Positions 1 through 64,000 of a stretch of 64,000 bases of DNA are shown here, piece by piece. The notes beneath the pieces are model-generated. The model had not been told where the DNA came from. It saw nothing but the letters and a program-made list of their open reading frames with translations, and made no database searches. The stretch is from a bacterium (GTDB taxonomy: Bacteria > Electryoneota > JAOADG01). The translations under genes and the position numbers were made by a program. The stretch is taken from positions 2,848,001 through 2,912,000 of the forward strand of contig OY820579.1 in the NCBI GenBank assembly GCA_963681965.1, read 5' to 3'. How positions within the stretch are numbered: position 1 is the stretch's first letter; every line of letters starts with the position of its first letter.

Positions 1-622
1 GTTTCTGCATTAACTTCTTTTGCAGATCGGCTTCGCGGTTTCGGGCTTGATCAAGCATCTTGTCATGCTGCTTCGGTTGTTGTTGCTTGGTCGAATCGGG
101 ATTCTGTTGTTTCTTTTGATCTTGTTGATTCTTCTGATCTTGCTTACTGGAATCGGGTTGTTGAACTTGTTTCATCAACATAGCCAATTCTAGATTTTTT
201 CGAGTGTTCGTGTCGGATGGAACACTTCTCAGTGATTCGGTATAGCATTTGATCGCATCGTCATATTTCTTTTGACGAAACATCATATTACCCATCTGAT
301 AATAAGCATCCGATTTGACTTTTTTGTTTGGACTGCGAGCCGCTTCTTCAAACCACGATTGCGCTTCACCTGTTCGTCCTAATTCCTCATACGTCGAGGC
401 AATATTAAATGGAATTTCAAACCGGGTTTTACGTTTGTCGCGTGCTTCCAGAAATTTTTCCAAGGCTTCTGCCTTTTTCGTGGAATCGGGGTATTTCAAC
501 AGTTTATTACCCTGATTGACGAGCGTCCTTCCAGACGCGGCAAATCCAAGATTGACCGATAAAACAAGAAAAGTGATTGAGAATAACGATAGGTAGAAGC
601 GATAACGATTTACCTGCATCAT
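1..622 (-). CDS. BatC-like TPR protein (3' end runs off window)
   Basis: Hand-translated from the ATG overlapping the batB stop (MMQVNRYRFYLSLFSITFLVL...). TPR-like helices followed by a Q/K/D-rich tail; lies directly after batA-batB. Confidence 0.7.
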   Translation of the reverse strand, partial: MMQVNRYRFYLSLFSITFLVLSVNLGFAASGRTLVNQGNKLLKYPDSTKKAEALEKFLEARDKRKTRFEIPFNIASTYEELGRTGEAQSWFEEAARSPNKKVKSDAYYQMGNMMFRQKKYDDAIKCYTESLRSVPSDTNTRKNLELAMLMKQVQQPDSSKQDQKNQQDQKKQQNPDSTKQQQPKQHDKMLDQARNREADLQKKLMQK

Positions 623-1674
623 TTCACTCCTTCAAACCAGCCCGGTCGAGATTTTCGATTGATTAACTGACGCCAATTTGCTTTCTGATACTTTCTAGCA
701 AGGGGCAGTGCCCGTTCCAGTATCAATAACAGCAATCCGATTGCAACGAACCACAAACCCCGGCTCATATACTCAGTTACGACTTTTTCACCGACTTTTC
801 GCTTGTCGAGTTGCCCGATACCATTCAAGATCGCTGTGATATCCCCTTCATCGCCACGCCACCGGATATACTGACCACCTGTCTGAAGTGCAATTGGCTT
901 TAAGTTTTCTTCAACCAACTTGGTTGTCACCATATTGCCTTCGTTATCGGTTTTATATTGACCCGGTCGATTTTTCAATGGAATGGGACCACCTTCCGAT
1001 GTTCCAATACCCAAAACGTAAAGCCGAGCACCGGCTTTTTGAAGGGCTTTTACCCCTTCGGCGACATATCCTTCGTGGTCTTCACCATCGGTAACCAGAA
1101 CGACACCGCGATCCCGTGCCGGATCGCCTTCAAATTGTTGTGCCGCAAGCAGTAATGAACCACCAATATCGGTTCCACCGCCGGGTAGCACATCAGTATC
1201 GGCTGCTTCGAGCCATGTACGAACGATTGATGCATCGATTGTCATCGGAATTTGTAGAAACGGTCGACTGGATACAAAGATCATCGAGATCCGGTCATTC
1301 AACATCCGGTCTAACAACCGATTGATCTTATATTTGGCAAGATCAAGACGGCTTGGGGCAACATCAATCGCATTCATCGATTTGGATACATCGAGTATTA
1401 GAACAATGTCGGCGCCTTTTCGCTCAACAGTTTCAACTTTCGTACCGATTCGCGGGTCGGCATAACCAATCATCAGAAAGATCAATCCGGCGGATATCAA
1501 TATCCACTCCCAACCGAACTTACGGTTTTCCCATCCCGGTGATAGCCGAGCCAATCCGGGGATTGCCAGGTTAATCTGTGATCGAAGTCGGATTTGCCAA
1601 TAGTATCCACCGATTCCAATCAATATTGGAACCCACAGGAAGTAAATTGGCCACTCAATGCGAAATTGTAACAT
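619..1674 (-). CDS. batB: VWA domain protein, BatB-like
   Basis: MIDAS motif DVSKS, GTDIG, LVTDGEDH; N- and C-terminal TM segments; follows batA. Confidence 0.85.
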   Translation of the reverse strand: MLQFRIEWPIYFLWVPILIGIGGYYWQIRLRSQINLAIPGLARLSPGWENRKFGWEWILISAGLIFLMIGYADPRIGTKVETVERKGADIVLILDVSKSMNAIDVAPSRLDLAKYKINRLLDRMLNDRISMIFVSSRPFLQIPMTIDASIVRTWLEAADTDVLPGGGTDIGGSLLLAAQQFEGDPARDRGVVLVTDGEDHEGYVAEGVKALQKAGARLYVLGIGTSEGGPIPLKNRPGQYKTDNEGNMVTTKLVEENLKPIALQTGGQYIRWRGDEGDITAILNGIGQLDKRKVGEKVVTEYMSRGLWFVAIGLLLLILERALPLARKYQKANWRQLINRKSRPGWFEGVK

Positions 1675-1744
1675 AAGATTTATCTTTAGTATTCGTCTTT
1701 ACTGAATTAATTTTGCACATCATCTTCAAGAAAAATTCTAGTAC

Positions 1745-2734
1745 TTAGTAAGCACTCCGGTAATATGTAAATCGCAATATTAACTCGGAACAGACGAATA
1801 TTATTGCGATTAGCACAAACCACTTAAACTGATCTTCCACCCGACGCCACTTAACACCTTCAATTTTATACTTTTCCATCTGATCGATCTTGGCATAAAT
1901 ACTGCGAAGTGTTTTCGTGTCCGTCGCTCGATTGTAAGTGCCACCTGTCGCATCAGCGATGTTGTGCAGCAACTTCTCGTCGATTTCCACCGGAACCATC
2001 TGCATTTGGATACCGATTGGAGTCGGTACCGGATAGGGTGCCATACCTTCTTTTCCCACACCGACAGTGTACACTTTCACACGCATGTTTTTTGCGCGAT
2101 CAGCAGCATCTAGGGGTGGGAAAATCATCTGGTTGTTGACACCATCTGTCATCAAGATGATCACTTTAGAAGGTGCTTTACTTGCTTCAAGACGTGCTAA
2201 AGCAAGTGTTAAACCAGCACCGATTGCAGTGCCATCTTCTTCGAGTTCGCGTGTTTTCGTTAAATCAATCATCTTTTTCAAGACATTGTGATCGGAAGTC
2301 AGTGGACACTGAGTGTAAGCTTCTTTCGAAAACACAACCAAACCGATCCGATCGTTCGGTCGACCATCGACGAATTGCTTCGCTGCTTCTTTCGCCGCTT
2401 CAAGACGATTTTTCGGTTCGAAATCGAGTGACATCATCGATCCGGAGACATCCAGCGCTATGATGATATCCACCCCTTCGGTTTCCGAACGTTCGCCGCC
2501 GGAAACACTTTGTGGTCGGGCGATAGCGAGTATCAGTGAAATGAATGCCAATCCCCGTAAGATTAGTAATAACTTACGACCACCATCGGATTTACCGACA
2601 ATTTTCTTAATCGGTAAGAAGGCAGGAATTCGTGTTGCAGGTTCGCGAAATCGACCAATGCGCCATTCGAACCATGCCCAAGCAAGAATCGGTATCAACA
2701 GGAATAAGGCTTCAGGGTTGTCCCATTGCATCAT
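1745..2734 (-). CDS. batA: VWA domain protein BatA
   Basis: BatA N-terminus (NPEALFLL...IARPQ), DVSGSM MIDAS, QCPLTSDH, DGTAIG, MTDGVNN. Confidence 0.9.
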   Translation of the reverse strand: MMQWDNPEALFLLIPILAWAWFEWRIGRFREPATRIPAFLPIKKIVGKSDGGRKLLLILRGLAFISLILAIARPQSVSGGERSETEGVDIIIALDVSGSMMSLDFEPKNRLEAAKEAAKQFVDGRPNDRIGLVVFSKEAYTQCPLTSDHNVLKKMIDLTKTRELEEDGTAIGAGLTLALARLEASKAPSKVIILMTDGVNNQMIFPPLDAADRAKNMRVKVYTVGVGKEGMAPYPVPTPIGIQMQMVPVEIDEKLLHNIADATGGTYNRATDTKTLRSIYAKIDQMEKYKIEGVKWRRVEDQFKWFVLIAIIFVCSELILRFTYYRSAY

Positions 2735-3876
2735 TGCCGGTCCCCCTCCCTACCCTTTTCAGCTTCACGTAATTCATCAAGTAATGTTCGATTACTGTTT
2801 TTAGAATCTTGAGTTATCGAAGCCATTTGATTCGATTTTGATGACGAAATTTCCGCTGCAGAAGGCTGTGAACTGGAACTTTTTGATTCCTTTTGTTGCG
2901 CTGTCGCTTCGGCAATCGCCTTGGCTCGAAGGTCGTCCTGCTGCTTTTGCCAACGGATACCCCAAACACCAACAAGTTGTTCGGCTTCTTTTACCCCTTC
3001 GAGACAGCGATTGTTGGCAATCTCGCCGCGGGCAAACTTCACTTCATCGGCAATTGACAGTAAACCGATGAATATCTTGTGTTCCTCATTGCCAAGAATA
3101 GCTGCAACTTCTTTACTTCGTAATTCAGAAGTTGTTTTTTCAAGTGCATTATAGTTAAAGCGACCCTCTAAATATTCTTTAATGATATCTATAAGATCTG
3201 TCTGGAATCCTTTAATATCCCCTAACTCCCACTTCGCCTCATTCTTGATTATTGCCAATCGTTCAAACGCAACATGCTCTGGTGACGGTGGCGGAGGCGG
3301 TGGTGGTGGCGGTAACAATGATTTCCGGTATTTCTGATACCGCAAATACCCATAGATGAGTGCCGCTAATGCAATTGGTGCTCCGATCCATAACAACCAT
3401 TCCAACCATGATGGTGGAATCGTTTTCATCGGTAAATCGGGTTTCAATAAAGTATCGAGACCTGGTCCGGGTTTCGCATTCAACGTCGAATGAATGGTAA
3501 TCGGGATCGAATTGGTCTTAAATCGGGAAGTATCGGTACCGCGGATTGCAAAAATATCGAAAGACGGAACTGCGACATTTCCGGTATCCATCACTGCGAA
3601 GACACCAGTCCATTTCGCCGTCGGTCCAGTCGTTTCGATCGAGTTGCTCTGCAGTAAAACAAACGGAGTCTGCCAACCCGATCCACTCCAAGGACCAACT
3701 AATGTGGCATTTAGCGGCAGACCGGACATTTCAATCTGAATGGAGAGACTCTCGGCAATTGCTGCGCGTGTGCGACTGACCCGAGCCGTACCGGAAAAGG
3801 CTAAAACCGATTTATTTACAAATATACTGAAGATGATAAATAGGATAATTACCGACAGGCGATTCCAATGTCTCAT
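2731..3876 (-). CDS. Membrane-anchored Bat-operon protein (BatD-like N-terminus, polyproline linker)
   Basis: Signal peptide, single TM, P9 run, YLEGRF..ALEKTT.E and ADEVKFA motifs typical of the gene between DUF58 and batA. Confidence 0.75.
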   Translation of the reverse strand: MRHWNRLSVIILFIIFSIFVNKSVLAFSGTARVSRTRAAIAESLSIQIEMSGLPLNATLVGPWSGSGWQTPFVLLQSNSIETTGPTAKWTGVFAVMDTGNVAVPSFDIFAIRGTDTSRFKTNSIPITIHSTLNAKPGPGLDTLLKPDLPMKTIPPSWLEWLLWIGAPIALAALIYGYLRYQKYRKSLLPPPPPPPPPSPEHVAFERLAIIKNEAKWELGDIKGFQTDLIDIIKEYLEGRFNYNALEKTTSELRSKEVAAILGNEEHKIFIGLLSIADEVKFARGEIANNRCLEGVKEAEQLVGVWGIRWQKQQDDLRAKAIAEATAQQKESKSSSSQPSAAEISSSKSNQMASITQDSKNSNRTLLDELREAEKGREGDRQ

Positions 3877-4748
3877 CGATAGTGCCCTCGTCGCTGAAAG
3901 AAATCGGTAAGAATTGGAACGATATCGTCGTTGGTCTTGATTTCAACGCGATCGATGCGTGATCGACTTAATTGTGCGATGGTCTGTTCTCTTTGTTTGC
4001 GGAAACCTTCTTGCCATGCGGCTTGTACTTCTTTCCGGTTGGAATCGATCCAGGTCTCCTGATTGGTTTCGGCATCGATCACTTTTAACCATCCGGCTTG
4101 CGGAAGTTTCTCCTCTAGTTGGTCGATCAGATGGACTGCCACCACATCGTGTCGCGATGCCACCCGCTGCAATGCATCGTGATACCCTTCGGAATGAAAA
4201 TCGGAAAGCAAAAACAAAATGGATCGCTGACGCATGATCCGGTCGACATATTCAAGGACATTTGTCAGATTGGTTCCTTGATTCTTCGGTTCGAATTCAA
4301 CCAGTTCGGTTAATACCCGAAAAGCGTGGCTGCGCCCTTTTTTCGGTGGTAGATACCGCTCGACATGGTCGGAAAACAGTAATAACCCAACTTTATCGTT
4401 GTTCCGAATTGCCGAGAAGCTCAATATTGCCGCAATTTCCGCCGCAATTTCGGCTTTCCATTGGCGAAGCGAACCGAATTGTTGCGAGCCCGAAATATCG
4501 ACGATCAAGAGGACAGTCAACTCTCGATCTTCTTCAAAGGTTTTGACAAACGGGTGATTCATTCGCGCCGAGACATTCCAATCGACATCGCGGATGTCGT
4601 CGCCGGCAATATAATCGCGCACTTCCCGAAACGTGACACCCCGTCCTCGAAAGGCCGAGTGGTATTGTCCGGTAAAAGTGGTTTTAACGATACCACGTGT
4701 CCGGATTTCTACTTCGCGAACGCGCTTGAGTAATTCTTTCGCATCCAT
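3873..4748 (-). CDS. DUF58 domain protein
   Basis: GxHSAFRGRG..F.EVRDY..GDDIRDVDWNVSAR motif; follows moxR. Confidence 0.9.
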   Translation of the reverse strand: MDAKELLKRVREVEIRTRGIVKTTFTGQYHSAFRGRGVTFREVRDYIAGDDIRDVDWNVSARMNHPFVKTFEEDRELTVLLIVDISGSQQFGSLRQWKAEIAAEIAAILSFSAIRNNDKVGLLLFSDHVERYLPPKKGRSHAFRVLTELVEFEPKNQGTNLTNVLEYVDRIMRQRSILFLLSDFHSEGYHDALQRVASRHDVVAVHLIDQLEEKLPQAGWLKVIDAETNQETWIDSNRKEVQAAWQEGFRKQREQTIAQLSRSRIDRVEIKTNDDIVPILTDFFQRRGHYR

Positions 4749-5737
4749 TACGGTACGATAATCCGATCGAATAAGGTTTTCACGATTTTATCGGAAGTCC
4801 AGTCCTGCGCTTCAGCTTCGTAGCTAAGTCCAATGCGATGCCGTAAGACATCGACACCGATTGCGCGGACATCTTCCGGTAACACATAACCACGACGCTG
4901 GAGGAACGCATGTGCTCGGGCACAAGCGGTCAAGTAGATGGATGCACGCGGGCTGGCGCCGTAACGAATCATACCATCCAATTCTTTGACACCGGCGGCA
5001 ACTGGATTGCGAGTAGCAATAATGATATCCAGAACGTAATTCTCGATCTTTTCATCCGTGTAAATCTGATCGCAGGCATTTCGGATTTGCAACAATTCTT
5101 CCGGAGTCAACGCTGGTTGAATCTTCTCGGATAGAATCCGTTTTTGATCGCGGAGAATGGTTCGCTCTTCGTCTCGACTAGGATAAGTCAACACCACTTT
5201 CATCAGGAAACGGTCAAGTTGCGCTTCGGGAAGTGGATAGGTTCCCTCTTGCTCTAGTGGGTTCTGTGTGGCTATTACCAGAAACGGCTGTTCGAGGTAA
5301 TAGGTTTCTTCACCTAAAGTTACTTGACGTTCTTGCATCGCTTCGAGCAGTGCCGATTGCACTTTTGCCGGGGCGCGGTTGATTTCATCAGCCAACAAGA
5401 AATTCGTGAAGATGGGTCCTTTGCGAGTGACGAACCGCTGCTCTTTCATATCGAAAATTAGGGTTCCAGTTACGTCAGCCGGGAGCAAATCGGGCGTAAA
5501 TTGAATTCGCTGAAAGCGTGCTTTGATCGAAGCAGCCAGCGTTTTCGCCGCCAGAGTCTTCGCCAATCCCGGAACGCCTTCCAAGAGTAAGTGACCGTCG
5601 CAAAGCAGTGCGATCAACATCCGATCGACTAGATCCTGTTGACCGACAATTACTTGTCCTAGTGCTTTTCGAACGCGCTCCAATCCAATGGACTCACGTG
5701 CGATCATTTCATTAAGTGCTCGAATATCAGTGTGCAT
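4748..5737 (-). CDS. moxR: MoxR family AAA+ ATPase
   Basis: Walker [51 protein letters not shown]. Confidence 0.95.
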
Positions 5738-5821
5738 AACAGTTCCGTAACCTAACGTCTTTGGTTTTCGATTTATATCAGTAAAAGCGTCAGTGCAAGA
5801 CGACCTTCACATAAATAAGGT

Positions 5822-5845
5822 CGGGGCAATTCGCTAATTGCCCCG
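5822..5845 (-). terminator. Hairpin between the TPR lipoprotein gene and moxR
   Basis: CGGGGCAATT-cgct-AATTGCCCCG perfect inverted repeat; weak U-tract. Confidence 0.45.
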
Positions 5846-5968
5846 TGAAATTTCTTCGAAACGGGCAACCGCTGTCAGTGTCGATTGAAAACATTCCTCA
5901 GCGGTCTGCGAATCTTCTTGATATTTTTTTACGCATTAAATTCGGGATGGTTCCCGATCGAATGAAAC

Positions 5969-6409
5969 CTACTTCGAGGTTTTCGGTTCCTGCGTTTCCT
6001 TGGTTTCTTTCTTCGTTGTATCGGTCGGAGAAAGTTGTTTCAGCTCTTCGATATCGTTGATATCTTTGCCAAGGTGCTTGAGTTCCCATTGAGCAGATGC
6101 GACGATACCGGGATCGCTAACACTCGAATAATCTTTCAAGAATTGCTCGTAGGCGGTTTTCGCTTTCGCCAAATCTTTCAACTCGTTGGCGTACAAGAAG
6201 CCGACCATGAATTGTGCTTGAGCTGCGCGGGTACCTTTCGGTGCGACTTTCACGACTTCTTCGTACTTCTGCACGGCGTCCTTAATTTTTCCCTGTTCCT
6301 GAAAGGTCTTCGCTGAATTAAAGAGTTCCTCTTCATTAGCTTTAGCGCCGCCGCAGCCAACCAACAGCATGATTGAAACGAATGCCCAAACTAAGCGGAT
6401 TTTCGACAT
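5969..6409 (-). CDS. TPR lipoprotein (BamD/CpoB-like)
   Basis: Lipobox LVGC followed by TPR helices (AQAQFMVGFLY...AKTAYEQFLKDY). Confidence 0.75.
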   Translation of the reverse strand: MSKIRLVWAFVSIMLLVGCGGAKANEEELFNSAKTFQEQGKIKDAVQKYEEVVKVAPKGTRAAQAQFMVGFLYANELKDLAKAKTAYEQFLKDYSSVSDPGIVASAQWELKHLGKDINDIEELKQLSPTDTTKKETKETQEPKTSK

Positions 6410-6653
6410 GCATCGATTCCTTTCGTTGATCGATCGACAAGATTTCCGGTAAATCGCTGATGATTCGTGACCGGATCGTATGAGATTAACGCATTAAATA
6501 CGCGGGATAAGGTAAAAAAGTTTCTGCGATTGGTAAAATCTTGCTCCGAAAGTCTATCGGTAGTGTTAAGTTCCAACCTTTCGAAACATAATCCTAGATA
6601 ATATGTTATAATACAATATTTTAAAGTACTTTAGCAAGATTGCCTAAGTATTG

Positions 6654-9455
6654 TCACTGTGATTGTTTCTTACCTTCGGAGAGCCAACCGAAAAGTTCGT
6701 ACAAGTCATTTTGAGTTCGAAGCGGTGTAATCTCGACTGGTAGCGATCTGCGAATGATCTCTCCGTACCGCGATGTCAGGATCCGGCGATCGAGAATCAG
6801 AATAACACCGAGATCTTCTTCCAGCCGAATCATTCGACCAATTCCTTGTTTTAGCTTGAGGATTGTTTGCGGGATCGATACTTCGAAGAAGTCGCTTCCT
6901 CCCCGTTCTTTCACGAGTTCCGATTTGGAAGCTTGGATCGGATCATCGGGTACTGGAAATGGTAATCGCGGAATAATGATCGTTTCGAGTGCCGTTCCGG
7001 GAAGATCGACTCCTTCCCAGAATGAATCATATCCGATTAGGATTCCACCTTGTTTCCCGCGGAATTGCTCGACCAATTCTGCAGGATTGCCATCGCGACC
7101 CTGCAGCCAGACAAAATGATTCTTTCCGCGAAAATGCGACTGCAGCGCTTTGGCAAATTGCAATCCGACTCGCTTCGCAGTAGCTAGTACTAATGTGTTG
7201 ATCGGTGCTTCGTGCAGCACTTCGGAAAGCCATTCTGCGACTCCGGCAGCGTCGAATTGACCATTCTGCCATGGATCCGGACCAAACATCGGTACGGCTA
7301 TTCGCAGTTGTCGTTTCAATTTAAACGGTGAAGCGACATTTTGTTCGATTGGATCGACGGTCGTATCAGTTAACCCAATTGCTTTGCGATAATATTGAAA
7401 TGAAGTATCCACCGACAATGTCGCACTGGTCAGGACACCGAACCGCTCCGCTTCAAACAGCTTCTCGCGCAAAACCTGCGATACATCTACCGGCGAAGCA
7501 AAGAATTCCACTTCCATCGGATCGGCATCAGGTGGCAGTTCCCACCAGGTAGCACTGTTCTTTTCGGCAATGCGAACGCGTTTCCAACAGACACCGCATT
7601 CAACGAGTTTCAATTCAAATGATTCAACCTGACTTCGCAAATCATCGTTCAGAGCGAAGACCGGTTTCAATTTCGTCACGCTACTGATCGCAGCAGTAAT
7701 TTTTTCATCGATCCGTTCCGATGCTGCTGGAAACCATATTGCCGGTCCATCACCAGCCAAATATCGTTTTCGACGACCAAAATCTGAATCGGGTGTTGTA
7801 TAGATCATTTGTGTAAAAGCATGGATATAACTATTCCAAGCCTCTTCAATGGCAGCAATCGCCAATTGCGCTTCGCGGAATGCGGTATTCTGTTGTGCTG
7901 CTGCAAATGCAAAAGCAAGATCGGTGAATGCTTCCTGAAGATTTCTGTAAACTGCTCGTGACACCGATACTGTCGCAGAATCACGTGCCACTTCTTCCAA
8001 TCGATGCGCTTCGTCAATCACGATGGCATTGACTTCACCCAATAATTGCGGTTGATAGAGCAAATAGGTACAGAGTAACGCATGATTGACCACCACAAGT
8101 TGAGCGGTACTAGCTAATTTCCGTGCCTTGGCGTAGAAACATCCGATTGGACCGTTCGGACAGCCTCGGGCACCACAACCGAAGGGTTCCGATGCGACTT
8201 TCCGCATCATCTGACTGCCATCGCGCAAGGTCACAAATTCAGAAGCATCGCCCGTATCGGTCCAACTCAACCAAAGCGGTAATGTGGAAGCGTGATATGC
8301 TTCATCCGGAGAAATATTACCACTGCGATGTGCCGCTAAATCGTCAAACCGAAATGGACAGATGTAATTGTTGCGTCCTTTTAAGAGTGTTGTTTCAATA
8401 CCGCGAAATCGCGGTAACCAGAATGGCAAATCTTTATGGAATAGTTGGTGCTGTAAGGTCTTACTATAGGTCGATATGACGGCTCGACGGGAACTATCTT
8501 CTGCTAACCAAGCTAATAACGGTAGTAGATATCCAAAGGTTTTTCCGACACCGGTTCCAGCTTCCAACACAATCCATTGTTCATTAGTGAGTGCTTTACC
8601 GACCCACTCGGCATACTCCATCTGACCATTACGTTGTCGAAACGAGGGTAGGTTTTGTGAGGCGTACCCATCGGTTGACAGCTCATGTTCGATCTCGGAT
8701 AACTGTACGGATTGATTACCCTCCGATTTGCGATATGACGGTGACCACGGTGAAAGCGGCAATACCCGTTTTTTCCGTTCGGGAACATGAGGTCGCAACC
8801 TAGTCCAAGCTTCCGCAGGAAATCCATAGCGGGTATTATTTGCTAAAGCGGCAAGTTGATCGCATTCCTCCTTACACAATAAATTCAGTCGTGGAAGACA
8901 GGCACGAAATAACTCGCCAGTTGCGAATGCATCGGAAAGTGCGCGATGGGGTCGATCATGCTTCAAACCCAACCACTTTGTGAGGCTGCCTAATCCACCG
9001 GGAGGTGCTTCTGGATAAAGTAGTCGAGCAAAATTGCGGGTATCGAGCAACCACAGTGGTAATGACCAGGAGCGTCCGGTACGTGTTGCTTCTGCCATTA
9101 CAAATCCGACATCAAAGACAAGACTATGACCTAACAGCGCTGGAGTCGATTTCCAGATGTCTTCAATTTCACTCAATCGTTCGGTAAATGACTTCTGACC
9201 CAACAGCATCTTATTTGAGATACCGGTCAATCGTGTAATCTCGGCGGGAACTTTATTGGGAATTGAAAACAGCTCATCGAAGGCTGTGGTTACACCTTCT
9301 GCAGTAACCCAGACTGCGCCCAATTCAATTACCCGATCACTACGTGAATCTAGACCGGTCGTCTCGCAATCGATTGCGAGGATCCGATCGGGGAAATTTA
9401 ACTTTTCCCACATCTTGACGATTTCGGTCTGATTGACTTGCGGTGTGATGTTCAC
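6654..9455 (-). CDS. dinG: DEDDh 3'-5' exonuclease fused to DinG family helicase
   Basis: IDCETTG and HRALSDA exonuclease motifs; AGTGVGKT, KGRNNYIC, DEAH, SATL, FWEGVDLPG, QGIGRMIR. Confidence 0.9.
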   Translation of the reverse strand: MNITPQVNQTEIVKMWEKLNFPDRILAIDCETTGLDSRSDRVIELGAVWVTAEGVTTAFDELFSIPNKVPAEITRLTGISNKMLLGQKSFTERLSEIEDIWKSTPALLGHSLVFDVGFVMAEATRTGRSWSLPLWLLDTRNFARLLYPEAPPGGLGSLTKWLGLKHDRPHRALSDAFATGELFRACLPRLNLLCKEECDQLAALANNTRYGFPAEAWTRLRPHVPERKKRVLPLSPWSPSYRKSEGNQSVQLSEIEHELSTDGYASQNLPSFRQRNGQMEYAEWVGKALTNEQWIVLEAGTGVGKTFGYLLPLLAWLAEDSSRRAVISTYSKTLQHQLFHKDLPFWLPRFRGIETTLLKGRNNYICPFRFDDLAAHRSGNISPDEAYHASTLPLWLSWTDTGDASEFVTLRDGSQMMRKVASEPFGCGARGCPNGPIGCFYAKARKLASTAQLVVVNHALLCTYLLYQPQLLGEVNAIVIDEAHRLEEVARDSATVSVSRAVYRNLQEAFTDLAFAFAAAQQNTAFREAQLAIAAIEEAWNSYIHAFTQMIYTTPDSDFGRRKRYLAGDGPAIWFPAASERIDEKITAAISSVTKLKPVFALNDDLRSQVESFELKLVECGVCWKRVRIAEKNSATWWELPPDADPMEVEFFASPVDVSQVLREKLFEAERFGVLTSATLSVDTSFQYYRKAIGLTDTTVDPIEQNVASPFKLKRQLRIAVPMFGPDPWQNGQFDAAGVAEWLSEVLHEAPINTLVLATAKRVGLQFAKALQSHFRGKNHFVWLQGRDGNPAELVEQFRGKQGGILIGYDSFWEGVDLPGTALETIIIPRLPFPVPDDPIQASKSELVKERGGSDFFEVSIPQTILKLKQGIGRMIRLEEDLGVILILDRRILTSRYGEIIRRSLPVEITPLRTQNDLYELFGWLSEGKKQSQ

Positions 9456-9549
9456 AATTGATATCCATTGCCGCAGCGGTCGAACCGTCCTGTGGCGTGA
9501 AAATGTTGGAAAACGCTTACTATCCTGTGGCTTACCCTATCTAGGTATC

Positions 9550-9578
9550 AAAAAAAAGGGGCGAATGCAATTCGCCCC
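9550..9578 (-). terminator. Rho-independent terminator of gcvPB
   Basis: GGGGCGAAT-tgc-ATTCGCCCC followed by T8 on the minus strand. Confidence 0.8.
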
Positions 9579-9603
9579 AGTGAAATTTCAAATCCGAAAC
9601 AAA

Positions 9604-11040
9604 TCAGACAGGATACGAAATATCGAGATTACGTGCCGCCATCGCCTCATTTAATCGTCCAACGGGAGTCGATTTCGGTGCACTTCGAAGAACATCGGGT
9701 GTCTCTCTCGCCTCGACGGCAATTTTTTTCATCGCATCGATAAACCGGTCGATGGTTTGTAACGACTCGGTTTCGGTCGGTTCAATCATGATCGCTTCAT
9801 GCACAATCAGCGGAAAATATACTGTCGGTGCATGGAACCCGTAATCGAGCAATCGCTTCGCAATATCCAACGTCTTGATATTGTATTCTTTTTGTTTATC
9901 CCCACTGAAGACAACTTCGTGCATACAGATGCCCGGATAGGGTAATTCGTAGTCATCGATCAATCTTGCCCGAATATAGTTCGCATTCAGGACTGCATAC
10001 CGACTATTGTCGGTCAATCCTTCGCGACCATTACTGCGGATGTAAGACAGCGCGCGAACCAAGATGCCAAAATTGCCGAAAAACGTCAAGAGCTTGCCAA
10101 TCGATAAGGGTCGTTTCCATTCCCAGTTGAAGTGGTTCCCATTTTTAACAATCCGTGGAACTGGAAGGAATTGTTCAAGATCGGCACGGCATCCGACTGG
10201 ACCGGCACCCGGACCACCACCACCGTGAGGGGTTGAGAAGGTCTTGTGCAAATTGATATGACAAATATCGAAGCCCATGTCGGCGGGTCGAGCGATACCC
10301 ACGATCGCATTCAGATTCGCGCCATCCATGTACATCAGTCCATCGACTGAGTGAATGATCGCCGCAATTTCCGCAATCTGTGGTTCAAACAAACCGAGTG
10401 TATTCGGATTCGTAATCATCAAACCAGCGACGTTGTCGTCGACAACTTTTCGCAGTTCTTCTAAATCGATCAATCCGTCCGAATTACTCGTCAATTGAAG
10501 TACTTCGAAGCCACAAATCGCGATGGAAGCCGGATTGGTTCCGTGTGCGGAATCGGGAATAATGATTTTCTTCGGATCGCGACCTTTGTTCTTGTGATAT
10601 GCTTTCATCAACAAAAGACCGGTGTATTCCCCTTGCGCCCCAGCTGCGGGTTGCAATGTAATTGCATGAAATCCGGTAATCGCTTTGAGGGATTCTTCCA
10701 ACTCCCAGAGCATCTGGAGTGCGCCTTGCATCGAGGAAATTGGCTGTAATGGGTGTAATTGCGTAAATCCCGGATATCGAGCGATTTCTTCATTCAACTT
10801 CGGGTTGTACTTCATCGTACAAGAACCAAGGGGGTAGAAATCTTTATCGACATGATGATTCAACACCGATAGTCTGGTAAAGTGACGAACAGCGTCGATT
10901 TCCGAAACTTCGGGAAATGGTAAATCTTCGCGTAACATCGCTGCCGGTATCGGTGATGGAAGAGCAGGAACATCCAAGTCAGGCAGTGGAACACCGGTTC
11001 GGGATGGTTGTGAAAGCTCAAAAAGCAATGGTTCGGTCAT
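9604..11040 (-). CDS. gcvPB: Glycine dehydrogenase (decarboxylating) subunit 2
   Basis: YPLGSCTMKYNP, PDSAHGTNPAS, HINLHKTFSTPHGGGGPG. Start moved to ATG 11040 (GGAG upstream). Confidence 0.95.
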   Translation of the reverse strand: MTEPLLFELSQPSRTGVPLPDLDVPALPSPIPAAMLREDLPFPEVSEIDAVRHFTRLSVLNHHVDKDFYPLGSCTMKYNPKLNEEIARYPGFTQLHPLQPISSMQGALQMLWELEESLKAITGFHAITLQPAAGAQGEYTGLLLMKAYHKNKGRDPKKIIIPDSAHGTNPASIAICGFEVLQLTSNSDGLIDLEELRKVVDDNVAGLMITNPNTLGLFEPQIAEIAAIIHSVDGLMYMDGANLNAIVGIARPADMGFDICHINLHKTFSTPHGGGGPGAGPVGCRADLEQFLPVPRIVKNGNHFNWEWKRPLSIGKLLTFFGNFGILVRALSYIRSNGREGLTDNSRYAVLNANYIRARLIDDYELPYPGICMHEVVFSGDKQKEYNIKTLDIAKRLLDYGFHAPTVYFPLIVHEAIMIEPTETESLQTIDRFIDAMKKIAVEARETPDVLRSAPKSTPVGRLNEAMAARNLDISYPV

Positions 11041-11259
11041 GCAACAACTCCTCAGATTGGTTAGAATAAACACTAAAGCAGTTCGCTTTGGTCTTATCCT
11101 GTAGTCATCGCGATAAGATAAGCATCTTTCACTTTTATCGCAATCGCTTGATTTTGCTGTTTTGAATCTATTCATTAGACAAAATCGATGAGATTAAACC
11201 TGACTACTCACTTGCGTTTCCTACAATTACTTTTTCCAAGGAAGAACCAAGAAATCGAT

Positions 11260-12069
11260 ATGAAATGTTCGTCTGCAAATCTTTTCATAAAAGTACAATT
11301 TATTGTGTATTTCTGTTTGGCTAGCAGTTCTTCATTTGCTACGACTTTGGGAGTAATTAGCGGATTAGGTCAAATCGATGTGAATGGAGCGATCTATAGC
11401 CATCGATCAGTAGCCATCGATTTTCTAGCCTCAAAATATGACATGGTGTCTTGGGGCGAAATTCGCACGACTGATGTAGTGAGAAGACGTGTACACGATA
11501 TTACTCTTGAAAGTGGGTTCGGCTATGTATGCTATATTCCCGAGAGTAAATGGTGGCTTGGCGGTGGTGTACTGAGTGTGAATACTTCGGGCGATTTTGT
11601 TTCGACGCTACCTTGGGGACAAGCCAGCTACAGTGTCCTCCCTACCTTTTGGTTGCAAACTGCGGTGATCGCTGGAAACCGTGCGGAATATGATCGAGAG
11701 GGTGGAATAGTTCAAAGCGATCTCATGTGTTCCTGGTATAAAAATCGCTGGAATCTTCAATTTGGCGGTTTTGGTGAAGGTGGCAATCAAATCAAACCCA
11801 GTGGTGGCGGAGTCGTGCGGTTGAATTACAATCAACTCAAGTGGCAATTGAAATCGACTACCGTAGTGGGTAATTTTACTCATTGGATCGAACGCGAAAC
11901 TTTACTGAAGTATGAGACCTATCAAACATCGCAGATAGTGAGTCGTGTGACTGGTAGTTATACCCTTTTCCAAAAAATGATTTTGAACGGTACGATCGAA
12001 TTTAACAAAACAAAGGAGTCAGAAGCATGGTTCGGCAATTTCGGCATCAGTTATATATTCGGCTATTGA
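11260..12069 (+). CDS. Hypothetical secreted/outer-membrane beta-rich protein
   Basis: Signal-like N-terminus, alternating beta pattern, aromatic C-terminus (ISYIFGY). Start uncertain (ORF track gives 11188). Confidence 0.55.
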   Translation: MKCSSANLFIKVQFIVYFCLASSSSFATTLGVISGLGQIDVNGAIYSHRSVAIDFLASKYDMVSWGEIRTTDVVRRRVHDITLESGFGYVCYIPESKWWLGGGVLSVNTSGDFVSTLPWGQASYSVLPTFWLQTAVIAGNRAEYDREGGIVQSDLMCSWYKNRWNLQFGGFGEGGNQIKPSGGGVVRLNYNQLKWQLKSTTVVGNFTHWIERETLLKYETYQTSQIVSRVTGSYTLFQKMILNGTIEFNKTKESEAWFGNFGISYIFGY

Positions 12070-12485
12070 GTATCGGGATTATTGTACTCTTAGCATTACC
12101 CTTATTGGCTTTTGCACAATCGAACGTACAATCCGGTTTGGAATACGATAAAGCCGGCAAACCAGTCGCAATCATTGTCTCGGGAAAAAATTCGGAAGAC
12201 AACGATGTGTATCTAGGTGTCTCAATTTACCCTAGTGGAATTGCCGATCCGCTTACACAAGGGATTCATTCCAATGAGACACTTCCTGCAGGACAAGTAT
12301 TTTACAAGCGTTTCCCATTGAACAATACTGTAGCTGGTACATTTGAAGTTGCGGTCTGGGGTAAGAAGATACCGAAAAATATGGCAATCGATCCTAACAA
12401 TTTCTTTGCCAAAAAATGGGGTTTCGTGCTCGATCAGCAGAAATGCTATCTTTCGGGTTGGATTATGCCGTTTGTCGGAAAGTGA
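12027..12485 (+). CDS. Hypothetical secreted protein
   Basis: Signal peptide (LLAFA/QS); overlaps the upstream gene and is followed by a hairpin. Confidence 0.6.
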   Translation: MVRQFRHQLYIRLLSIGIIVLLALPLLAFAQSNVQSGLEYDKAGKPVAIIVSGKNSEDNDVYLGVSIYPSGIADPLTQGIHSNETLPAGQVFYKRFPLNNTVAGTFEVAVWGKKIPKNMAIDPNNFFAKKWGFVLDQQKCYLSGWIMPFVGK

Positions 12486-12493
12486 TTAAATGG

Positions 12494-12538
12494 TTTAATC
12501 GCGCCAGGCAAGCACAACGTTTGCTTGGCGCGATTAAA
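12494..12538. terminator. Bidirectional terminator between convergent genes
   Basis: TTTAATCGCGCCAGGCAAGC-acaac-GTTTGCTTGGCGCGATTAAA long stem. Confidence 0.7.
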
Positions 12539-13715
12539 AATCGGCGATGTGCGCCAACCGGGATCCCTGCTCTTTACTAAAATCAATCAATAGCGGACGT
12601 TCTAGGCGGTGATTAAGTTCATCGCGAAGCAATAATACTTGTGGATGCTGCAAGTCGTTGGGATTAACTTTCGCAACTACACCAGCATAATTTTTCATCA
12701 TCATATTTCGCGCATTTTCGACTCTTACCAGACTACTCACCGGAAACACATTAATAATCGACATCGCGGCAGCCACAACATGCGGATGAAACCATTTACC
12801 CGAGAGCGATAGCATCTCCTCTACCGCATTGAGTGGATCGATCGATTCCAATCGCACACGACCATTTACCAAATTGTCGAAGTAGTCAGACACCGCGATG
12901 ATTTCGGCGTGTCGGAAGATTTTCCCGCGCAATTGTGGTCGATTATGGGTGGGTGGTAATGGATCGCCACTAATTCGCTCCGGAAAACCAGTACCGTCGA
13001 AATTCTCATGGTGCTGATAAATTGCCACGCTTACACTCAATGGCAGCGAATCATCGTCCATCACGATATCCGAACCCATTTTTGGATGCAATAAATATTT
13101 CTTCTGCAATTCCGTCGATCGGTCTAACGGGTGAATGATACGCTCGGCGGGTGTCCAAGAGGATTTTCCCAGATCGTGAAGTAGCGATGCTTGTGCTAGA
13201 TTCTCCAAATCCGGTCGATCGTAATGGAACCGCATCCCGATCATCACTGAGAGAAGAGCTACTTCGAAGGAATGCGAAAAATCGCTTTCAAGACCCAAAG
13301 CAGTCGAAGGGTAGTAATGATTATTAGTGCCGTGTAAAACGGAATCAAGCAGTGTTTGCGAAGCCTGTTTCAAAATCCGGATTTTATTCGGTGTGCGCTC
13401 GGTACGAATCATCGAGCGAGCGTCGTTGGCAGTTTTCGATTCGGATTTACCGGATAACTTCGAAATGGAAATCAGCCGATTGTAAAGTGAGAATACTTTC
13501 CGACGGTCTTCGACATCGATCAAATCTTCGGCAATGATCGATTCGGTACCTTCTTCCTGAATATAGATAAATTGAAATTCGAATTTCCGCAATCGACCGA
13601 TATATTCATCGGTCAGAGTCGTCCCCTGTTTCAAGAGCAAGCGCATCTGATCGTCATAAACTGGACGAGCGAGCACAGTACCAGGAATTAATCGATCAAC
13701 AGTTGCTTGTCGCAT
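12534..13715 (-). CDS. HD-GYP domain phosphodiesterase
   Basis: N-terminal PGTVLARPVYD..LLKQG, HDLGK, HHENFDGTGFP (GYP to GFP), IAVSDYFD. Confidence 0.85.
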   Translation of the reverse strand: MRQATVDRLIPGTVLARPVYDDQMRLLLKQGTTLTDEYIGRLRKFEFQFIYIQEEGTESIIAEDLIDVEDRRKVFSLYNRLISISKLSGKSESKTANDARSMIRTERTPNKIRILKQASQTLLDSVLHGTNNHYYPSTALGLESDFSHSFEVALLSVMIGMRFHYDRPDLENLAQASLLHDLGKSSWTPAERIIHPLDRSTELQKKYLLHPKMGSDIVMDDDSLPLSVSVAIYQHHENFDGTGFPERISGDPLPPTHNRPQLRGKIFRHAEIIAVSDYFDNLVNGRVRLESIDPLNAVEEMLSLSGKWFHPHVVAAAMSIINVFPVSSLVRVENARNMMMKNYAGVVAKVNPNDLQHPQVLLLRDELNHRLERPLLIDFSKEQGSRLAHIADF

Positions 13716-13868
13716 AACCGAATAAGAATTAACAGTCCGAATGAAGAATCATTATCTACCTACCACAATATCGACTTGATGTCGCGGTACATTAATAATG
13801 AAATATCTGCCATTTTGCAAATCAAATTCAAGTCAAGGAAAAGAATAAAATCCCCGAAATCTGCCCAA

Positions 13869-15125
13869 TTACATGAATATTGCAGCAATTGCAGCAGTTA
13901 CCCAATTGGCAAAGGCACCGCAGAACATCATTTTCAAACCAATCGATGCCAACTCTGTGCGCTTTTCGGGTACAAGTGCACTTATTCCACCGATTTGGAT
14001 CGCAATACTGGAAAAATTGGAAAAACCACACAACGCATACGTTGCAAGTGAAATCGAGCGTGGCGACAGCGTACCTGCAGCTTTCATTTGGGCAAGATCG
14101 GCATAAGCAACAAATTCATTTACCGAGATTTGGGTTCCAAGCAAATATCCGACTTTACCAGCTTCCGACCAGGGAATCCCCAGCATCCAGGCGAATGGCG
14201 CGAAAATTACCCCAAAAATGTCTTTCAACGACTCGGGAAACCAAGTGATATTGGTATAGAACCACACTTGTCCATGCATCCAACTCAGTACAACATTCAA
14301 TCCCGCAATCAAGGCGATGAAGGCTATCAGCATGGCAGCGATATTGAGTGCCAATTTCATACCATCCGATGCACCGGATGAAGCGGCATCGATCAGATTG
14401 GTGTAATACTGCTCGCGGGGTACTTTTACATTACCGTACGTCAACGGTTTACCAAGTTCGGGAATTGCCAATTTGGCGAACATCAATGCCGAGGGTGCCG
14501 ACATCACTGACGCTGCGATAATATGATTCGCGGGAATACCCATTGCGATATATCCCGCCATTACACCGCCGGCGATCGTCGCATATCCGCCACACATGAT
14601 CGCGGCTAATTCCGAGCGGGTGGCGGTTTTCAAATAAGGGCGAATCAGTAATGGCGCTTCGGTCTGACCAAGAAAAATGTTGGCGGCACAGGATAGCGAT
14701 TCGGCACCGGACGTATTCATGGTTTTCGCCATGATACGCGCAACTAGTTCAACGACGGGTTGCATGATGCGGGCATGATACAAGAGCGCCATAAAAGCGG
14801 AAAAGAAAATCACAGTCGGTAATACCAGCAGTGCAAATTGAAAGCCGAAAGTATTCATGTACTCCGGTTTGACGATGTTTCCAAATAAGAACTCGGAACC
14901 GTATTTCGAAAGCGAGAGAAATTCCGAAACGCGATCGCCAAACCAGCCGAGTGCTTTGATGCCGGGGGGAAAAACCAAAATCAATACGGCGAAAATTGCT
15001 TGTAATCCGACACCCCAAATGATTGTGCGCCATGGAATGCGTTTGCGATCTTCGGCAAACAATAACCAAACAATCAGTAACAGCATTGGAATAGCAAAAA
15101 TTGCTCGAATTGAATCGGCACTCAT
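13869..15125 (-). CDS. nupC: NupC/CNT family nucleoside transporter
   Basis: ANIFLGQTEAPLLIRPY, SVMSAP, NEFVAY, ALCGFSNFSSIAIQIGG. Confidence 0.9.
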   Translation of the reverse strand: MSADSIRAIFAIPMLLLIVWLLFAEDRKRIPWRTIIWGVGLQAIFAVLILVFPPGIKALGWFGDRVSEFLSLSKYGSEFLFGNIVKPEYMNTFGFQFALLVLPTVIFFSAFMALLYHARIMQPVVELVARIMAKTMNTSGAESLSCAANIFLGQTEAPLLIRPYLKTATRSELAAIMCGGYATIAGGVMAGYIAMGIPANHIIAASVMSAPSALMFAKLAIPELGKPLTYGNVKVPREQYYTNLIDAASSGASDGMKLALNIAAMLIAFIALIAGLNVVLSWMHGQVWFYTNITWFPESLKDIFGVIFAPFAWMLGIPWSEAGKVGYLLGTQISVNEFVAYADLAQMKAAGTLSPRSISLATYALCGFSNFSSIAIQIGGISALVPEKRTELASIGLKMMFCGAFANWVTAAIAAIFM

Positions 15126-15259
15126 GAAGTACTCCACAGCAAGAAGGAAGAAAAATGACAGGAAGGAAAGATACGGCTTCGGTTTCGGGTATTACAATTC
15201 AAGTTTGCAGAGTAATATAAATTCAATGAATAAAACAAAATAACTGGGTTGAACTGCAT

Positions 15260-15300
15260 AAAAAAAGGTATTACTCAATCTTGCGAAGGAATAATACCCT
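15260..15300 (-). terminator. Native terminator of the tRNA-Pro locus
   Basis: GGTATTATTC...GAGTAATACC followed by T7 on the minus strand, just downstream of the displaced 3' tRNA half. Confidence 0.65.
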
Positions 15301-15315
15301 TGTTTCGGTAAATCT

Positions 15316-15365
15316 GTGTCGGGACGACTGGATTTGAACCAGCGACCCCTAGACCCCCAGTCTAG
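15316..15365 (-). repeat. att site: displaced 3' half of tRNA-Pro (50-bp direct repeat of 20638-20687)
   Basis: Exact match from the anticodon stem to the acceptor end plus 3 flanking nt; no D-arm or 5' acceptor strand. Confidence 0.95.
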
Positions 15366-15570
15366 CTCTTGAACGATTAGCGATAATGTATCTTATTACG
15401 TTTGTGAGAATTAGAGCTGACTAAGAAATCGAACTGCTAACGGTTTTTAGTGTTTTTTAGTCGTTAACCGTTAGCACCAATCTCGTCAATCTTCGAGTCA
15501 AAGTCAAGAGGGAGGTAGGAATTCAATTTTTTTTCTTGAATTCACCACAGCGAGATTCCCTAACAGGAGT

Positions 15571-15861
15571 ATGATGAAGAAATCAGATTACGCTCGAACC
15601 GAGGATGGTTGGAAAGATATTTACGAACGCAATCCGAATGCAACAAATGAACGTGTTGCTTCAGTTGTACCACTAGAGTCTAATGGAACCAACTTTTCTG
15701 GTACTTTGGAACGAGGTGCTTCAGTCCAATTACCACCTTTGGGATCGGAAAGAACCCAAGGTGATTTTTCTGGTGAAGTTGGTACTGCCCAAACTCGACC
15801 GGAACTGTCGGAAAGAAAATTAACTACTCCCATTTCGAATCCTCTCTACAAACGTACATGA
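15571..15861 (+). CDS. Hypothetical small protein
   Basis: CAGGAG RBS before ATG; no recognisable motif; an antisense ORF competes. Confidence 0.3.
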   Translation: MMKKSDYARTEDGWKDIYERNPNATNERVASVVPLESNGTNFSGTLERGASVQLPPLGSERTQGDFSGEVGTAQTRPELSERKLTTPISNPLYKRT

Positions 15862-15890
15862 AATGATACATTACCAATTTACACAGAAAG

Positions 15891-16514
15891 CTATCCCCGC
15901 CATTCACCGATATCGGAAAATGGACAATCGACTTCCCAATGAAACTTGCCATAACGAAAATTCGATTCCATACTGGAAACACCGCTATGAACCCAGATAT
16001 TTGGTTCAAGCATGGCATCACAGAATTTTATACAATAAAAATGAGTTATGGAATCACTACGAGCTTGATTTCTAAAATATTGTAAACCACCATGATAATT
16101 ACCAGAAGTATCGAATTGATAATCTGCCCAAAATTCTAGAATTTCGTCATTCAATCTGTGATACATCATTCGACTTCGCCATCGCAGTGTATCGCTTGTG
16201 CCAACATAAGTCGAATCATAGAAATACTTGTTAGGTCGTTTAACAAATTTCACATGAAGCTTTTCATTAACGGTTCCCGAGTCTGTTACAAAACATAGAG
16301 TTGAATCGCTCCAATGAACAGTGTTATCGGGATGAAATCCATGAAAACTAACAGGTAAACTATCGATAAACATTGTAGATGAATCGTAAAAATAACCTGC
16401 TTCAGCAACACCGTCCATAGCAATCCAGTGAAATCCATTAAAATGGATCGGAGCAGCAAGTGAAAGAGAGAATAAAATTGAACTAAACAGAATTACCAAT
16501 ATTGAGTGTCTCAT
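15891..16514 (-). CDS. Hypothetical secreted protein
   Basis: Signal peptide (MRHSILVILFSSILFSLSLA); GAGG RBS; follows the SBBP gene. Confidence 0.55.
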   Translation of the reverse strand: MRHSILVILFSSILFSLSLAAPIHFNGFHWIAMDGVAEAGYFYDSSTMFIDSLPVSFHGFHPDNTVHWSDSTLCFVTDSGTVNEKLHVKFVKRPNKYFYDSTYVGTSDTLRWRSRMMYHRLNDEILEFWADYQFDTSGNYHGGLQYFRNQARSDSITHFYCIKFCDAMLEPNIWVHSGVSSMESNFRYGKFHWEVDCPFSDIGEWRG

Positions 16515-16545
16515 GGAAAAATCCTCATTGAATGGTTTGTAAATA

Positions 16546-19146
16546 CTATTTAATAATCATCATCTTACGTACTGAAGATTGATGATTCGTCGTAAATCGA
16601 TAAAAATACTCGCCTGAGGGCAAGCTTTTCGCATTAAAAACAATTCGATGAACGCCCGAATACTGATCCTCATCGACTATACTTCGAATCTTTCTCCCAA
16701 GCAAATCGAATAAATCAATTTTTACATGTTCTGTGGATGGAATCGAATATTCTATCGTTGTTGATGAATTGTACGGATTGGGGTAATTCTGGCAAAGAAT
16801 CATCGAAGTTGGAAGATTTAACTCATAATTCTTAACACCAAGGGTGTCAAATCGAAATTGAGTGATAAAACAATCGCCTTCAAGACTGCCACCGTTATAC
16901 ACCGTATCGAACGCCGAAATTGTCGTTGGCAAATTGCTACTTGTAGTTGAGCCCACAAATACGATGGAACAATTATTTTCGGTCACCATTCCAAAAGTAT
17001 TATCTGTTCCATTTCCACCAAAATAAGTTGAATAAGTAATATTTGAAACAAAATAATTTAATTTAGCAACAAAACAATCATATCCGCCTTGGTTAAGTCT
17101 TGAATATGCATCGATTGTCGTAGGGAAATCCGAACTATTCGTAATACCTGTAATATATATAGAATTTAGATTATCAATAAAAAGACCATTTCCAGATTCA
17201 TATCCTAATCCTCCTAAAAAAGTACTAGACACTAATCGAGAAGAATCACAATCTAGTACACTGAGAATGCAGTCCATAGAACCACTTAAACTTGTATCAA
17301 TTCCAACAGCAGTAACTGGATAATTTGTACTATATGTCTCTCCTGTCATCACAACATTTCTATTACTATTTATTAATATATTATTCACTACATCCTCATT
17401 ATCTCCGCCTAAATAAGTACTGAAGAGTAAATTAGAACAGGTCGAATCAAAAATAGAAATAAATCCGTCAGACCATCCTCTGTTGAAAGTAGAATCAAAT
17501 GAATTTATAGTTGCTGGAAAATCACTACTTGAAGTAAATCCCGCAATGATAATTTGATTGCGATTATTAAGATTAATAGTATTGCAAAAATCTAAATTTG
17601 TTCCTCCAAAATATGTACTATTAAATATCAGTGATCCAGTCGGATTGATATGCGAGATAAAACAGTCATACTCACCTCCATTAAAGGTAATATTATAAGC
17701 ATTTGTTGTAATTGGAAAATCAGTACTTGAGGTGTTTCCTGTTATTATTGCTCCTCCAATACCATCGGGAATAATGTCTTCACCAACATCACTGTTCATG
17801 CCACCGATAAATTGACTATAAATTAATCGTGATCCAGAGCTATTAACTTTAGTGATAAAACAGTCGCTTGTCGGTAGAGTTGGACTAAGATGAAAGAGAT
17901 TATCAGCAGGAAAGTTCTCACTAAAAGTCGAACCTGTAACAATTACTCCACTAAGACTATCATTACATATTGCACTTCCATAATCAACATCGGATCCTCC
18001 GAGATAAGTACAGAATATCAACGCAGATCCATCACTATTTACATGCGCAATAAAACAATCACTCGAACCATTATAGGATATATCACCAGCTCCTTCTGTT
18101 ATAGGAAAATTATTACTCGCAGTCTCACCAGTTACAACACACCCTCCATTCATATCATTCACAACAGCATTTGCCACATCATTTCCACTCCCACCCAAAT
18201 AGGTACTATACACCAACGGATCGATCCGCAGCATCTGCGAGTTATCATACCCATTTGGCAAATCGATCGCGAAGACATTTCCTGACTCGAGTCTGAATTG
18301 TGCCGTGACATTGTTTCCATGAGTGCCATCAGTAATGGTTTGGTATGCACCCGGAATTGACATCCGTAATTCACCGAGGGAGGTGGGAAGCGAAAGTTCA
18401 TTTGATAAGAGGAGGTCGGACACTCCTGTCCGACTCCTTTTTGTGATAGAATTAATTGAGTCGACGGACAAGAGTGTCCGTCCACCGCCTACTATTGGCG
18501 CTTCCAATCCCTCACACACCATCTTGATTTGCTTCGGATCGGCACCGGGATGTACAACGAAATCGAATTCGAGATGACCCTTGCTCTCATACCATTCGAC
18601 ATCAATGCCGTCCCACACATCGTGATACACCACACGCGTAAAATTGCGGCAATCCGGTGCCCACTTTGAGGAATCATTCCCGAGGAAATAATTGTTGTGC
18701 CACGATAATTCACCCTGTGTATCGATGGATTTTGCGCAAGTGTATTTTCGTAGGTCGGAATTTATTCCGACATCCTCTTGTGTCGCGCATTCACCGACAA
18801 ATTTGAATTTGAGGGCATGCGATTTTAACGCATAGCGCGGTGGGAGATCGCGATCCATCGGGTCAAAAGATAGATTGCCACGTCCGCCGCTTTGCGTCGT
18901 CCTCGCAATAACAGAGGAAGAATCAATCACGGAGGTTACAAGGGTGACACCATCGCGCTCAAGGAACCAGGCGAAGCCATCGCGCCGCACCTCGCATTTA
19001 TACACCACGGCGGAATCCCACTGCCCTTTATTCTCGGTAAACTGGAATGGGTGTGGCAGCCGCGTCGATTGCACACTGACTCCATACGCTGAACCGATCA
19101 GGATAACGACTGCGAGGATCGTCTGAATGAATCTTTTCGTTCGCAT
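16546..19146 (-). CDS. SBBP (beta-propeller) repeat protein with T9SS-type C-terminal sorting domain
   Basis: FTENKGQW N-domain, IDPLVYSTYLGG, repeated STYLGG...D / VTG.T.S.NFP.T units, C-terminal QNYPNPYNSST...GEYFYR. Confidence 0.85.
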   Translation of the reverse strand: MRTKRFIQTILAVVILIGSAYGVSVQSTRLPHPFQFTENKGQWDSAVVYKCEVRRDGFAWFLERDGVTLVTSVIDSSSVIARTTQSGGRGNLSFDPMDRDLPPRYALKSHALKFKFVGECATQEDVGINSDLRKYTCAKSIDTQGELSWHNNYFLGNDSSKWAPDCRNFTRVVYHDVWDGIDVEWYESKGHLEFDFVVHPGADPKQIKMVCEGLEAPIVGGGRTLLSVDSINSITKRSRTGVSDLLLSNELSLPTSLGELRMSIPGAYQTITDGTHGNNVTAQFRLESGNVFAIDLPNGYDNSQMLRIDPLVYSTYLGGSGNDVANAVVNDMNGGCVVTGETASNNFPITEGAGDISYNGSSDCFIAHVNSDGSALIFCTYLGGSDVDYGSAICNDSLSGVIVTGSTFSENFPADNLFHLSPTLPTSDCFITKVNSSGSRLIYSQFIGGMNSDVGEDIIPDGIGGAIITGNTSSTDFPITTNAYNITFNGGEYDCFISHINPTGSLIFNSTYFGGTNLDFCNTINLNNRNQIIIAGFTSSSDFPATINSFDSTFNRGWSDGFISIFDSTCSNLLFSTYLGGDNEDVVNNILINSNRNVVMTGETYSTNYPVTAVGIDTSLSGSMDCILSVLDCDSSRLVSSTFLGGLGYESGNGLFIDNLNSIYITGITNSSDFPTTIDAYSRLNQGGYDCFVAKLNYFVSNITYSTYFGGNGTDNTFGMVTENNCSIVFVGSTTSSNLPTTISAFDTVYNGGSLEGDCFITQFRFDTLGVKNYELNLPTSMILCQNYPNPYNSSTTIEYSIPSTEHVKIDLFDLLGRKIRSIVDEDQYSGVHRIVFNAKSLPSGEYFYRFTTNHQSSVRKMMIIK
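18411..18486. repeat. Inverted REP doublet (REPIN-like) inside a CDS
   Basis: GGAGGTCGGACACTCCTGTCCGAC (18411-18434) and inverted GGTGGACGGACACTCTTGTCCGTC (18463-18486), each palindromic. Confidence 0.7.
18750..18771 (+). repeat. GTAG-type REP inside a CDS
   Basis: GTAG-GTCGGAAT-tt-ATTCCGAC. Confidence 0.65.
18872..18912 (-). repeat. RPE-like palindromic element inside a CDS
   Basis: GTTATTGCGAGG...CGTGGCAATCT resembles the widespread GTCATTGCGAG...GCAATC short palindromic repeat. Confidence 0.6.
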
Positions 19147-19185
19147 CTTTCCTCCACTTCCTTCTAACCTAGTTCAGCATACAAG

Positions 19186-19290
19186 AAAACGCCCAGCACT
19201 TCAAGCATGGGCGCAGAATACTCAGTAAACCAGTAAGATTTTCGGTTACATCGATCTTACACTGCAAGCCGCCCAAGTATGTTTCCGTCG
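19186..19290 (-). promoter_or_regulatory. Putative leader with terminator hairpin upstream of element-1 cargo
   Basis: Motif GGCTTGCAGTGTAAGAT (19254-19270) and hairpin CGCCCA...TGGGCG followed by TTTT; similar to 37215-37421. Confidence 0.4.
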
Positions 19291-19536
19291 TAATTAGTCA
19301 TAAAATAAGATCATTGACATCCGCTATCAATACTAAATAAAATATTCTGCAGAATCATCCTAGAGTTATCGATTCTCACATTGTATTGATAATAGTATTA
19401 GTGAATATTTGGCGTTGATCGATAGCAAATTCCATTCTTTACAAGTGGGTAGTTAGGCGTGTTGAATATTATTATAATTGAAAGTATTAGTATCGGTTGA
19501 ACGTTTTTTTATTCTACACGCTTCAATGCGCACGCA

Positions 19537-20565
19537 TTAAATAGTCGATATCCGACTCCCCACCACATTCACCGCACTTCTTAAATCCTCTACTCCCATG
19601 TGAGCGTAGTATTTCTCGGTAACGACTACCGAGGAGTGTCCCAGCACCTTGGAAGCGTGGTAGAGACTAACGCCATTGCGAACCATGATCGAAGCACAGG
19701 TATGGCGTAATGTGTGGAAATGGACTTTCTCGGAAAACCCAAGCTTCCGACACCATTTCTTGAAGGCGTGGGTAACCCAAGTCCCTTTGAGTGGGTGCGA
19801 TCCATCCTGAGTAAAGATATACTCACAGGTCTTAGGAAGCTGCTCCAGCATTTTCACTACTGTGGATGAAACCGGAATACAGCGAGCCTTCCCCGACTTA
19901 GATTCATGAATTGTTAACAAACCACGTACCGAGTCAAAATCGCTCCACGTTAGCCTACAAAGCTCATTCCTGCGTAAACCAGTATGAACTGCCATGATTA
20001 CTAACGAACGCAGCCATGAGTCACTGATCGAGTTTATGAGCTGTTCTACATCGTTCTCGGATAATGCCACAGTATCGCTAGGAACCTTGATCAGGTTCTT
20101 TCCTGAGATCGGTACTTCCTGCAACAGTCCCCACCGCTTGGCTTGAAAGAAGGCACTCCGTAGCGTTCGAAGTTCGATATTCACTGTCACGGGTTTGACT
20201 TCTGACATTCTTACGCTTTTAAAACGATCAATTAGGAGTTGATTGATAGAAGCAATGGGGATATCCCCAAGTACTCTGATCATATTCTTGAGCGTCCATC
20301 GCATTAAATCGGTTGATCCACAGGTATGGTTTGAGCTAGACCACATAAGACAGTCTTTAGCAAACGCCGATAACAAACACTGATCACTGTGTTTTATCGT
20401 GGTGGGTGTTTTAGTAGGTTTCTTTAGTTTCTGAAGTTTGAAGTCGATAAGGAACTTCTGTGCATCCACTTTGTTTGTCATACCAGTGGATTTCCAGCGA
20501 ATATGTCCCTTTTCAGAAATCTTCAGATACCAGATTGAGCCACGTAGGAAAAGAGAAAACGGCAT
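19537..20565 (-). CDS. Tyrosine recombinase/integrase of element 1
   Basis: HTGLRRNE (R), HFHTLRHT (HxxR), LGHSS (H), TEKYYAH (Y); N-terminal arm-binding-like strand motif. Confidence 0.92.
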   Translation of the reverse strand: MPFSLFLRGSIWYLKISEKGHIRWKSTGMTNKVDAQKFLIDFKLQKLKKPTKTPTTIKHSDQCLLSAFAKDCLMWSSSNHTCGSTDLMRWTLKNMIRVLGDIPIASINQLLIDRFKSVRMSEVKPVTVNIELRTLRSAFFQAKRWGLLQEVPISGKNLIKVPSDTVALSENDVEQLINSISDSWLRSLVIMAVHTGLRRNELCRLTWSDFDSVRGLLTIHESKSGKARCIPVSSTVVKMLEQLPKTCEYIFTQDGSHPLKGTWVTHAFKKWCRKLGFSEKVHFHTLRHTCASIMVRNGVSLYHASKVLGHSSVVVTEKYYAHMGVEDLRSAVNVVGSRISTI

Positions 20566-20640
20566 TGAAAACTCCTTTCAGAGATTCAATACCGTTAGCA
20601 GTATTGTGGGTAAAGTGTTAGCACCTCACCCCTACAAGTG

Positions 20641-20714
20641 TCGGGACGACTGGATTTGAACCAGCGACCCCTAGACCCCCAGTCTAGTGCGCTACCAGGC
20701 TGCGCCACGTCCCG
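20641..20714 (-). tRNA. tRNA-Pro(GGG), intact, CCA not encoded
   Basis: Cloverleaf: CGGGACG/CGTCCCG acceptor, GCGC D-stem, CTAGA-CTGGGGG-TCTAG anticodon arm, GCTGG-TTCAAAT-CCAGT T-arm. Confidence 0.97.
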
Positions 20715-21011
20715 TTGTGTTTCAAAATATTTCAATCCAATTCAGCATCTGCGATTGACCATCAAAAGGTATAAAAGCAAGACTGTTTGGGTTTGGACAT
20801 TTTGAACAGATTTCACTGCTTAATCAACCCATTTTATTAGCAGTTTCATTAGCAATTACAACACGTCAACAAATTCGCTAATGGCAGGTTAAACATGCCT
20901 TTCACAGCATCACTGTATAGTTACTGCTGTCAGGAATTCACGAATTTTATTAGCAACTGCATCGTGCAAGATACATTCTTTAACCTTATTAGTCAAGTTT
21001 CTACTGTAGTA

Positions 21012-21049
21012 CTAGGTTTCGCTGGTTCAAATCCAGTCGTCCCGACACA
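21012..21049 (+). repeat. Inverted copy of the tRNA-Pro 3' end
   Basis: 21019-21049 is the exact reverse complement of 15315-15345; extends to 21012 with 2 mismatches. Confidence 0.9.
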
Positions 21050-21194
21050 TAACAGGGGGAAACAATGCCCCCACCTGTGAAATGGTTTGTGCTATGAACA
21101 ATCAACGAATGATCGGAAAATAGGATTTACTTGACACAAGGTTATAATGTCAAACAATATACTAACACGTCTGTAAAAAAACACCAATCTTCTT

Positions 21195-22070
21195 CTACTG
21201 ATGCGTAGCATCATGCGGAGCATACACGAACTTGATAGAACTGAAAGCTTTGTCAATGGTACGTTGCCTGTAGTCTAGTCGTCGTACAACCTTTTCCCTT
21301 CTACCCAACAACGATTGTTGCAACCATATTCGTTCGACTTGATGCTTGTCTAGACAATGGCGCGCGACCATCGAAACAAAAGCAAGATCGCACCTGGAAT
21401 GATCATTATCATAATCAGAACAATCCCCATTTAACAACTTTGAAAACCGTTCCCCAAACCGATACAGCACAGCTTCAATAACAACACGATCTTCACAGCA
21501 AACAGGACATTCACGATCATTAGTCCATGATTGAACCACTGGAAGTGCTGGTTGATTGCTGATTATGTCGTGCAACTGTTCTTCACAATCCTGGATCATT
21601 AGGGGATATTGATGAAGAAATCTACCTGTCAGTGCAATGAAGCGGGATGTGTTGTAGACTTCGATTGATTGATCGGTAGATAGTTGTATGCGCCGATTGA
21701 TCTTGGTCTTGGTGGTTCGGATAAATGTGTGCAATCCCTTTCCTGATTGCGATACTTCAGTGTATGATTGCAGGTTTTGAATAATGCCTTTGACCCATTG
21801 GTTAATCTTATTGCCCGCATCGATTACATGATCGAAATCTATGGCAGTGAATGGATCGTGTTGGGTTAAGACAAACCCTATTCCATCGTACTTCTGCTTC
21901 ACAAATGTTGCAACACAATCGTGATAACTTGACCATGTTGATGGGTCGTTAATGCGCGCAACATGCCCCGTTACTTGGTAGGGTAACTTCGCTAATCGGG
22001 TTGAAGTTTGTACCAGTTTCCATAGCACAAACTGGTTGAATAACTTCAATTCATCTGGTATTGTAAACAT
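21195..22070 (-). CDS. NrS-1-like primase-polymerase (AEP plus helix-bundle domain, no helicase)
   Basis: IPDELK..QFVLWK, KLPY, NDPSTWS, GIGFVL, AIDFDH, YTEVSQSGKGLH, IEVY..RFIALTG, DHSRCDLAF. Start at ATG 22070 with AAGGA RBS. Confidence 0.85.
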   Translation of the reverse strand: MFTIPDELKLFNQFVLWKLVQTSTRLAKLPYQVTGHVARINDPSTWSSYHDCVATFVKQKYDGIGFVLTQHDPFTAIDFDHVIDAGNKINQWVKGIIQNLQSYTEVSQSGKGLHTFIRTTKTKINRRIQLSTDQSIEVYNTSRFIALTGRFLHQYPLMIQDCEEQLHDIISNQPALPVVQSWTNDRECPVCCEDRVVIEAVLYRFGERFSKLLNGDCSDYDNDHSRCDLAFVSMVARHCLDKHQVERIWLQQSLLGRREKVVRRLDYRQRTIDKAFSSIKFVYAPHDATHQ

Positions 22071-22147
22071 GGCGTTCCTTTCATGAAATGCCCCACAACT
22101 TGTTGCTGTGGGGCTTGCTATCTTCGACTTAACCGAACAACATCGCA

Positions 22148-22660
22148 CTAATCCAATGCAGTTGTAACGAATTCTTCATCTTCGGCAAGTTCCAATAACT
22201 TGCTGAATGTGTTGTTGCGAATTTCATCCAACCACAGCTTTTGTGCTGCCATTAAGATGTCACTACCTGTTGGTTTATCTGCCAACAACCCTTGGTCAAA
22301 CGCTACATCGATATAGCCGACATACCTGCAATCGGATGCCAACCAGTGGGTTAAATTGCTGATGTAACAATTGGGTTCGCATTCCAATAAAATGTCGCGC
22401 ATATCATCTTCATCACTGTCTTCATCCATATCGCAGATATCGGATAAAGTCGAATTCAGTTCTTCGTACACTGCATCATCGGGCAAATATTCACCATCAT
22501 TATGCGCTGCGAAGCAAACATCACGCATCCATTCAGGTGCGTTATCAGCCAAGCAATAAAATTGTTCCCCACTATTTCGGGTGCGTCGTTCCATCATCTC
22601 ATACATCATTTTTGCTAGCTTAATGATCCGCTGTTCTGTGCTTAGTTCGGTGGTTTCCAT
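22148..22660 (-). CDS. Highly acidic protein, Ocr-like DNA mimic candidate
   Basis: Hand count 40 D+E versus 13 K+R in 170 aa; the C-terminal half resembles T7 Ocr as recalled from memory. Confidence 0.55.
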   Translation of the reverse strand: METTELSTEQRIIKLAKMMYEMMERRTRNSGEQFYCLADNAPEWMRDVCFAAHNDGEYLPDDAVYEELNSTLSDICDMDEDSDEDDMRDILLECEPNCYISNLTHWLASDCRYVGYIDVAFDQGLLADKPTGSDILMAAQKLWLDEIRNNTFSKLLELAEDEEFVTTALD

Positions 22661-22753
22661 GTTAATTCCTTTCAGTTGGTCTAAAACGAAGAAAACCCGT
22701 ATCGCGCATTGCGAACGGGTTGATGGGTTAATGAATAATTCAAATATTTGGGA

Positions 22754-23611
22754 TTAGTAGTCGACCATTACATCGACTGCAAGCTTTCCTTTCAAGCACA
22801 TCGGACAACATGCTTCCAGATATGTATCAAGATTATGCGGTTGCAATAATTTGATAACACCAGAACGCTTTGAATGCCCTGTAAAGGCATCTATTTCTTG
22901 TAGATCGGGAACATTACCACGTTCACCACGAAGGCTTCCTGACCAACTGTAACCCCCATTTTCAGTATCCCAACATGCTTCACATTCACTGCAATAAATC
23001 GATGCGTTCGATAAACCCAGCAGGAAGCTATCAGGTGCGTCGTAACGATCCATTTTAAAGAATGCGGGATAACTGAAACCCCAGCGTGCATCGCATCCGA
23101 CATGGACTTGTAGTCCGAAGATTGCTTCACGGTCGTTACGGGAAGCACCAAACGGCTTGACAAAATAAATGCCATACACGATGTCATTGTGCAGGTGACA
23201 TTGCCCACCCATATTGTAAGTGTACCCACTGGCATAGACATCCACTTCCTGATCAGGAAACTGCAATTCCACAAATTCATTCATCAAATCGGTACTACCA
23301 CTGAAGGTTAATTGCTGTTCATCGCAAGCTGATTGTAATGGTTCGTGAATACCATCGATAAACGCTTCGATGTACTTCAGGGTGTTGACCTGGTAGTTGA
23401 CGTGGACACTTTTATCATGGGCACCACGGTTGTGGGTAACCCATTCCTGTTTCAGTACAAATGGCTGCTTGTCTAATCCCAGGCGTTTGTTGTAATCTGA
23501 TGAATAACCATACGCCCCACCACTGTCGATTATGTTTCGCCCACGCGATGTTGTAAATAGTGTAAGCAGCAATGATCGCGATGACAGTGCGGCTTCGGTT
23601 AATAGTTCCAT
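22754..23611 (-). CDS. Phage-type hypothetical protein (DSGGAYG ... QVHVGCDARWG) with Cys pairs
   Basis: Motif pattern recalled from uncharacterised phage proteins; C-terminal CxxC pairs; RBS supports ATG 23611. Confidence 0.6.
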   Translation of the reverse strand: MELLTEAALSSRSLLLTLFTTSRGRNIIDSGGAYGYSSDYNKRLGLDKQPFVLKQEWVTHNRGAHDKSVHVNYQVNTLKYIEAFIDGIHEPLQSACDEQQLTFSGSTDLMNEFVELQFPDQEVDVYASGYTYNMGGQCHLHNDIVYGIYFVKPFGASRNDREAIFGLQVHVGCDARWGFSYPAFFKMDRYDAPDSFLLGLSNASIYCSECEACWDTENGGYSWSGSLRGERGNVPDLQEIDAFTGHSKRSGVIKLLQPHNLDTYLEACCPMCLKGKLAVDVMVDY

Positions 23612-23693
23612 ATTGATCCCTTTGAAGGGGCTAAAATGACAAAAGCCCCTGTCGCGCGAAGCGAAGGGGCTGTGAATTGATTGACACAAATCA

Positions 23694-24035
23694 TTACATC
23701 AGTTCAATGTATTGATGTGCCTGATCTAGATGTTCCAGTAGTTCCGATCGAATAATGCGGGTAACAAAGTTGTCTAACTGTTCAGTAGTGCGCCACAATG
23801 TTATGGCTGCTTCCAAGTGTCGTTGTGCTTCATGGCGATTGCCTTCGATCGTTAGTGTGACATCTTCGATTAACGCACCACAACAATCGCAACAAGGGAC
23901 ATAATCCCATTCACCCTGACCTTCCAGAATGACATTAACTTCATCATCCATGCATTCAATCCCGTCGGGCAAACAGTCAGCACTACAATAGACAGCACCA
24001 TCGAACGTGTACCCGATCACTTCACCGAATGACAT
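23694..24035 (-). CDS. Small acidic Cys-rich phage-type protein
   Basis: GYTFDGAVYCSADC...EWD...CCDCCG; AAGGA RBS before ATG 24035. Confidence 0.6.
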   Translation of the reverse strand: MSFGEVIGYTFDGAVYCSADCLPDGIECMDDEVNVILEGQGEWDYVPCCDCCGALIEDVTLTIEGNRHEAQRHLEAAITLWRTTEQLDNFVTRIIRSELLEHLDQAHQYIELM

Positions 24036-24341
24036 ATCTTTTCCTTTCCATAGTGAACCAAGGGTTCGGTTCCTGTTGGGCAAACCTTTCTGGTTTGCGT
24101 GCAGGTAGAAAAAGAAAAAGCCCCTGGTTGGGGCTGTTCATCGTGTCAAGTAGTGATAATGTTCCCTAGAACCTTATGGCGGGGCTCGGAACGTTTTCTA
24201 GAATTTGTTCCAACACTTCAAACCTGGTCTTGACTATTGATCAATTGGATCGACCTGTTAAAGGGATCGATTAATTCTATGGGGGTGGTGGAAGGTAGTT
24301 AAATGAAATACAAGAAGGCTTTACATATTATCGTGATCCCT

Positions 24342-26036
24342 TTATCTGCTTAATATGATATCTTCATGAATAGTGCTATCTTCATAATCAGTTGCATTAT
24401 TAAATGCATCACGTGAATATTGTTTATCTTTCATATAGTTATTGCTTATCGCGTCTGCTTGCTTTTTACAAGCCCCGACCCCATGACCACAATTTGCTAA
24501 CTGTACATCATGACTACCATCCATATGAAGGGAATTATTCCCAAAGCCTCTTGTTTCAATTTCATTGTTAAGATGAATTGAATATTGCGGATGATCGATC
24601 ATCGTTACAGTATGCTTTTTCTGTTTACTGTTCATCGGTTTAATTGCTACTTGAAACGTAAATCTTCTATGTTGGTTCTGGTTCTTCCGATCCTGTTCAA
24701 TGACTTTAAGCTGGTAGACTTTCCAACCAGCACGAATATTCTTTATGAACTGACTGTTGCAAATCGGTATACTGAATGCGATATATCGTTCCCCTTTGAT
24801 CCCCAATAAGTCGCGCATCAGGATATGAACAATCGCTTTCTTTTTATGCACAAATTCAACGGTAGTGTATACTGAATACGTACTATAAACATCACGTTCA
24901 GAAGCATCCGCACAATTCAACAATAAATGTTGATCGCGTCTTACTTCAGTCAATTTCTTCCGCTTATCGAATGCATTCAGTAGATGTCGATTACGATTAC
25001 TTTTGATAACTGACTGCCATTCACCTTTCTGGTAGGTGTCTTCAACTTGTTCGAAGTATCTGTGTAATTCTGAAGTTGTTTTGAATGCAGTTGTTGATAA
25101 ATTCCGCTTCTGTTGAAACATGGTTCGGTATTCATCAATCGTAAGAAAAGTCGGAATACTTACTTGTTTCCGAATAAAATGCTTAATGCCAAAATGCGAA
25201 TAGATTGCAGTTGAATATGTCAATGATTGTTCAGATAGATCAAATCCTGTATGTGTCTTATTGTTCACTTCAATGATCGTTTTTCTTACTTTTCGATGTT
25301 CATTGTTCAAGATGATCCGATCCAATTCACCCTTTGTAACGGTAGCTACTTTACTACCATTATTGCTTGCTTTTGTCGAACTATGGTTGTTACTTTTCTT
25401 CGTCTGCTGTACGGTAGCTTTCTTAACACTAGAACCACTTTCATACCGACCTGAATTTGCTTTCACGATCTTCAAAATCGTTTCAGCTTTATTTAAACAA
25501 TCGTATTCTAACTGATCGTTATCCTTCCCAAAGAAGGGGGCGTATATCGCTGCTGGCAAGCCTTCTTGCTTTTTGGGAAATATGTCTAGACCTAGTTCAT
25601 ACGCATCTGGGACAATTGCACAAATGACATCACGCAACTGATTTGCATCAATCGAACTATCAATCAAAAACCAAAGATGAATACCTAGTCCAGATCGTGA
25701 ATGAACTTCCAGATATTTCAATCCAAGCTGATCCGCAGATTGTTTACTAGCATTAAGTGTCCCGTCAAAATCTGCTAATCCTTTGGAATGACAGCTTGAA
25801 TGATCGAAATCAATCGCAAACCAATTCGACTTGCCTAATTTATCCGCACTACGAAACCCTATCCGACATTTGCCTGCAAGATGTGATTTTACCGCTTCAT
25901 CAATTAGAAAACCAGGAATTTTGCAGTCTGTGGTTCCCATTTTTTTCGTCTTGGGATCACGACTAGTTTCCTTGATAATGCTACCAAGGAACTTTGAATT
26001 CTGCGAAATGTGTTGAAGGATTTCTACTGATTTCAT
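24342..26036 (-). CDS. TOTE-type AEP primase domain fused to an unknown C-terminal region
   Basis: HLAG...IG, WFAIDFD, SRSGLGIHLWF, DIFPK motifs. Confidence 0.7.
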   Translation of the reverse strand: MKSVEILQHISQNSKFLGSIIKETSRDPKTKKMGTTDCKIPGFLIDEAVKSHLAGKCRIGFRSADKLGKSNWFAIDFDHSSCHSKGLADFDGTLNASKQSADQLGLKYLEVHSRSGLGIHLWFLIDSSIDANQLRDVICAIVPDAYELGLDIFPKKQEGLPAAIYAPFFGKDNDQLEYDCLNKAETILKIVKANSGRYESGSSVKKATVQQTKKSNNHSSTKASNNGSKVATVTKGELDRIILNNEHRKVRKTIIEVNNKTHTGFDLSEQSLTYSTAIYSHFGIKHFIRKQVSIPTFLTIDEYRTMFQQKRNLSTTAFKTTSELHRYFEQVEDTYQKGEWQSVIKSNRNRHLLNAFDKRKKLTEVRRDQHLLLNCADASERDVYSTYSVYTTVEFVHKKKAIVHILMRDLLGIKGERYIAFSIPICNSQFIKNIRAGWKVYQLKVIEQDRKNQNQHRRFTFQVAIKPMNSKQKKHTVTMIDHPQYSIHLNNEIETRGFGNNSLHMDGSHDVQLANCGHGVGACKKQADAISNNYMKDKQYSRDAFNNATDYEDSTIHEDIILSR

Positions 26037-26483
26037 TTGCCATACCTAATTGAAAAACGACTAACATGTAGTCACAATCGCGATACGACAGAAATGAATA
26101 TTGTTATAGTTTTGTTTCAGCAGTTGCTTTGGGAATGGTTGTGCAGCATTTGTGGGGGTTGATTTCTTTCAGGTTCTTTCAACCAAGAACTTGATCGAAC
26201 TTAGCACACTTTCAAGTAGGTGATTATTCATGCCCCATTGGGCATGAACTAATCGAAGTAATGCGATTGCATCTGTACGCGAATGATTGATGCATTATTT
26301 CTTCTGAAGCTGAATTCAAAAATACGACTTCAAATACACATTAATTGCTAACTTCTTAAATATTATGCATTAATATTAATTCAACCATTAAGATACGCAT
26401 TTATATCACATTAAATCAATAAGATAATACATTGCGATTATTACAAAGACCCATGATTGCATAAACGACTTTGGACACTGCCT

Positions 26484-26580
26484 ACTTTTTTCTTTCTTTT
26501 CTTTCTTTATATATTTCTTTCTTTTCTTTCTTTTTCTTTTGGGAAAAAGAAAGAAAAGTTCTTTAAAGAACTTCAAAGAA
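26484..26580. other. Pyrimidine/purine tract with 16-bp perfect hairpin in a 0.9-kb AT-rich intergenic region (possible ori)
   Basis: CTTTTCTTTCTTTTTC-ttttgg-GAAAAAGAAAGAAAAG (26521-26558), then palindrome GTTCTTTAAAGAAC. Confidence 0.4.
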
Positions 26581-26968
26581 CAACTGTACGAATTAATAAT
26601 AACTTAAGAAATTATTCATCTACTTGTTATCTGAATACTACCTTCCCATCATTGACAACTTCTTATTAATTAAAGATATTCATCAATTTCATTGTCTGGT
26701 TGCGAATACTTGTCCATCAAATCTTCGCGATTTGACCAGGGTATTCAAATCAGAATACCGTTATTTGCGTCAAAAAGACACCGCCAAGACAATTAGTTTG
26801 CTTACGTGATATATTTTAAGGGCAAGCATAAAAAACGTCTTAGGATGTCATGTTGCGAATAAAAGTAATCTTTTGGGGATCACATTTTTGGTATAATCTG
26901 TTCAAGCAATACACTATCCCTGTAATTAACAATAAGATAAGTATAAGAAAACAATAAAATGTCAGATG

Positions 26969-28417
26969 CTACTGGTTCAATTCATCCACAATGCCCCTGA
27001 ATTGTTCCAAAGCTGCTTCCAGATTTTCAGCAATATCCAAGGCTAGCACATCGGGATCAGGTAGGTTTGCACTGTCTTCAATGCTATCATCTTTCAACCA
27101 GAAGATATCTAAGCTGGCTTTGTCGCGTTGGATCAGTTCTTCGTAAGTGAAGGAATGATAGCGTTCGGTTTCAGTTCGTTCATGTCGGTTGGCAGGATTG
27201 TAACACTTCACAAAATCTTGCAGACTATCCAATGACATCTGGTTCGTTTTCAGTGTGAAATGCTGATTGGTGCGAAGATCATAAATCCACAATTTCTTTG
27301 TCCAAGGCGTTTCGCTGGCAGGTTTGTTGTCCATGAACAACACATTCGCTTTCACACCTTGCGCATAAAATATTCCTGTCGGTAGGCGTAACAACGTGTG
27401 TACATCGCACGCTTTCAGTAGCTTTCGTCGGATTGTTTCCCCCGCCCCACCTTCAAACAACACGTTATCGGGCACCACAATCGCTGCCCTACCTGTCACT
27501 TTCAACAGTGTTCGAACGTGCTGCAGGAAATTCAACTGTTTGTTTGAAGTAGTTGCCGAAAAGTCTTGGCGTTTGTAAGTGATCGTTTCGCGATCAGCTT
27601 TCCCTTCTTCATTGACAATCGTGATGCTGCTTTTCTTTCCAAATGGTGGATTTGTCATAACGATATCATAGTAGGTCTTCGGTTCCGACAGCAGACTATC
27701 ACGTACTTCGATCAAACTGTCTTCGCCACCGACACCATGAAGGAACAAATTCATCACACATAATCGACCAACATTGTCGACAATATCGCATCCTGAAAAC
27801 GTTTCCAACTTCAAAAACGTCTTCTGGTCGCGATCCATCTGATATTGATGCGATAAGTAATCGTGTGCGGCAAGGAAGAAACCGCCCGTACCACAAGCAG
27901 GATCGTGAATGGTTTGCAAGGGTTTCGGGTTCATCACTTCGACAATCGCTTTGATCAAACTGCGCGGGGTAAAATACTGACCTGCGCCACCCTTCACGTC
28001 TTCCGCATTCTTCTGCAACAACCCTTCGTAGATTTCACCTTTGATATCGATATCCATACCCAACCACGTTTCACCATTGATCAATTCGATCAACCGTTTC
28101 AGTTTGGCGGGGTCTTGGATGCGGTTCTGTGCTTTCTTAAAAATGATACCCAATGCGCCCGACATCTTTCCCAGTTCGGACAAGGTATGTCGGTATTGTA
28201 CTTCCAAAGCATCACCATCGGGTTTGCATAACGCTTGCCAATCAATCCCTTCGGGGATTGGGGATACATGCTTCAGTTGCTTGGTTTCATCTGCCATTTT
28301 CAGGAATAGCAGGAAGGTCAACTGTTCTACATAATCTCCATAGCTTACACCATCGTCACGCAAGACACTGCAATAGTTCCAAAGTCGCTGTACGATTGTC
28401 GCTGCTTCGTTAGCCAT
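26969..28417 (-). CDS. hsdM: Type I RM methyltransferase subunit
   Basis: LWNYCSVLRDDG, GAGQYFTPR, DPACGTGGF, NPPF (amino-MTase catalytic motif). Confidence 0.95.
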   Translation of the reverse strand: MANEAATIVQRLWNYCSVLRDDGVSYGDYVEQLTFLLFLKMADETKQLKHVSPIPEGIDWQALCKPDGDALEVQYRHTLSELGKMSGALGIIFKKAQNRIQDPAKLKRLIELINGETWLGMDIDIKGEIYEGLLQKNAEDVKGGAGQYFTPRSLIKAIVEVMNPKPLQTIHDPACGTGGFFLAAHDYLSHQYQMDRDQKTFLKLETFSGCDIVDNVGRLCVMNLFLHGVGGEDSLIEVRDSLLSEPKTYYDIVMTNPPFGKKSSITIVNEEGKADRETITYKRQDFSATTSNKQLNFLQHVRTLLKVTGRAAIVVPDNVLFEGGAGETIRRKLLKACDVHTLLRLPTGIFYAQGVKANVLFMDNKPASETPWTKKLWIYDLRTNQHFTLKTNQMSLDSLQDFVKCYNPANRHERTETERYHSFTYEELIQRDKASLDIFWLKDDSIEDSANLPDPDVLALDIAENLEAALEQFRGIVDELNQ

Positions 28418-28797
28418 TATATTTTGTCCCACTTGTCGATGTAACGTTGAAACTTTGGAAGTACTTCACCATGTATATCGCGAAGGACTACATTAAATCT
28501 ACCATTAGCTGCTACATGATTATTTATCAAGCTTAGCAAGCGTCTAGTTTTTATGATGACCCATTGGTCTGTGTCTTGGAAGTAGAACACACAAATATCA
28601 TGATTGGTTGATTGAAGTTGAAAAGGATAGTTCGGTCTTTGGCGGTTACTGTACCTTTTCACTTCAATCTTCAGGAACTTACCTTTGCCATTATTAACTA
28701 ATAAATCGCAATGGTCGTTACATACAGGCGTGTAAACTGAAAAGCCACGACTTCCAAATTCTGATGCTGCTAAAGCTTCTGACCAATCGCTAGGCAT
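28417..28797 (-). CDS. Small PD-(D/E)XK endonuclease-like protein
   Basis: SEALA...GFSVYTP...CDLLV...KIEVK; ATG 28797 overlaps the hsdS stop. Confidence 0.65.
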   Translation of the reverse strand: MPSDWSEALAASEFGSRGFSVYTPVCNDHCDLLVNNGKGKFLKIEVKRYSNRQRPNYPFQLQSTNHDICVFYFQDTDQWVIIKTRRLLSLINNHVAANGRFNVVLRDIHGEVLPKFQRYIDKWDKI

Positions 28798-30166
28798 TCT
28801 TCTTTCCTTTCGCACTGGGTTTACGGGTTCTGGGATTGGATGTTGATTGCGATTGTGCACGTTGGGATTTGATGCGTTCCAGCAGGATGGATGCTGGTTC
28901 ATCGGTGGGGTCTTGGGGAACAAGTTTTCCTGCAAAGGCACGCTTCAGGATCGATTGACGCAAGCGGGTCGATTGGGCTAGGGCTTGATCGATGGTCTGT
29001 TCGACTGCATCTGCTACCGAAAAACGGCGTTCGATTTCAGATACGATTTGCTGCTGTTCTGCTGTTGAAGGCAGTGGAATAAGGAAATCTTCAATTACCT
29101 GCTTTGTTAAGGCTTGGCGGGTCGTTCCCACTTGAATACTTTCAATAAACCGTTGCATTTCTGGGGATGCGATGTAATAACTAAGAAATTTGGGTTCCAA
29201 TGAAGATTTACATCGGATGATACTGACATGTTGGTTCACGTTAGCGGGACATACTTCGTTTGGAACGACACAAACGCGACCGATAGATGCACCTGTAATA
29301 TTTAATAATACATCATTGATTACGACACGGGTTCCCGTCATTTCTTCGTCTTGTTCTGTAGAAATGTGGACTAACCCATCTAATACAAATCGATTGAAGT
29401 GAACATTCTGGCTACGAATGAAAGGAATGCCAGAATTTGTGTACACATCTTTTCCACCACGTGGGGTACTTCCACTTCCCACCTTAGAAGAATGCTTTGC
29501 CAATTTTTCTTTTGGAAATTGTTGTAATACACCATTTTCGATAGATGGATCGCGAAATGATTTGGCTAATACCGATTGCCGATACCGTTTCAGTTCACGC
29601 TTCACATTCTTCAGTGCGACTACCCCAGCATCCAGCTTGCTGAATAGTTCTTCAATCTTCGCGACAATCCGTTTCTGTTCGGGAAGGGGTGGTAAGGGAA
29701 ATTGAAATTCTTCAATGTCTGTAGAACTAATGTTTGGTTGGGCTGCACCATAAGCTTCTTTAAGAATTGTTTCGCGAATGACAGCTAAGTAATGATATAG
29801 AAGTTGGAAATCAACTTGATTATTCGTAAAAAATCTGAACCGTCCAACACGTTGATTTAATAAGGGGGTATTATCGAGTTTGAAAATTCCATACTTACCT
29901 GTTGTTGCACCAGACATTGCAATTAAAACGTCACCTTTATGCACTACAAATGATGCGTTATCTTTTAGTGCCTTTTCAGATAAATAAACTGTATCGTTAT
30001 TAAAGCTAATACATCCTTCAACTATATTGGATATGCGTATAAGTGGTACACCATCTTTTATGAATTCAGAACTTTTAAAAGCGTATCCACCTTGTAACTG
30101 GCAGAATTCACCAAGTTTCGTCCATACCCAACTTGATGGTAATACATCATTATTATTGTTGTTCAC
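28790..30166 (-). CDS. hsdS: Type I RM specificity subunit
   Basis: LPSSWVWTKLGE, two TRDs, PLPPLPEQKRIV and PLPSTAEQQQIV conserved regions, GKLVPQDPTDEPAS tail; probable GTG start 30166. Confidence 0.93.
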   Translation of the reverse strand: MNNNNNDVLPSSWVWTKLGEFCQLQGGYAFKSSEFIKDGVPLIRISNIVEGCISFNNDTVYLSEKALKDNASFVVHKGDVLIAMSGATTGKYGIFKLDNTPLLNQRVGRFRFFTNNQVDFQLLYHYLAVIRETILKEAYGAAQPNISSTDIEEFQFPLPPLPEQKRIVAKIEELFSKLDAGVVALKNVKRELKRYRQSVLAKSFRDPSIENGVLQQFPKEKLAKHSSKVGSGSTPRGGKDVYTNSGIPFIRSQNVHFNRFVLDGLVHISTEQDEEMTGTRVVINDVLLNITGASIGRVCVVPNEVCPANVNQHVSIIRCKSSLEPKFLSYYIASPEMQRFIESIQVGTTRQALTKQVIEDFLIPLPSTAEQQQIVSEIERRFSVADAVEQTIDQALAQSTRLRQSILKRAFAGKLVPQDPTDEPASILLERIKSQRAQSQSTSNPRTRKPSAKGKKNA

Positions 30167-31076
30167 GATTTGCCAGTTCTTCTTGAATCTGTTGTAAACG
30201 TTGATACATGTCGAGTGGATACCCTTTCGGATTAACAACAAATGCAGGTTCACCGCCCATTATCGTTATTCGTCTGTTGTCATGATCAGGTCGTTCAGGC
30301 CAATCAATTGCCTTTACATCATCCCGAAATAGAGTTATTTCTTCAGTTTCGTTCAATCCGATAGCTGTAGTAAGTTGTGGAAGGTCTTTGAAATATGGCT
30401 TATTACATATCAGAAAAGCGATGGGGAAGCACTTATAAATTTGAATAAAACCAATATCATTCCATACCGTCCCTGCTGGCATCATTACATCACGCATTAG
30501 TACCATTGGATCATAAGGATAGAACCAGTAGAACACATTGATGTCACTAGGTATTTCAATTGATGTGTCTAAAACAAATGGTCGTGCTTTGTCATCAAAG
30601 TCGGAAATATGACCATCAACTTTCATAGCAATAAGATGACCTAGAATTGATCTTATTATAGGTAACGTCTTCAGTTTCGAATGAATTCTAGTTCGAGAAC
30701 TGCGTGTACCCTTCATCATTAGTTTATACTTTACATCGTTCACAGTCAGAACCAAAGCTTGATCACCCTTACTAAGAATTTCATTGTTACATTTGTTACA
30801 AAGTGTAGTAAAATGTAATCCGTTTCTTGAAGTAAATACTTCCCTTTGATTTCCCATTTTTAATTCTTTTGGTAGATAGAGTAAAAGAAAACTTTGGATT
30901 AAAACTTCTTTATGTAATTGCACTTCACTGGCTGGAACATGATCTTTTGTCAACTTACTTTGAAGCCCACAGATATTACAAACAGGGGTTTTACCTTGTT
31001 TATGGAATGGGTCATCGTTTCCCTTATCGTTCATGTTGCTGTACCTGTCAATTTTGTCCCAATTCAATACTATCAC
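30153..31076 (-). CDS. HNH endonuclease-like protein
   Basis: CNICG...LTKDHVP...LCNKCNN zinc/HNH pattern. Confidence 0.65.
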   Translation of the reverse strand: MIVLNWDKIDRYSNMNDKGNDDPFHKQGKTPVCNICGLQSKLTKDHVPASEVQLHKEVLIQSFLLLYLPKELKMGNQREVFTSRNGLHFTTLCNKCNNEILSKGDQALVLTVNDVKYKLMMKGTRSSRTRIHSKLKTLPIIRSILGHLIAMKVDGHISDFDDKARPFVLDTSIEIPSDINVFYWFYPYDPMVLMRDVMMPAGTVWNDIGFIQIYKCFPIAFLICNKPYFKDLPQLTTAIGLNETEEITLFRDDVKAIDWPERPDHDNRRITIMGGEPAFVVNPKGYPLDMYQRLQQIQEELANREQQ

Positions 31077-32434
31077 CGCTTGTTTTGATGTGAAAGTAAT
31101 TCCTTTAAGACATCAATTATTGGAATTGCATCCCCTTCCTTCGATGAATAACCAGTCGAATGATGTGTGAACATTGCTTCAGCAGCACGTTGTAAGATTT
31201 GTTGTTTGGTTTCTTCGCTGATTTTTCGTTCTGTCAACGGTAGGAAAGTTGTAACACAATTCTGACGATGCTGATTGATCACGTAATTATGCTGATGAAA
31301 ACGGTAGTTCTTCACAGCGAAGATCAATAAGTAATACAAGGCAGTAAGCAATGCAATCTTTAAAATCAGTTGCTGGAATAATGAATAAGGAAGTCCGAAT
31401 AACGTTGCTTGATTTGAAGACAAACTGTAGCTGTTACAAGCATTACAAGCACTAACTATCCAGAAGATTATGATTGCAACAACAATCGTACATCCAATAC
31501 CTATCACGTACTTAAGCCACCGATCAATCATTTTCTGATGGTATATTGCAGTTTCATCAAAAGCTTTTATCCATTTGAATTGCGCGCCTTCTGCGGTTAA
31601 CAATTCTGCTGCTGATAGGGTTTCTTCAAGTTTTTTTACCTTTTCTACAACATCTTCTTGAATTACATTCGCACGAGTAAGAAAATCAGTTATTACTTTA
31701 TAAAAGACCTTGTAATACGATGCAATTTGCGATGCATACTCATTTACAAATTCATAACTTGTTTCTAATTTTTGTTCGCTTAACCTATCGATCATAAAAC
31801 CCATCGTTTGAATTGCTTGCGTTGCGGTTTTGATTTCTTCTACAGGAATTTGTTCGTAATTGATAGTTCGAAAGGGTTTTAACAAAGCAAATATCTTATC
31901 GAATACTTCAATCAAACCTGTCTTGTTTGCTTGTTTTAAAAATTCGACTAATGTATCGCGTTCGATCAACAGAATTCTTTCAACACTTTGGTCAATAATT
32001 TGCGCCCAAGGTACGTTCTGTTCATTGGATTGCATATTATCACTTCTTTTTATGCTATCTTGAAACGGTATTACGTGCGATAAAAAATGTGAAATAATTT
32101 GATAATCCTTCTTATAACTTATACTAGCGTCAGTCAGCATCATCATCCATATCTGCTTATCGGTTTCTGAAGTTAATGCCAGTATCTTACCAAATAAATC
32201 TGATATCTTTTCTACGACTGCGAGTACTGGGGTAATTTCGATATCTGGAATGACATCCAGACGCAAATCCTTTAAAGGTGAAATCAACGTAAAGTAATCT
32301 GTTACGACTTTTTCAATTGCGTTGTGATTAATGACCTTCGATTTACTTTTTAAGGCTACTAAGTCATAAGATAGAACGGCTTCGACTGCGTGCTTCAATT
32401 CCAATTGTGCGATTGTGTCATTTTCAGAAATCAT
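31073..32434 (-). CDS. Helical repeat / coiled-coil protein with 2 C-terminal TM segments
   Basis: Two similar ~120-aa helical units, two hydrophobic segments, KNY..H.HN..INQHRQN tail. Confidence 0.65.
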   Translation of the reverse strand: MISENDTIAQLELKHAVEAVLSYDLVALKSKSKVINHNAIEKVVTDYFTLISPLKDLRLDVIPDIEITPVLAVVEKISDLFGKILALTSETDKQIWMMMLTDASISYKKDYQIISHFLSHVIPFQDSIKRSDNMQSNEQNVPWAQIIDQSVERILLIERDTLVEFLKQANKTGLIEVFDKIFALLKPFRTINYEQIPVEEIKTATQAIQTMGFMIDRLSEQKLETSYEFVNEYASQIASYYKVFYKVITDFLTRANVIQEDVVEKVKKLEETLSAAELLTAEGAQFKWIKAFDETAIYHQKMIDRWLKYVIGIGCTIVVAIIIFWIVSACNACNSYSLSSNQATLFGLPYSLFQQLILKIALLTALYYLLIFAVKNYRFHQHNYVINQHRQNCVTTFLPLTERKISEETKQQILQRAAEAMFTHHSTGYSSKEGDAIPIIDVLKELLSHQNKR

Positions 32435-32447
32435 ATTTTCTTCCTTC

Positions 32448-35201
32448 TTATCCCGCTAACACCTTGTTCAATTCATCCATCACCCGTTGATAATCCTTGC
32501 CAAACAATTCACTGAATTTGTAAATCCCACCCTTCAAATTGAAGGGAATGCTTTCAAAATCGTCTTCGGTAATTTCGATACTGGTTGCAATATGTTCTTT
32601 GATCATCTGCAACCATTCTAACTGTTGGGGTGTAAAACTGCGACCCGACTGCTGTTGCTGTTGCAACCAATCGTGAAAGCGGTGTTCCACAATATCGATA
32701 AATGGGGTTAAATCGTCTGCCATTCCACTGGTAAACTTCACCAGCGATACCAGATCGGTCAATACCGATTTCGGTTGTCCCTTCACCCTGCTGTGTTCCA
32801 ATTGATCGTAACAATGCCACAAGCGTTCGGGAATAAATCCGTTCGGTGGTCGCTTGATGGTGTCGGCTAATTCCCTGATTGCATCGTAAGTCAGTTTCCG
32901 TTTGCCGTAAGGTTGGCTGTACAATATCTGTAATGCCGTTATTTCATCGCGATGGTCTTGCAGGTACTGTTGCCACGATTGAACATACTGTTGGGCTGCT
33001 TCCTTCGCCTTGCTGTTGAACCCTGCTTCCAGCACGAAATCCTGCGATACGATGTCGATGGTCTGTTCAAGCAGTTGTTTCGTTTCAATCAGCAGATTGC
33101 GTAGTTTTGGATCGTGAAACGGTTTGGCAACAGTTTCCGCAAGTTCCCCTGTAACGATTTTCAGTTGTTCGACAGTGGGGTTATCGGTCGCAAATTTCTT
33201 GCAGGCTGTTTCTACCTGTACATCGGGATCGAAGGCTGTGAATAACGGCAGGATCAATTCAGTCATCGATGCCACACCTGCGACATCCTGAATACGTTTG
33301 CGGTCTTCCTTCGACAATTGCCGATCCATTTGCGCTAACCGATTGCCCAATGAAATCAGATAATCTTCTTCACGATTACCTGCAGCAATCGCAAGTAACA
33401 ACCTATCGAAGGGTATGGATTTCTTGCGTTCCAGTGGTCTGCTATCCCCTTTATCGCTTTCGCAGACACCAATTGCATCGACAATAACGAAATGGGTTTT
33501 GGCTTTCGCATCGGGTGACACTAATTGCAATGCGTTGCTATCGATGACCCTGGTGCCCCTTCCCTTCATCTGTTCGAAGTAAACTGCGGATTTGATGTCG
33601 CGCATGAATAACAGACATTCCAGCGGTTTGATATCGGTGCCTGTCGATATCATGTCGACCGTGACTGCGATGCGTGGGAAGTATTCGTTGCGAAATGCTG
33701 CGATCAAGGCTTCGGGGGTTTCACCCGTGGTTCTGTAAGTAATCTTCTTGGCAAAGTCTTTGCCCTTGCCGAATTCATCCCAGATAATATTCACGATATC
33801 TTCGGCATGACTATCGGTTTTGGCAAAGATTAAAGTCTTTGGTACTTCGGTTCGACCAGGGAAGATTTCCGTGAACAATTTATCGCGAAAGGTTTGGATT
33901 ACGGTGCGGATTTGATCGACCATGACAATATCTTTATCCAACTGGGTCGGGGCATAATATAAATCTTCATCCAACAGTTCGTAGCGTACTTTGCGGGTCA
34001 TCTTGTTGCGTTTATCGATGTATTCGCCCGCTTCGACTTTGCCACCTTTCACACTAGCATTCGTCTTAATCCGATACACTTCGTAACCGACATTCACCCC
34101 TTCGGCAATTGCGCGCTGATGGTTGAAATCCATCACCTGATTTTGTTTGAAGAACCCCAGGGTCTGCTTCGACGGCGTTGCCGTTAATCCAACAATGAAT
34201 GCATCGAAATAATCCAATACCTGTCGCCACTGGTTGTAGATGGATCGATGACATTCATCGGTAACAATAAAGTCGAACGCTTCAATCGGGATGGTGGGAT
34301 TATATTCAATAGGCTTGGGATCGTTGTCCAAGGTTAAATCGAAGGCAGAATGTTCATCCAATTCGGGATCGAATTCAGTTCCCTTCAACATCGAAAACAA
34401 GCGTTGGATTGTCGTGATTGTTACGTTGCAGACGGGATCGATGGTGTTCGATGACATCAATTGGATGTTGTACAGTTCAATGAATTTGCGGTGGTCGTCG
34501 GGGGTTTCGTACTTCTGAAATTCAGTCGATGCCTGAATGCCCAATGTTCTGCGATCCACCAGGAACAAGATATGTTTCGCACCAGCGAATTTGATCAACC
34601 GATAGATGAAACTTACTGCCAAAAAACTTTTTCCACTTCCAGTCGACATGCTGATCAATGCGCGTGGTTTGGATTTCGCAAAGCTGGCTTCCAGGTTCGT
34701 GATAGCTTCGATCTGACAATCACGCATTCCCTTGGTAATGATCGGGGGCATTTCGCGCATTCGGGCACGCAATGTGTTTGGTTCTTGTAGCCATTCGGCA
34801 AGCTTATCGGGTTTGTGGAAAGCGAATACTCCGCGAGGTCTACAGTCAGGATCGCGGATGTCGTAAAACATCGTTTCTTCACCTGTACTGACATAACCGA
34901 ACGTAAGTGCTTGCTTGGCAATGGGGATGTGCTTCAGTTTACTGCGAAGATAGCTATCGGTTTGATCGACCACGCCTGATAGTGTATCGCCCTTTTTCTT
35001 GGCTTCAATCACACCTACAGGGCTGCCTTTTACGAACAGAACATAGTCTACAAACCCAACATCGGTGGGATATTCGCGGACTGCAACCCCAGGAAAAGAC
35101 AAGTTTAATTCATCGATATTCTGTAGCTGCCAACCTGCTGCAGTCAACAGTTCATCAATCTTGTCGCGGGCTTCTTGTTCAGGTTTCTGTGGTTGTGGCA
35201 T
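32448..35201 (-). CDS. hsdR: Type I RM restriction subunit (EcoEI/EcoAI-like C-terminus)
   Basis: VDYVL...VIEAKK nuclease, MSTGSGKS, DECHRS, GLTATP, QMKGRGTR. Confidence 0.95.
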   Translation of the reverse strand: MPQPQKPEQEARDKIDELLTAAGWQLQNIDELNLSFPGVAVREYPTDVGFVDYVLFVKGSPVGVIEAKKKGDTLSGVVDQTDSYLRSKLKHIPIAKQALTFGYVSTGEETMFYDIRDPDCRPRGVFAFHKPDKLAEWLQEPNTLRARMREMPPIITKGMRDCQIEAITNLEASFAKSKPRALISMSTGSGKSFLAVSFIYRLIKFAGAKHILFLVDRRTLGIQASTEFQKYETPDDHRKFIELYNIQLMSSNTIDPVCNVTITTIQRLFSMLKGTEFDPELDEHSAFDLTLDNDPKPIEYNPTIPIEAFDFIVTDECHRSIYNQWRQVLDYFDAFIVGLTATPSKQTLGFFKQNQVMDFNHQRAIAEGVNVGYEVYRIKTNASVKGGKVEAGEYIDKRNKMTRKVRYELLDEDLYYAPTQLDKDIVMVDQIRTVIQTFRDKLFTEIFPGRTEVPKTLIFAKTDSHAEDIVNIIWDEFGKGKDFAKKITYRTTGETPEALIAAFRNEYFPRIAVTVDMISTGTDIKPLECLLFMRDIKSAVYFEQMKGRGTRVIDSNALQLVSPDAKAKTHFVIVDAIGVCESDKGDSRPLERKKSIPFDRLLLAIAAGNREEDYLISLGNRLAQMDRQLSKEDRKRIQDVAGVASMTELILPLFTAFDPDVQVETACKKFATDNPTVEQLKIVTGELAETVAKPFHDPKLRNLLIETKQLLEQTIDIVSQDFVLEAGFNSKAKEAAQQYVQSWQQYLQDHRDEITALQILYSQPYGKRKLTYDAIRELADTIKRPPNGFIPERLWHCYDQLEHSRVKGQPKSVLTDLVSLVKFTSGMADDLTPFIDIVEHRFHDWLQQQQQSGRSFTPQQLEWLQMIKEHIATSIEITEDDFESIPFNLKGGIYKFSELFGKDYQRVMDELNKVLAG

Positions 35202-35206
35202 AGAAA

Positions 35207-36193
35207 TTATACTGTCTTCAATTTTGGTGTAACGTCATTGAAATTTGGCTTTTGACCCACTATCCTAAGGTACATCCGAACGAAGACATTTTTTTCCAAC
35301 CATTGAAACCTTTTTTCATATGCTGCAACAATACTTAATTCATTTTCAGATAATGCGGAACATGATTGTTCTAATTTATGCAATTTGTTTTTAACTTCTT
35401 GAAACAACTGTTCTAACACCGCAATACGTGATGTGTTACTTGATAATTCAGTTACGAATTTAATCATCTTTGCTTTCACTTGATCCAGATCCCTTTCGAG
35501 TATGGTTAGTCTATTAATTGCATATGCGAAGTTCTTTTCAAGTTCCGTAAGATGTTTATTCGATTGATCAATTATTAAATTTAAAGTGTCAATCTTCTGC
35601 AGCACTTCAAGCAATTCGTTCTGAATTTGTTTGAATTTTAAATCGAAACTATCTGCCATCGTTTTTACATTATTTATTGTCTTTTTCAAAACATCATAGT
35701 TGTGTACTAAGTTGTCGCCTTCATGATCAGTTAGAAATGAAGCAAGTGCATCAAGACGATCCAACCTTGCTTTTATCACGGTAAAGTTGTCTTTTGATAC
35801 TTGTCCAAGTTCTTTCAGGATTTCGCTTTGTTCGTAAACAGCTTCATAGATACAGTGGGTAGATATTGCGGTTCGAAAAATCATTTCAGATGTTTCGGCT
35901 TGTGATTGAGACATCAATCTTTGGATTGAATATTCGCGTTTCTTGTCATCGTCGCTGAACCATTCACCAATTCTTTTCCAGATTGATAAATTTTCTGCTA
36001 CAGTTAAGTTAACATCAATAATCCTTGATTTGTCCACTATCGAAGAAATTAGTTCACGATTTCTTACAGCATTTTGTTTAAGTACTTCGACACGTTTTCC
36101 ATAGGACATAGCCAATTCAGCATCATGTTCAACTGCTTCCAAAACACTTGACCTGTATTCTACAATAGATTGAATTTCTTCATTGTATGACAT
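35207..36193 (-). CDS. Long coiled-coil hypothetical protein
   Basis: Heptad-rich C-terminal half; coupled to the upstream gene (TAATG overlap). Confidence 0.7.
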   Translation of the reverse strand: MSYNEEIQSIVEYRSSVLEAVEHDAELAMSYGKRVEVLKQNAVRNRELISSIVDKSRIIDVNLTVAENLSIWKRIGEWFSDDDKKREYSIQRLMSQSQAETSEMIFRTAISTHCIYEAVYEQSEILKELGQVSKDNFTVIKARLDRLDALASFLTDHEGDNLVHNYDVLKKTINNVKTMADSFDLKFKQIQNELLEVLQKIDTLNLIIDQSNKHLTELEKNFAYAINRLTILERDLDQVKAKMIKFVTELSSNTSRIAVLEQLFQEVKNKLHKLEQSCSALSENELSIVAAYEKRFQWLEKNVFVRMYLRIVGQKPNFNDVTPKLKTV

Positions 36194-37194
36194 TAGAATA
36201 CCCCATCAGTAAATGTCGATTTCATGATCGCAACATTACTAGAAGTCAATAAATTATTTCTGTTTGTCTGGTCGTACACAAATTCTGCTTCGTCATTTAC
36301 TAATACTACAGCCTTATTAGCCTTTTCTGAAGCCTGTCGATTGAAACGAAATTCATCAGCAAACTTCTTATCCATTTGTGCTTGTACTTTCAATCTGTGA
36401 ATACTCTTCGACCACAGAAACCTAGCTGCCATCGAAGCAGGTACACTAACAAAGGGTGTGAAGGGTGCAAGAATAATATTCGTAATCGACCCAATCGCAG
36501 TTCCAGTAGCACGTTCAGCAACCATACTAATAATGTCTTCTGTCGAAGTTCCCTTGTTGTAGGCGTAGATCGCTGACACTAGAATTGCTGATGCTGCAAG
36601 ATATGGGAAGTGAAAGTTCACTTGATCCTGTGATCCATCTACTAACGTATTCATGTGTTGGTTAAGTTCATCGGTAGACATACCACTGTCAATGTAATTG
36701 ATACCATCGATGTGTTGTTCAACATGATCCGATGTCGTCAGTACATTATGAATTTCAGGATACTTGTCTGCATGTTCGTAGATATCTGATAAGTTCACCT
36801 TTGACTGAATATAATCAACGACATTGTGATCATGATCATAGATCACATAATCATAACCAGGTTGCGTTGCACTGTCGGCTAATTCAGCATGTAAACCGTC
36901 AGTAAGATGCTGGTTCAAGTTGTCTAGATTGTGAAGTTCGAAATACTTTCCTTCAATACCATTTAATGCCCCTTGCAAGCTATTAGGATCGTCTATTTTG
37001 GACTGAACAAAGTCAACAAGGCTTGTGTGTTCAGCAACATTCGGGTACTGCAGTTGAAAGGCTTGAACAAACAGTGGATCAAGTTTACCATCAGTGGCAT
37101 GTCCAGCAATAAATTCAGCAGTTTCCTGGGTGCCCAATAATATTGCATCGAATATCGATTGCGCTTCTTTTTTTTCCTTGGTTCTTGTGTCCAT
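36193..37194 (-). CDS. PD-(D/E)XK-like (E..PGxD..QxK) protein with C-terminal hydrophobic helices
   Basis: GKYFE, QPGYD, YIQSK, KYPEI; hydrophobic PYLAASAILVSAIYAY and GTAIGSITNIILAPFTPFVSVP segments. Confidence 0.6.
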   Translation of the reverse strand: MDTRTKEKKEAQSIFDAILLGTQETAEFIAGHATDGKLDPLFVQAFQLQYPNVAEHTSLVDFVQSKIDDPNSLQGALNGIEGKYFELHNLDNLNQHLTDGLHAELADSATQPGYDYVIYDHDHNVVDYIQSKVNLSDIYEHADKYPEIHNVLTTSDHVEQHIDGINYIDSGMSTDELNQHMNTLVDGSQDQVNFHFPYLAASAILVSAIYAYNKGTSTEDIISMVAERATGTAIGSITNIILAPFTPFVSVPASMAARFLWSKSIHRLKVQAQMDKKFADEFRFNRQASEKANKAVVLVNDEAEFVYDQTNRNNLLTSSNVAIMKSTFTDGVF

Positions 37195-37214
37195 TTGGTT
37201 CGCCTTTGGTCAAC

Positions 37215-37421
37215 AAAAAAAACAACCCAACACTTTAACGTGCTGGGTTGTTCTGGTTACTATTCGAACAAGTACAAATAGACCGTACATGTAAGAATGT
37301 CATCAATCGATGACTTCGTGATCAAGATGGTTAGAAAAGCATCCCGAAATAACCAACTGTCACATTCAGATTATTTTACCCAGCAAGCCTTAAGATATGA
37401 AACAAGTTAAAGCGTTGTCAA
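37215..37421 (-). promoter_or_regulatory. Putative promoter, leader and terminator hairpin of the defence operon
   Basis: TTGACA (37421-37416)-N18-TATCTT; motif GGCTTGCTGGGTAAAAT; hairpin AACAACCCA...TGGGTTGTT plus T-run just before the first gene. Confidence 0.5.
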
Positions 37422-37432
37422 CAATTTATTGC

Positions 37433-38458
37433 CTACAAAGCAATTCTATTGACCGTTTCCCTAAGACTTTCTGGCTGCAAGTGGGCATAGAACTTTTCAG
37501 TCGTACTGACTGTAGTGTGTCCAAGAAGTTTGGCTATGTGGTAAATCGACACACCATCTGCAGCAAGCCACGATGCACACGAATGACGTAATGAATGGAA
37601 GTGTAGCTTGTCGTCTAGACCAAGCTTCCTGATGTATTGTTTCAGCTTATGGGTCGCCCAGTACCCACTAATTGCCTTACCATCATCCATTCGAAACACC
37701 AATCCATCATTCAACAAGTCACGTCGTTTCTGTAGCAACAAACAAGCTGCTTCACCTAATGGAATTGTTCGCTGCTTTCCCTGTTTCGTTTGATAGTTTT
37801 CACTGCTTTGGATGTGAACCCAACGTTTATTCATGTCCACTTGTTGCCAGGACAAGTTAATAATTTCACCCCTTCTTAAACCTGTCAGTATTGCGAATAG
37901 GACAACATCACGTAACCACAGTTCATTAATCGCTTCAAACAACTTCTGGAAGTCATCCTGCCCGAAAAACGTTTTCGTACATTCAGCAACACGAACAAAA
38001 GGAATATTCTTGAAAGGATTGCTTTCAATCCATCCCCAGTTCATTGCAATTGTAAAAGCTGATCGAAGGGTTCGAAGTTCCAGGTTTACAGTTACAGGCT
38101 TCACCTGGGTTATGCGAAGGGTTTTGTATGTGTCGATGTTGTGTTTATTGACACTACCTATCCTAATGTTACCAACTGCATTCTGAAATGCCATGAATGC
38201 ATAATGAAATAGATCGATAGTGCCTTTGGTGTAATTGGATACGCCATTCTTCAGGAATTCTTCCTGAAATTCTGTTAGCGTACGATGTGATTTGGGACGT
38301 TTATGAATTTTTTCGAAGGAAGTCAAAACCTTTAATGCTTCTGACTTCTTCGTACAACGGGTGGTCTTCCACTGCGTCTTTCCATCATCACTTTGCGAAA
38401 GGATATACCAGACACCGTTCGCCCGACGGAATAGACTTAAATGATTTGGACTAGACAT
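37433..38458 (-). CDS. Tyrosine recombinase/integrase of element 2
   Basis: LTGLRRGE, HFHSLRHS, LGHTT, TEKFYAH; shares VKPVTVN.ELRTLRSAF with integrase 1; probable ATG 38458. Confidence 0.92.
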   Translation of the reverse strand: MSSPNHLSLFRRANGVWYILSQSDDGKTQWKTTRCTKKSEALKVLTSFEKIHKRPKSHRTLTEFQEEFLKNGVSNYTKGTIDLFHYAFMAFQNAVGNIRIGSVNKHNIDTYKTLRITQVKPVTVNLELRTLRSAFTIAMNWGWIESNPFKNIPFVRVAECTKTFFGQDDFQKLFEAINELWLRDVVLFAILTGLRRGEIINLSWQQVDMNKRWVHIQSSENYQTKQGKQRTIPLGEAACLLLQKRRDLLNDGLVFRMDDGKAISGYWATHKLKQYIRKLGLDDKLHFHSLRHSCASWLAADGVSIYHIAKLLGHTTVSTTEKFYAHLQPESLRETVNRIAL

Positions 38459-38542
38459 TGCTTTTCCATTAGCAATGCCATTAGCACTATTGAATTTCGT
38501 GTTCGGAACTATAGCATCTATCAAGACTTAGCTGTGTATCAT

Positions 38543-38592
38543 CCTAGACCCCCAGTCTAGTGCGCTACCAGGCTGCGCCACGTCCCGTTGTG
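38543..38592 (-). repeat. att site: displaced 5' half of tRNA-Pro (50-bp direct repeat of 20670-20719)
   Basis: Exact match from 5 nt upstream of the tRNA 5' end through the anticodon stem; no T-arm. Confidence 0.95.
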
Positions 38593-38600
38593 CAAAGCGA

Positions 38601-38629
38601 AAGATAGTGTTTCGAATCGACTAATTCAA
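38601..38629 (-). promoter_or_regulatory. Putative host tRNA promoter
   Basis: TTGAAT-N17-TATCTT ending 13 nt upstream of the tRNA 5' fragment. Confidence 0.55.
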
Positions 38630-38680
38630 GTCAGACCGAAATCGATGGCATTTTGAACCGATTCACTCCTTTCAGATCGA

Positions 38681-39904
38681 TTAATTCCTCGCCGTTACCC
38701 GATAGTATCGCTTGGGTTGTGACGACGAACGAACGATCGAGGTATCGGATCCAGTCCACACCGAGGAAAAATTCGTCGACCAGAAATTCGGGATCGAATC
38801 GGCTTCGAATACCGAATAACTAGTAGCTCGACTGACACTCTGCCAACTCAACCGCATATTCTGAGCATCGATCTGGGTAATCGAAAGTACCGGAGATGCT
38901 GGCGGTGTTGGTGGTGTAGCTGGTCTGGTGGTGAATTTTGCCATTACTGGAAGATGATCGGATGCCCAATAAATTGCTCTCGCCACTGTCTGCGGCACAG
39001 AGGTATTCGTCGTTGTGTCGATTAATGTATTAAAAAAATTGCCACTCTGACCGATCGTTACAAAACTGTTGGGCACATACTGGATACCAACTGTGTCGCG
39101 CATCCCTTCGGAGTAGAGCAGAAAATCGAAGCGATCATCGCAACCACCCGATGCGCCACCACCAAATTGTGCATAGCGAGGACTTTGCGTATGGAGATAG
39201 GCAAAAGCAGCACCATCATGCCATACACCGCCATTGGCTAGTGAACCGGGTGCCAAAGGATCGATCAATCGACCCTGTCGATTGGCAGTCGAATCGAGTA
39301 AAAGTGTAAACGCTGCCTCAGTGGCTCGATATAAATTGAGGTCGCCTGTCATGATAAAATCTTGACCCAATGGAAATCGATTCAATGAATCGCGCAATAT
39401 TTGTGCTTCACCTGCTCGTTGAAGCGCTTCAGCTGTTCCATCGCTTGCTTTTAAGTGTGCTTCGTACATCCGCAATCGATTATTCCCAACAACAGTATGA
39501 AGATTGTATTCGACGATGTCGCGCAGTACCGTCGGAAAATACCGCGAAGAATCATACACGAATTTCGAAGTGCGATAACACATCCCCGGATCGGAGTCGG
39601 GACCATCGTGAAAAGGTGCCATCGCGTATTGACCGGGAAAAACTGCATTCAATACCGAGTCGCGAAATAGTTGCAGCGCTGCAGACGAACCGACTTCATC
39701 GACCGTAATCAAATCGGGTGACATATAAGCAAGGACAGTGCGGAAATGTGGTAAACGCGAAGTAGTGGCGGAACTTCCGGAATTAAATTGCAACAGCGAA
39801 TAAGTACCAATTCGCAACGTGTCGATTTGTGCAAAGGCGACAACCGGTAAACCCGATAACACGACAGTTACCGATAAGACAATAAGAAATGAACGCTTCA
39901 ACAT
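38681..39904 (-). CDS. Secreted endonuclease/exonuclease/phosphatase family protein
   Basis: Signal peptide, AHLKAS, GDLNLY, DDRFDF, ASDHLPV; FN3-like tail. Confidence 0.85.
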   Translation of the reverse strand: MLKRSFLIVLSVTVVLSGLPVVAFAQIDTLRIGTYSLLQFNSGSSATTSRLPHFRTVLAYMSPDLITVDEVGSSAALQLFRDSVLNAVFPGQYAMAPFHDGPDSDPGMCYRTSKFVYDSSRYFPTVLRDIVEYNLHTVVGNNRLRMYEAHLKASDGTAEALQRAGEAQILRDSLNRFPLGQDFIMTGDLNLYRATEAAFTLLLDSTANRQGRLIDPLAPGSLANGGVWHDGAAFAYLHTQSPRYAQFGGGASGGCDDRFDFLLYSEGMRDTVGIQYVPNSFVTIGQSGNFFNTLIDTTTNTSVPQTVARAIYWASDHLPVMAKFTTRPATPPTPPASPVLSITQIDAQNMRLSWQSVSRATSYSVFEADSIPNFWSTNFSSVWTGSDTSIVRSSSQPKRYYRVTARN

Positions 39905-40011
39905 GTGAACTACTTCTTTCTAAGGCAAAAGCTACAAATGCGTGAAAAAAAGGTGAAACAATATATACTATTCATCGACATAGAAAAAATGAAGTTGAAT
40001 GGGCGAGAGTC

Positions 40012-40659
40012 TTAGAGCAGATCTAACAATTGCTTGAGATCCATTTTTGCGGTAGATAATTTATCCCGAAAAGACGCTATTTCGTCTTGTAATTTTTTAA
40101 TTACTAATAAATTGTCATTTTCTAATGATGGATTTAACATAGTTTCGCTCGGATCATTAACGGAAGACTTACCTGAATGTCCATTACTTCCAGTAGTTAC
40201 ATTTGGATTGAGCACAATCGGAACGTGCAACACATTTTCGAGGGGTGGAACAAAGATTTCGGATTCAAGTAAAGTATTACTGTTGAGCGGTATTAGTGTG
40301 CTTTCGGCGAAAGAATCTTCGATGACAAGGGATGTATCCGGTTTCGCAATCTCAAAATTAACCGGATTCAGGGAATTGTCCGATTCGAGGCGAGTGATGG
40401 CTTGATCGATTATCGTTCGACGATTTCGAAGTTCGGTTTTCGCCCCCTTGATCGTAAATTTTCGATTGTACAACAGGTCGATAATTTCTTTGATCACAAC
40501 AATATCACGTACTTGGTACTGTCGAACACCGGCAGTTGACCTGCGTGGGGTCAACATTCGAAATTCTTTTTCCCAATAGCGCAGAATATGCGCCTCGACC
40601 CCAGTGATCTCTGTGACCTCCCGGATCGAATAGTACAATTTTTTGGTTTGGATCGGCAT
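40012..40659 (-). CDS. MerR family transcriptional regulator
   Basis: KLYYSIREV...HILRYWEKEF...FTIKGAK. Confidence 0.85.
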   Translation of the reverse strand: MPIQTKKLYYSIREVTEITGVEAHILRYWEKEFRMLTPRRSTAGVRQYQVRDIVVIKEIIDLLYNRKFTIKGAKTELRNRRTIIDQAITRLESDNSLNPVNFEIAKPDTSLVIEDSFAESTLIPLNSNTLLESEIFVPPLENVLHVPIVLNPNVTTGSNGHSGKSSVNDPSETMLNPSLENDNLLVIKKLQDEIASFRDKLSTAKMDLKQLLDLL

Positions 40660-40742
40660 ACGGAATATTCTTACGATAATAAAACGAAGAAAATTGATTT
40701 ACAGATTACATGAATAAAAGATACGCATTTCTCGATAGAATT

Positions 40743-41540
40743 TCAAGAAAAGATCCTCCGAAAGTATTGCACAGCTACCGTTCCTCCGGCAAATTTATTT
40801 ATTATCGATAATTTATTACTATGAAACTTAGGTAGTGCTTCATTCCGGCATTTCTCTTCGAAAGTAGGCAGCGATTCCCAGCGATAAACGCCTCGTCGCA
40901 AAACACAAGCGGCAAGTAGATCATCCGACCAGTCCGCTTCGATTCGGGGTAGACACAGCCACTGATAGCCTGCCTCAAGCGCCATCTCGAGATGTTTTTG
41001 TCGAACTCGACCGAACGGAAAAGCGATGCTCGTGACTGACTGTCCGAAGTGCTGTTCTAAACGCTCTTTACTTTCGACGATTTCGCGTCGTGCGTCGGTA
41101 TCGGATAACAGTGTCAGTGACGTATGAGTGATACAATGCGATCCGATCCGCCAGCCATCGAAGATCAGCGAGAAGATCGCATTGTTATCGAGATGCTGGA
41201 AGGAACGCCAGGCAAGGCGTGCTTCCCAGTAATTTTTCTTCCCGATCGCATCGACAATGAGAAAGATCGTTCCGCGAAATCCGAATTTCGACAAAATTGG
41301 TGCTGCGTACCGCTTGATCGAATGATATCCATCGTCGAAAGTTAATCCCACGGCATTTTCAGGGGCATCCGTTTGCAGCGTTTCTTCCAATGGCAGCAAG
41401 ATCTTTTCAGATTGCGAAACCGCTGTCATTTGTCGTTTGAAATGCTCCGGGGTAATGGAGGTAATGCCGACTTCCCACTGCGGATCAACCTTGTGGTAGA
41501 GTAGAATTGGTTTGTGATTTAATTGGAATAAATTCGGCAC
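40743..41540 (-). CDS. Polysaccharide deacetylase (CE4)
   Basis: LLYHKV, LTFDDGY, IGSHCITH, AFPFG. Confidence 0.88.
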   Translation of the reverse strand: MPNLFQLNHKPILLYHKVDPQWEVGITSITPEHFKRQMTAVSQSEKILLPLEETLQTDAPENAVGLTFDDGYHSIKRYAAPILSKFGFRGTIFLIVDAIGKKNYWEARLAWRSFQHLDNNAIFSLIFDGWRIGSHCITHTSLTLLSDTDARREIVESKERLEQHFGQSVTSIAFPFGRVRQKHLEMALEAGYQWLCLPRIEADWSDDLLAACVLRRGVYRWESLPTFEEKCRNEALPKFHSNKLSIINKFAGGTVAVQYFRRIFS

Positions 41541-41784
41541 AAAAGGCTCACCTAGATATCAATGGAATATAATATAGCCGATTATAATACAAACATACAG
41601 ATTAGTCGAGAGAACTGAATCTACTGATCGTTAAGTTAATGGTTAGGAACTTGACGCAAAGCTATAAAAACTTTTTTCTTGACAGACAAGAAATGGTAAA
41701 GTAATTTGCCTCTTGCTCCTGCTCGGCAAAAAAAGCAATCTTGGAAACAGTTATCAAATTTTGTGATGCAACAAAGGGAAGTAT

Positions 41785-42891
41785 ATGCCTTCGAATCACG
41801 ACGTTTTTATCTCACATTCCTCATCCGACAAAATAATTGCCGATGCAGTCTGTGCAAAGTTAGAAGCCTCACACATTCGGTGTTGGGTTGCTCCTCGCGA
41901 TATTATTCCCGGCGAGACATGGGCAGGTTCGATATTCAACGCGATAACAAACTGTAAAGTCATGATTATGATCCTATCGGGGAATGCAAATTCATCTAAA
42001 CATGTTATCCGAGAAGTTGAAATTGCTGTGAAACAAAATGTAGTAATTGTTCCATTTCGAACTGAATCAATCGAGCCATCGCCTGATTTGGCTTACTTTC
42101 TCGGTGCAACTCATTGGCTCGATGCCATGACACCTCCTCTAGAAGCACGAATACAAGATTTAATAAGCTGTATTGACGGATTTCTCAATTTGAATCGGAA
42201 ATCCAAGCGAAATCAATCGAATATAATCCTTTTATCGAAAGAAATATCTCCTGAAAGCGTTGATCCGCCCAAATCGCCTGTTCGATCAACTTCCGAACCA
42301 GTTTCTCAACCAAAACCGGCACTATCCGCTCGAGAAGAGCAGACTTCACCCGCGAAACTTGCAGATCCACCCTACTTAAAATATGATCTTGAACGTGCGG
42401 AGTCTGGTCAAGTTGTCGAAATGCGCAAGATGGGTCGACGCTATGAATCCGGTGATGGTGTTCCGAAAGATATGTCCAAAGCGATTATGTGGTACCGAAG
42501 ATCAGCCGAACGTGGTTATGAATACGGGATGTGTGATCTGGCAAACTGTTACGCACAGGGAAAAGGCGTCCCTCAAGACACCAACATGGCTTTAATGTGG
42601 TATCAAAAGGCTGCTGATAGTGTCTTCAGTTGGCAGGCAGGTGCTGAAGCGTTGGCAAATTGGTATGCTAAAGGTGGCGACGGTCTGACTCAAGATTTGG
42701 CACAAGCAGTAAAATGGTATAAAAAAATCGCTGAACGGGGGTATCCAAGTGACATCTATCAGGTTGCTGAATGTTACGCCAAGGGTGGAATCGGTTTACC
42801 AAGGGATTTGAAAGAAGCAAAAGCTTGGTATCAGCGAGCTGCCGAGAAGGGTCATAAAGTCTCTCAAGATCGCCTTAAAGACCTTTACTAG
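41785..42891 (+). CDS. TIR domain plus Sel1 repeat protein
   Basis: DVFISHSSSD, CWVAPRDI.PG, HVIREV; four Sel1 units (G.GVPKD..KA..WY..AA..G). Confidence 0.88.
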   Translation: MPSNHDVFISHSSSDKIIADAVCAKLEASHIRCWVAPRDIIPGETWAGSIFNAITNCKVMIMILSGNANSSKHVIREVEIAVKQNVVIVPFRTESIEPSPDLAYFLGATHWLDAMTPPLEARIQDLISCIDGFLNLNRKSKRNQSNIILLSKEISPESVDPPKSPVRSTSEPVSQPKPALSAREEQTSPAKLADPPYLKYDLERAESGQVVEMRKMGRRYESGDGVPKDMSKAIMWYRRSAERGYEYGMCDLANCYAQGKGVPQDTNMALMWYQKAADSVFSWQAGAEALANWYAKGGDGLTQDLAQAVKWYKKIAERGYPSDIYQVAECYAKGGIGLPRDLKEAKAWYQRAAEKGHKVSQDRLKDLY

Positions 42892-42923
42892 TGCCGGCTT
42901 TTCAAAATGCTACAATAAGGAAA

Positions 42924-42947
42924 TAGGTGAGCTGATTAGCTCACCTA
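42924..42947. terminator. Hairpin between convergent genes
   Basis: TAGGTGAGCT-gatt-AGCTCACCTA. Confidence 0.6.
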
Positions 42948-42973
42948 CTTGAATTTACATTGTTGTGTATTAA

Positions 42974-44188
42974 TTATTTAAAATCCCGCTTGCCGGACAG
43001 CCAGAGCCGTTGATATTGATCAATCAGCGTAAAGGCTTCTTCGAGGATATCCTCAGTCGGCAGGAACACAAACCGGAAATGCTGTGTACCCGGTTTTTGA
43101 CCAAAGCCACTACCGTGCACTACAACTACGCCGGTTGAGCGAATCAATCCTTTCACCCAATCTTCGTCGCTTTCCTGAATGTCGAGTTTCGGAAAACTAT
43201 AAAATGCTCCAGTCGGTTTGACCACCGATATACCCGGTATCTGTGATAGTTTACTGACACTGATGTCGCGCCGTCGCTGAAGCTTTTGCTTCACTTCGGT
43301 CAAGAACGATTGATCGCCATCGAGTGCTTCGGCAATCGCGAATTGCATCGGGTGACTGGCGCACAAGCGTGCTCGAAGGAATTTATTGATCGCATTGATG
43401 TAATCTTTCAATTTCTCTTCCGGACCCGAAACAATACCCCAACCGATGCGCCATCCCGGTGCAACGTACCCTTTCGAAAGACCGTTGAAAGTAATGCACG
43501 GTAAATCGGGTGATAGCGAGGCAATACTGGTATGCGCCAATCCATCGAGTAGTAACTTATCGTAGATTTCATCGGCAAAGACGACCACATCATGAGCCAG
43601 TGCCATCTCGACAATGCGTTCCAACGTTTTACGCGAATACAACGATCCGGTTGGATTATTCGGGTTGATCAAGACGATGGCGCGAGTTCGCTCGTCAATT
43701 AAACTGGCAATCTCGTCGGCATCGGGTGCCCAATCATTTTCCTCTACGAGGTAATAGGGTCGATACTCTACTCCAAGTTTAGCTAAAATTGCCGAATAAA
43801 GCGGATATCCCGGTGTCGGGCAAAGAACGTTGTCGCCCGGATTGCATAGAGCGGTAAGTGCTAAATCAATAGCTTCCGAGGCACCGGTTGTAACAAATAT
43901 ATCCCGGATCGGTTGAATCCCTTTTCGGGTCGCTTCGCGTCGAATGGCGTCGCGCGCCGATTCGATCCCGGAACTGGGGGAATAACCGTTGTGGGAGTTC
44001 GCAATCATCCCTCGAGCGACGGCTTCTTTCAAGTGTTGTGGCGTATCGAAATCGTATTGATTGGGATCGCCAATATTTAATGCATATAGTTTGCCACCGC
44101 GCTGTTTCACTTCGTCGGCGATCAACAGTACGTCGCGGACGGCATAAAAGATCTCGTGTGAACGCAGTGCAGGTTGAATGGAAGACAT
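42974..44188 (-). CDS. Class I/II PLP aminotransferase (AlaA-like)
   Basis: LNIGDP, INPNNPTG, DEIYD, NGLSK..PGWRIGW. Confidence 0.9.
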   Translation of the reverse strand: MSSIQPALRSHEIFYAVRDVLLIADEVKQRGGKLYALNIGDPNQYDFDTPQHLKEAVARGMIANSHNGYSPSSGIESARDAIRREATRKGIQPIRDIFVTTGASEAIDLALTALCNPGDNVLCPTPGYPLYSAILAKLGVEYRPYYLVEENDWAPDADEIASLIDERTRAIVLINPNNPTGSLYSRKTLERIVEMALAHDVVVFADEIYDKLLLDGLAHTSIASLSPDLPCITFNGLSKGYVAPGWRIGWGIVSGPEEKLKDYINAINKFLRARLCASHPMQFAIAEALDGDQSFLTEVKQKLQRRRDISVSKLSQIPGISVVKPTGAFYSFPKLDIQESDEDWVKGLIRSTGVVVVHGSGFGQKPGTQHFRFVFLPTEDILEEAFTLIDQYQRLWLSGKRDFK

Positions 44189-44384
44189 GTTTAACCTCTG
44201 TAATGAAATGGTTTGTCAATTTACATCAAAAATGATACTCAGTTCAACGTACGATCTTGGATGTATGGCATTTCCCACTGAGAATTACTATCTTGTACAG
44301 ATTTGTCCTCATATTTTTATAATTGTATCTCAAACCTTGAAATAGAGTACTTCGAGGTCGCGCTGATAGAAAGGGTGCATCAAA

Positions 44385-45686
44385 ATGCGCAAGGTTTTAA
44401 TTGTTGTAGTAGTTTTTTTGGCAGCTTCTGCTTTTGCCTTCAGTCCTCAGGGGCGTTATTACGGTGACCCGATTGTCGGTATCACAGCTCGATCGCTGTC
44501 AATGGGTGAAGTTGGATTAATCGGCGCAACTGGTGCGATCGAAGGGGTACGAAATCCGGCACAGCTTTCAGCGCTTTCTTCTGGTTTTCATATCGAAGCA
44601 TCCGGGATGTTTCCACAAACGATTGAATCGCGATCTTTTCCAATCTACGACGGATTTGATGGTGTTTTAGCCGATAATCAGTACGTATCGACCTCGATGG
44701 GCGATGCACAATTCGCGATTGGTTTATCATTCTCGATGAAAAGTGAAGCGGGGACGCCATGGACGGTCGCTCTCGTTTCCAAACCAAGCCTCGATTATTA
44801 TTACAAATTCAAAGAAGAAATTCGCGATCGCTTTAGTACCGGCGGTCTTCAAGATCGCGTACGCGGACGAGTGGAAGACAAAACTGAAGGTGCACGACGA
44901 TGGTCGGGAATCGCGGCATCGTTTCCCATCATGCAATCGTTGTCAGCCGGTGTCGCGGTTGGTATGAATAGTGGATCGATTAAATCGAAGTACGCGTTTG
45001 CTCGCTTTTTAGATGGTGACAGTGCCGGAACGATTGAAATCAGCGATGAACCTGACAATGCGCACATGGAAAGCCGAATCGGTTTGACATATCAAATGAA
45101 CGACCGGCTTCGATTCGGTGCGAATTACACCCTTCGAGGAAGTTGGAACGACAAGATTTCGATCGATTCTACCTCGCGCTATTATGTTGCCAATAATTTA
45201 CGAACGAAGAGCAGCAACACTTCGATGGTGATCAACAGAACGTATCCTTCTTCGATCGGCGCGGGCTTGGAATATATCCCCGGACAAATGCTGCGGTCGA
45301 AATTCAATGCTGAATTTGAATGGACCAATTGGAAGAGTACCGATCTCGGTGTGAAAGGTTTAGAATTATTGAATACGATGGACGTACGATTAGGTATCGA
45401 ACATCGCATTTTACCGGAAGTACCCGTTCGATTTGGCTACCGCTACTCCCCATCGCCCTTTGATAAGGAATGGGCTGTGTCGTACTTATCCGCTGGCAGC
45501 GGTTACGATTCCAAGAATTGGGTAATTGATTTTGGTGTCCAATTCGGTCATCTATCGACCAAGGGCAACGATCCTGTGCCCGATAACTGGTTTGGCGGTA
45601 CTGCTCGTGTCGATCAGGACAAGGTCCAAGATCGCATGTTCCGGTTCACTGCCGGGCTTTCTTATCATTTTGACACCACTAAGTAA
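44385..45686 (+). CDS. Outer-membrane beta-barrel (FadL/PorV-like)
   Basis: Signal peptide, ARSLSMG..NPAQL plug motif, terminal GLSYHF strand. Confidence 0.7.
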   Translation: MRKVLIVVVVFLAASAFAFSPQGRYYGDPIVGITARSLSMGEVGLIGATGAIEGVRNPAQLSALSSGFHIEASGMFPQTIESRSFPIYDGFDGVLADNQYVSTSMGDAQFAIGLSFSMKSEAGTPWTVALVSKPSLDYYYKFKEEIRDRFSTGGLQDRVRGRVEDKTEGARRWSGIAASFPIMQSLSAGVAVGMNSGSIKSKYAFARFLDGDSAGTIEISDEPDNAHMESRIGLTYQMNDRLRFGANYTLRGSWNDKISIDSTSRYYVANNLRTKSSNTSMVINRTYPSSIGAGLEYIPGQMLRSKFNAEFEWTNWKSTDLGVKGLELLNTMDVRLGIEHRILPEVPVRFGYRYSPSPFDKEWAVSYLSAGSGYDSKNWVIDFGVQFGHLSTKGNDPVPDNWFGGTARVDQDKVQDRMFRFTAGLSYHFDTTK

Positions 45687-45704
45687 ATTCCGGAGTCGGA
45701 CGTA

Positions 45705-46700
45705 ATGGGGGATTTCGTTTACGACTTTGGGATTATTGGTACTGGACCGATTGGATTATTTGCGGGCTTTTACGCCGGATATCACGGTCTGAATAGTGTA
45801 GCGTTCGATTTACTGCCGGAATTGGGCGGACAGTTAATCAATTTGTATCCGGAAAAATGGATCTTTGATGTCGGCGGTCATGTAAAGATTGAGGCTCGTG
45901 TATATATCGATTCGGTATTGCAACAAGCTTCGGTATTTTCACCGACCTACTTTGTGAATGAACGGATCGACCGTATCGAACCAGTCGATCCGGCTGTACA
46001 CCAAGGTGCTCGGTATCGATTGACCAGCAGTGAACGATCGGTTTTGGCGAAGTGTATTCTGATTAGTGGCGGGATGGGCGCTTATCGACCGCGATCACTT
46101 GATCTACCCAATCTGTCAGCGTTGGAAAATGCCGGTATTCACTACAAAGTGACTGCCAAAGAGCATTTTCGAAACAAACGGGTGATGATTGTCGGAGGTG
46201 GCGACAGCGCAGTCGATTGGGCAGTCAACTTACACGGCGTTGCACAAAAAATTTGTGCTGTTCACCGCGCTCATCAGTTCAAAGCATTGGAAGCTACTGT
46301 CGCGGAAATGATCCACGATACTGCTGCCGAAATCTTGGTTCCCTTCGAAGTCAAAGCACTTCACGGAACGACCCATTTAACCGGAGTCACGCTCATTCAC
46401 AGTGAAACCAGAACCGAACAATATTTCGAAGTTGACGATTTACTGCTGATGATCGGATTAATCGCCAATTTGGGTCCTATCGCCGAGTGGGGACTTCAAA
46501 TCAAGAATAACGGTATTCTGGTAGATCGCCATCAGCAAACCAATCTGGAAGCGATCTACGCCATTGGTGATATTGCCCAATATCCGGGTAAAATCAATTT
46601 AATCGCTGCCGGAAATGGCGAAGCTAGTACGGCAATCGAACATGCGATTGCCACATACTTGAAAGTCGAACCACGTCCTCGAGATTGGCTTGAACAGTGA
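45705..46700 (+). CDS. Ferredoxin-NADP+ reductase (YumC/TrxB-like)
   Basis: IIGTGPIG, LGGQL..LYPEK.IFDV, GGGDSAVDWA, AIGDI..YPGK..LI. Confidence 0.88.
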   Translation: MGDFVYDFGIIGTGPIGLFAGFYAGYHGLNSVAFDLLPELGGQLINLYPEKWIFDVGGHVKIEARVYIDSVLQQASVFSPTYFVNERIDRIEPVDPAVHQGARYRLTSSERSVLAKCILISGGMGAYRPRSLDLPNLSALENAGIHYKVTAKEHFRNKRVMIVGGGDSAVDWAVNLHGVAQKICAVHRAHQFKALEATVAEMIHDTAAEILVPFEVKALHGTTHLTGVTLIHSETRTEQYFEVDDLLLMIGLIANLGPIAEWGLQIKNNGILVDRHQQTNLEAIYAIGDIAQYPGKINLIAAGNGEASTAIEHAIATYLKVEPRPRDWLEQ

Positions 46701-46933
46701 TTTCTCGGAAATCGATGCTAAGTGAAATCGACCTATATATCGAGAGGTGAAATCGGATGTGGTTGGATTTCTTTCTTCTCTGCGGCGATTTTCTGGTCGA
46801 TATTCTGCTCTTTCGCTGGTGGCGCAAAGATCGCGAGCCGGGTCAGCGAAAACGAAGATCTAATTACAAGTATTAATCGAACGATCGGTAATTCCACTCG
46901 ATCGTTTTCTTATTCTTTCGCATTGGGTAGAAA

Positions 46934-48595
46934 ATGATTCGCTTTAGTTCCTTATTGCTTTTATTGTTGGTCTGTACCAGTGCCGCTTTGGCATTATCCC
47001 CCGACGACTGGAATAGCTCGTCTGTCCCACCCGGTCTAGAACGTATCACAGTGGTTTTCACCAATGACGTTCATGGTGGAATCATGCGTTCAAGTGCGGA
47101 ATTCTTGAATCCAGAATTTCCACCTTCACTCGGTGGTGCTTCCGCTGCTTATAAAATCATCGAGTCATTACGCGATCGGGCTAAACGCGACGGGCAAGCC
47201 TTTATGATATTTGACGCCGGCGATATCTACCAAGGTGCTCCGATCGGTACACGAACCCACGGTCTTGCAATCGTCGATTACTTGAATTTGATTGGAACGA
47301 CCGCTGTTGTCGTCGGTAACCACGATCTTGATCAAGGAACGTGGTCGTTAGATTCGATGTCGAAACATGCTAATTTCACTTGGCTGGCTGCTAACCTGAA
47401 AGAAAAAGGCACCGATAAAGTATACCATGCAGTCAAACCCTGGAAGATTTTCGAGTTAAGCGGTCTAAAAGTCGGTCTAATCGGTTTAACCACGACAGCG
47501 ACTAAATATATGTCGTTCCCCAAAAACATCGCTGCAGTGGACATTGAAGACGAAATTCCGGCATTAACTCGGGCAATGGCTGAAGTGAAAGCTGCTGGTG
47601 CACAATCGATATGGGTTATCTTTCATCAGGGAATCGAATTCGACGAGGATGCGAACTATCAGAAGCTACTTTCGATCGAGAAAAACAACGGATTTACCAG
47701 TCAATCGGTTCGCGACGCACAAGAACTGGCACACCGCGTTCCCGGGATCGATGTTATGTTTACCGGTCATATCCATATCGGCAAACCCAAAGGGTGGGTT
47801 CACCCCAAGACCCACACGCTCATGGTGCAAAACTACGGACATGGCGGCAATATCGGAGTAGTGGATTTGTTTGTTGACAAGAAATCGGGACGATTGGTGA
47901 AGTTCAAGATGCCGACCGATAATTCGATGTTGCTTCTGCTTCAGGAAGAGCAATGGGGTCGCGACGAGGGTATCGATAAAACCATTCAAGCGATCGTTGA
48001 TACAGTAGAACAGGGAATGGACGAGGTTATTGGCGAAGCGATGGCGGAATTCCAACGCGGTGATGCCAATTCGGCAATGGTTGAATTTGTCGCCGATGCA
48101 ATGCAGGACTACGGCAATACTGATCTAGCACTGCAAAACACCGGCGGTGTTCGAGAAAATTTTGCTCCCGGCAATATCACTCGCCGATCGATTTTTCATA
48201 TTGAACCATTCGGGAATGAGTTAGTTAAATTCAAAGTAACCGGTGACTTTATCAAGAGGTTGCTGGAAAACCGTGCGTCCAGCGATCGCCTCGGAACGGG
48301 TATTGCCGGCTTGGTAATCACCTTCGATGGAAGTCGCCCAAAAGAAGATCGCATCACAAAAATCGAATTTACCAATGGAAAAATCTTCAATCGAGACAGC
48401 ATCTATACGGTAACGACTTCCGACTATTTACTAATGGGTAATTCCGGTATGCAAATGTTAACGACTATTCCACAGGATCAAGTCGATTGGACCGGTGTTC
48501 GAATTTCCGATGCCATAACCAAATTCGTAACGAAGAAAACACCATTACAACCAGTCACGAACACCCGTTGGATCGATGTAGCCGAAAAGAAGTAA
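46934..48595 (+). CDS. Secreted 5'-nucleotidase/metallophosphatase (UshA-like)
   Basis: TNDVHG, DAGD, GNHD, GHIH, QNTGGVR, PFGN. Confidence 0.88.
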   Translation: MIRFSSLLLLLLVCTSAALALSPDDWNSSSVPPGLERITVVFTNDVHGGIMRSSAEFLNPEFPPSLGGASAAYKIIESLRDRAKRDGQAFMIFDAGDIYQGAPIGTRTHGLAIVDYLNLIGTTAVVVGNHDLDQGTWSLDSMSKHANFTWLAANLKEKGTDKVYHAVKPWKIFELSGLKVGLIGLTTTATKYMSFPKNIAAVDIEDEIPALTRAMAEVKAAGAQSIWVIFHQGIEFDEDANYQKLLSIEKNNGFTSQSVRDAQELAHRVPGIDVMFTGHIHIGKPKGWVHPKTHTLMVQNYGHGGNIGVVDLFVDKKSGRLVKFKMPTDNSMLLLLQEEQWGRDEGIDKTIQAIVDTVEQGMDEVIGEAMAEFQRGDANSAMVEFVADAMQDYGNTDLALQNTGGVRENFAPGNITRRSIFHIEPFGNELVKFKVTGDFIKRLLENRASSDRLGTGIAGLVITFDGSRPKEDRITKIEFTNGKIFNRDSIYTVTTSDYLLMGNSGMQMLTTIPQDQVDWTGVRISDAITKFVTKKTPLQPVTNTRWIDVAEKK

Positions 48596-48625
48596 ATCAC
48601 CACTCACATCACCTTGTATCGATTT

Positions 48626-48651
48626 AAGGGCGTTTCGGCGCCCTTTTTTTT
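48626..48651 (+). terminator. Rho-independent terminator
   Basis: AAGGGCG-tttcgg-CGCCCTT followed by a T-run. Confidence 0.8.
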
Positions 48652-48792
48652 ATTGCTCAGATGAACGGACGTTTCTTTCAATTATTTACTTTTGTATTTT
48701 GAACGTGATCTTCCTCGATTCAATGTGTTTATTAGTAGATTGAATACGAACCAAACACCTAGTACTATTTTATTGAGAGATGAGGTCTACTC

Positions 48793-49434
48793 ATGGTGCT
48801 GCCATTTACTCAAGAAGAATTTCTATCCGTTTTTTCCGAGTACAATACCGCTATCGATCCAATGCCAATCGCCGGTTATTTTTTTGCAATAGTCATAGTT
48901 CTGGCAATTCAACTTAGAAAAAAATGGGCAGGCACATTTACCGGTTTCACTCTAGGAATGATGTGGATATGGAATGGTGCGGTTTATCAAATTGGTTACT
49001 TTTCGGCAATCAATAAAGCCGCCTACGGATTCGGGACGCTCATGATTGTTGAGGGAATATTGCTCATTCGGGTTGCTATCCGATGGGATCAAATCAACTT
49101 TCAATATTCACCCAATTGGAAAACCATATCGGGTTACATATTAATAATCTATTCGATGATCGTCTATTCCGTGATTGGTACTATGCTCGGACACGGATAT
49201 CCCCAATCGCCAGTGTTTGGCGTCGCGCCTTGTCCAACTACAATCTTTACTTTTGGTATTTTATTGTTACTCCGAAAACCGTATGCAAAGTTTCTGCTGA
49301 TTATCCCTGTGCTTTGGGCAGCAATCGGAACAGTAGCGGCGCTTCAATTGGGAATACGCGAGGATGTATTGCTCATAGCGGGTCCGGTGGTTTTTCTTAT
49401 CGATTATGTATTGAACCGAAGTAAAACGAAGTAA
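48793..49434 (+). CDS. DUF6064-like membrane protein
   Basis: LPFT.EEF..VF..YN and FGVAPCPTTIFTFG motifs; multiple TMs. Confidence 0.75.
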   Translation: MVLPFTQEEFLSVFSEYNTAIDPMPIAGYFFAIVIVLAIQLRKKWAGTFTGFTLGMMWIWNGAVYQIGYFSAINKAAYGFGTLMIVEGILLIRVAIRWDQINFQYSPNWKTISGYILIIYSMIVYSVIGTMLGHGYPQSPVFGVAPCPTTIFTFGILLLLRKPYAKFLLIIPVLWAAIGTVAALQLGIREDVLLIAGPVVFLIDYVLNRSKTK

Positions 49435-49472
49435 AAGAGTGGGTAAATCGAAACGCACTGAATCAGATGAAA

Positions 49473-50057
49473 TTATTCGGCGATACCAGTAGCGGTATCA
49501 ACATTGACACCTTTGGCGCGAAGTTGCTCGATCGCCGATTGTATCATTGCAAAATGATGCATGTCGTGATAATGGATTGCCATTACCCAATCAGTTATTC
49601 CGGAAAAACCGATTGCCGGGGAATACAACCGAACACGATTGAGTTTAGTGGAAGATAGTGATGTGATCCGATGTTCGATCGTACGCGCGAATTTATCCAA
49701 TTCAGCGATCATGGAAGCGCGTCTTGCGGTGCCTTTCGGCTTAGCAATGTAAATGGGGGTAGAAATCGATCGGTTTGAATAGGGATCCGATAGTTGCGAC
49801 CGCGATCCATTCTTCATTGGAGGCGTTAGAAATCCGCAACGATTGGCAAGATTAAAGATCGACATACAAATCGCATCGTGCTTGTTCATGTGTTCGACAA
49901 TTTGCGCAACCGTCCATTTACCTCGGACGTATTTTATTCGCCAAGCATCGCGTTGCAGTCGAAGTAACACCCGGATGATTTCCCGTCTACCATCGACAAG
50001 AAACGCCACCGCTTCCTCCCAATCATGCTCCAAGCCGTTATAAGCATTTTTTTTCAT
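49473..50057 (-). CDS. DinB family protein
   Basis: KWTVAQIVEHM and HYHDMHHFAMI motifs. Confidence 0.7.
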   Translation of the reverse strand: MKKNAYNGLEHDWEEAVAFLVDGRREIIRVLLRLQRDAWRIKYVRGKWTVAQIVEHMNKHDAICMSIFNLANRCGFLTPPMKNGSRSQLSDPYSNRSISTPIYIAKPKGTARRASMIAELDKFARTIEHRITSLSSTKLNRVRLYSPAIGFSGITDWVMAIHYHDMHHFAMIQSAIEQLRAKGVNVDTATGIAE

Positions 50058-50118
50058 TTACTTATCCGGTAACATGATTCGATAGGAAAAGGTGGCGACT
50101 TTTTCCAAATTGTGCGAA

Positions 50119-50319
50119 TTAGGCGATTTGCTGATTGCAGGTTGTGCAATACTTGATCCGACGACGGACGAACTTGACAGCCCCATCTTCGGTTTTCATC
50201 GCACTGACACGCAGAGTCGGCGCCGAAACTGTTTGTTTCTTGCAATTCGGACAGAACACCATCAACGAGGCGTTCTTTACTTTTTTTACCTTTTCGCCGA
50301 ATGATTGTTGCTTAGCCAT
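50119..50319 (-). CDS. Small basic Zn-ribbon protein downstream of rpmG (bL38/DUF4295-like position)
   Basis: MAKQQSFGEKVKK, CPNC...CTTC, GAVKF; GGAG RBS. Confidence 0.7.
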   Translation of the reverse strand: MAKQQSFGEKVKKVKNASLMVFCPNCKKQTVSAPTLRVSAMKTEDGAVKFVRRRIKYCTTCNQQIA

Positions 50320-50356
50320 TTCAACTACTCCAAAATCTCAACTTAATGATTCTGCC

Positions 50357-50545
50357 TTACTTGGTTTCGCGAAACGTAGTCACCTTGCGATCGTACTTGC
50401 AATATTTCTTCAGTTCCAATCGTTCAGTCGTGTTACGTTTATTCTTTTCAGTGTGATAGCGTGCGACACCAGGCATACTATTTTTCCGGCACTCGGTACA
50501 TTCCATTGTGATATTCAGCCGGACTTCTTTCGATTTGCTAGCCAT
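50357..50545 (-). CDS. rpmG: 50S ribosomal protein L33
   Basis: ITMECTEC...[20 protein letters not shown]. Confidence 0.97.
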
Positions 50546-50699
50546 TCAATATTCCTCCAAAGCATAGTAAGATACAAATTTTAACGGCAAAGTCAAGTAA
50601 ATATTTTTTTCACCCTTGCACTGTCCTAGTTGATTTCGTATAATTTCAAGCTTTTATTGAATTCATACACAAATTCGCGAATCATCCCGGAGGTACTCC

Positions 50700-51062
50700 A
50701 TGCGTCGATTTGGTGAAATATTGCTAGATGAAGGTATGATTAGTGACAATCAACTTCATGAAGCCCTTAGTATTCAGAAACATGCTTCTTTGAAAGTTGG
50801 TGAAGTCATGTTACAACAAGGCTCGATCAAACCCCATCATATCGAAGATGTGCTCATTCACCAGCGCGATATCGCGCCTGCACTGCGGTTCGGCGAAATT
50901 GCCATTCATCTGAATCTGGTCGATGCAAATAAAGTGGCTGAAGCAATCCGCTATCAACAAACCAGTAAAGGTATGTTAGGCGATATCCTCGTGGAGTTAG
51001 GTTACATTACCGAGAAACAACGCATCGATATCATGGCGATGCAAGCAAGAGATTTTCAATAA
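50700..51062 (+). CDS. Stand-alone MshEN-repeat protein
   Basis: Four units resembling RLGxxLxxxGxIxxxxLxxxLxxQ; GGAGG RBS. Confidence 0.75.
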   Translation: MRRFGEILLDEGMISDNQLHEALSIQKHASLKVGEVMLQQGSIKPHHIEDVLIHQRDIAPALRFGEIAIHLNLVDANKVAEAIRYQQTSKGMLGDILVELGYITEKQRIDIMAMQARDFQ

Positions 51063-51098
51063 ATTACGATTTTTCTCTACAGATACCGGAGTGTTGAA

Positions 51099-51905
51099 TT
51101 ATGCTCCGGTATGTTTCTTTTCCTGCATTATTCGGACAACCCTCGGTATCATAAACCTTGGTGCAAATCGATAAGATTGTGCCAAAATCTTATTCTTTAT
51201 CCCGGTAATGATTAATGTTTTACCCTTCATTAATCCGTTATATCCTTGTTTTGCAACATCTTCTGCCGTCATCAGAGATTGTTGAAACAATTTGGATTCT
51301 GTCAACTTCGCACGTTCGGCAAAACCAGTTTCTGTCGGTCCGGGACAAAGAATCGAAACAGTAATATTGGTTTGTTTCAGCTCCTCCGCGAGTGCTTCAC
51401 TAAAATGAAGGACATACGCTTTCGATGCAAAATATACTGCCATTAACGGACCGGGTTGAAATGCTGCGGTGGAAGCTACATTAAGAATTCTTCCAAAACC
51501 ACTCGCTAGTCGAAGGTGAATAAACCGCTTCGTTATTTCTGTTAGCGCACGAATATTGACATCGATTAAAGATAGTTCTGCTGCCAACTCGGTTTGCGAG
51601 AATTCACCGTAAACAGCAAATCCAGCATTATTAATCAGAATTTCCGGGATGACTCCCCACTCCGATAACTGAAGAAAAATCGATTGGATCTTTGCTGTGT
51701 CGGCTAAATCGGCAGCGATAAATCGTACCGATACGTGAAATTCACGCTCGATTTCACTTGCGATCTGCGCTAACTGCTCGGTCGATCGAGCAGTGATGAT
51801 CAGAGAATATCCATGTTGAGCAAATTCTTTAGCTAGCGCAAGACCTATTCCGGAACTAGCACCTGTGATGAATACCCAACGCGTTTCTGTATCTTGACTA
51901 TTCAT
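51099..51905 (-). CDS. Short-chain dehydrogenase/reductase
   Basis: TGASSGIG, NNAG, YFASK. Confidence 0.92.
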   Translation of the reverse strand: MNSQDTETRWVFITGASSGIGLALAKEFAQHGYSLIITARSTEQLAQIASEIEREFHVSVRFIAADLADTAKIQSIFLQLSEWGVIPEILINNAGFAVYGEFSQTELAAELSLIDVNIRALTEITKRFIHLRLASGFGRILNVASTAAFQPGPLMAVYFASKAYVLHFSEALAEELKQTNITVSILCPGPTETGFAERAKLTESKLFQQSLMTAEDVAKQGYNGLMKGKTLIITGIKNKILAQSYRFAPRFMIPRVVRIMQEKKHTGA

Positions 51906-51933
51906 TCTGCCTCAACATCGAAATCAAAACAAG

Positions 51934-51956
51934 AAAGGGCGACGACGTCGCCCTTT
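51934..51956 (-). terminator. Hairpin/terminator after the LVIVD gene
   Basis: AAAGGGCGAC-gac-GTCGCCCTTT. Confidence 0.6.
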
Positions 51957-51980
51957 AAAGTAAATAATGAAGGATCTGAT

Positions 51981-53069
51981 TTACCACCGGTAAATTTGTA
52001 CGCCTTCATCTTCGCTACAAACGACTAAGTAATTTTGAAACGTCGTAATAGCCACGGTTCCATTATGTTTCAGCAATCCCATCGGAACCGGATTTGCCGG
52101 ATTCGACAGTGAGAGAACATAAACACCTTTGTAGAATTTATCGTCGACGGCGAATAGTCTCGAGCCATCGGCAGATACTTCAACCTGAACCAATCCGTCG
52201 GATCGATCTAGTTGATATTGCGTAACTGTCGAAACTAATTGCGGATGTGTCGGATTGGATATATCGACAGTGGCAATCCCATTGGTTTTCAACGAGACAT
52301 AAGCATAATTGCCATGCTTGGCAATCCAATTCGCGGAACCGGGCAAATCCAGGTGACCCACTTCAACTGGCGCATTAGTCCAATTGGTATGATTGAGAAC
52401 AATTAAGCCGTACTCTTCAGCTGCTGCAAACGTATATGGTTTACCGATGACAGCGTGACGAATCTTACTCGTACGCGAATTCGGGAAAAAAGCACCGCTG
52501 GTAATTTTCGACCAAGTCTCTGTTCCAGTATTCGTATCGATTTCAATTCCAGTCACTGTCACTATCAAGAAACCATCCGTCATCTGATGACATTTCATGA
52601 AATGAAGCGAAGTATCCGGATCGTGAAAAAGAGTCGTAGTCGAGCTATTTCCCAATTCCAATCCTTGCATTCTGGTAATGGTATCGTAAGTAGCTTCGAA
52701 GATGTTGTAAAGGAATCGATTCGTCGTACTAGCTCGATCACTCGCTAGCAGTTTGTGACGTAAGGAATCATAACCAACCCAAATGAAACCGTGGTTGGCT
52801 TCAGTGATAATATTTTTTAAATAATGCGGTTCCGGTTTCAAAGCGATGATTGCAATACCCCGCTCATCATCTGCGACATATAACGTGTCGTTATAAATTG
52901 CAGCCGCTTCAGGTGCACCGGGCGTAAGAATTGATGCAACTAATGTCATTCCAACATCTTGTACAGAAACCGGGTTTGATTGCTTTGCACATCCAAGAAA
53001 CTGGGTAGTAAAGCAGATCGACGAAACCAGGATGACTATCGCTGCGAGTAGCGCGTGTTTCCGTTTCAT
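51981..53069 (-). CDS. LVIVD-repeat lipoprotein
   Basis: Lipobox FLGC; GNYAYVS..GIATVDISNPTHP and GVYVLSLSNPANP units. Confidence 0.78.
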   Translation of the reverse strand: MKRKHALLAAIVILVSSICFTTQFLGCAKQSNPVSVQDVGMTLVASILTPGAPEAAAIYNDTLYVADDERGIAIIALKPEPHYLKNIITEANHGFIWVGYDSLRHKLLASDRASTTNRFLYNIFEATYDTITRMQGLELGNSSTTTLFHDPDTSLHFMKCHQMTDGFLIVTVTGIEIDTNTGTETWSKITSGAFFPNSRTSKIRHAVIGKPYTFAAAEEYGLIVLNHTNWTNAPVEVGHLDLPGSANWIAKHGNYAYVSLKTNGIATVDISNPTHPQLVSTVTQYQLDRSDGLVQVEVSADGSRLFAVDDKFYKGVYVLSLSNPANPVPMGLLKHNGTVAITTFQNYLVVCSEDEGVQIYRW

Positions 53070-53505
53070 TGCGATTTCCCTCCTCAAAATAATCTTTGCG
53101 AGTAGCTCTCGAAAACCTATGTAAATTCACTACACAGGTCGCTCAATAGCAATATATAAACAATCCTCGGGTGAAGACAAACAAATCGAAGATTTAAAGA
53201 CTTTAATCGTACTGACAGATTCAACGAGACTGTGATGTCTAGAAATACGAGAAAAATCTCTTGTCAAACTTCGATCTAGAATAATGTATTAACCAAAAGG
53301 ATAAACATATACTTAGGGACAAATAAATCAGCACTTACCTACTAGGTTGTGAAGGATCTCTGAATTTGTTTGAACAAAGGGGATAAGTCTATCTTATCCC
53401 CAATTTTGTGAAAACGTCAGAAACCTCGAGTAACAATACCTGAAACGGCAAGTATCGTGTCTAATAACATATACTTGCAGGTGAAAGTGTAAATTTGATC
53501 AGCAA

Positions 53506-54828
53506 CTAAAGTTTAACAACCCGGGCATTTCCTTTGGGAAATTTCTCCATTGCGTTACGCGAGTCGAAAATTAACTTCGCGTTGTCGGCAATCAACCGGT
53601 AATCGATCACCTTATGATCGGTACTAATCAATACGAGATCGAATTTGGCAATATTTTCTGCCGTCAATTCGACCGATTTGATTTGGATCGCTTCGTTCAA
53701 TGGATCTCGAATAACAGGAACATAAGGATCGTAATAATCGACGATTGCGCCTTTCTTACGGAGTTGAACTAATAAATCCAATGATGGTGATTCGCGAACA
53801 TCGTCAATATCGCGTTTGTAAGACATGCCCAATAACAAGATCTTCGTGCCGTTGAGCGCTTTATGTTCCTTGTTCATCAAATCCATTATTCGGTCGACAA
53901 CGAAGTCGGGCATGTGTGAATTGATTTCAGTCGCCAATTCGATAAACCGTGCCCGGTAGTTATGAGATCTTAATTTCCATGCGAGATACGATGGATCAAT
54001 TGGAATACAATGCCCACCTAATCCCGGACCGGGGAAAAACGGCATGAAACCGAACGGTTTGGTCGCTGCTGCGTTAACGATTTCCCACACATCGACATTA
54101 AGAACATTGCACATGATCGCAAGTTCGTTCACCAAACCGATGTTAATTGCCCGGAAAGTGTTCTCGTACAATTTGACCATTTCTGCAGCAGTAGCGCTGT
54201 TTACACGGATGATCTTGGCAATCACTGTCTCGTAAAATGCTACCGAAATATCGCAGCAATTCAGAGTCGCGCCACCGACTACTTTCGGGGTATTCTGGGT
54301 ATGAAAGTGAGGATTTCCCGGATCAACGCGCTCGGGACTGAATGAGGCAAAAATATCTTCGCCGATTTTAAAGCCTCGTGAAGTCAACTTAGGTACAACG
54401 ACTTCATTGGTAGTGCCGGGGTAAGTCGTCGATTCCAATGTCACCAGCATGCCAGCATGGATCGCATCAGTCATCATCTCAAGTGCATCGAGAATGAAAC
54501 TCATATCCGGATCGCCGGTTTTATTGAGTGGAGTTGGAACAGTTATCGCAACAACGTCTGCCGCTTTCAATTCCATAAAATCGCTGGTTGCACGCAATTT
54601 GCCAGCTTTCGTCAATTCGGCTAACTCGGCATCGTCGACGTCGCCAATATAGTTTTCTCCAGCATTGACATGTTTAATTTTATTCAGATCGACTTCTATA
54701 CCGATCACTTTGTAGCCAGCTTTAGCTGTTTCAACTGCTAATGGTAAACCAACGTAGCCTAATCCGATTACGCCAATAATTGCAGTTCGGTCTTTGAACT
54801 TAGTTAGCAGTTGTTCCCGGTAGGACAT
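53506..54828 (-). CDS. UDP-N-acetylhexosamine dehydrogenase (WbpA/WecC family)
   Basis: GLGYVGLPLA, ESTTYPGTT, SPERVDPGN, GGHCIPIDP, YKRDIDDVRESP. Confidence 0.92.
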   Translation of the reverse strand: MSYREQLLTKFKDRTAIIGVIGLGYVGLPLAVETAKAGYKVIGIEVDLNKIKHVNAGENYIGDVDDAELAELTKAGKLRATSDFMELKAADVVAITVPTPLNKTGDPDMSFILDALEMMTDAIHAGMLVTLESTTYPGTTNEVVVPKLTSRGFKIGEDIFASFSPERVDPGNPHFHTQNTPKVVGGATLNCCDISVAFYETVIAKIIRVNSATAAEMVKLYENTFRAINIGLVNELAIMCNVLNVDVWEIVNAAATKPFGFMPFFPGPGLGGHCIPIDPSYLAWKLRSHNYRARFIELATEINSHMPDFVVDRIMDLMNKEHKALNGTKILLLGMSYKRDIDDVRESPSLDLLVQLRKKGAIVDYYDPYVPVIRDPLNEAIQIKSVELTAENIAKFDLVLISTDHKVIDYRLIADNAKLIFDSRNAMEKFPKGNARVVKL

Positions 54829-54978
54829 AAATTGCTCCTTGCTAGAGATGAAAGGAAGTTATATCTTGATTGACTTGAATCTAAAAGGTAAAGCAATATT
54901 CCCCGTGGTTCAAGCAGCAAACTCGATTGGTAGAATCGATTTATTCTTGCATAATATGACAATTTACAGCAGGTTTCG

Positions 54979-55740
54979 ATGCAAATGAAGACAGGTGATG
55001 CGTTACGTCCGGTTTGGTCTCGAACGACTGGACCGCGAGTTCGAATCGTATTGGTTGAACCGCGTAACGAAGGAAATATTGGCGCAACTGCTAGAGCACT
55101 ACGCGTTTGCGGACTCAACGAATTGGCGATCGTCGGACTTCAGCACCCCTTGGATCGGGGCACTGCTTATGCAATGGCATGGGGTTCTGTCGATATCTTG
55201 CAATCGGCACTGATCGTTGATTCGTTAGAGGATGCGTTACAAGGGTGCCAATTAGCTATCGCAACAACTGCCAGACCACGCCATAGTAGTCATGTACCAA
55301 TGGATCCCCGCGATTTAGCGAAAGAAGTCATGAAATTCGATCAATCGGCAACCATTGCGCTGGTTTTTGGGCGTGAAGACAGTGGTTTATCCAACGATGA
55401 GATGGAACGGTGCGAAATATGGGCATCGATTCCCGCCGCAGTGGTATATCCCTCATACAATCTCGCACAATCAGTGCAAATCTTCTGTTACGAACTCTTT
55501 CGCGCATTTCATGAAGCCCCGGAACAGACTTCCCGTTTGGCATCGGAACCGGAACAAGTCGATTGGCTCTATCGCAGAATGCGAGAGCGTTTAGAACTAA
55601 ATGGATTCCATCCTCGTGACGGCATGGATAATTTCATCAATCACGCTCGAGGTGTATTAGGACCAGTTGTCGCCGATAAACATGCAGCTGGGTTCATTCA
55701 TAAACTACTCGATGGTTTATTGGGTATTCGAACTAAATAA
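54979..55740 (+). CDS. trmJ: TrmJ/LasT family SPOUT RNA methyltransferase
   Basis: IVLVEP..GNIGA.ARA, VFGREDSGLSNDE, SYNLAQSV. Confidence 0.8.
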   Translation: MQMKTGDALRPVWSRTTGPRVRIVLVEPRNEGNIGATARALRVCGLNELAIVGLQHPLDRGTAYAMAWGSVDILQSALIVDSLEDALQGCQLAIATTARPRHSSHVPMDPRDLAKEVMKFDQSATIALVFGREDSGLSNDEMERCEIWASIPAAVVYPSYNLAQSVQIFCYELFRAFHEAPEQTSRLASEPEQVDWLYRRMRERLELNGFHPRDGMDNFINHARGVLGPVVADKHAAGFIHKLLDGLLGIRTK

Positions 55741-56053
55741 ACTTAGTTGAATTATTATATAATACTATCTACATAATTTATTCTTAAACCATTTCGACAT
55801 AATCGCAAATAGGTATTCTCTTGGAGCTTACATCACTTCCTTTTTTCACGTATCATTTGTGCAAATTGGATCTGGTCGTTTATATTGTTAAGTTTGCGAA
55901 GTCTAATCACCAAATATTCAATTTTTAAGAACCTATCAGTTCAGATTGTGAATCAAAATCTGATCGGATCTCAGTTTTATTGAGTATTGTTTTAACAAAT
56001 ATTAACGATGGTTATGTGGTGTGATTGATGTTCGTTTCACAAGGGAGAGCTAG

Positions 56054-56950
56054 ATGAATCTACGCGCGAATCAATCTTTGGAACGGTATCTGCAAGAAAT
56101 TGGAGAAGTACCCTTATTAACCGCTGAAGACGAAATTGAATTAGCTAAAAAAATTCGAAAAGGCGCCCGTGAAGGCGAACGCGCTTTGGAAACGTTGACC
56201 AAAGCCAATTTACGTTTTGTCGTCTCGGTCGCGAAACAATACCAAAACCAAGGTTTATCGCTTAGTGACTTAATCAATGAAGGTAATCTTGGTCTGATTA
56301 AAGCTGCACGTCGATTTGACGAAACTCGTGGTTTTAAATTCATCAGTTACGCTGTTTGGTGGATTCGCCAATCAATTCTTCAAGCTTTAGCGGAACAATC
56401 TCGGGTAGTAAGACTTCCTCTTAATCGCGTTGGTGCGATCAATAAGATCACCAAAGCCTACTCTTCGATCGAACAACAACAAGAGCGCGAACCAACTGTC
56501 GACGATATCGCTGAAGCGCTGGAAATGTCACCAGTTGAAGTACTCGAAACCTTAAAAATGAACGGACGTCATCTGTCCATGGATGCACCGTTCAGTCAAG
56601 GTGAAGACAATCGCTTACTCGACATTTTACAGGATGAAAGTAGTCCCTCGCCGGATGTCGACTTGGTGCGCGATTCACTTGAAAAAGAAATCGAACGTGC
56701 TCTGTCAACTTTAACTGATCGTGAAGCGGATGTCATTCGATGGTACTTTGGGCTTCATAAAAAAGATGACACTGCACCAGTCGTTATTCCTGCTGAAGGT
56801 GAAGATATCCATCTCCCCGCCTTGACATTGGAAGAGATCGGCGAGAAATTGAAACTCACTCGCGAGCGTGTACGGCAAATCAAAGAAAAAGCGATCCGTC
56901 GCTTACGGCACCCGTCAAGATCTCGAGCGTTAAGAGCATACTTAGGATAA
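56054..56950 (+). CDS. RpoD/SigA family sigma factor lacking region 1.1
   Basis: [50 protein letters not shown]. Confidence 0.93.
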
Positions 56951-56971
56951 TTCAATTTTTAGATTAAAGAT

Positions 56972-57000
56972 GAGCGCGAATGTTTTCGCGCTCTTTTTTT
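56972..57000 (+). terminator. Rho-independent terminator
   Basis: GAGCGCGAA-tgtt-TTCGCGCTC followed by T7. Confidence 0.85.
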
Positions 57001-57095
57001 GTAATCTTCTGGAATCCACTTCGCAACTCGAAAGTCAAATTTGTTAGCTGCAATTAGTACTATCCAACATTTTTTTAATCTGTTTCTAAAACAAA

Positions 57096-57121
57096 CACGT
57101 CCGCGATTGCTCGCGGACGTG
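57096..57121 (-). terminator. Terminator of the giant surface protein gene
   Basis: CACGTCCGCGA-ttgc-TCGCGGACGTG with a T-rich tail on the minus strand. Confidence 0.7.
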
Positions 57122-57144
57122 CTATTGGTACTACTGCGATGTGA

Positions 57145-60100
57145 CTACTTCACCATGACCATCTTCTTAATCGAAGTGAACTTTCCACTTTCGATTCGGT
57201 AGAAATAGACGCCAGTCGCCAGCGCATCCCCTTGGAACCGCACTGAATGATACCCTGCCGGGAGATAGCTGTTCACCAGTGTGGTGACTTCCTGTCCCAA
57301 GGCATTGTATATCGTCAATCGAGTCAAGCCCGGGTTCTTCAGATCGAATCTGATTTCCGTAGCTGGATTGAACGGGTTCGGGTAATTCTGATGCAGTTTG
57401 TATGCAGTCGGTATACCAGTCGCTACCTCGTTGACATTGACCGAATCCGGTAACACATGAATTACTACTGGAATAGTAATCGTCGTACAGGCATTCGTTC
57501 CAATAATCATGTTGGCTGCTAAATCGGTATTGTCGATTGCAGTACTATCGAGATGGATACTAACACTCAATTCAAGAATCTGCGATTCGCCAATTTGCGC
57601 TTCTTCCGGAGAAACAATCGCAAAGTTTTGGAACGGACGATTCTGGAATTCTACTGCATAGTTGGACATGCTGTTGTAGAACAACGAGTCGCTGTAAATA
57701 TTGATACCACCGGTTCCTTCATTATCGATACCGGCGCATGCGCCCTGTCCGGTAGTCGTCGGAGCCAGTGTACCCAAATTACGATACTGGAACTTAATCA
57801 AACCATCGGAATAAAGAATGATTTGATAGGTTTTCGCATACGCAGCATTGGTCTGATAAGTGTAATTGTTGTACCGAACATCTTCGAATGTAAATACCAA
57901 GCGGGTTGGATTATCCAAGACTTGATACATATAACGCGAAGTTGTTACGTGAGCATTGTAATACTTGAACGGCGCAATTTGATAGTAATTGTCGGGCAGA
58001 GCCAAGTATGTCGGGAAACTAGCATAGTTTCTCAACATCAGGTACCCGCTTGAGCTGACATACAGTGAATCGAATTGCTGATTGTAGAACGGGAAACTGA
58101 ACCCAATCGGCACTTGTGCGACTGCATTGTAAGCTTGTGTTGCACCCGGCCAAATTTCAATTGCACCGGTCGCAGTTGTAATTGTTTCCCACCGATACGC
58201 CGCACCACCGTCAAGATTGTCGCGAGCTTCGTAACTACCCGCATCTATCGGCCACACTGTATTGATGGATGCACCGGAATTATTGCCCAACTGCATCATC
58301 GGCACACGCCGATTGGTATTGGAACCACGTCGCATCATTGTAGTAGTGGCAGAAATTGATTCGGGAATCAGTCGACCAGACGGATTTACACGGTCGATGG
58401 CATCATCGAATGGATAAGAAATGTAATTCGTAATATCGAGTTCCCAGTCGCCAACATCTTGAACGATAACGGTTTGCGATTGATCTTCGTTGCGATGCAT
58501 CGCGAATTCCAATGATGATGGAGACGCTGAAATCTGCGGAACGAAGAGTGAATCTTCAAATCGTGCTGTATCGGTATCAGTGAATACATAATTATCGTAA
58601 GCAACCACTGGATACATGCAAGGTTTGCTAATTCGGACATCCCAAGTTCCCGACGGAACTTGGAGCGACCACCGACCCGATGAATCGGTCTGGGCAGTCC
58701 AAATATTGTGAACTCGTACTGATGCGTTGGCTACTGGGCTGTTGTCGCGGCGGAAAACGTGTCCGCGTGCTTCAACAGGTGCAGCACCTTCAATACTGAG
58801 ATTCGTTACATAGAAGTGAGGTCCATAATAGTTATGGGCAATGAAACCAATCCGAACCGAGGGATGACCGATCGCATTCGTCGGCAACCAAGTTTCGGCA
58901 TGTCCCCAGTTGTCGATCACTGCCGGCGAAGTATTGTAACCACCACCGGTACCCGGGCTAACGCGTAAGTTGGTTTCACCAGTACCAATACCCGATCGTA
59001 CCCAGAATGGTGAGTATGTTAAACCACCATCTATCGAGTACACAACTTCAATCGTATCGGCGTAAGTGTTGGTAGTAACGTTGTAGAAATACCAATCGAA
59101 CGTGACATGTCCGATTTGAATATCTTCGGTATTGATCGGCGGCGACCACAGTTGGTCGATTTGCGCATTACCGGGATAGTAGTTGTAGAACGGCATACAT
59201 GCAGCACTAACGGATGAGGTTGACCGGATCCAAGTGATACTGTTGTCGGAATTCACTACCGTCCAATCTGGTGGTGGAAATGCCGTGCCACTGAAGTTCT
59301 GCGCAAACGGTAACTCGAACGCAGCTTGCGTCGTGAAAGTAGTACTTGATGACAAAGCGGTTTCAACATTCGCCCCGTTGCGAGCTTTGGTTCGAACAGC
59401 ATAATCGTTATTCGCAGTCAAACCGAACAGGACTACATTGCCCCAACTTGCCATCTTCTTCCAGACTGGTGTCGTACCCAGCGCACCGTTGGCTTGGACA
59501 TACATTGAGTCGACCATAACTGCATATTCGGTTAAAGCCGGATTCGGGAATTCTGCATCGTTATTGATAACGACGGTAGCGGAAGTAATACCTACCGATG
59601 TTACTGTTGGCGATGCCGGAATCGAAGCCAAAGTCCAACCATTCGTTAATGCAAAAGTGGTTGATCTTAATGTACCGTTCGCGGAATGTACTCGATAATA
59701 GTACTGAGTGTTCGGTAACAATTCGTTATCAGTGTAAACCGATAAAGTTGAAGCAACGGTCGAATCTAGAACAAACCCTGTGTCCGCAGTAGAAACATAA
59801 ATCGGGAAACCAGTTTCATTTGTGGCAGTTCGACGCCAATGCAACTGTAACGAAATGATTGACGCATTTGTTACCCATGCGGAATCTGGTGCTGTCGGAG
59901 TAACACCGGTACCGGTCGTAAACGACCAGATCGGACTGTTATTCACCGAAGCAGCATTTCGCGCCGCGATTTTCCAGTAATAGGTAGTGTTTGCAGCTAA
60001 TTGCGCCGGAGCAAACGACGTTCCGGGTTGATCCGTCGAAACGATATCAGCCGGCGGATTCGTAGTTCCCAAATACACATTGTATCCAGTTGCTGCTGCT

Positions 60101-63100
60101 GCGGCATGCCAACTCAATGTTGCATTTTGCGGAACATTCACTTCATCGGTATTCGGTACTGGAGCATAGGGTTGTCCCAGAGTATAGAACAAGTATGCAG
60201 TATTGGCTGTGGGTTGCGGTGGACCATACTGTAAGAAACGCGATCCATTCCGATCCTGAATTGCGGCTGCTGAGAACGGACAGTTGCCCGACAGCGTGCC
60301 GTAGTTGACCATTGCTTGACCGTTATCGTAAATAATCACCTGAATAGCAAGTGGACCTTGGCTGCCAAGTGAATAGAAATTGGTGTAAGTAATGACCAAT
60401 CGGTTCGGATTGGTGAGTGCTTCGTATCTCACTGTAGTCTGTGAAACCGACATATCGTAGTTCCAGAAGTAAATTCCTGCTGGATACGATACAAACGGGA
60501 ATACCGTAGTGGTATAATTGTAAGCGTTGGCAGAACCAAACTGAATTCGACCATTCGTACCGATATAATACTGTGTATACGAGGTGTCATACCAGACAAT
60601 CGGGAATGGTGCAGTAAAGGGACCTGCCTGACCGTCATCGGTACTCGTCCAACCTGTTACGGTAACAGCATTGGTAGTTGGATCGATCCAGCTATACGCC
60701 GGACCGCCAGGTGCATTCGAGGTGATGTAGCGATATCCGAACGCATCGGGACCACCATGATTGATGTCATTCGTCGTAATCGAAGCAGATGGACCTGCTG
60801 CAGCTTCAACACCTAGACCGTTCACTGCGATGGCTTCGAAAGTATAGGTAACGCCGGAAGTCAAACCGGACACAACCTTATTCGCCCAACCCCCTCGGGT
60901 ACCCAAGAAGATACCCATCATATCTAGCGTACCGGCTGCAGTAATCCAGCGATTGGAAGTTGTCTCCCGCAATTTGTATCGAGTACTCGAACCGTTATTG
61001 TCGATTCCGATACTATTGACTTGAATCGTGTAGAAACCTTGTCCCGATGGACTAAGCGATGGCACGGTCGCCGGTACGGGATTCGTCCAGCTATTCGCGG
61101 TCGCATAGTTGACAGTTACTACATTGCCATTTTGTGCATACACACGATACCAATATTGACGACCCGGCGAACAAGTAGTATCGCGATAGGACGTCGTGTT
61201 CGGTGACGCAGTAACAAGTGCTGTATATGTTGTTCCATCGGTCGATCGAGTGATCGGGAAACCAGTTTCATTCGTCGAGTTATCCTGCCAAGTTAATGTC
61301 ATTGCCGTGGTTGAAGGCGCAGGATTGGTTGCGATCGCGCCATTGGATGGCGTTCCCGGAGCCGCACCCGAACCAGTAGTGAATGACCATACCGGACCGG
61401 GATTGAATAATGCAGTATCGTTACCAAACGCTACAACTCGCCAGTAATATGTGGTATTCGCTGCAAGCGTTGGAGTATACACAGTATCGGTCCCATGCGT
61501 CACGACTTGCGCCATCGGTGGGTTTTCAGTGTCGTAGAAGACATTGTAAGTCGTAGCTGCGATTGCAGGCGACCAACTCAGCGAAGTATTTGTCGGGACA
61601 CCGGTTGCTGCATCAGCAGGAATCGGGTTCGACGGTTGACCCAATCGATAGAACATGTACGCGGTATTCTGTACCGGGATTGGCGGTGCATACTGTAAGA
61701 ATCGAGCACCATTGCGATCTTGAATAGCAGCACCGGCTATTGGACAAGCTGCTGCCAGAGTACCGTAATTGACAATCACTAAGCCAGTTTCATATAGAAT
61801 GACTTGGCAGGCAATTGGACCTTGGCTACCCAGTGTGTAAAAGTTGGTGTAAGTAATCACCATTCGGGTTGGATTGGTCAAGCCTTCATACTTAACCGTC
61901 GTCTGGGATACCGACATATCGTAATTCCAGAAGTACACACCTGCGGGATATCCAGTAAACGGGAAAGTACCTGATGAATAGTTGTAAGGATCAGCTCTTC
62001 CAAACTGAATACGACCGTTCGTTCCAATATAGAATGTGGTGTACGTCGTGTCGTACCACGGGAACGTAAATCCGAAATTAAACGGACCGGTCTGACCGTC
62101 GTCGGTGCTCGTCCAACCAGTTACCGTAGTCGCGTTGCCAGTTGGATCAATCCAACTGTAAGTCGGACCGCCAGTCTGTGCATTCGACGTAATGTACCGG
62201 TAACCGTATCCATCAGGACCACCGTGATTGATATCGTTGGTGGTAACTGTAGCTGATGGTCCTATGGGAGCAGAAACACCTCGACCATTGAATGCCATTG
62301 CGGCAAAACGATAGGTTCCACCGGAAGTCAATCCGCTGACCACATAGTTCGACCAGGACGGTCTCGAGAACAATCGTGCCGACATCGAATCGAGTAGCGT
62401 TCCAGCTGTCGAAACCCACTGATTTGAGTTGAGTTCCTTAACACGGTACAGTGTATTCGGTCCATTCTGGTCTGCTCTCACAGTTATTCCAACAGTATAG
62501 AAACCTAGACCAGAAGGAATGACAGTCGGCGAAATCGCAGAAACCGGATTGGTCCACCCGCTGACTGAAGCATAATTGACCGATCGAGCGCTGGTATTTT
62601 CCGAATAGACTCGGAATTGATACATCACACTCGGGGATAAATTGGTAATCGTCCGAGCTGTCGAATTTGCCGGCGCTGTAGCGACCAATGTAAAAACGGT
62701 ATCGGTCGATGCTTTCGCATAAATCGGAAATCCCGTTTCATTATTGGAGTTATCGGTCCATGTGATTGCTATCGATGACGTCGTTGGAGTTGGATCGGTA
62801 GCAATTGCTGCATTCGATGGAGTGGCAGGAGCAGTACCCGTACCAGTTGTGAATGACCATGTTGGACTGGTTGTCGTCGTAACGGAATCCTGACCGAAAG
62901 CAACTACTTTCCAATAATATGTTGTTGCGGCCGAGAGCGTTGGCGTGTAGGTCGTACCAGTTTGATGCTCCGAAATCAACGCCACTGGTGGGTTTTCCGT
63001 ATCGAAATAAACATCGTAATAAATCGCTGCGATCGCAGAAGTCCAACTCAACGAAGTGTTCGTCGGGACGTTGGTTGAAGCGTTCGCTGGCAATGGGTCA

Positions 63101-64000
63101 GAAGCAGTACCCAATTTATAAATCAAATAAGAAACTTCGGAAACCGGCATTGGCGGTGCCCACATTAAACCGCGCGTACCGTTTCGATCCTGACTTCCAG
63201 CAGAATAGATGACTGGTGTGCCAGTTCGTGTTCCGTAGTTCACTCTAACTGCGCCATCCTGATACAAGACGACTTGAGCATTAATCAAGTTAGTAGTGTT
63301 GTATGCAATGTTCGTATACGTAATAACCAATCGAGTTGGATTAGTCAAGGCTTCATAGGTAACCGTTGCATTGGTAATATCCATATACTGGTTCCAGAAG
63401 TAAATACCTGCTGGGAACCCCGCATACGCGATCGGCATCGTCGTATTGTAATAATACCCTTGATTCTGTGCACCGAATTGAACACGACCTTCCGTTCCGC
63501 AATAGAACGTAGTAAAAGTAGTGTCATACCATGGGAAGCTAAACCCAATCTGGAACGGTCCAGCAGCACCGTAATAATTATTCGTCCAACCGGTAACGGT
63601 GGTTGCGTTCGCAGAAGGTGCGATCCATTCGTAGGTTATCGGGCTGATAGCCGCATTCGATGTGATAAACCGGTAGCCGTAACTGTCGGGACCGCCATGA
63701 TTCACATCGGCAGTTGTGATCGTTGCAGACGGACCAACCGGTGCAATAACATTCATTCCGTTGATAGCGTACACCGCAAAAGTATATGTCGCACCGGAAG
63801 TCAGACCGCTGATAGTAAAGTTATTCCAGCCAGCTCGAGACGTGGTTCGCATATTGGCGGCATCAAGCGTACCTGAAGGCGAAATCCACATATTCTGCGT
63901 GACTTCTTTCACTCGATAAAGTGTGTTCGGACCATTCAGATCGGCATTAACAGTCACATTGACTGTGTAGAAGCCTTGACCTGAAAGCGATAGCCCTGGA
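57145..64000 (-). CDS. Giant FN3/Ig-repeat surface protein with T9SS-type C-terminal domain (5' end outside window)
   Basis: Frame open to the window edge; three ~490-aa modules starting NHGGPDx(Y/F)GY; C-terminal QNYPNPFNP...GVYFYR. Confidence 0.88.
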   Translation of the reverse strand, partial: PGLSLSGQGFYTVNVTVNADLNGPNTLYRVKEVTQNMWISPSGTLDAANMRTTSRAGWNNFTISGLTSGATYTFAVYAINGMNVIAPVGPSATITTADVNHGGPDSYGYRFITSNAAISPITYEWIAPSANATTVTGWTNNYYGAAGPFQIGFSFPWYDTTFTTFYCGTEGRVQFGAQNQGYYYNTTMPIAYAGFPAGIYFWNQYMDITNATVTYEALTNPTRLVITYTNIAYNTTNLINAQVVLYQDGAVRVNYGTRTGTPVIYSAGSQDRNGTRGLMWAPPMPVSEVSYLIYKLGTASDPLPANASTNVPTNTSLSWTSAIAAIYYDVYFDTENPPVALISEHQTGTTYTPTLSAATTYYWKVVAFGQDSVTTTTSPTWSFTTGTGTAPATPSNAAIATDPTPTTSSIAITWTDNSNNETGFPIYAKASTDTVFTLVATAPANSTARTITNLSPSVMYQFRVYSENTSARSVNYASVSGWTNPVSAISPTVIPSGLGFYTVGITVRADQNGPNTLYRVKELNSNQWVSTAGTLLDSMSARLFSRPSWSNYVVSGLTSGGTYRFAAMAFNGRGVSAPIGPSATVTTNDINHGGPDGYGYRYITSNAQTGGPTYSWIDPTGNATTVTGWTSTDDGQTGPFNFGFTFPWYDTTYTTFYIGTNGRIQFGRADPYNYSSGTFPFTGYPAGVYFWNYDMSVSQTTVKYEGLTNPTRMVITYTNFYTLGSQGPIACQVILYETGLVIVNYGTLAAACPIAGAAIQDRNGARFLQYAPPIPVQNTAYMFYRLGQPSNPIPADAATGVPTNTSLSWSPAIAATTYNVFYDTENPPMAQVVTHGTDTVYTPTLAANTTYYWRVVAFGNDTALFNPGPVWSFTTGSGAAPGTPSNGAIATNPAPSTTAMTLTWQDNSTNETGFPITRSTDGTTYTALVTASPNTTSYRDTTCSPGRQYWYRVYAQNGNVVTVNYATANSWTNPVPATVPSLSPSGQGFYTIQVNSIGIDNNGSSTRYKLRETTSNRWITAAGTLDMMGIFLGTRGGWANKVVSGLTSGVTYTFEAIAVNGLGVEAAAGPSASITTNDINHGGPDAFGYRYITSNAPGGPAYSWIDPTTNAVTVTGWTSTDDGQAGPFTAPFPIVWYDTSYTQYYIGTNGRIQFGSANAYNYTTTVFPFVSYPAGIYFWNYDMSVSQTTVRYEALTNPNRLVITYTNFYSLGSQGPLAIQVIIYDNGQAMVNYGTLSGNCPFSAAAIQDRNGSRFLQYGPPQPTANTAYLFYTLGQPYAPVPNTDEVNVPQNATLSWHAAAAATGYNVYLGTTNPPADIVSTDQPGTSFAPAQLAANTTYYWKIAARNAASVNNSPIWSFTTGTGVTPTAPDSAWVTNASIISLQLHWRRTATNETGFPIYVSTADTGFVLDSTVASTLSVYTDNELLPNTQYYYRVHSANGTLRSTTFALTNGWTLASIPASPTVTSVGITSATVVINNDAEFPNPALTEYAVMVDSMYVQANGALGTTPVWKKMASWGNVVLFGLTANNDYAVRTKARNGANVETALSSSTTFTTQAAFELPFAQNFSGTAFPPPDWTVVNSDNSITWIRSTSSVSAACMPFYNYYPGNAQIDQLWSPPINTEDIQIGHVTFDWYFYNVTTNTYADTIEVVYSIDGGLTYSPFWVRSGIGTGETNLRVSPGTGGGYNTSPAVIDNWGHAETWLPTNAIGHPSVRIGFIAHNYYGPHFYVTNLSIEGAAPVEARGHVFRRDNSPVANASVRVHNIWTAQTDSSGRWSLQVPSGTWDVRISKPCMYPVVAYDNYVFTDTDTARFEDSLFVPQISASPSSLEFAMHRNEDQSQTVIVQDVGDWELDITNYISYPFDDAIDRVNPSGRLIPESISATTTMMRRGSNTNRRVPMMQLGNNSGASINTVWPIDAGSYEARDNLDGGAAYRWETITTATGAIEIWPGATQAYNAVAQVPIGFSFPFYNQQFDSLYVSSSGYLMLRNYASFPTYLALPDNYYQIAPFKYYNAHVTTSRYMYQVLDNPTRLVFTFEDVRYNNYTYQTNAAYAKTYQIILYSDGLIKFQYRNLGTLAPTTTGQGACAGIDNEGTGGINIYSDSLFYNSMSNYAVEFQNRPFQNFAIVSPEEAQIGESQILELSVSIHLDSTAIDNTDLAANMIIGTNACTTITIPVVIHVLPDSVNVNEVATGIPTAYKLHQNYPNPFNPATEIRFDLKNPGLTRLTIYNALGQEVTTLVNSYLPAGYHSVRFQGDALATGVYFYRIESGKFTSIKKMVMVK

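Follow-up and report, generated by a model that had tools for sequence, protein, structure and literature searches.

The tRNA-Pro(GGG) gene and its fragments

The window, that is, the whole 64,000-nt stretch of DNA analysed here, holds a single tRNA gene, tRNA-Pro(GGG) at 20640-20714 on the minus strand (ARAGORN), which is also the sole RNA family match between 15000 and 39000 (62.9 bits, Rfam). The gene lies between two intervals, E1 to its left and E2 to its right, and partial copies of it were found at their outer ends and inside E2:

15260..15301, minus strand: terminator-like hairpin followed by U7, 17 nt past the displaced 3' half
15316..15365, minus strand: attR of E1, the core plus the displaced chromosomal 3' part of tRNA-Pro(GGG); 50-nt repeat with 20638-20687
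20640..20714, minus strand: complete tRNA-Pro(GGG) gene, unique in the genome; attL of E1 and attR of E2
20670..20687, minus strand: common core (anticodon stem-loop), contained in both repeats; putative crossover region
21003..21049, plus strand: inverted fourth fragment, a 3' half of tRNA-Pro(GGG), inside E2
38543..38592, minus strand: attL of E2, the displaced chromosomal 5' part of the tRNA; 50-nt repeat with 20670-20719
38601..38629, minus strand: chromosomal promoter-like sequence TTGAAT-17-TATCTT (looser scan)

A previous reading of this DNA from sequence only (the sequence-only reading) had placed an 18-bp anticodon stem-loop core at three positions, with a 3' half and terminator on the left, a 5' half and promoter on the right and the complete gene in the middle, and it had called for a genome-wide check that no other Pro-GGG gene exists. 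Exact copies of the core do occur at 15348, 20670 and 38543 (three matches with at most two mismatches, versus none in 100 shuffles), and the gene is the only Pro-GGG gene among the 47 tRNAs of the genome, its fragments being confined to this locus. The halves assigned to the left and right copies also stand. The repeated sequence is longer than had been described and forms two perfect 50-nt direct repeats: 15316-15365 equals 20638-20687 (tRNA positions 28-75 plus 2 nt), and 20670-20719 equals 38543-38592 (5 nt upstream plus tRNA positions 1-45), the 18-nt core being their overlap. The two flanking signals were recovered in part. The hairpin at 15260-15301 is stable (-17.1 kcal/mol, z -4.0, equalled by 0 of 200 shuffles) but receives no call from a simple stricter terminator scan, and the promoter-like sequence matches at 8/12 positions in the looser scan but falls below the stricter threshold. 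Finally, the count of three copies was correct as far as it went and had missed the inverted fourth fragment.

Gene content and attachment arms of the two islands

E1 is organized as follows (strand given where the feature has one):

15366..20639, minus strand: island E1, 5.3 kb, with int1, an 866-aa protein and two small unknown ORFs (Pfam, NCBIfam)
15366..15530: E1 P arm, with GTTAGCA arm-type sites at 15435 (-) and 15470 (+)
16546-19146: DUF7948/T9SS-sorted protein, 866 aa
19537..20565, minus strand: int1, tyrosine integrase, 342 aa (PF00589, 8.5e-36)
20566..20639: E1 P' arm, with GTTAGCA sites at 20594 and 20617

The GC content at 16-18 kb is 0.33-0.36, versus 0.43-0.48 in the flanks, and the R, HxxR and Y catalytic motifs of the int1 product are visible in alignment. 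The arms of E1 are 76-82% identical to those of three other islands of the same genome, located at tRNA-His, Arg-ACG and Arg-TCT; more specifically, the P arm is about 80% identical to the P arms of all three, and the P' arm is homologous to the P' arms of the His and Arg-ACG islands. All three are typical islands, with the tRNA followed by int and a 3' repeat. E1 itself has the layout of a 3'-fragment island, with its integrase inside, the complete tDNA at one end and a co-oriented downstream 3' fragment at the other, and its identification as an ordinary 3'-replacing island is supported.

E2 measures 17.9 kb and carries int2, two primase-like genes and a type I restriction-modification system:

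20715..20830, minus strand: E2 P arm, core-proximal part; diverged copy of the EEP-tRNA spacer of the chromosome
20832..21002, minus strand: E2 P arm, distal part; ATTAGCA at 20836, 20848 and 20949 and a sigma-70-like TTGACT-17-TATCTT at 20996-20968
21195..22148, minus strand: primase gene (PHROG 13901, 4e-59)
24342..26036, minus strand: AEP-type primase-like gene (PF22548, 7.4e-11)
26969..35201, minus strand: type I restriction-modification cargo with interspersed unknown ORFs (Pfam)
26969-28432, minus strand: hsdM (Pfam)
28790-30253, minus strand: hsdS (Pfam)
32448-35201, minus strand: hsdR (Pfam)
37433..38458, minus strand: int2, tyrosine integrase, 341 aa from the ATG at 38458 (PF00589, 1.2e-34)
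38459..38542: E2 P' arm, with ATTAGCA sites at 38468 and 38480

Int2 is 38% identical to Int1 in an alignment that begins at residue 29 of the form starting from the TTG at 38524; this TTG probably represents an upstream extension of the int2 ORF that overlaps the arm sites. Both integrases are intact, and in each interval a core copy is followed immediately downstream, in the orientation of the tRNA, by the integrase of that interval. In E2 the integrase is inside and the 5' fragment lies upstream, co-oriented with the regenerated tDNA, which is the layout of a 5'-fragment island, and replacement of the 5' half by E2 is supported. A decayed tRNA 3' half beside int2 was sought and ruled out, as 1455/2000 and 877/2000 shuffles scored as well. 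The ORF list, from which this was judged, contains no obvious small excisionase gene.

Each island has its own arm-site variant on both arms. Of the 10 ATTAGCA copies in the window, five lie in the two arms of E2 (Poisson p = 1.4e-8), and of the nine GTTAGCA copies four lie in the two arms of E1 (p = 5.6e-7); neither variant is present in the chromosomal flanks. The CCGTTAGCA layout also flanks the tRNA-His island of the same genome. The closest relative of Int2, 51% identical, belongs to a typical island at tRNA-Ser in G003, a genome from another genus of the family. The E2 P-arm pair (20832-20854) agrees with the P arm of this island at 21/23 positions in the same orientation, and the E2 P' arm matches its P' arm (0 of 1000 shuffles equal). 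Judged by these sites, both E2 attP arms appear to belong to the same integrase, which would bind them.

We consider it quite likely that E1 and E2 are two separate islands of one tyrosine-integrase family, inserted in tandem in a single-copy tRNA-Pro(GGG) gene with opposite replacement polarity. The complete gene lies between an outer 5' fragment and an outer 3' fragment, an arrangement that would also be left by a composite 23-kb element carrying a complete tRNA-Pro and integrating by the bare core, thereby splitting and complementing the host gene as in tRNA-dependent lysogeny; the accessible text of PMC10865867 documents phages that themselves replace the host tRNA which they disrupt. However, the attP of such a composite would mix arms, whereas the two arms of E2 share ATTAGCA and those of E1 share GTTAGCA. 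Moreover, each part has its own integrase, and the arms of E1 are homologous to those of stand-alone typical islands and the arms of E2 to those of the stand-alone typical G003 island. We therefore give the composite element little credence.

Under the favored reading of two separate islands, the core-proximal arm of E2 offers a hint to the origin of its polarity. Global alignment of 20715-20830 with the EEP-tRNA spacer scores 41.5, versus 22.8 +/- 5.2 for shuffles (0 of 1000 equal), and a 28-nt motif is common to 20794-20821 and the spacer (local alignment, 0 of 500 shuffles equal). This motif is not a genome-wide repeat, and neither tblastx nor blastn detects remnants of the EEP gene deeper in the E2 arm. 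The diverged spacer copy suggests capture by aberrant excision. In comparison with G003, the distance from the core is about 80 nt greater for the P-arm pair of E2 and about 55 nt smaller for its P'-arm pair, as expected if sequence was captured on one side and lost from the other. It seems to us an evenly balanced proposition that a lambda-gal-like aberrant excision took the chromosomal spacer and the 5' half beside the P-arm sites, with later loss of the redundant 3' half.

The inverted fragment at 21003-21049 raises a different possibility. Its T-arm and acceptor (21021-21047) are 100% identical to the gene, and its acceptor strand, CGTCCCG, is of the type found in Pro-GGG genes of the host family; its exact pattern has 0 matches in the genome contig collection. 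Six substitutions, in the anticodon stem-loop and variable region, have mutated the core. E2 could once have held an inverted complete tRNA-Pro beside a bare attP core, after which an integrase-mediated inversion flipped the promoter region and 5' half onto the core, leaving the inverted 3' half as a scar whose core later mutated and locked the arrangement. This would explain why the fragment lies 288 nt, exactly one arm length, from the 5' half and why all six substitutions fall within 11 positions of the core region and none in the other 36, and integrases able to invert DNA between inverted tRNA att sites are described in the available portion of PMC5495485. Against it, the pair at 20832-20854 matches the G003 P arm in its present orientation, while the reverse complement scores at background (18 versus a shuffle mean of 18.3), and the 5' half-site beside the fragment, TTCTA, is unlike the core half-site. 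An inversion of the arm 20715-21002 was accordingly rejected, its reverse complement failing to match the P arm of the relative, and we hold the inversion history as a whole to be improbable.

The primase gene next to the fragment is short, matching only the N-terminal ~300 aa of homologues whose open frames span 766-863 aa. Together, the inverted fragment and this adjacent short gene indicate that this end of E2 has been rearranged in a way that the two-island model does not explain, and E2 may be defective.

Flanks, promoters and read support

To the right of the displaced 5' fragment lies the following gene:

38681..39904, minus strand: EEP-family gene, ancestral upstream neighbor of the tRNA

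It is 53% identical to the gene adjoining tRNA-Pro(GGG) in G001, a genome of the same genus, which is itself a PF03372 match. The genes right of 38592, namely EEP, MerR and polysaccharide deacetylase (PDA), form the conserved upstream neighborhood of tRNA-Pro(GGG) in G001, where the order is PDA-MerR-EEP-tRNA. This neighborhood is shared, without EEP, by two other genera of the family, as PDA-MerR-tRNA in G002 and MerR-tRNA in G003. Thus the displaced 5' fragment of E2 keeps the ancestral upstream neighborhood, and the synteny of the relatives marks the sequence upstream of 20714 as element DNA and not as the ancestral flank; the opposite outcome, which the sequence-only reading had named as fatal to its proposal, did not occur. 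The downstream flank is unconserved: the gene that follows the tRNA in G002 and G003 is located about 190 kb away in the present genome. An empty site of the form EEP-tRNA-nupC had been predicted in relatives; it was found in none of G001, G002 and G003, with nupC beside a tRNA fragment in 0/3 of them.

The promoter-like TTGAAT-17-TATCTT of the right flank ends 14 nt before the tRNA start and resembles sigma-70-like promoters upstream of other tRNAs in the same genome. As the genes are now arranged, it would drive just the 5' fragment and int2. The copy of this native promoter in 20715-20830 has decayed to CTGAAT-10-TATTTT, with a 10-nt spacer, and promoter scans found no good sigma-70-like promoter near the intact gene, the best candidate lying 254 nt upstream. 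The intact gene would presumably be transcribed from E2 DNA.

Mis-assembly at the repeats had been named as a second ground for discarding the proposal. In Logan contigs from two runs of two studies, the 50-nt repeats appear at twice the depth of the unique parts, and a 42-nt contig specific to the middle junction (20658-20699) appears at single depth. These depths indicate that the three junction types are real in the reads and argue against mis-assembly; the 31-mer word size of these contigs is shorter than the 50-nt repeats, so that integrated and excised forms look alike in them. In one of the public runs, X3, the contig depth of E2 is lower. The same junction-specific contigs bear on a reading that takes the sequence upstream of 20714 for the true chromosomal flank and attributes the right 5' fragment to a segmental duplication or an assembly artefact. 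The copies are 100% identical, so their relative age is unreadable from sequence, which would suit such an origin. Nevertheless, the upstream gene order of relatives fits the right-hand copy, Int2-type arm sites lie upstream of 20714 and the junction contigs have the expected depths, making a duplication or artefact highly improbable.

Close relatives of Int2 or E2 were sought. The best match in 79 genomes of the phylum is the 51% identical G003 integrase, and none were found in the genome or viral contig collections; as a consequence, neither a free nor a second copy of the 5'-type attP has ever been observed. Four metagenome loci contain Int2 relatives of 38-49% identity. In two of these, int is preceded by a complete tRNA-Arg(TCT). 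The remaining two loci lie on short contigs, and one of these contigs begins within a tRNA-Arg-like sequence. Among 29 integrase loci of the family, 21 hold a complete tRNA. For the remaining eight, blastn with the tRNAs of the present genome, a query that detects conserved tRNAs only, gave no 5'-only fragments beside the integrases; 3'-part matches were found in four, one ambiguous 19-nt match in another and nothing in three.

Integration model and comparison with known systems

In the two-island model, both islands would recombine in the anticodon stem-loop, the presumed crossover point. The attP of E1 would consist of the core and the tRNA 3' half next to int1, and its insertion would have displaced the old chromosomal 3' half downstream to 15316-15365. 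The attP of E2 would instead carry the tRNA 5' half and the core on the arm distal to int2, without a 3' half; on insertion, the old chromosomal 5' half and its promoter would have been displaced upstream to 38543-38592 and the gene regenerated at the far end of E2. With both islands present, the intact gene would join the 5' part of E2 to the 3' part of E1. This last step follows from assuming conservative site-specific recombination, as all copies are identical. We infer, in line with the earlier proposal, that the intact tRNA is wholly element-derived, which the islands' own integrases, the island-specific arm sites and the ancestral right flank support. The present sequence holds no record of the order of the two integrations. 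The islands may still be mobile; the 23-kb circle that co-excision would give is a purely logical possibility.

Both 5'-fragment islands and tandem arrays are already known, and the insertion mode is rare but catalogued. The sequence-only reading had called 5' replacement uncommon, and Table 1 of Islander bears this out, with 159 of 3919 islands in the 5'-fragment class (PMC4383910). The accessible text of the same source gives 2083 anticodon-centred sites and 125 tandems of two or more. As described there, islands of the 5'-fragment class resemble E2 in having an internal tyrosine integrase, a co-oriented upstream 5' fragment and a crossover in the anticodon stem-loop. In tandem arrays at one tRNA gene, the att core is re-used and one tRNA fragment is left per island, as at the present locus; island arrays are also described in Krupovic et al., 2019 (PMC6563490). 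However, the arrays in the available parts of these accounts stack one kind of fragment on one side, whereas here the islands lie on opposite sides of the intact gene.

The Arg-ACG site of the same genome and the tRNA-Ser site of G003 also look stacked. A bacterial precedent with a displaced 5' tDNA fragment and an anticodon-centred attP was reportedly described by Zhao and Williams in 2002 (J Bacteriol 184:859).

Other systems share single traits with the locus. The pTN3 and TKV4 elements of Thermococcales resemble E2 in that attP shares the 5' part of the tRNA and the gene is parted from its original promoter; pTN3, according to the available portion of its description, has tRNA-Leu positions 2-44 in common with the gene and rebuilds it at a distance from its promoter (PMC5495485). 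Unlike E2, these are of the SSV type, with attP inside an int gene that is split on integration, whereas Int2 is a complete 341-aa ORF whose ATG lies 84 nt from the core. In the tRNA-dependent lysogeny of actinobacteriophages, as far as the accessible text describes it, the tRNA gene is likewise not rebuilt by the usual 3' replacement and the element supplies tRNA function (PMC10865867). Those phages, however, share only ~10 bp with attB and bring a separate whole tRNA, whereas E1 and E2 each share 50 nt with the gene and rebuild it at the junction; only a hypothetical composite of E1 and E2 would behave like them. Tycheposons, in the available part of the preprint (Hackl et al., bioRxiv 10.1101/2020.12.28.424599), likewise combine a tyrosine recombinase, a primase-type replication module and cargo with tRNA specificity, and sometimes occur several in a row separated by partial tRNAs; they differ in belonging to another host phylum, and the likeness is one of gene content alone. 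In the literature searched, of which part of the text was accessible and in which the primes of 5' and 3' are unsearchable, we found no earlier account of a mixed 5'/3' pair on one tRNA gene, and we do not claim its absence from print.

Tentatively, and with more doubt than belief, we suggest that the replaced tRNA half is not fixed within this integrase family: E2 may have switched sides through capture of the host promoter-spacer and 5' half by such an aberrant excision, a whole-gene attP stage and loss of the redundant 3' half, with the inverted fragment and the short primase gene as scars. Next to a 3'-type neighbor, this would produce a tRNA gene without any chromosomal part and make a 23-kb tRNA-carrying composite possible.

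The locus presents a clean, fully bounded bacterial 5'-replacing island beside an ordinary 3'-replacing relative, and the presence of both island designs in one gene makes an arm-by-arm comparison possible. Such loci would be mis-handled by island finders built on the expectation of a single fragment type per tRNA gene. The captured-spacer homology provides a concrete, testable route by which an island could change the side that it replaces. The cell would owe both halves of its only tRNA-Pro(GGG), and probably the promoter too, to mobile DNA.

Repeat structure and content of the tRNA-Pro(GGG) locus

The locus consists of one complete tRNA gene, partial copies of it and two tandem islands, E1 (5.3 kb, 15366-20639, with the integrase gene int1) and E2 (17.9 kb, with int2).

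Features of the tRNA-Pro(GGG) locus
20640-20714, minus strand: complete tRNA-Pro(GGG), the sole tRNA gene of the window (Rfam, 62.9 bits)
15348, 20670 and 38543: 18-nt anticodon stem-loop core, three copies, 0 expected by chance
15316-15365 = 20638-20687: 50-nt perfect direct repeat, tRNA positions 28-75 plus 2 nt
20670-20719 = 38543-38592: 50-nt perfect direct repeat, 5 nt upstream plus tRNA positions 1-45
21003-21049, plus strand: inverted tRNA-Pro(GGG) 3' half in E2, T-arm and acceptor perfect, six substitutions in anticodon loop, stem and variable region

The core is the overlap of both 50-nt repeats. All three copies reported by the sequence-only reading were recovered, but that inventory had overlooked the fourth fragment, which lies on the opposite strand. 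Genome-wide (4.24 Mb, single contig), tRNA-Pro(GGG) is single-copy among 47 tRNA genes (Pro: one GGG, one TGG and one CGG), and its fragments were confined to this locus in a whole-genome search. Along the tRNA direction, the order is chromosomal promoter, 5' fragment and core; int2 and E2; the complete gene; int1 and E1; and finally core, 3' fragment and a hairpin with a U-run.

The Phage_integrase domain is found in Int1 (E-value 8.5e-36) and in Int2 (1.2e-34). The two proteins share 38% identity and retain the catalytic motifs in their alignment, and their family has seven members in the genome. The ATG at 38458 is the most likely start of Int2 (341 aa); the listed TTG start would overlap the arm sites. 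GC content is lower inside E1 and E2 alike. The cargo of E1 is an 866-aa T9SS-sorted protein, and that of E2 comprises hsdM, hsdS, hsdR, an AEP-type primase and a second primase gene. A 0.93-kb stretch of E2 (26037-26968, GC about 0.33) has as its sole ORF of at least 35 aa one 35-aa ORF at its end when ATG/GTG starts are considered, and two overlapping ORFs of 61-70 aa with TTG starts. Direct repeats of the TTTCTTTC type lie at 26489-26538 in this stretch, and 26521-26558 holds a perfect inverted repeat of 16 nt; the stretch could be a replication origin or control region.

Public sequencing runs X1 and X3, from two studies of which one is possibly the assembly's own source, were inspected as Logan contigs. 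Contigs of both runs end at the repeats, whose depth is double; depth is single in a 42-nt contig specific to the middle junction. This pattern supports the reality of the three junction types; integrated and excised forms are indistinguishable in Logan contigs because excised forms add no new 31-mers. Depths in X1 were 22.8 for E2, 24.6 for the E1 piece and 22.3 for the right flank. The corresponding values in X3 were 11.9 (17.5-kb E2 contig; E2 body 21020-38572), 15.7 and 16.6. This low E2 depth in X3 may reflect E2-free cells or a composition or coverage bias; a short E2-arm contig has a depth of 14.9, unlike the E2 body. In another sample (X4), a 1006-nt contig (depth 8.3) joins 28951 to 33322, omitting 4370 nt (28952-33321) that hold hsdS, two uncharacterized ORFs and the end of hsdR; an E2 deletion variant is therefore present there.

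Arm-type sites and polarity of the two islands

The strongest new evidence for two islands with their own arms is the pattern of sites in the P and P' arms, the element-side DNA flanking the core. Counting both strands together, the window holds 33 copies of TTAGCA; nine lie within the element-side arms, of which there are four, and the chromosomal flanks have none. Half of the ten window copies of ATTAGCA lie in E2's two arms (Poisson, 1.4e-8), and four of the nine copies of GTTAGCA in E1's two arms (Poisson, 5.6e-7). The CCGTTAGCA layout is also found around the tRNA-His island of the same genome, and similar sites surround the tRNA-Arg(ACG) island. We infer that the integrases would bind these arm sites.

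E1 is an ordinary island. The islands at tRNA-His, tRNA-Arg(TCT) and tRNA-Arg(ACG) in the same genome run from the tRNA into the integrase gene, with a repeat of the tRNA 3' part downstream that begins at tRNA position 30, 8 and 20, respectively, and their arms are 76-82% identical to E1's two arms. To judge from these alignments, the integrase family evidently conserves its arms and exchanges the tRNA-derived middle. At the tRNA-Arg(ACG) island, both P'-arm sites reappear in identical context past the far repeat (genome positions 2154961-2155200), which suggests a second stacked element or remnant. A separate 44-nt stretch (2954051-2954094) is 98% identical to E1's P arm and possibly represents the relic of an att arm from another member of the family.

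The polarity of E2 is opposite to that of E1. In a same-genus genome (G001), the gene order is deacetylase, MerR, EEP (53% identical) and tRNA-Pro(GGG); in two other genera of the family, deacetylase and MerR (G002) or MerR (G003) lie upstream of this tRNA. The right flank of the locus matches this order, and 20715-21002 is therefore not ancestral flank; the DNA right of 38592 is chromosomal. The sequence-only reading had named an ancestral flank upstream of 20714 as evidence against itself; what we found is the ancestral order right of 38592 and Int2-type arm sites in 20715-21002. The nearest Int2 relative found (51% identity) belongs to a typical island at tRNA-Ser(GGA) in G003, where a pair of TGCTAAT sites 12 nt apart occurs in the P' arm and again in the P arm. 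These pairs match E2's int2-side pair and far-arm pair (the latter at 21/23 positions) with orientation kept, each better than 1000/1000 shuffles, so 20715-21002 is E2's own P arm. The attP of E2 accordingly consists, in order, of P-arm sites, about 117 nt, tRNA 5' half, core, 56 nt, P'-arm sites and int2. A tRNA 3' half was looked for beside int2 and left no trace.

Related loci show further arrangements. In G003 (contig C121, 384-5604), tRNA-Ser(GGA) is followed by three successive 3'-part repeats of 75, 48 and 33 nt, with spacings of 3.1 kb and about 1 kb; members of the Int2-like lineage are stacked here as very small islands or as remnants. In another genome (G027, contig C41, 1352-1400), a 3' fragment of tRNA-Pro(GGG) begins at tRNA position 27, with a distant family integrase (30% identity) about 100 nt upstream and the complete gene about 11 kb off. 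This island has its integrase at the end with the fragment rather than at the end with the gene.

The inverted fragment at 21003-21049 carries an acceptor strand of the type specific to Pro(GGG) genes of this bacterial family. It lies just outside the P arm; its neighbours are a terminator-like hairpin (21055-21072) and a short primase gene, whose similarity to 766-863-aa homologues is limited to their first ~300 residues. The end of E2 has therefore undergone remodelling. An inversion of the arm by the integrase would account for the topology of the fragment, but is disfavoured by the arm orientation, which matches that of the G003 relative. The fragment is accounted for by none of the explanations tested.

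The probable composite gene and a possible origin of its 5' half

Because site-specific recombination is conservative, the intact gene would combine E2's 5' part with E1's 3' part regardless of arrival order. After excision between any two of the three copies, one complete tRNA-Pro(GGG) gene would remain; the copies are all identical, and such events therefore leave no record in the sequence. The initial observation is confirmed, and its structural interpretation, in which E1 brings the 3' half and E2 the 5' half, is supported by the repeats, the islands' own integrases, the island-specific arm sites and the relatives' upstream order. Mobility of E1 and E2 and expression of the rebuilt gene are putative.

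The chromosomal promoter-like sequence TTGAAT-17-TATCTT stops 14 nt before the gene start of the 5' fragment, and E2's aligned copy reads CTGAAT-10-TATTTT. Promoter scans revealed no good promoter close to the intact gene, which may be transcribed from the best candidate, 254 nt upstream, or by read-through from co-oriented E2 genes.

The tRNA-proximal 116 nt of the E2 arm align with the chromosomal EEP-tRNA spacer, including the native promoter (score 41.5 versus 22.8 +/- 5.2 shuffled, 0/1000 as good), and the 5' repeat extends 5 nt beyond the tRNA start. Within this alignment, a 28-nt motif common to 20794-20821 and 38646-38671 (0/500 shuffles as good) is not repeated elsewhere in the genome. 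Taking the G003 island as reference, the core of E2 is separated from the P-arm pair by about 80 nt more and from the P'-arm pair by about 55 nt less. An aberrant, lambda-gal-like excision could have carried off a related host's spacer and 5' half; attP would then have contained a whole tRNA gene, whose redundant 3' half would subsequently have been lost. We give this route about an even chance. How far the family's repeats reach into the tRNA 5' half varies (here, from position 8 to position 30; in G003, position 14), and E2 is the extreme end of this continuum.

The gene that comes after tRNA-Pro(GGG) in G002 and G003 lies, in the present genome, about 190 kb off (about 3059446-3060264), beside tRNA-Pro(CGG), and no tRNA-Pro(GGG) fragment is found there. 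The downstream flank is not conserved among relatives, and the lineage is rearranged with a breakpoint at or near tRNA-Pro(GGG). The predicted empty site, EEP-tRNA-nupC, was not found: nupC adjoins no tRNA fragment in G001, G002 or G003. After tRNA-Pro(GGG) in G001 (contig C169, 2268-2660) comes an integrase remnant of the same family (residues about 5-126 only); this tRNA is a recurrent integration target in the genus.

Relation to known islands

In Islander, 159 of 3919 islands have a displaced 5' tDNA fragment, and 125 tandem arrays and 2083 anticodon-centred sites are given (PMC4383910). Island arrays have also been described by Krupovic et al. (2019; PMC6563490). The element pTN3 has tRNA-Leu positions 2-44 in common with its target and rebuilds the gene away from its promoter, but its integrase is of the split SSV type, to which Int2 does not belong (PMC5495485). 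The tRNA-dependent lysogeny described in PMC10865867 would fit only a hypothetical E1+E2 composite. A literature search, blind to prime signs, found no account in print of one gene flanked by both a 5'-type and a 3'-type island. The locus is a new example of two known island kinds side by side, and offers a plausible, testable account of how 5' polarity arose.

Follow-up and report, generated by a model that had tools for sequence, protein, structure and literature searches.

Two adjacent genes at the head of a type I restriction-modification (R-M) operon are best explained as an accessory anti-phage cassette, in which gene 1 would encode a divergent, short-form member of the PDC-M72B type and which, together with gene 2, would be co-transcribed with the type I R-M genes on a 17.9-kb island at tRNA-Pro. 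The probability of this reading is put at slightly below one half (about 0.48), and the pair would be expected to confer a defence phenotype. The window, which is the whole stretch of DNA analysed, comprises 64,000 nucleotides of contig OY820579.1 (assembly GCA_963681965.1, lineage Electryoneota). In coordinates of the window, the features of the island are arranged as follows:

38543..38592, no strand assigned: 50-nt direct repeat at one island end, identical (100%) to 20670..20719
37433..38524, minus strand: tyrosine integrase of the island (Pfam Phage_integrase, 1e-34)
37195..37421, minus strand: 5' leader separating gene 1 from the integrase stop, with a promoter-like site and a terminator-like hairpin
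37421..37392, minus strand: promoter-like site in the leader, from a sigma-70 promoter scan in which such sites were overall at chance level (30 vs. 31.6 expected)
37254..37219, minus strand: strong terminator-like hairpin, 15-pair stem plus T run, ending about 20 nt before the ATG of gene 1
36193..37194, minus strand: gene 1, open reading frame of 333 amino acids with ATG start
35207..36193, minus strand: gene 2, open reading frame of 328 amino acids with ATG start, encoding an orphan, all-helical, coiled-coil-like protein without hydrophobic anchor
32448..35201, minus strand: hsdR, type I restriction subunit of 917 amino acids (Pfam EcoEI_R_C, 8e-39, ResIII, 2e-34, and HSDR_N; PADLOC REase_I, 1.6e-45)
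31073..32434, minus strand: open reading frame between hsdR and hsdS for a 453-amino-acid protein without assigned family, whose N-terminal part is long and helical and precedes hydrophobic segments
30153..31076, minus strand: Cys-rich protein of 307 amino acids between hsdR and hsdS (phrog_21495, function unknown, 8e-13)
28790..30253, minus strand: hsdS, specificity subunit (Pfam Methylase_S, 2e-39, two stretches)
26969..28432, minus strand: hsdM, methyltransferase subunit (Pfam N6_Mtase, 2e-66, and HsdM_N)
20670..20719, no strand assigned: second copy of the 50-nt direct repeat at the other island end, overlapping tRNA-Pro
20640..20714, minus strand: tRNA-Pro(ggg) (tRNA call)

The initial annotation had described gene 1 and gene 2 as a translationally coupled pair heading the hsd genes, and the gene layout bears this out. 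The stop codon of gene 1 and the start codon of gene 2 have one base in common (TAATG), and the TAA of gene 2 is followed, after a gap of 5 nt, by the ATG of hsdR (35201) on the same strand. Behind gene 2, hsdR, two genes without assigned function, hsdS, and hsdM follow in this order on one strand. The 453-amino-acid protein gave no Pfam match above cut-off and no PADLOC match, and the 307-amino-acid protein gave none in Pfam or PADLOC. The two genes are AT-rich, with a GC content of 0.365-0.381 versus 0.465-0.468 for hsdR, and because of this GC mosaic an inserted cassette would fit. The direct repeats, with a spacing of 17873 nt, delimit a 17.9-kb integrative island at tRNA-Pro, which also carries an AEP-primase-like replication gene. 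Since the gene 1 family was not found in 40 host relatives, only the window's own genome being positive among the 41 searched, horizontal acquisition would fit as well. The leader has a fold z-score of -4.40, with none of 200 shuffles equally stable; compared with Rfam, nothing was above the gathering score, and the matches were sub-threshold only (Thr_leader, 24.9 bits vs. 55). Because the terminator-like hairpin lies directly before gene 1, expression of this gene is only presumed, and the hairpin is counted against the preferred reading.

Gene 1 belongs to a widely distributed family; at E<=1e-3, phmmer recovered 415 representative clusters of it, with 3e-51 as the best value, from Acidobacteriota, Pseudomonadota, Myxococcota, Bacillota, Chloroflexota, Latescibacterota, and one archaeal MAG. 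The motif E...PGYD...IQSK, to which the initial annotation had drawn attention, is present in gene 1 and reads in full G82-K83-x-x-E86, P112-G-Y-D115, and I129-Q130-S-K132. Its conservation is far beyond chance: among 144 core-covering family representatives, K83, E86, and K132 are kept in all 144 and D115 in 143, while Q130 is kept in 135, with S in 7 and N in 2. The gene 1 protein of the window matched no model in PADLOC (E<=1), Pfam (E<=1), NCBIfam, or PHROGs, and no Pfam or NCBIfam model exists for the family. However, 43 of 44 aligned relatives match the PADLOC model PDC-M72B (best 3e-23). The earlier view that this is not a named system does not hold as worded: the relatives are catalogued as a phage defence candidate, even if the window's own protein gave 0 PADLOC matches at E<=1. 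Assignment of the window's gene 1 to PDC-M72B would be by transitive homology only, i.e., by phmmer to the matching relatives (down to 3e-51). A sequence search of the PDB gave 0 matches with the single sequence and one noise match with the profile (E 0.22), and 64 pattern matches to the family on viral contigs yielded no confirmed case (0/64).

According to the AF2 model (pLDDT 88.4), the gene 1 protein is predicted to consist of the following parts:

N-terminal end: helices
residues ~70-190: PD-(D/E)xK-like core
residues 198-242: hydrophobic helical hairpin
residues 247-328: C-terminal long helix

The modelled core has the topology alpha-beta-beta-beta-alpha-beta (H70-96, E102-105, E116-119, E125-131, H135-144, E150-153), and the acidic residue of helix 1, the Asp before strand 2, and the QxK on strand 3 fit these elements in position. 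When the model was searched with Foldseek, the top rows were nearly all PD-(D/E)xK nucleases, but weak ones, none reaching E<=1e-3; EcoO109I was best at 0.013, followed by BsaWI, PA-N, 3ijm, and NucC. VIA Z-scores of 6.4-5.3, a range rated common by the tool, were obtained for PA-N, BsaWI, AgeI, and Bax1 over residues ~33-192, and in the VIA search with the whole model generic helical bundles dominate (Z<=8). Mrr_cat (PF04471) is the domain responsible for catalysis in type IV restriction enzymes of the Mrr type, and the order and spacing of its FE...D...QxK equal those of gene 1, whose family also has the C-terminal hydrophobic hairpin as well as G82-K83, which is invariant. An hhalign comparison of the gene 1 family with an 11-sequence Mrr_cat alignment gave a score of 25.2 (P 0.0055) at a probability of only 6.6%. 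The match, in which FE, D, and QxK are in register, spans 87 columns; among 30 column shuffles the highest score was 17.8, and the reversed alignment reached 15.2. With the Pfam model of Mrr_cat itself, gene 1 gave no match (E<=1), nor did any of 44 relatives at E<=0.1. The claim that E..D..QxK represents a variant of the restriction-endonuclease fold is upheld by residue conservation, by the AF2 topology, and by the Mrr_cat motifs in register, albeit in a weak match; judged from sequence and model, the three elements of gene 1 most probably are a conserved signature of this fold, and the protein may be active as a nuclease. An RmuC domain (PF02646) was rejected for gene 1, there being no Pfam match and an hhalign score against an 11-sequence RmuC alignment (15.9) that lies inside the shuffles (9.9-22.0).

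The two C-terminal hydrophobic helices reported for gene 1 are seen in the model at 198-213 and 218-242. Their Kyte-Doolittle maxima over 19 residues are 1.33 and 1.54, respectively, slightly below 1.6, the usual transmembrane threshold. Across the family, the hairpin region has a median of 1.64, with 65 of 122 representatives at or above 1.6. Gene 1 may encode a membrane-binding protein, the hairpin value of 1.54 in the window being counted against the preferred reading. A likeness of the hairpin to DUF697 (PF05128), a lead that came solely from an automatic Atlas cluster name, was dismissed at an hhalign score of 15.8, which is inside the shuffles (9.2-18.4).

Genome loci of relatives were found with a 21-sequence family alignment. 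As had been anticipated, relatives are found in defence-rich neighbourhoods: PADLOC matches (E<=1e-12) lie at most three genes from the relative in 31 of 80 loci (raw count), and comprise Cas1, Cas3, Cas6, Cas10, CARF, type I, III, and IV R-M, and other PDCs. In at least 9 of the 80 loci, a relative has type I R-M parts in its vicinity, and in 7 there are integrases related to that of the window. Many relatives adjoin housekeeping genes (LepA, FtsA, MutS, GcvP, peptidases), which is counted against the preferred reading. One relative adjoins dynamin-like GTPases and another a DUF697 membrane protein.

A partner architecture recurs among these relatives. An upstream open reading frame on the same strand, ending in a hydrophobic segment (Kyte-Doolittle 1.57-2.92), is present in 22 of 80 genome loci, and 15 of the 22 also pass a strict heptad test; both tests were passed by only 6 of 624 non-adjacent open reading frames. 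Among 27 metagenome loci, 4 more cases of an upstream anchored partner were encountered. The upstream partner mostly overlaps the gene of the short-form relative or sits within ~10 nt of it, and the length of this tail-anchored protein is very variable (~75 to 390 amino acids). In a quick tree, the gene 1 protein of the window is placed in a starred (99) set that comprises 22 rows, and the upstream anchored partner is present in 20 of them; its long branch (1.33) is again counted against the preferred reading. Long-form relatives are without a separate partner in most loci and have an ankyrin partner in some, as exemplified by PDC-M72A (ankyrin-repeat, 1.2e-35) beside the long-form relative of locus L024 and by another ankyrin protein in L057. 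What recurs is the architecture, that is, an effector plus a coiled-coil partner, not gene 2 itself.

Gene 2 had been taken for an extended coiled coil, and this is in agreement with a single-sequence model of low confidence (pLDDT 53.5), in which the protein is all-helical with the longest helix at 160-249, and with a heptad heuristic of the analysts' own, which 165 of 328 residues pass. Its Kyte-Doolittle maximum is 0.95, indicating a protein without membrane anchor. Near-length, longer, and locus searches, including phmmer over 81 loci, returned no homologue; in Pfam, PADLOC, NCBIfam, and PHROGs only weak coiled-coil noise was obtained (LmuB, E 0.14; SMC, 7e-5 at 20.7 bits vs. a cut-off of 567), and the best score in the ESM Atlas (0.77) is below the useful level. 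Since gene 2 has no homologues, conservation of the exact pair is not demonstrable, and the co-occurrence of homologues of both genes that had been predicted was not found. Gene 2 is not considered akin to the upstream partners, since hhalign gave a probability of 0.4%, BLASTP an E of 1.1 to the partner in locus L035, and phmmer nothing in 81 loci. Because gene 2 is an orphan that, in contrast to the usual upstream partners, is located downstream of gene 1, has no membrane anchor, and shares no sequence similarity with them, it is the operon position that links it to gene 1. In complex predictions of gene 1, supplied with the family alignment, and gene 2, uncalibrated scores of 0.29 and 0.28 versus a mark of 0.32 are evidence neither way; the two proteins may bind to each other.

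In the preferred reading, the nuclease-fold protein encoded by gene 1 would be the constant effector, which its hairpin may keep at the inner membrane, and a variable partner would sense or gate it. In most short-form relatives the role of partner would fall to a coiled coil anchored in the membrane, in some long forms to an ankyrin protein, and in the window to a soluble coiled coil. Upon infection, the effector would cleave the invading DNA or, if the response is abortive, the DNA of the host. It is also conceivable, although rather unlikely, that the product of gene 1 is a PDC-M72B-type effector acting by itself or together with the Hsd complex, and that gene 2 is unrelated, fast-evolving cargo sharing the transcript. 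Such cargo would be expected to be without homologues and unlike the usual partners, as gene 2 is; most long-form loci do without a separate partner, and in PMC10270631 ShdA of Shield, a validated analogue, is described as sufficient alone. Against this, the one-base overlap of stop and start points to coupled translation, the family is paired with some coiled-coil protein in 22 of 80 loci, and both genes are equally low in GC.

Two further explanations depart from the preferred reading in function. The pair might serve the mobile island or the cell envelope instead of defence, be it by processing DNA at the membrane as the island is transferred or integrated, by excluding rival elements, or by remodelling membranes. 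The adjacent island integrase and the AEP-primase-like gene would suit this role, as would the many relatives beside housekeeping genes and the single cases next to dynamin-like GTPases and the DUF697 membrane protein; it is nevertheless considered improbable, given that relatives are found in many unrelated settings that lack integrases (integrases related to the window's being present in 7 of 80 loci), often have CRISPR-Cas or R-M systems as neighbours, and gave 0 confirmed cases among the 64 viral-contig pattern matches. Alternatively, the nuclease-fold domain would be a non-cleaving, nucleic-acid-binding sensor, with membrane disruption by the hairpin as toxic output. Helices 1-30 and 198-275 superpose on helical bundles of membrane proteins, among them TRIC and the transmembrane domains of pentameric channels, with Z 7-8, but these values are within the range the tool rates common for helical models. 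Hydrophobicity of the family near the transmembrane threshold and inactive PD-(D/E)xK folds known in conflict systems, as mentioned in the relevant part of PMC11090510, speak in favour of such a sensor; the retention of E86, D115, and K132 in 143-144 of 144 representatives, as an active site would show, speaks against it, and this reading is considered very improbable.

A bolder proposal, which is considered unlikely, is that the short-form branch and its upstream tail-anchored coiled coil constitute a distinct, undescribed two-component system, in which a membrane-tethered Mrr-like nuclease would be combined with a coiled coil that would act at the inner membrane as a spacer or sensor, e.g., where phage DNA enters. 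In that case, the window would hold a derivative in which the anchored coiled coil had given way to a soluble one and the cassette had been connected to a type I R-M operon, with a structured leader bearing a terminator in front.

The gene 1 family is widespread, yet its sole catalogue label is that of a PADLOC candidate, and from the divergent copy of the window it is evident that present PADLOC models miss part of it. If active, the family would add to the defence repertoire a Mrr-like nuclease effector that is linked to the membrane and whose partner could interchangeably be an anchored coiled coil, an ankyrin protein, or a soluble coiled coil. The conserved residues E86, D115, and K132 and the recurring tail-anchored partner are direct experimental handles.

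Several known systems resemble the pair in part. Lamassu, with the SMC-like LmuB, and the CoCoNuTs combine a long coiled coil with a nuclease effector and are often near type I R-M, according to the portion of PMC11090510 devoted to them; in contrast, gene 2 has no ABC/SMC ATPase heads, its LmuB match being noise (E 0.14), and the McrB GTPase and McrC of CoCoNuTs were not found in the window with Pfam. TgvAB is presented in the relevant passages of PMC11411939 as a two-gene, type I R-M-embedded system needing both genes, and PrrC is named as type I R-M-embedded in the corresponding passage of Payne et al. 2024 (10.1101/2024.01.29.577857). As far as these passages go, both are small accessory cassettes that share orientation and transcript with the hsd genes, like the pair of the window, for which co-transcription is predicted. 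They belong, however, to unrelated families (GmrSD-like and ABC-ATPase anticodon nuclease, respectively) and sit between hsd genes.

A further system of this kind is the PADLOC candidate PDC-M72, with the components M72A and M72B. In the part of 10.1101/2024.01.29.577857 that introduces them, PDCs are 145 phage defence candidates obtained by 'guilt by embedding' in BREX, DISARM, and type I R-M; the name 'PDC-M72' was found in no paper of the literature searched. In the window, too, the member of this family accompanies type I R-M. The ankyrin A component (M72A) is missing in the window, gene 2 giving no M72A or ankyrin match, and whereas PDC-M72 is embedded in its host systems, the pair leads the hsd genes instead of lying between them.

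Shield offers the same ingredients as the pair, namely, a membrane element, a long coiled coil, and a domain of the PD-(D/E)xK superfamily, often in type I R-M operons. In PMC10270631, ShdA is a membrane-bound RmuC-domain nuclease with validated defence and DNA degradation in vitro, and the description in PMC11090510, in the part that covers Shield, is that of a transmembrane helix, a long coiled coil, and an RmuC-like nuclease inside type I R-M. Placement in a type I R-M operon is shared, the pair lying on the same strand 5 nt before hsdR and relatives being near such genes in at least 9 of 80 loci. While in ShdA a single protein combines the anchor with the coiled coil and the nuclease, the window distributes them over two genes with Kyte-Doolittle maxima of 1.54 (gene 1) and 0.95 (gene 2), and the pair, if active, would be a split-gene counterpart of Shield.

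The two genes reported by the initial annotation are borne out as open reading frames (ORFs) heading a type I restriction-modification (R-M) operon. The TAA of gene 1 and the ATG of gene 2 have one base in common (TAATG), and the stop codon of gene 2 is followed after 5 nt by the ATG of hsdR. The operon comprises the following genes:

36193..37194, minus strand: gene 1, ORF of 333 aa
35207..36193, minus strand: gene 2, ORF of 328 aa
32448..35201, minus strand: hsdR (Pfam EcoEI_R_C, ResIII, HSDR_N)
31073..32434, minus strand: embedded gene, 453 aa, helical, with hydrophobic segments near residues 305-375
30153..31076, minus strand: embedded gene, 307 aa, Cys-rich, matching phrog_21495 (8e-13, function unassigned)
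28790..30253, minus strand: hsdS
26969..28432, minus strand: hsdM

The operon is a mosaic, because gene 1 and gene 2 (GC 0.365-0.381) and the two genes embedded between hsdR and hsdS (0.355-0.358) are far more AT-rich than hsdR (0.465-0.468). Neither embedded protein is matched in PADLOC; by the logic of guilt by embedding, both would be defence candidates themselves. The 453-aa protein has the same build, i.e., a long helical part plus membrane segments, as the partners found beside gene 1 relatives, and a phmmer search with it against the loci of these relatives returned no relative. An ORF of 174 aa (28417..28941, minus strand) lies between hsdS and hsdM, overlapping both, and matches PDDEXK_5 below threshold (E 3e-4, 21.2 bits versus a cut-off of 26.1).

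The operon is carried on an integrative island of 17.9 kb, whose bounds are deduced from a perfect direct repeat of 50 nt, a tRNA-Pro gene overlapped by the first repeat copy, and a tyrosine integrase:

20670-20719 and 38543-38592: direct repeat
20640..20714, minus strand: tRNA-Pro(ggg)
37433..38524, minus strand: tyrosine integrase (Pfam)
24342..26036, minus strand: AEP/TOTE-type primase-like protein (AEP-TOTE, 7e-11)
21195..22148, minus strand: protein bearing the helix-bundle domain of NrS-1 polymerase (3e-5, below cut-off)
19537..20565, minus strand: second integrase, directly 3' of the same tRNA-Pro

The primase-like and the helix-bundle protein probably constitute the replication module of the island. 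The tRNA gene is covered by the repeats in its 5' part, the 3' part being the usual one. The second integrase is followed by a low-GC stretch (0.33-0.41, 15001-18000), which suggests a second island in tandem. Among 41 genomes, i.e., that of the window and 40 relatives, the gene 1 family is confined to the window's own, consistent with its having arrived together with the island. A gene on the plus strand (41785..42891), about 3 kb beyond the island, encodes a protein in which a TIR domain is joined to Sel1 repeats (TIR_2 7.8e-21, Sel1 9.6e-34).

The leader upstream of gene 1 (37195-37421, minus strand) has a strong fold of -64.7 kcal/mol (z -4.4, with none of 200 shuffles as stable) and matches no Rfam family at threshold. 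It contains a terminator-like hairpin of 15 pairs with a T run, ending about 20 nt before the ATG of gene 1, which may be the terminator of the integrase gene or an element controlling read-through into the operon. Since both features precede the start codon, expression of gene 1 may be conditional.

The protein encoded by gene 1 is matched in none of Pfam, PADLOC, NCBIfam, PHROGs, and the PDB sequences. A word-indexed search returned one relative, and exhaustive phmmer returned 415 representative clusters at E<=1e-3 (186 at 1e-10), the best at 3e-51 with 37% identity. In PADLOC, 43 of the 44 aligned members match PDC-M72B (two models, best 3e-23), a component of phage defence candidate (PDC) PDC-M72, the sole exception being the window's own protein. 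The view that this was not a named system is not supported as put, as its relatives belong to an already listed candidate; by homology with these relatives, gene 1 can be placed in that candidate defence family as a divergent member. The PDCs are described by Payne et al. (10.1101/2024.01.29.577857) as 145 single- and multi-gene candidates, now in PADLOC, drawn from genes lying inside BREX, DISARM, and type I R-M systems; the string PDC-M72 does not occur in the literature searched. The other component, PDC-M72A, is an ankyrin-repeat protein encoded directly downstream of a relative with an N-terminal extension (long form) in locus L024 (1.2e-35), and another ankyrin protein follows the gene 1 relative in L057.

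Invariant positions in the 44-sequence alignment are P51, G82, K83, E86, N94, G100, D115, K132, and P146. Among 144 representatives covering the core, K83, E86, and K132 are each kept in 144, D115 in 143, and Q130 in 135 (S in seven, N in two). In the AF2 model built from the 44-row alignment (pLDDT 88.4, pTM 0.62), helix 70-96, strands 102-105, 116-119, and 125-131, helix 135-144, and strand 150-153 follow each other in an order that is, as modelled, the canonical one of PD-(D/E)xK nucleases. E86 is located on the first of these helices, D115 at the start of strand 116-119, and Q130 on, and K132 at the end of, strand 125-131. The proposal that the E..D..QxK spacing marks a variant of the restriction-endonuclease fold is supported. 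Foldseek returned nothing at E<=1e-3, its top rows being EcoO109I (0.013), BsaWI, the influenza PA-N endonuclease, the restriction-endonuclease-like protein 3ijm, NucC, HindIII, AgeI, and EndoMS; VIA-align gave Z 6.4-5.3 to PA-N, BsaWI, AgeI, and Bax1 over residues ~33-192. These structural matches are weak, yet they point toward nucleases. A Foldseek-independent search placed generic helical bundles on top (Z<=8, a range the tool rates as common). When the family profile was compared by hhalign with Mrr_cat, represented by 11 sequences from genome loci with PF04471, 87 columns were aligned with FE/FE, (PG)WD/(GG)ID, and QxK/QxK in register. This alignment scored 25.2 (P 0.0055, probability 6.6%), compared with 17.8 for the best of 30 column shuffles and 15.2 for the reversed alignment. 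A Mrr-type restriction-endonuclease-fold domain is therefore likely, a relation that falls short of formal PF04471 membership.

The hydrophobic, small-residue-rich character noted for the two C-terminal helices (198-213 and 218-242) is confirmed; the membrane association ascribed to them is borderline. The Kyte-Doolittle maximum over 19 residues is 1.54 in the window's protein, against the usual transmembrane threshold of 1.6, with a median of 1.64 over 122 representatives (>=1.6 in 65), so that a membrane hairpin and a buried bundle would be equally possible. DUF697, proposed for this part by an automatic ESM Atlas cluster name only, was rejected, the profile test being against it.

What accompanies gene 1 relatives was surveyed in 80 genome and 27 metagenome loci. 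At BLAST level, no conserved neighbour family was found in the 80 genome loci, the largest cluster covering six. In 22 of them (L002-L011, L015, L035, L048, L050, L052, L060, L067, L070-L073, and L076), the immediately upstream same-strand ORF ends in a hydrophobic segment. These partners are ~75 to 389 aa long, with a heptad-rich helical stretch before the hydrophobic end and a hydropathy of 1.57-2.92 over the last 45 residues. Their distance to the gene 1 homologue ranges from a 70-nt overlap to a 65-nt gap in 18 of the 22 loci. By a strict heptad-plus-anchor heuristic, devised for this analysis, 15 of the 22 partners pass versus 6 of 624 non-adjacent ORFs. Four further anchored partners occur in metagenome loci (L128, L129, L130, and L134). 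All anchored-partner loci encode short forms, the type of the window's protein; two short forms (L020 and L026) are without such a partner, and the other loci mostly encode long forms with an N-terminal extension of 50-400 aa and no separate partner. A quick maximum-likelihood tree of 70 rows contains one starred clade of 48 rows, 46 of them long forms. The window's protein falls within a set of 22 rows, also starred (99), in which 20 rows carry the anchored partner; L035 is nearest to it by identity among the tree rows (30%), and its exact place is unsure because of its long branch (1.33) and the quick tree. The recurring tail-anchored coiled-coil partner of short forms seems to be new, no description having been found in the literature and libraries searched.

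Gene 2 differs from these anchored partners in its downstream position, in the absence of an anchor (no hydrophobic segment, hydropathy maximum 0.95), and in sequence. Pfam, PADLOC, NCBIfam, and PHROGs returned coiled-coil noise only. No homologue was found among near-length or longer proteins, no match among the ORFs of 81 loci, no gene-2-like downstream gene in the 27 metagenome loci, and no useful match in the ESM Atlas. The extended coiled coil it was said to form agrees with an all-helical single-sequence model of low confidence (pLDDT 53.5) containing one helix at 160-249; co-occurring homologues were not found. Within everything searched, gene 1 and gene 2 occur as a pair on this island alone. 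What had been observed at the locus stands, and its interpretation as a new two-gene defence module is supported in part.

According to Pfam, the 150 nearest neighbours of gene 1 relatives include conflict and mobile-element proteins (Cas2, Cas3, Cas6, Fic and NERD in three loci each, HipA, integrases, transposases, Imm33, WYL, ParE) as well as housekeeping proteins (LepA, FtsA, MutS, GcvP, peptidases). Of the 130 proteins of >=300 aa within three genes of relatives, 102 were compared with PADLOC at E<=1e-12, a set excluding 18 proteins already annotated as housekeeping or partners. The raw count, uncorrected for background, is 36 matched proteins, spread over 31 of 80 loci, about eight of these loci resting on partial or generic-domain matches (protease, TPR, mad3). 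The matches comprise Cas1, Cas3, Cas6, Cas10, and CARF proteins; type I R-M in four loci and type III and type IV restriction enzymes; and NERD-UvrD, AbiD, SoFic, and PDCs S01, S02, and M26. Relatives of the window's Hsd proteins occur near the family in L015, L018, L024, L039, and L068; with L027, L037, L042, and L075, added by PADLOC and BLAST clusters, type I R-M is found in at least nine loci. Five relatives lie directly beside CRISPR-Cas genes (L007, L008, L010, L012, and L020), in L012 overlapping the cas2 stop codon, in L008 preceding cas6-cas10, and in L007 preceding a CARF-HEPN gene. In some lineages, the family may represent an accessory linked to CRISPR.

From this arrangement we infer a mechanism in which the invariant nuclease-fold protein would be the effector, gated or aimed by an interchangeable neighbour: a coiled coil with an anchor or an ankyrin protein in relatives, and a soluble coiled coil in the window. 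Localisation of the complex to the inner membrane would come from the hydrophobic hairpin and, in relatives, from the anchor of the partner. The closest validated analogue is Shield, whose membrane-bound RmuC-domain protein is reported to suffice for defence and to degrade DNA in vitro (PMC10270631). In the account of PMC11090510, ShdA of Shield is equated with an extra gene of Pseudomonas type I R-M operons, whose product joins a long coiled coil to a transmembrane helix and an RmuC-like nuclease. The gene 1 family has the same ingredients; however, ShdA unites them in one protein, whereas here they are split over two genes, and ShdA is an RmuC protein, whereas the gene 1 family is not. RmuC (PF02646) was found in 19 of the 31 genomes searched and in neither the window's genome (99.9% complete), the three genomes of its own family, nor the six of family f2. 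By analogy with TgvAB, reported as a case of layered defence within a type I R-M operon of Vibrio (PMC11411939), co-transcription with the hsd genes suggests that the pair would likewise act as one layer of a combined defence.
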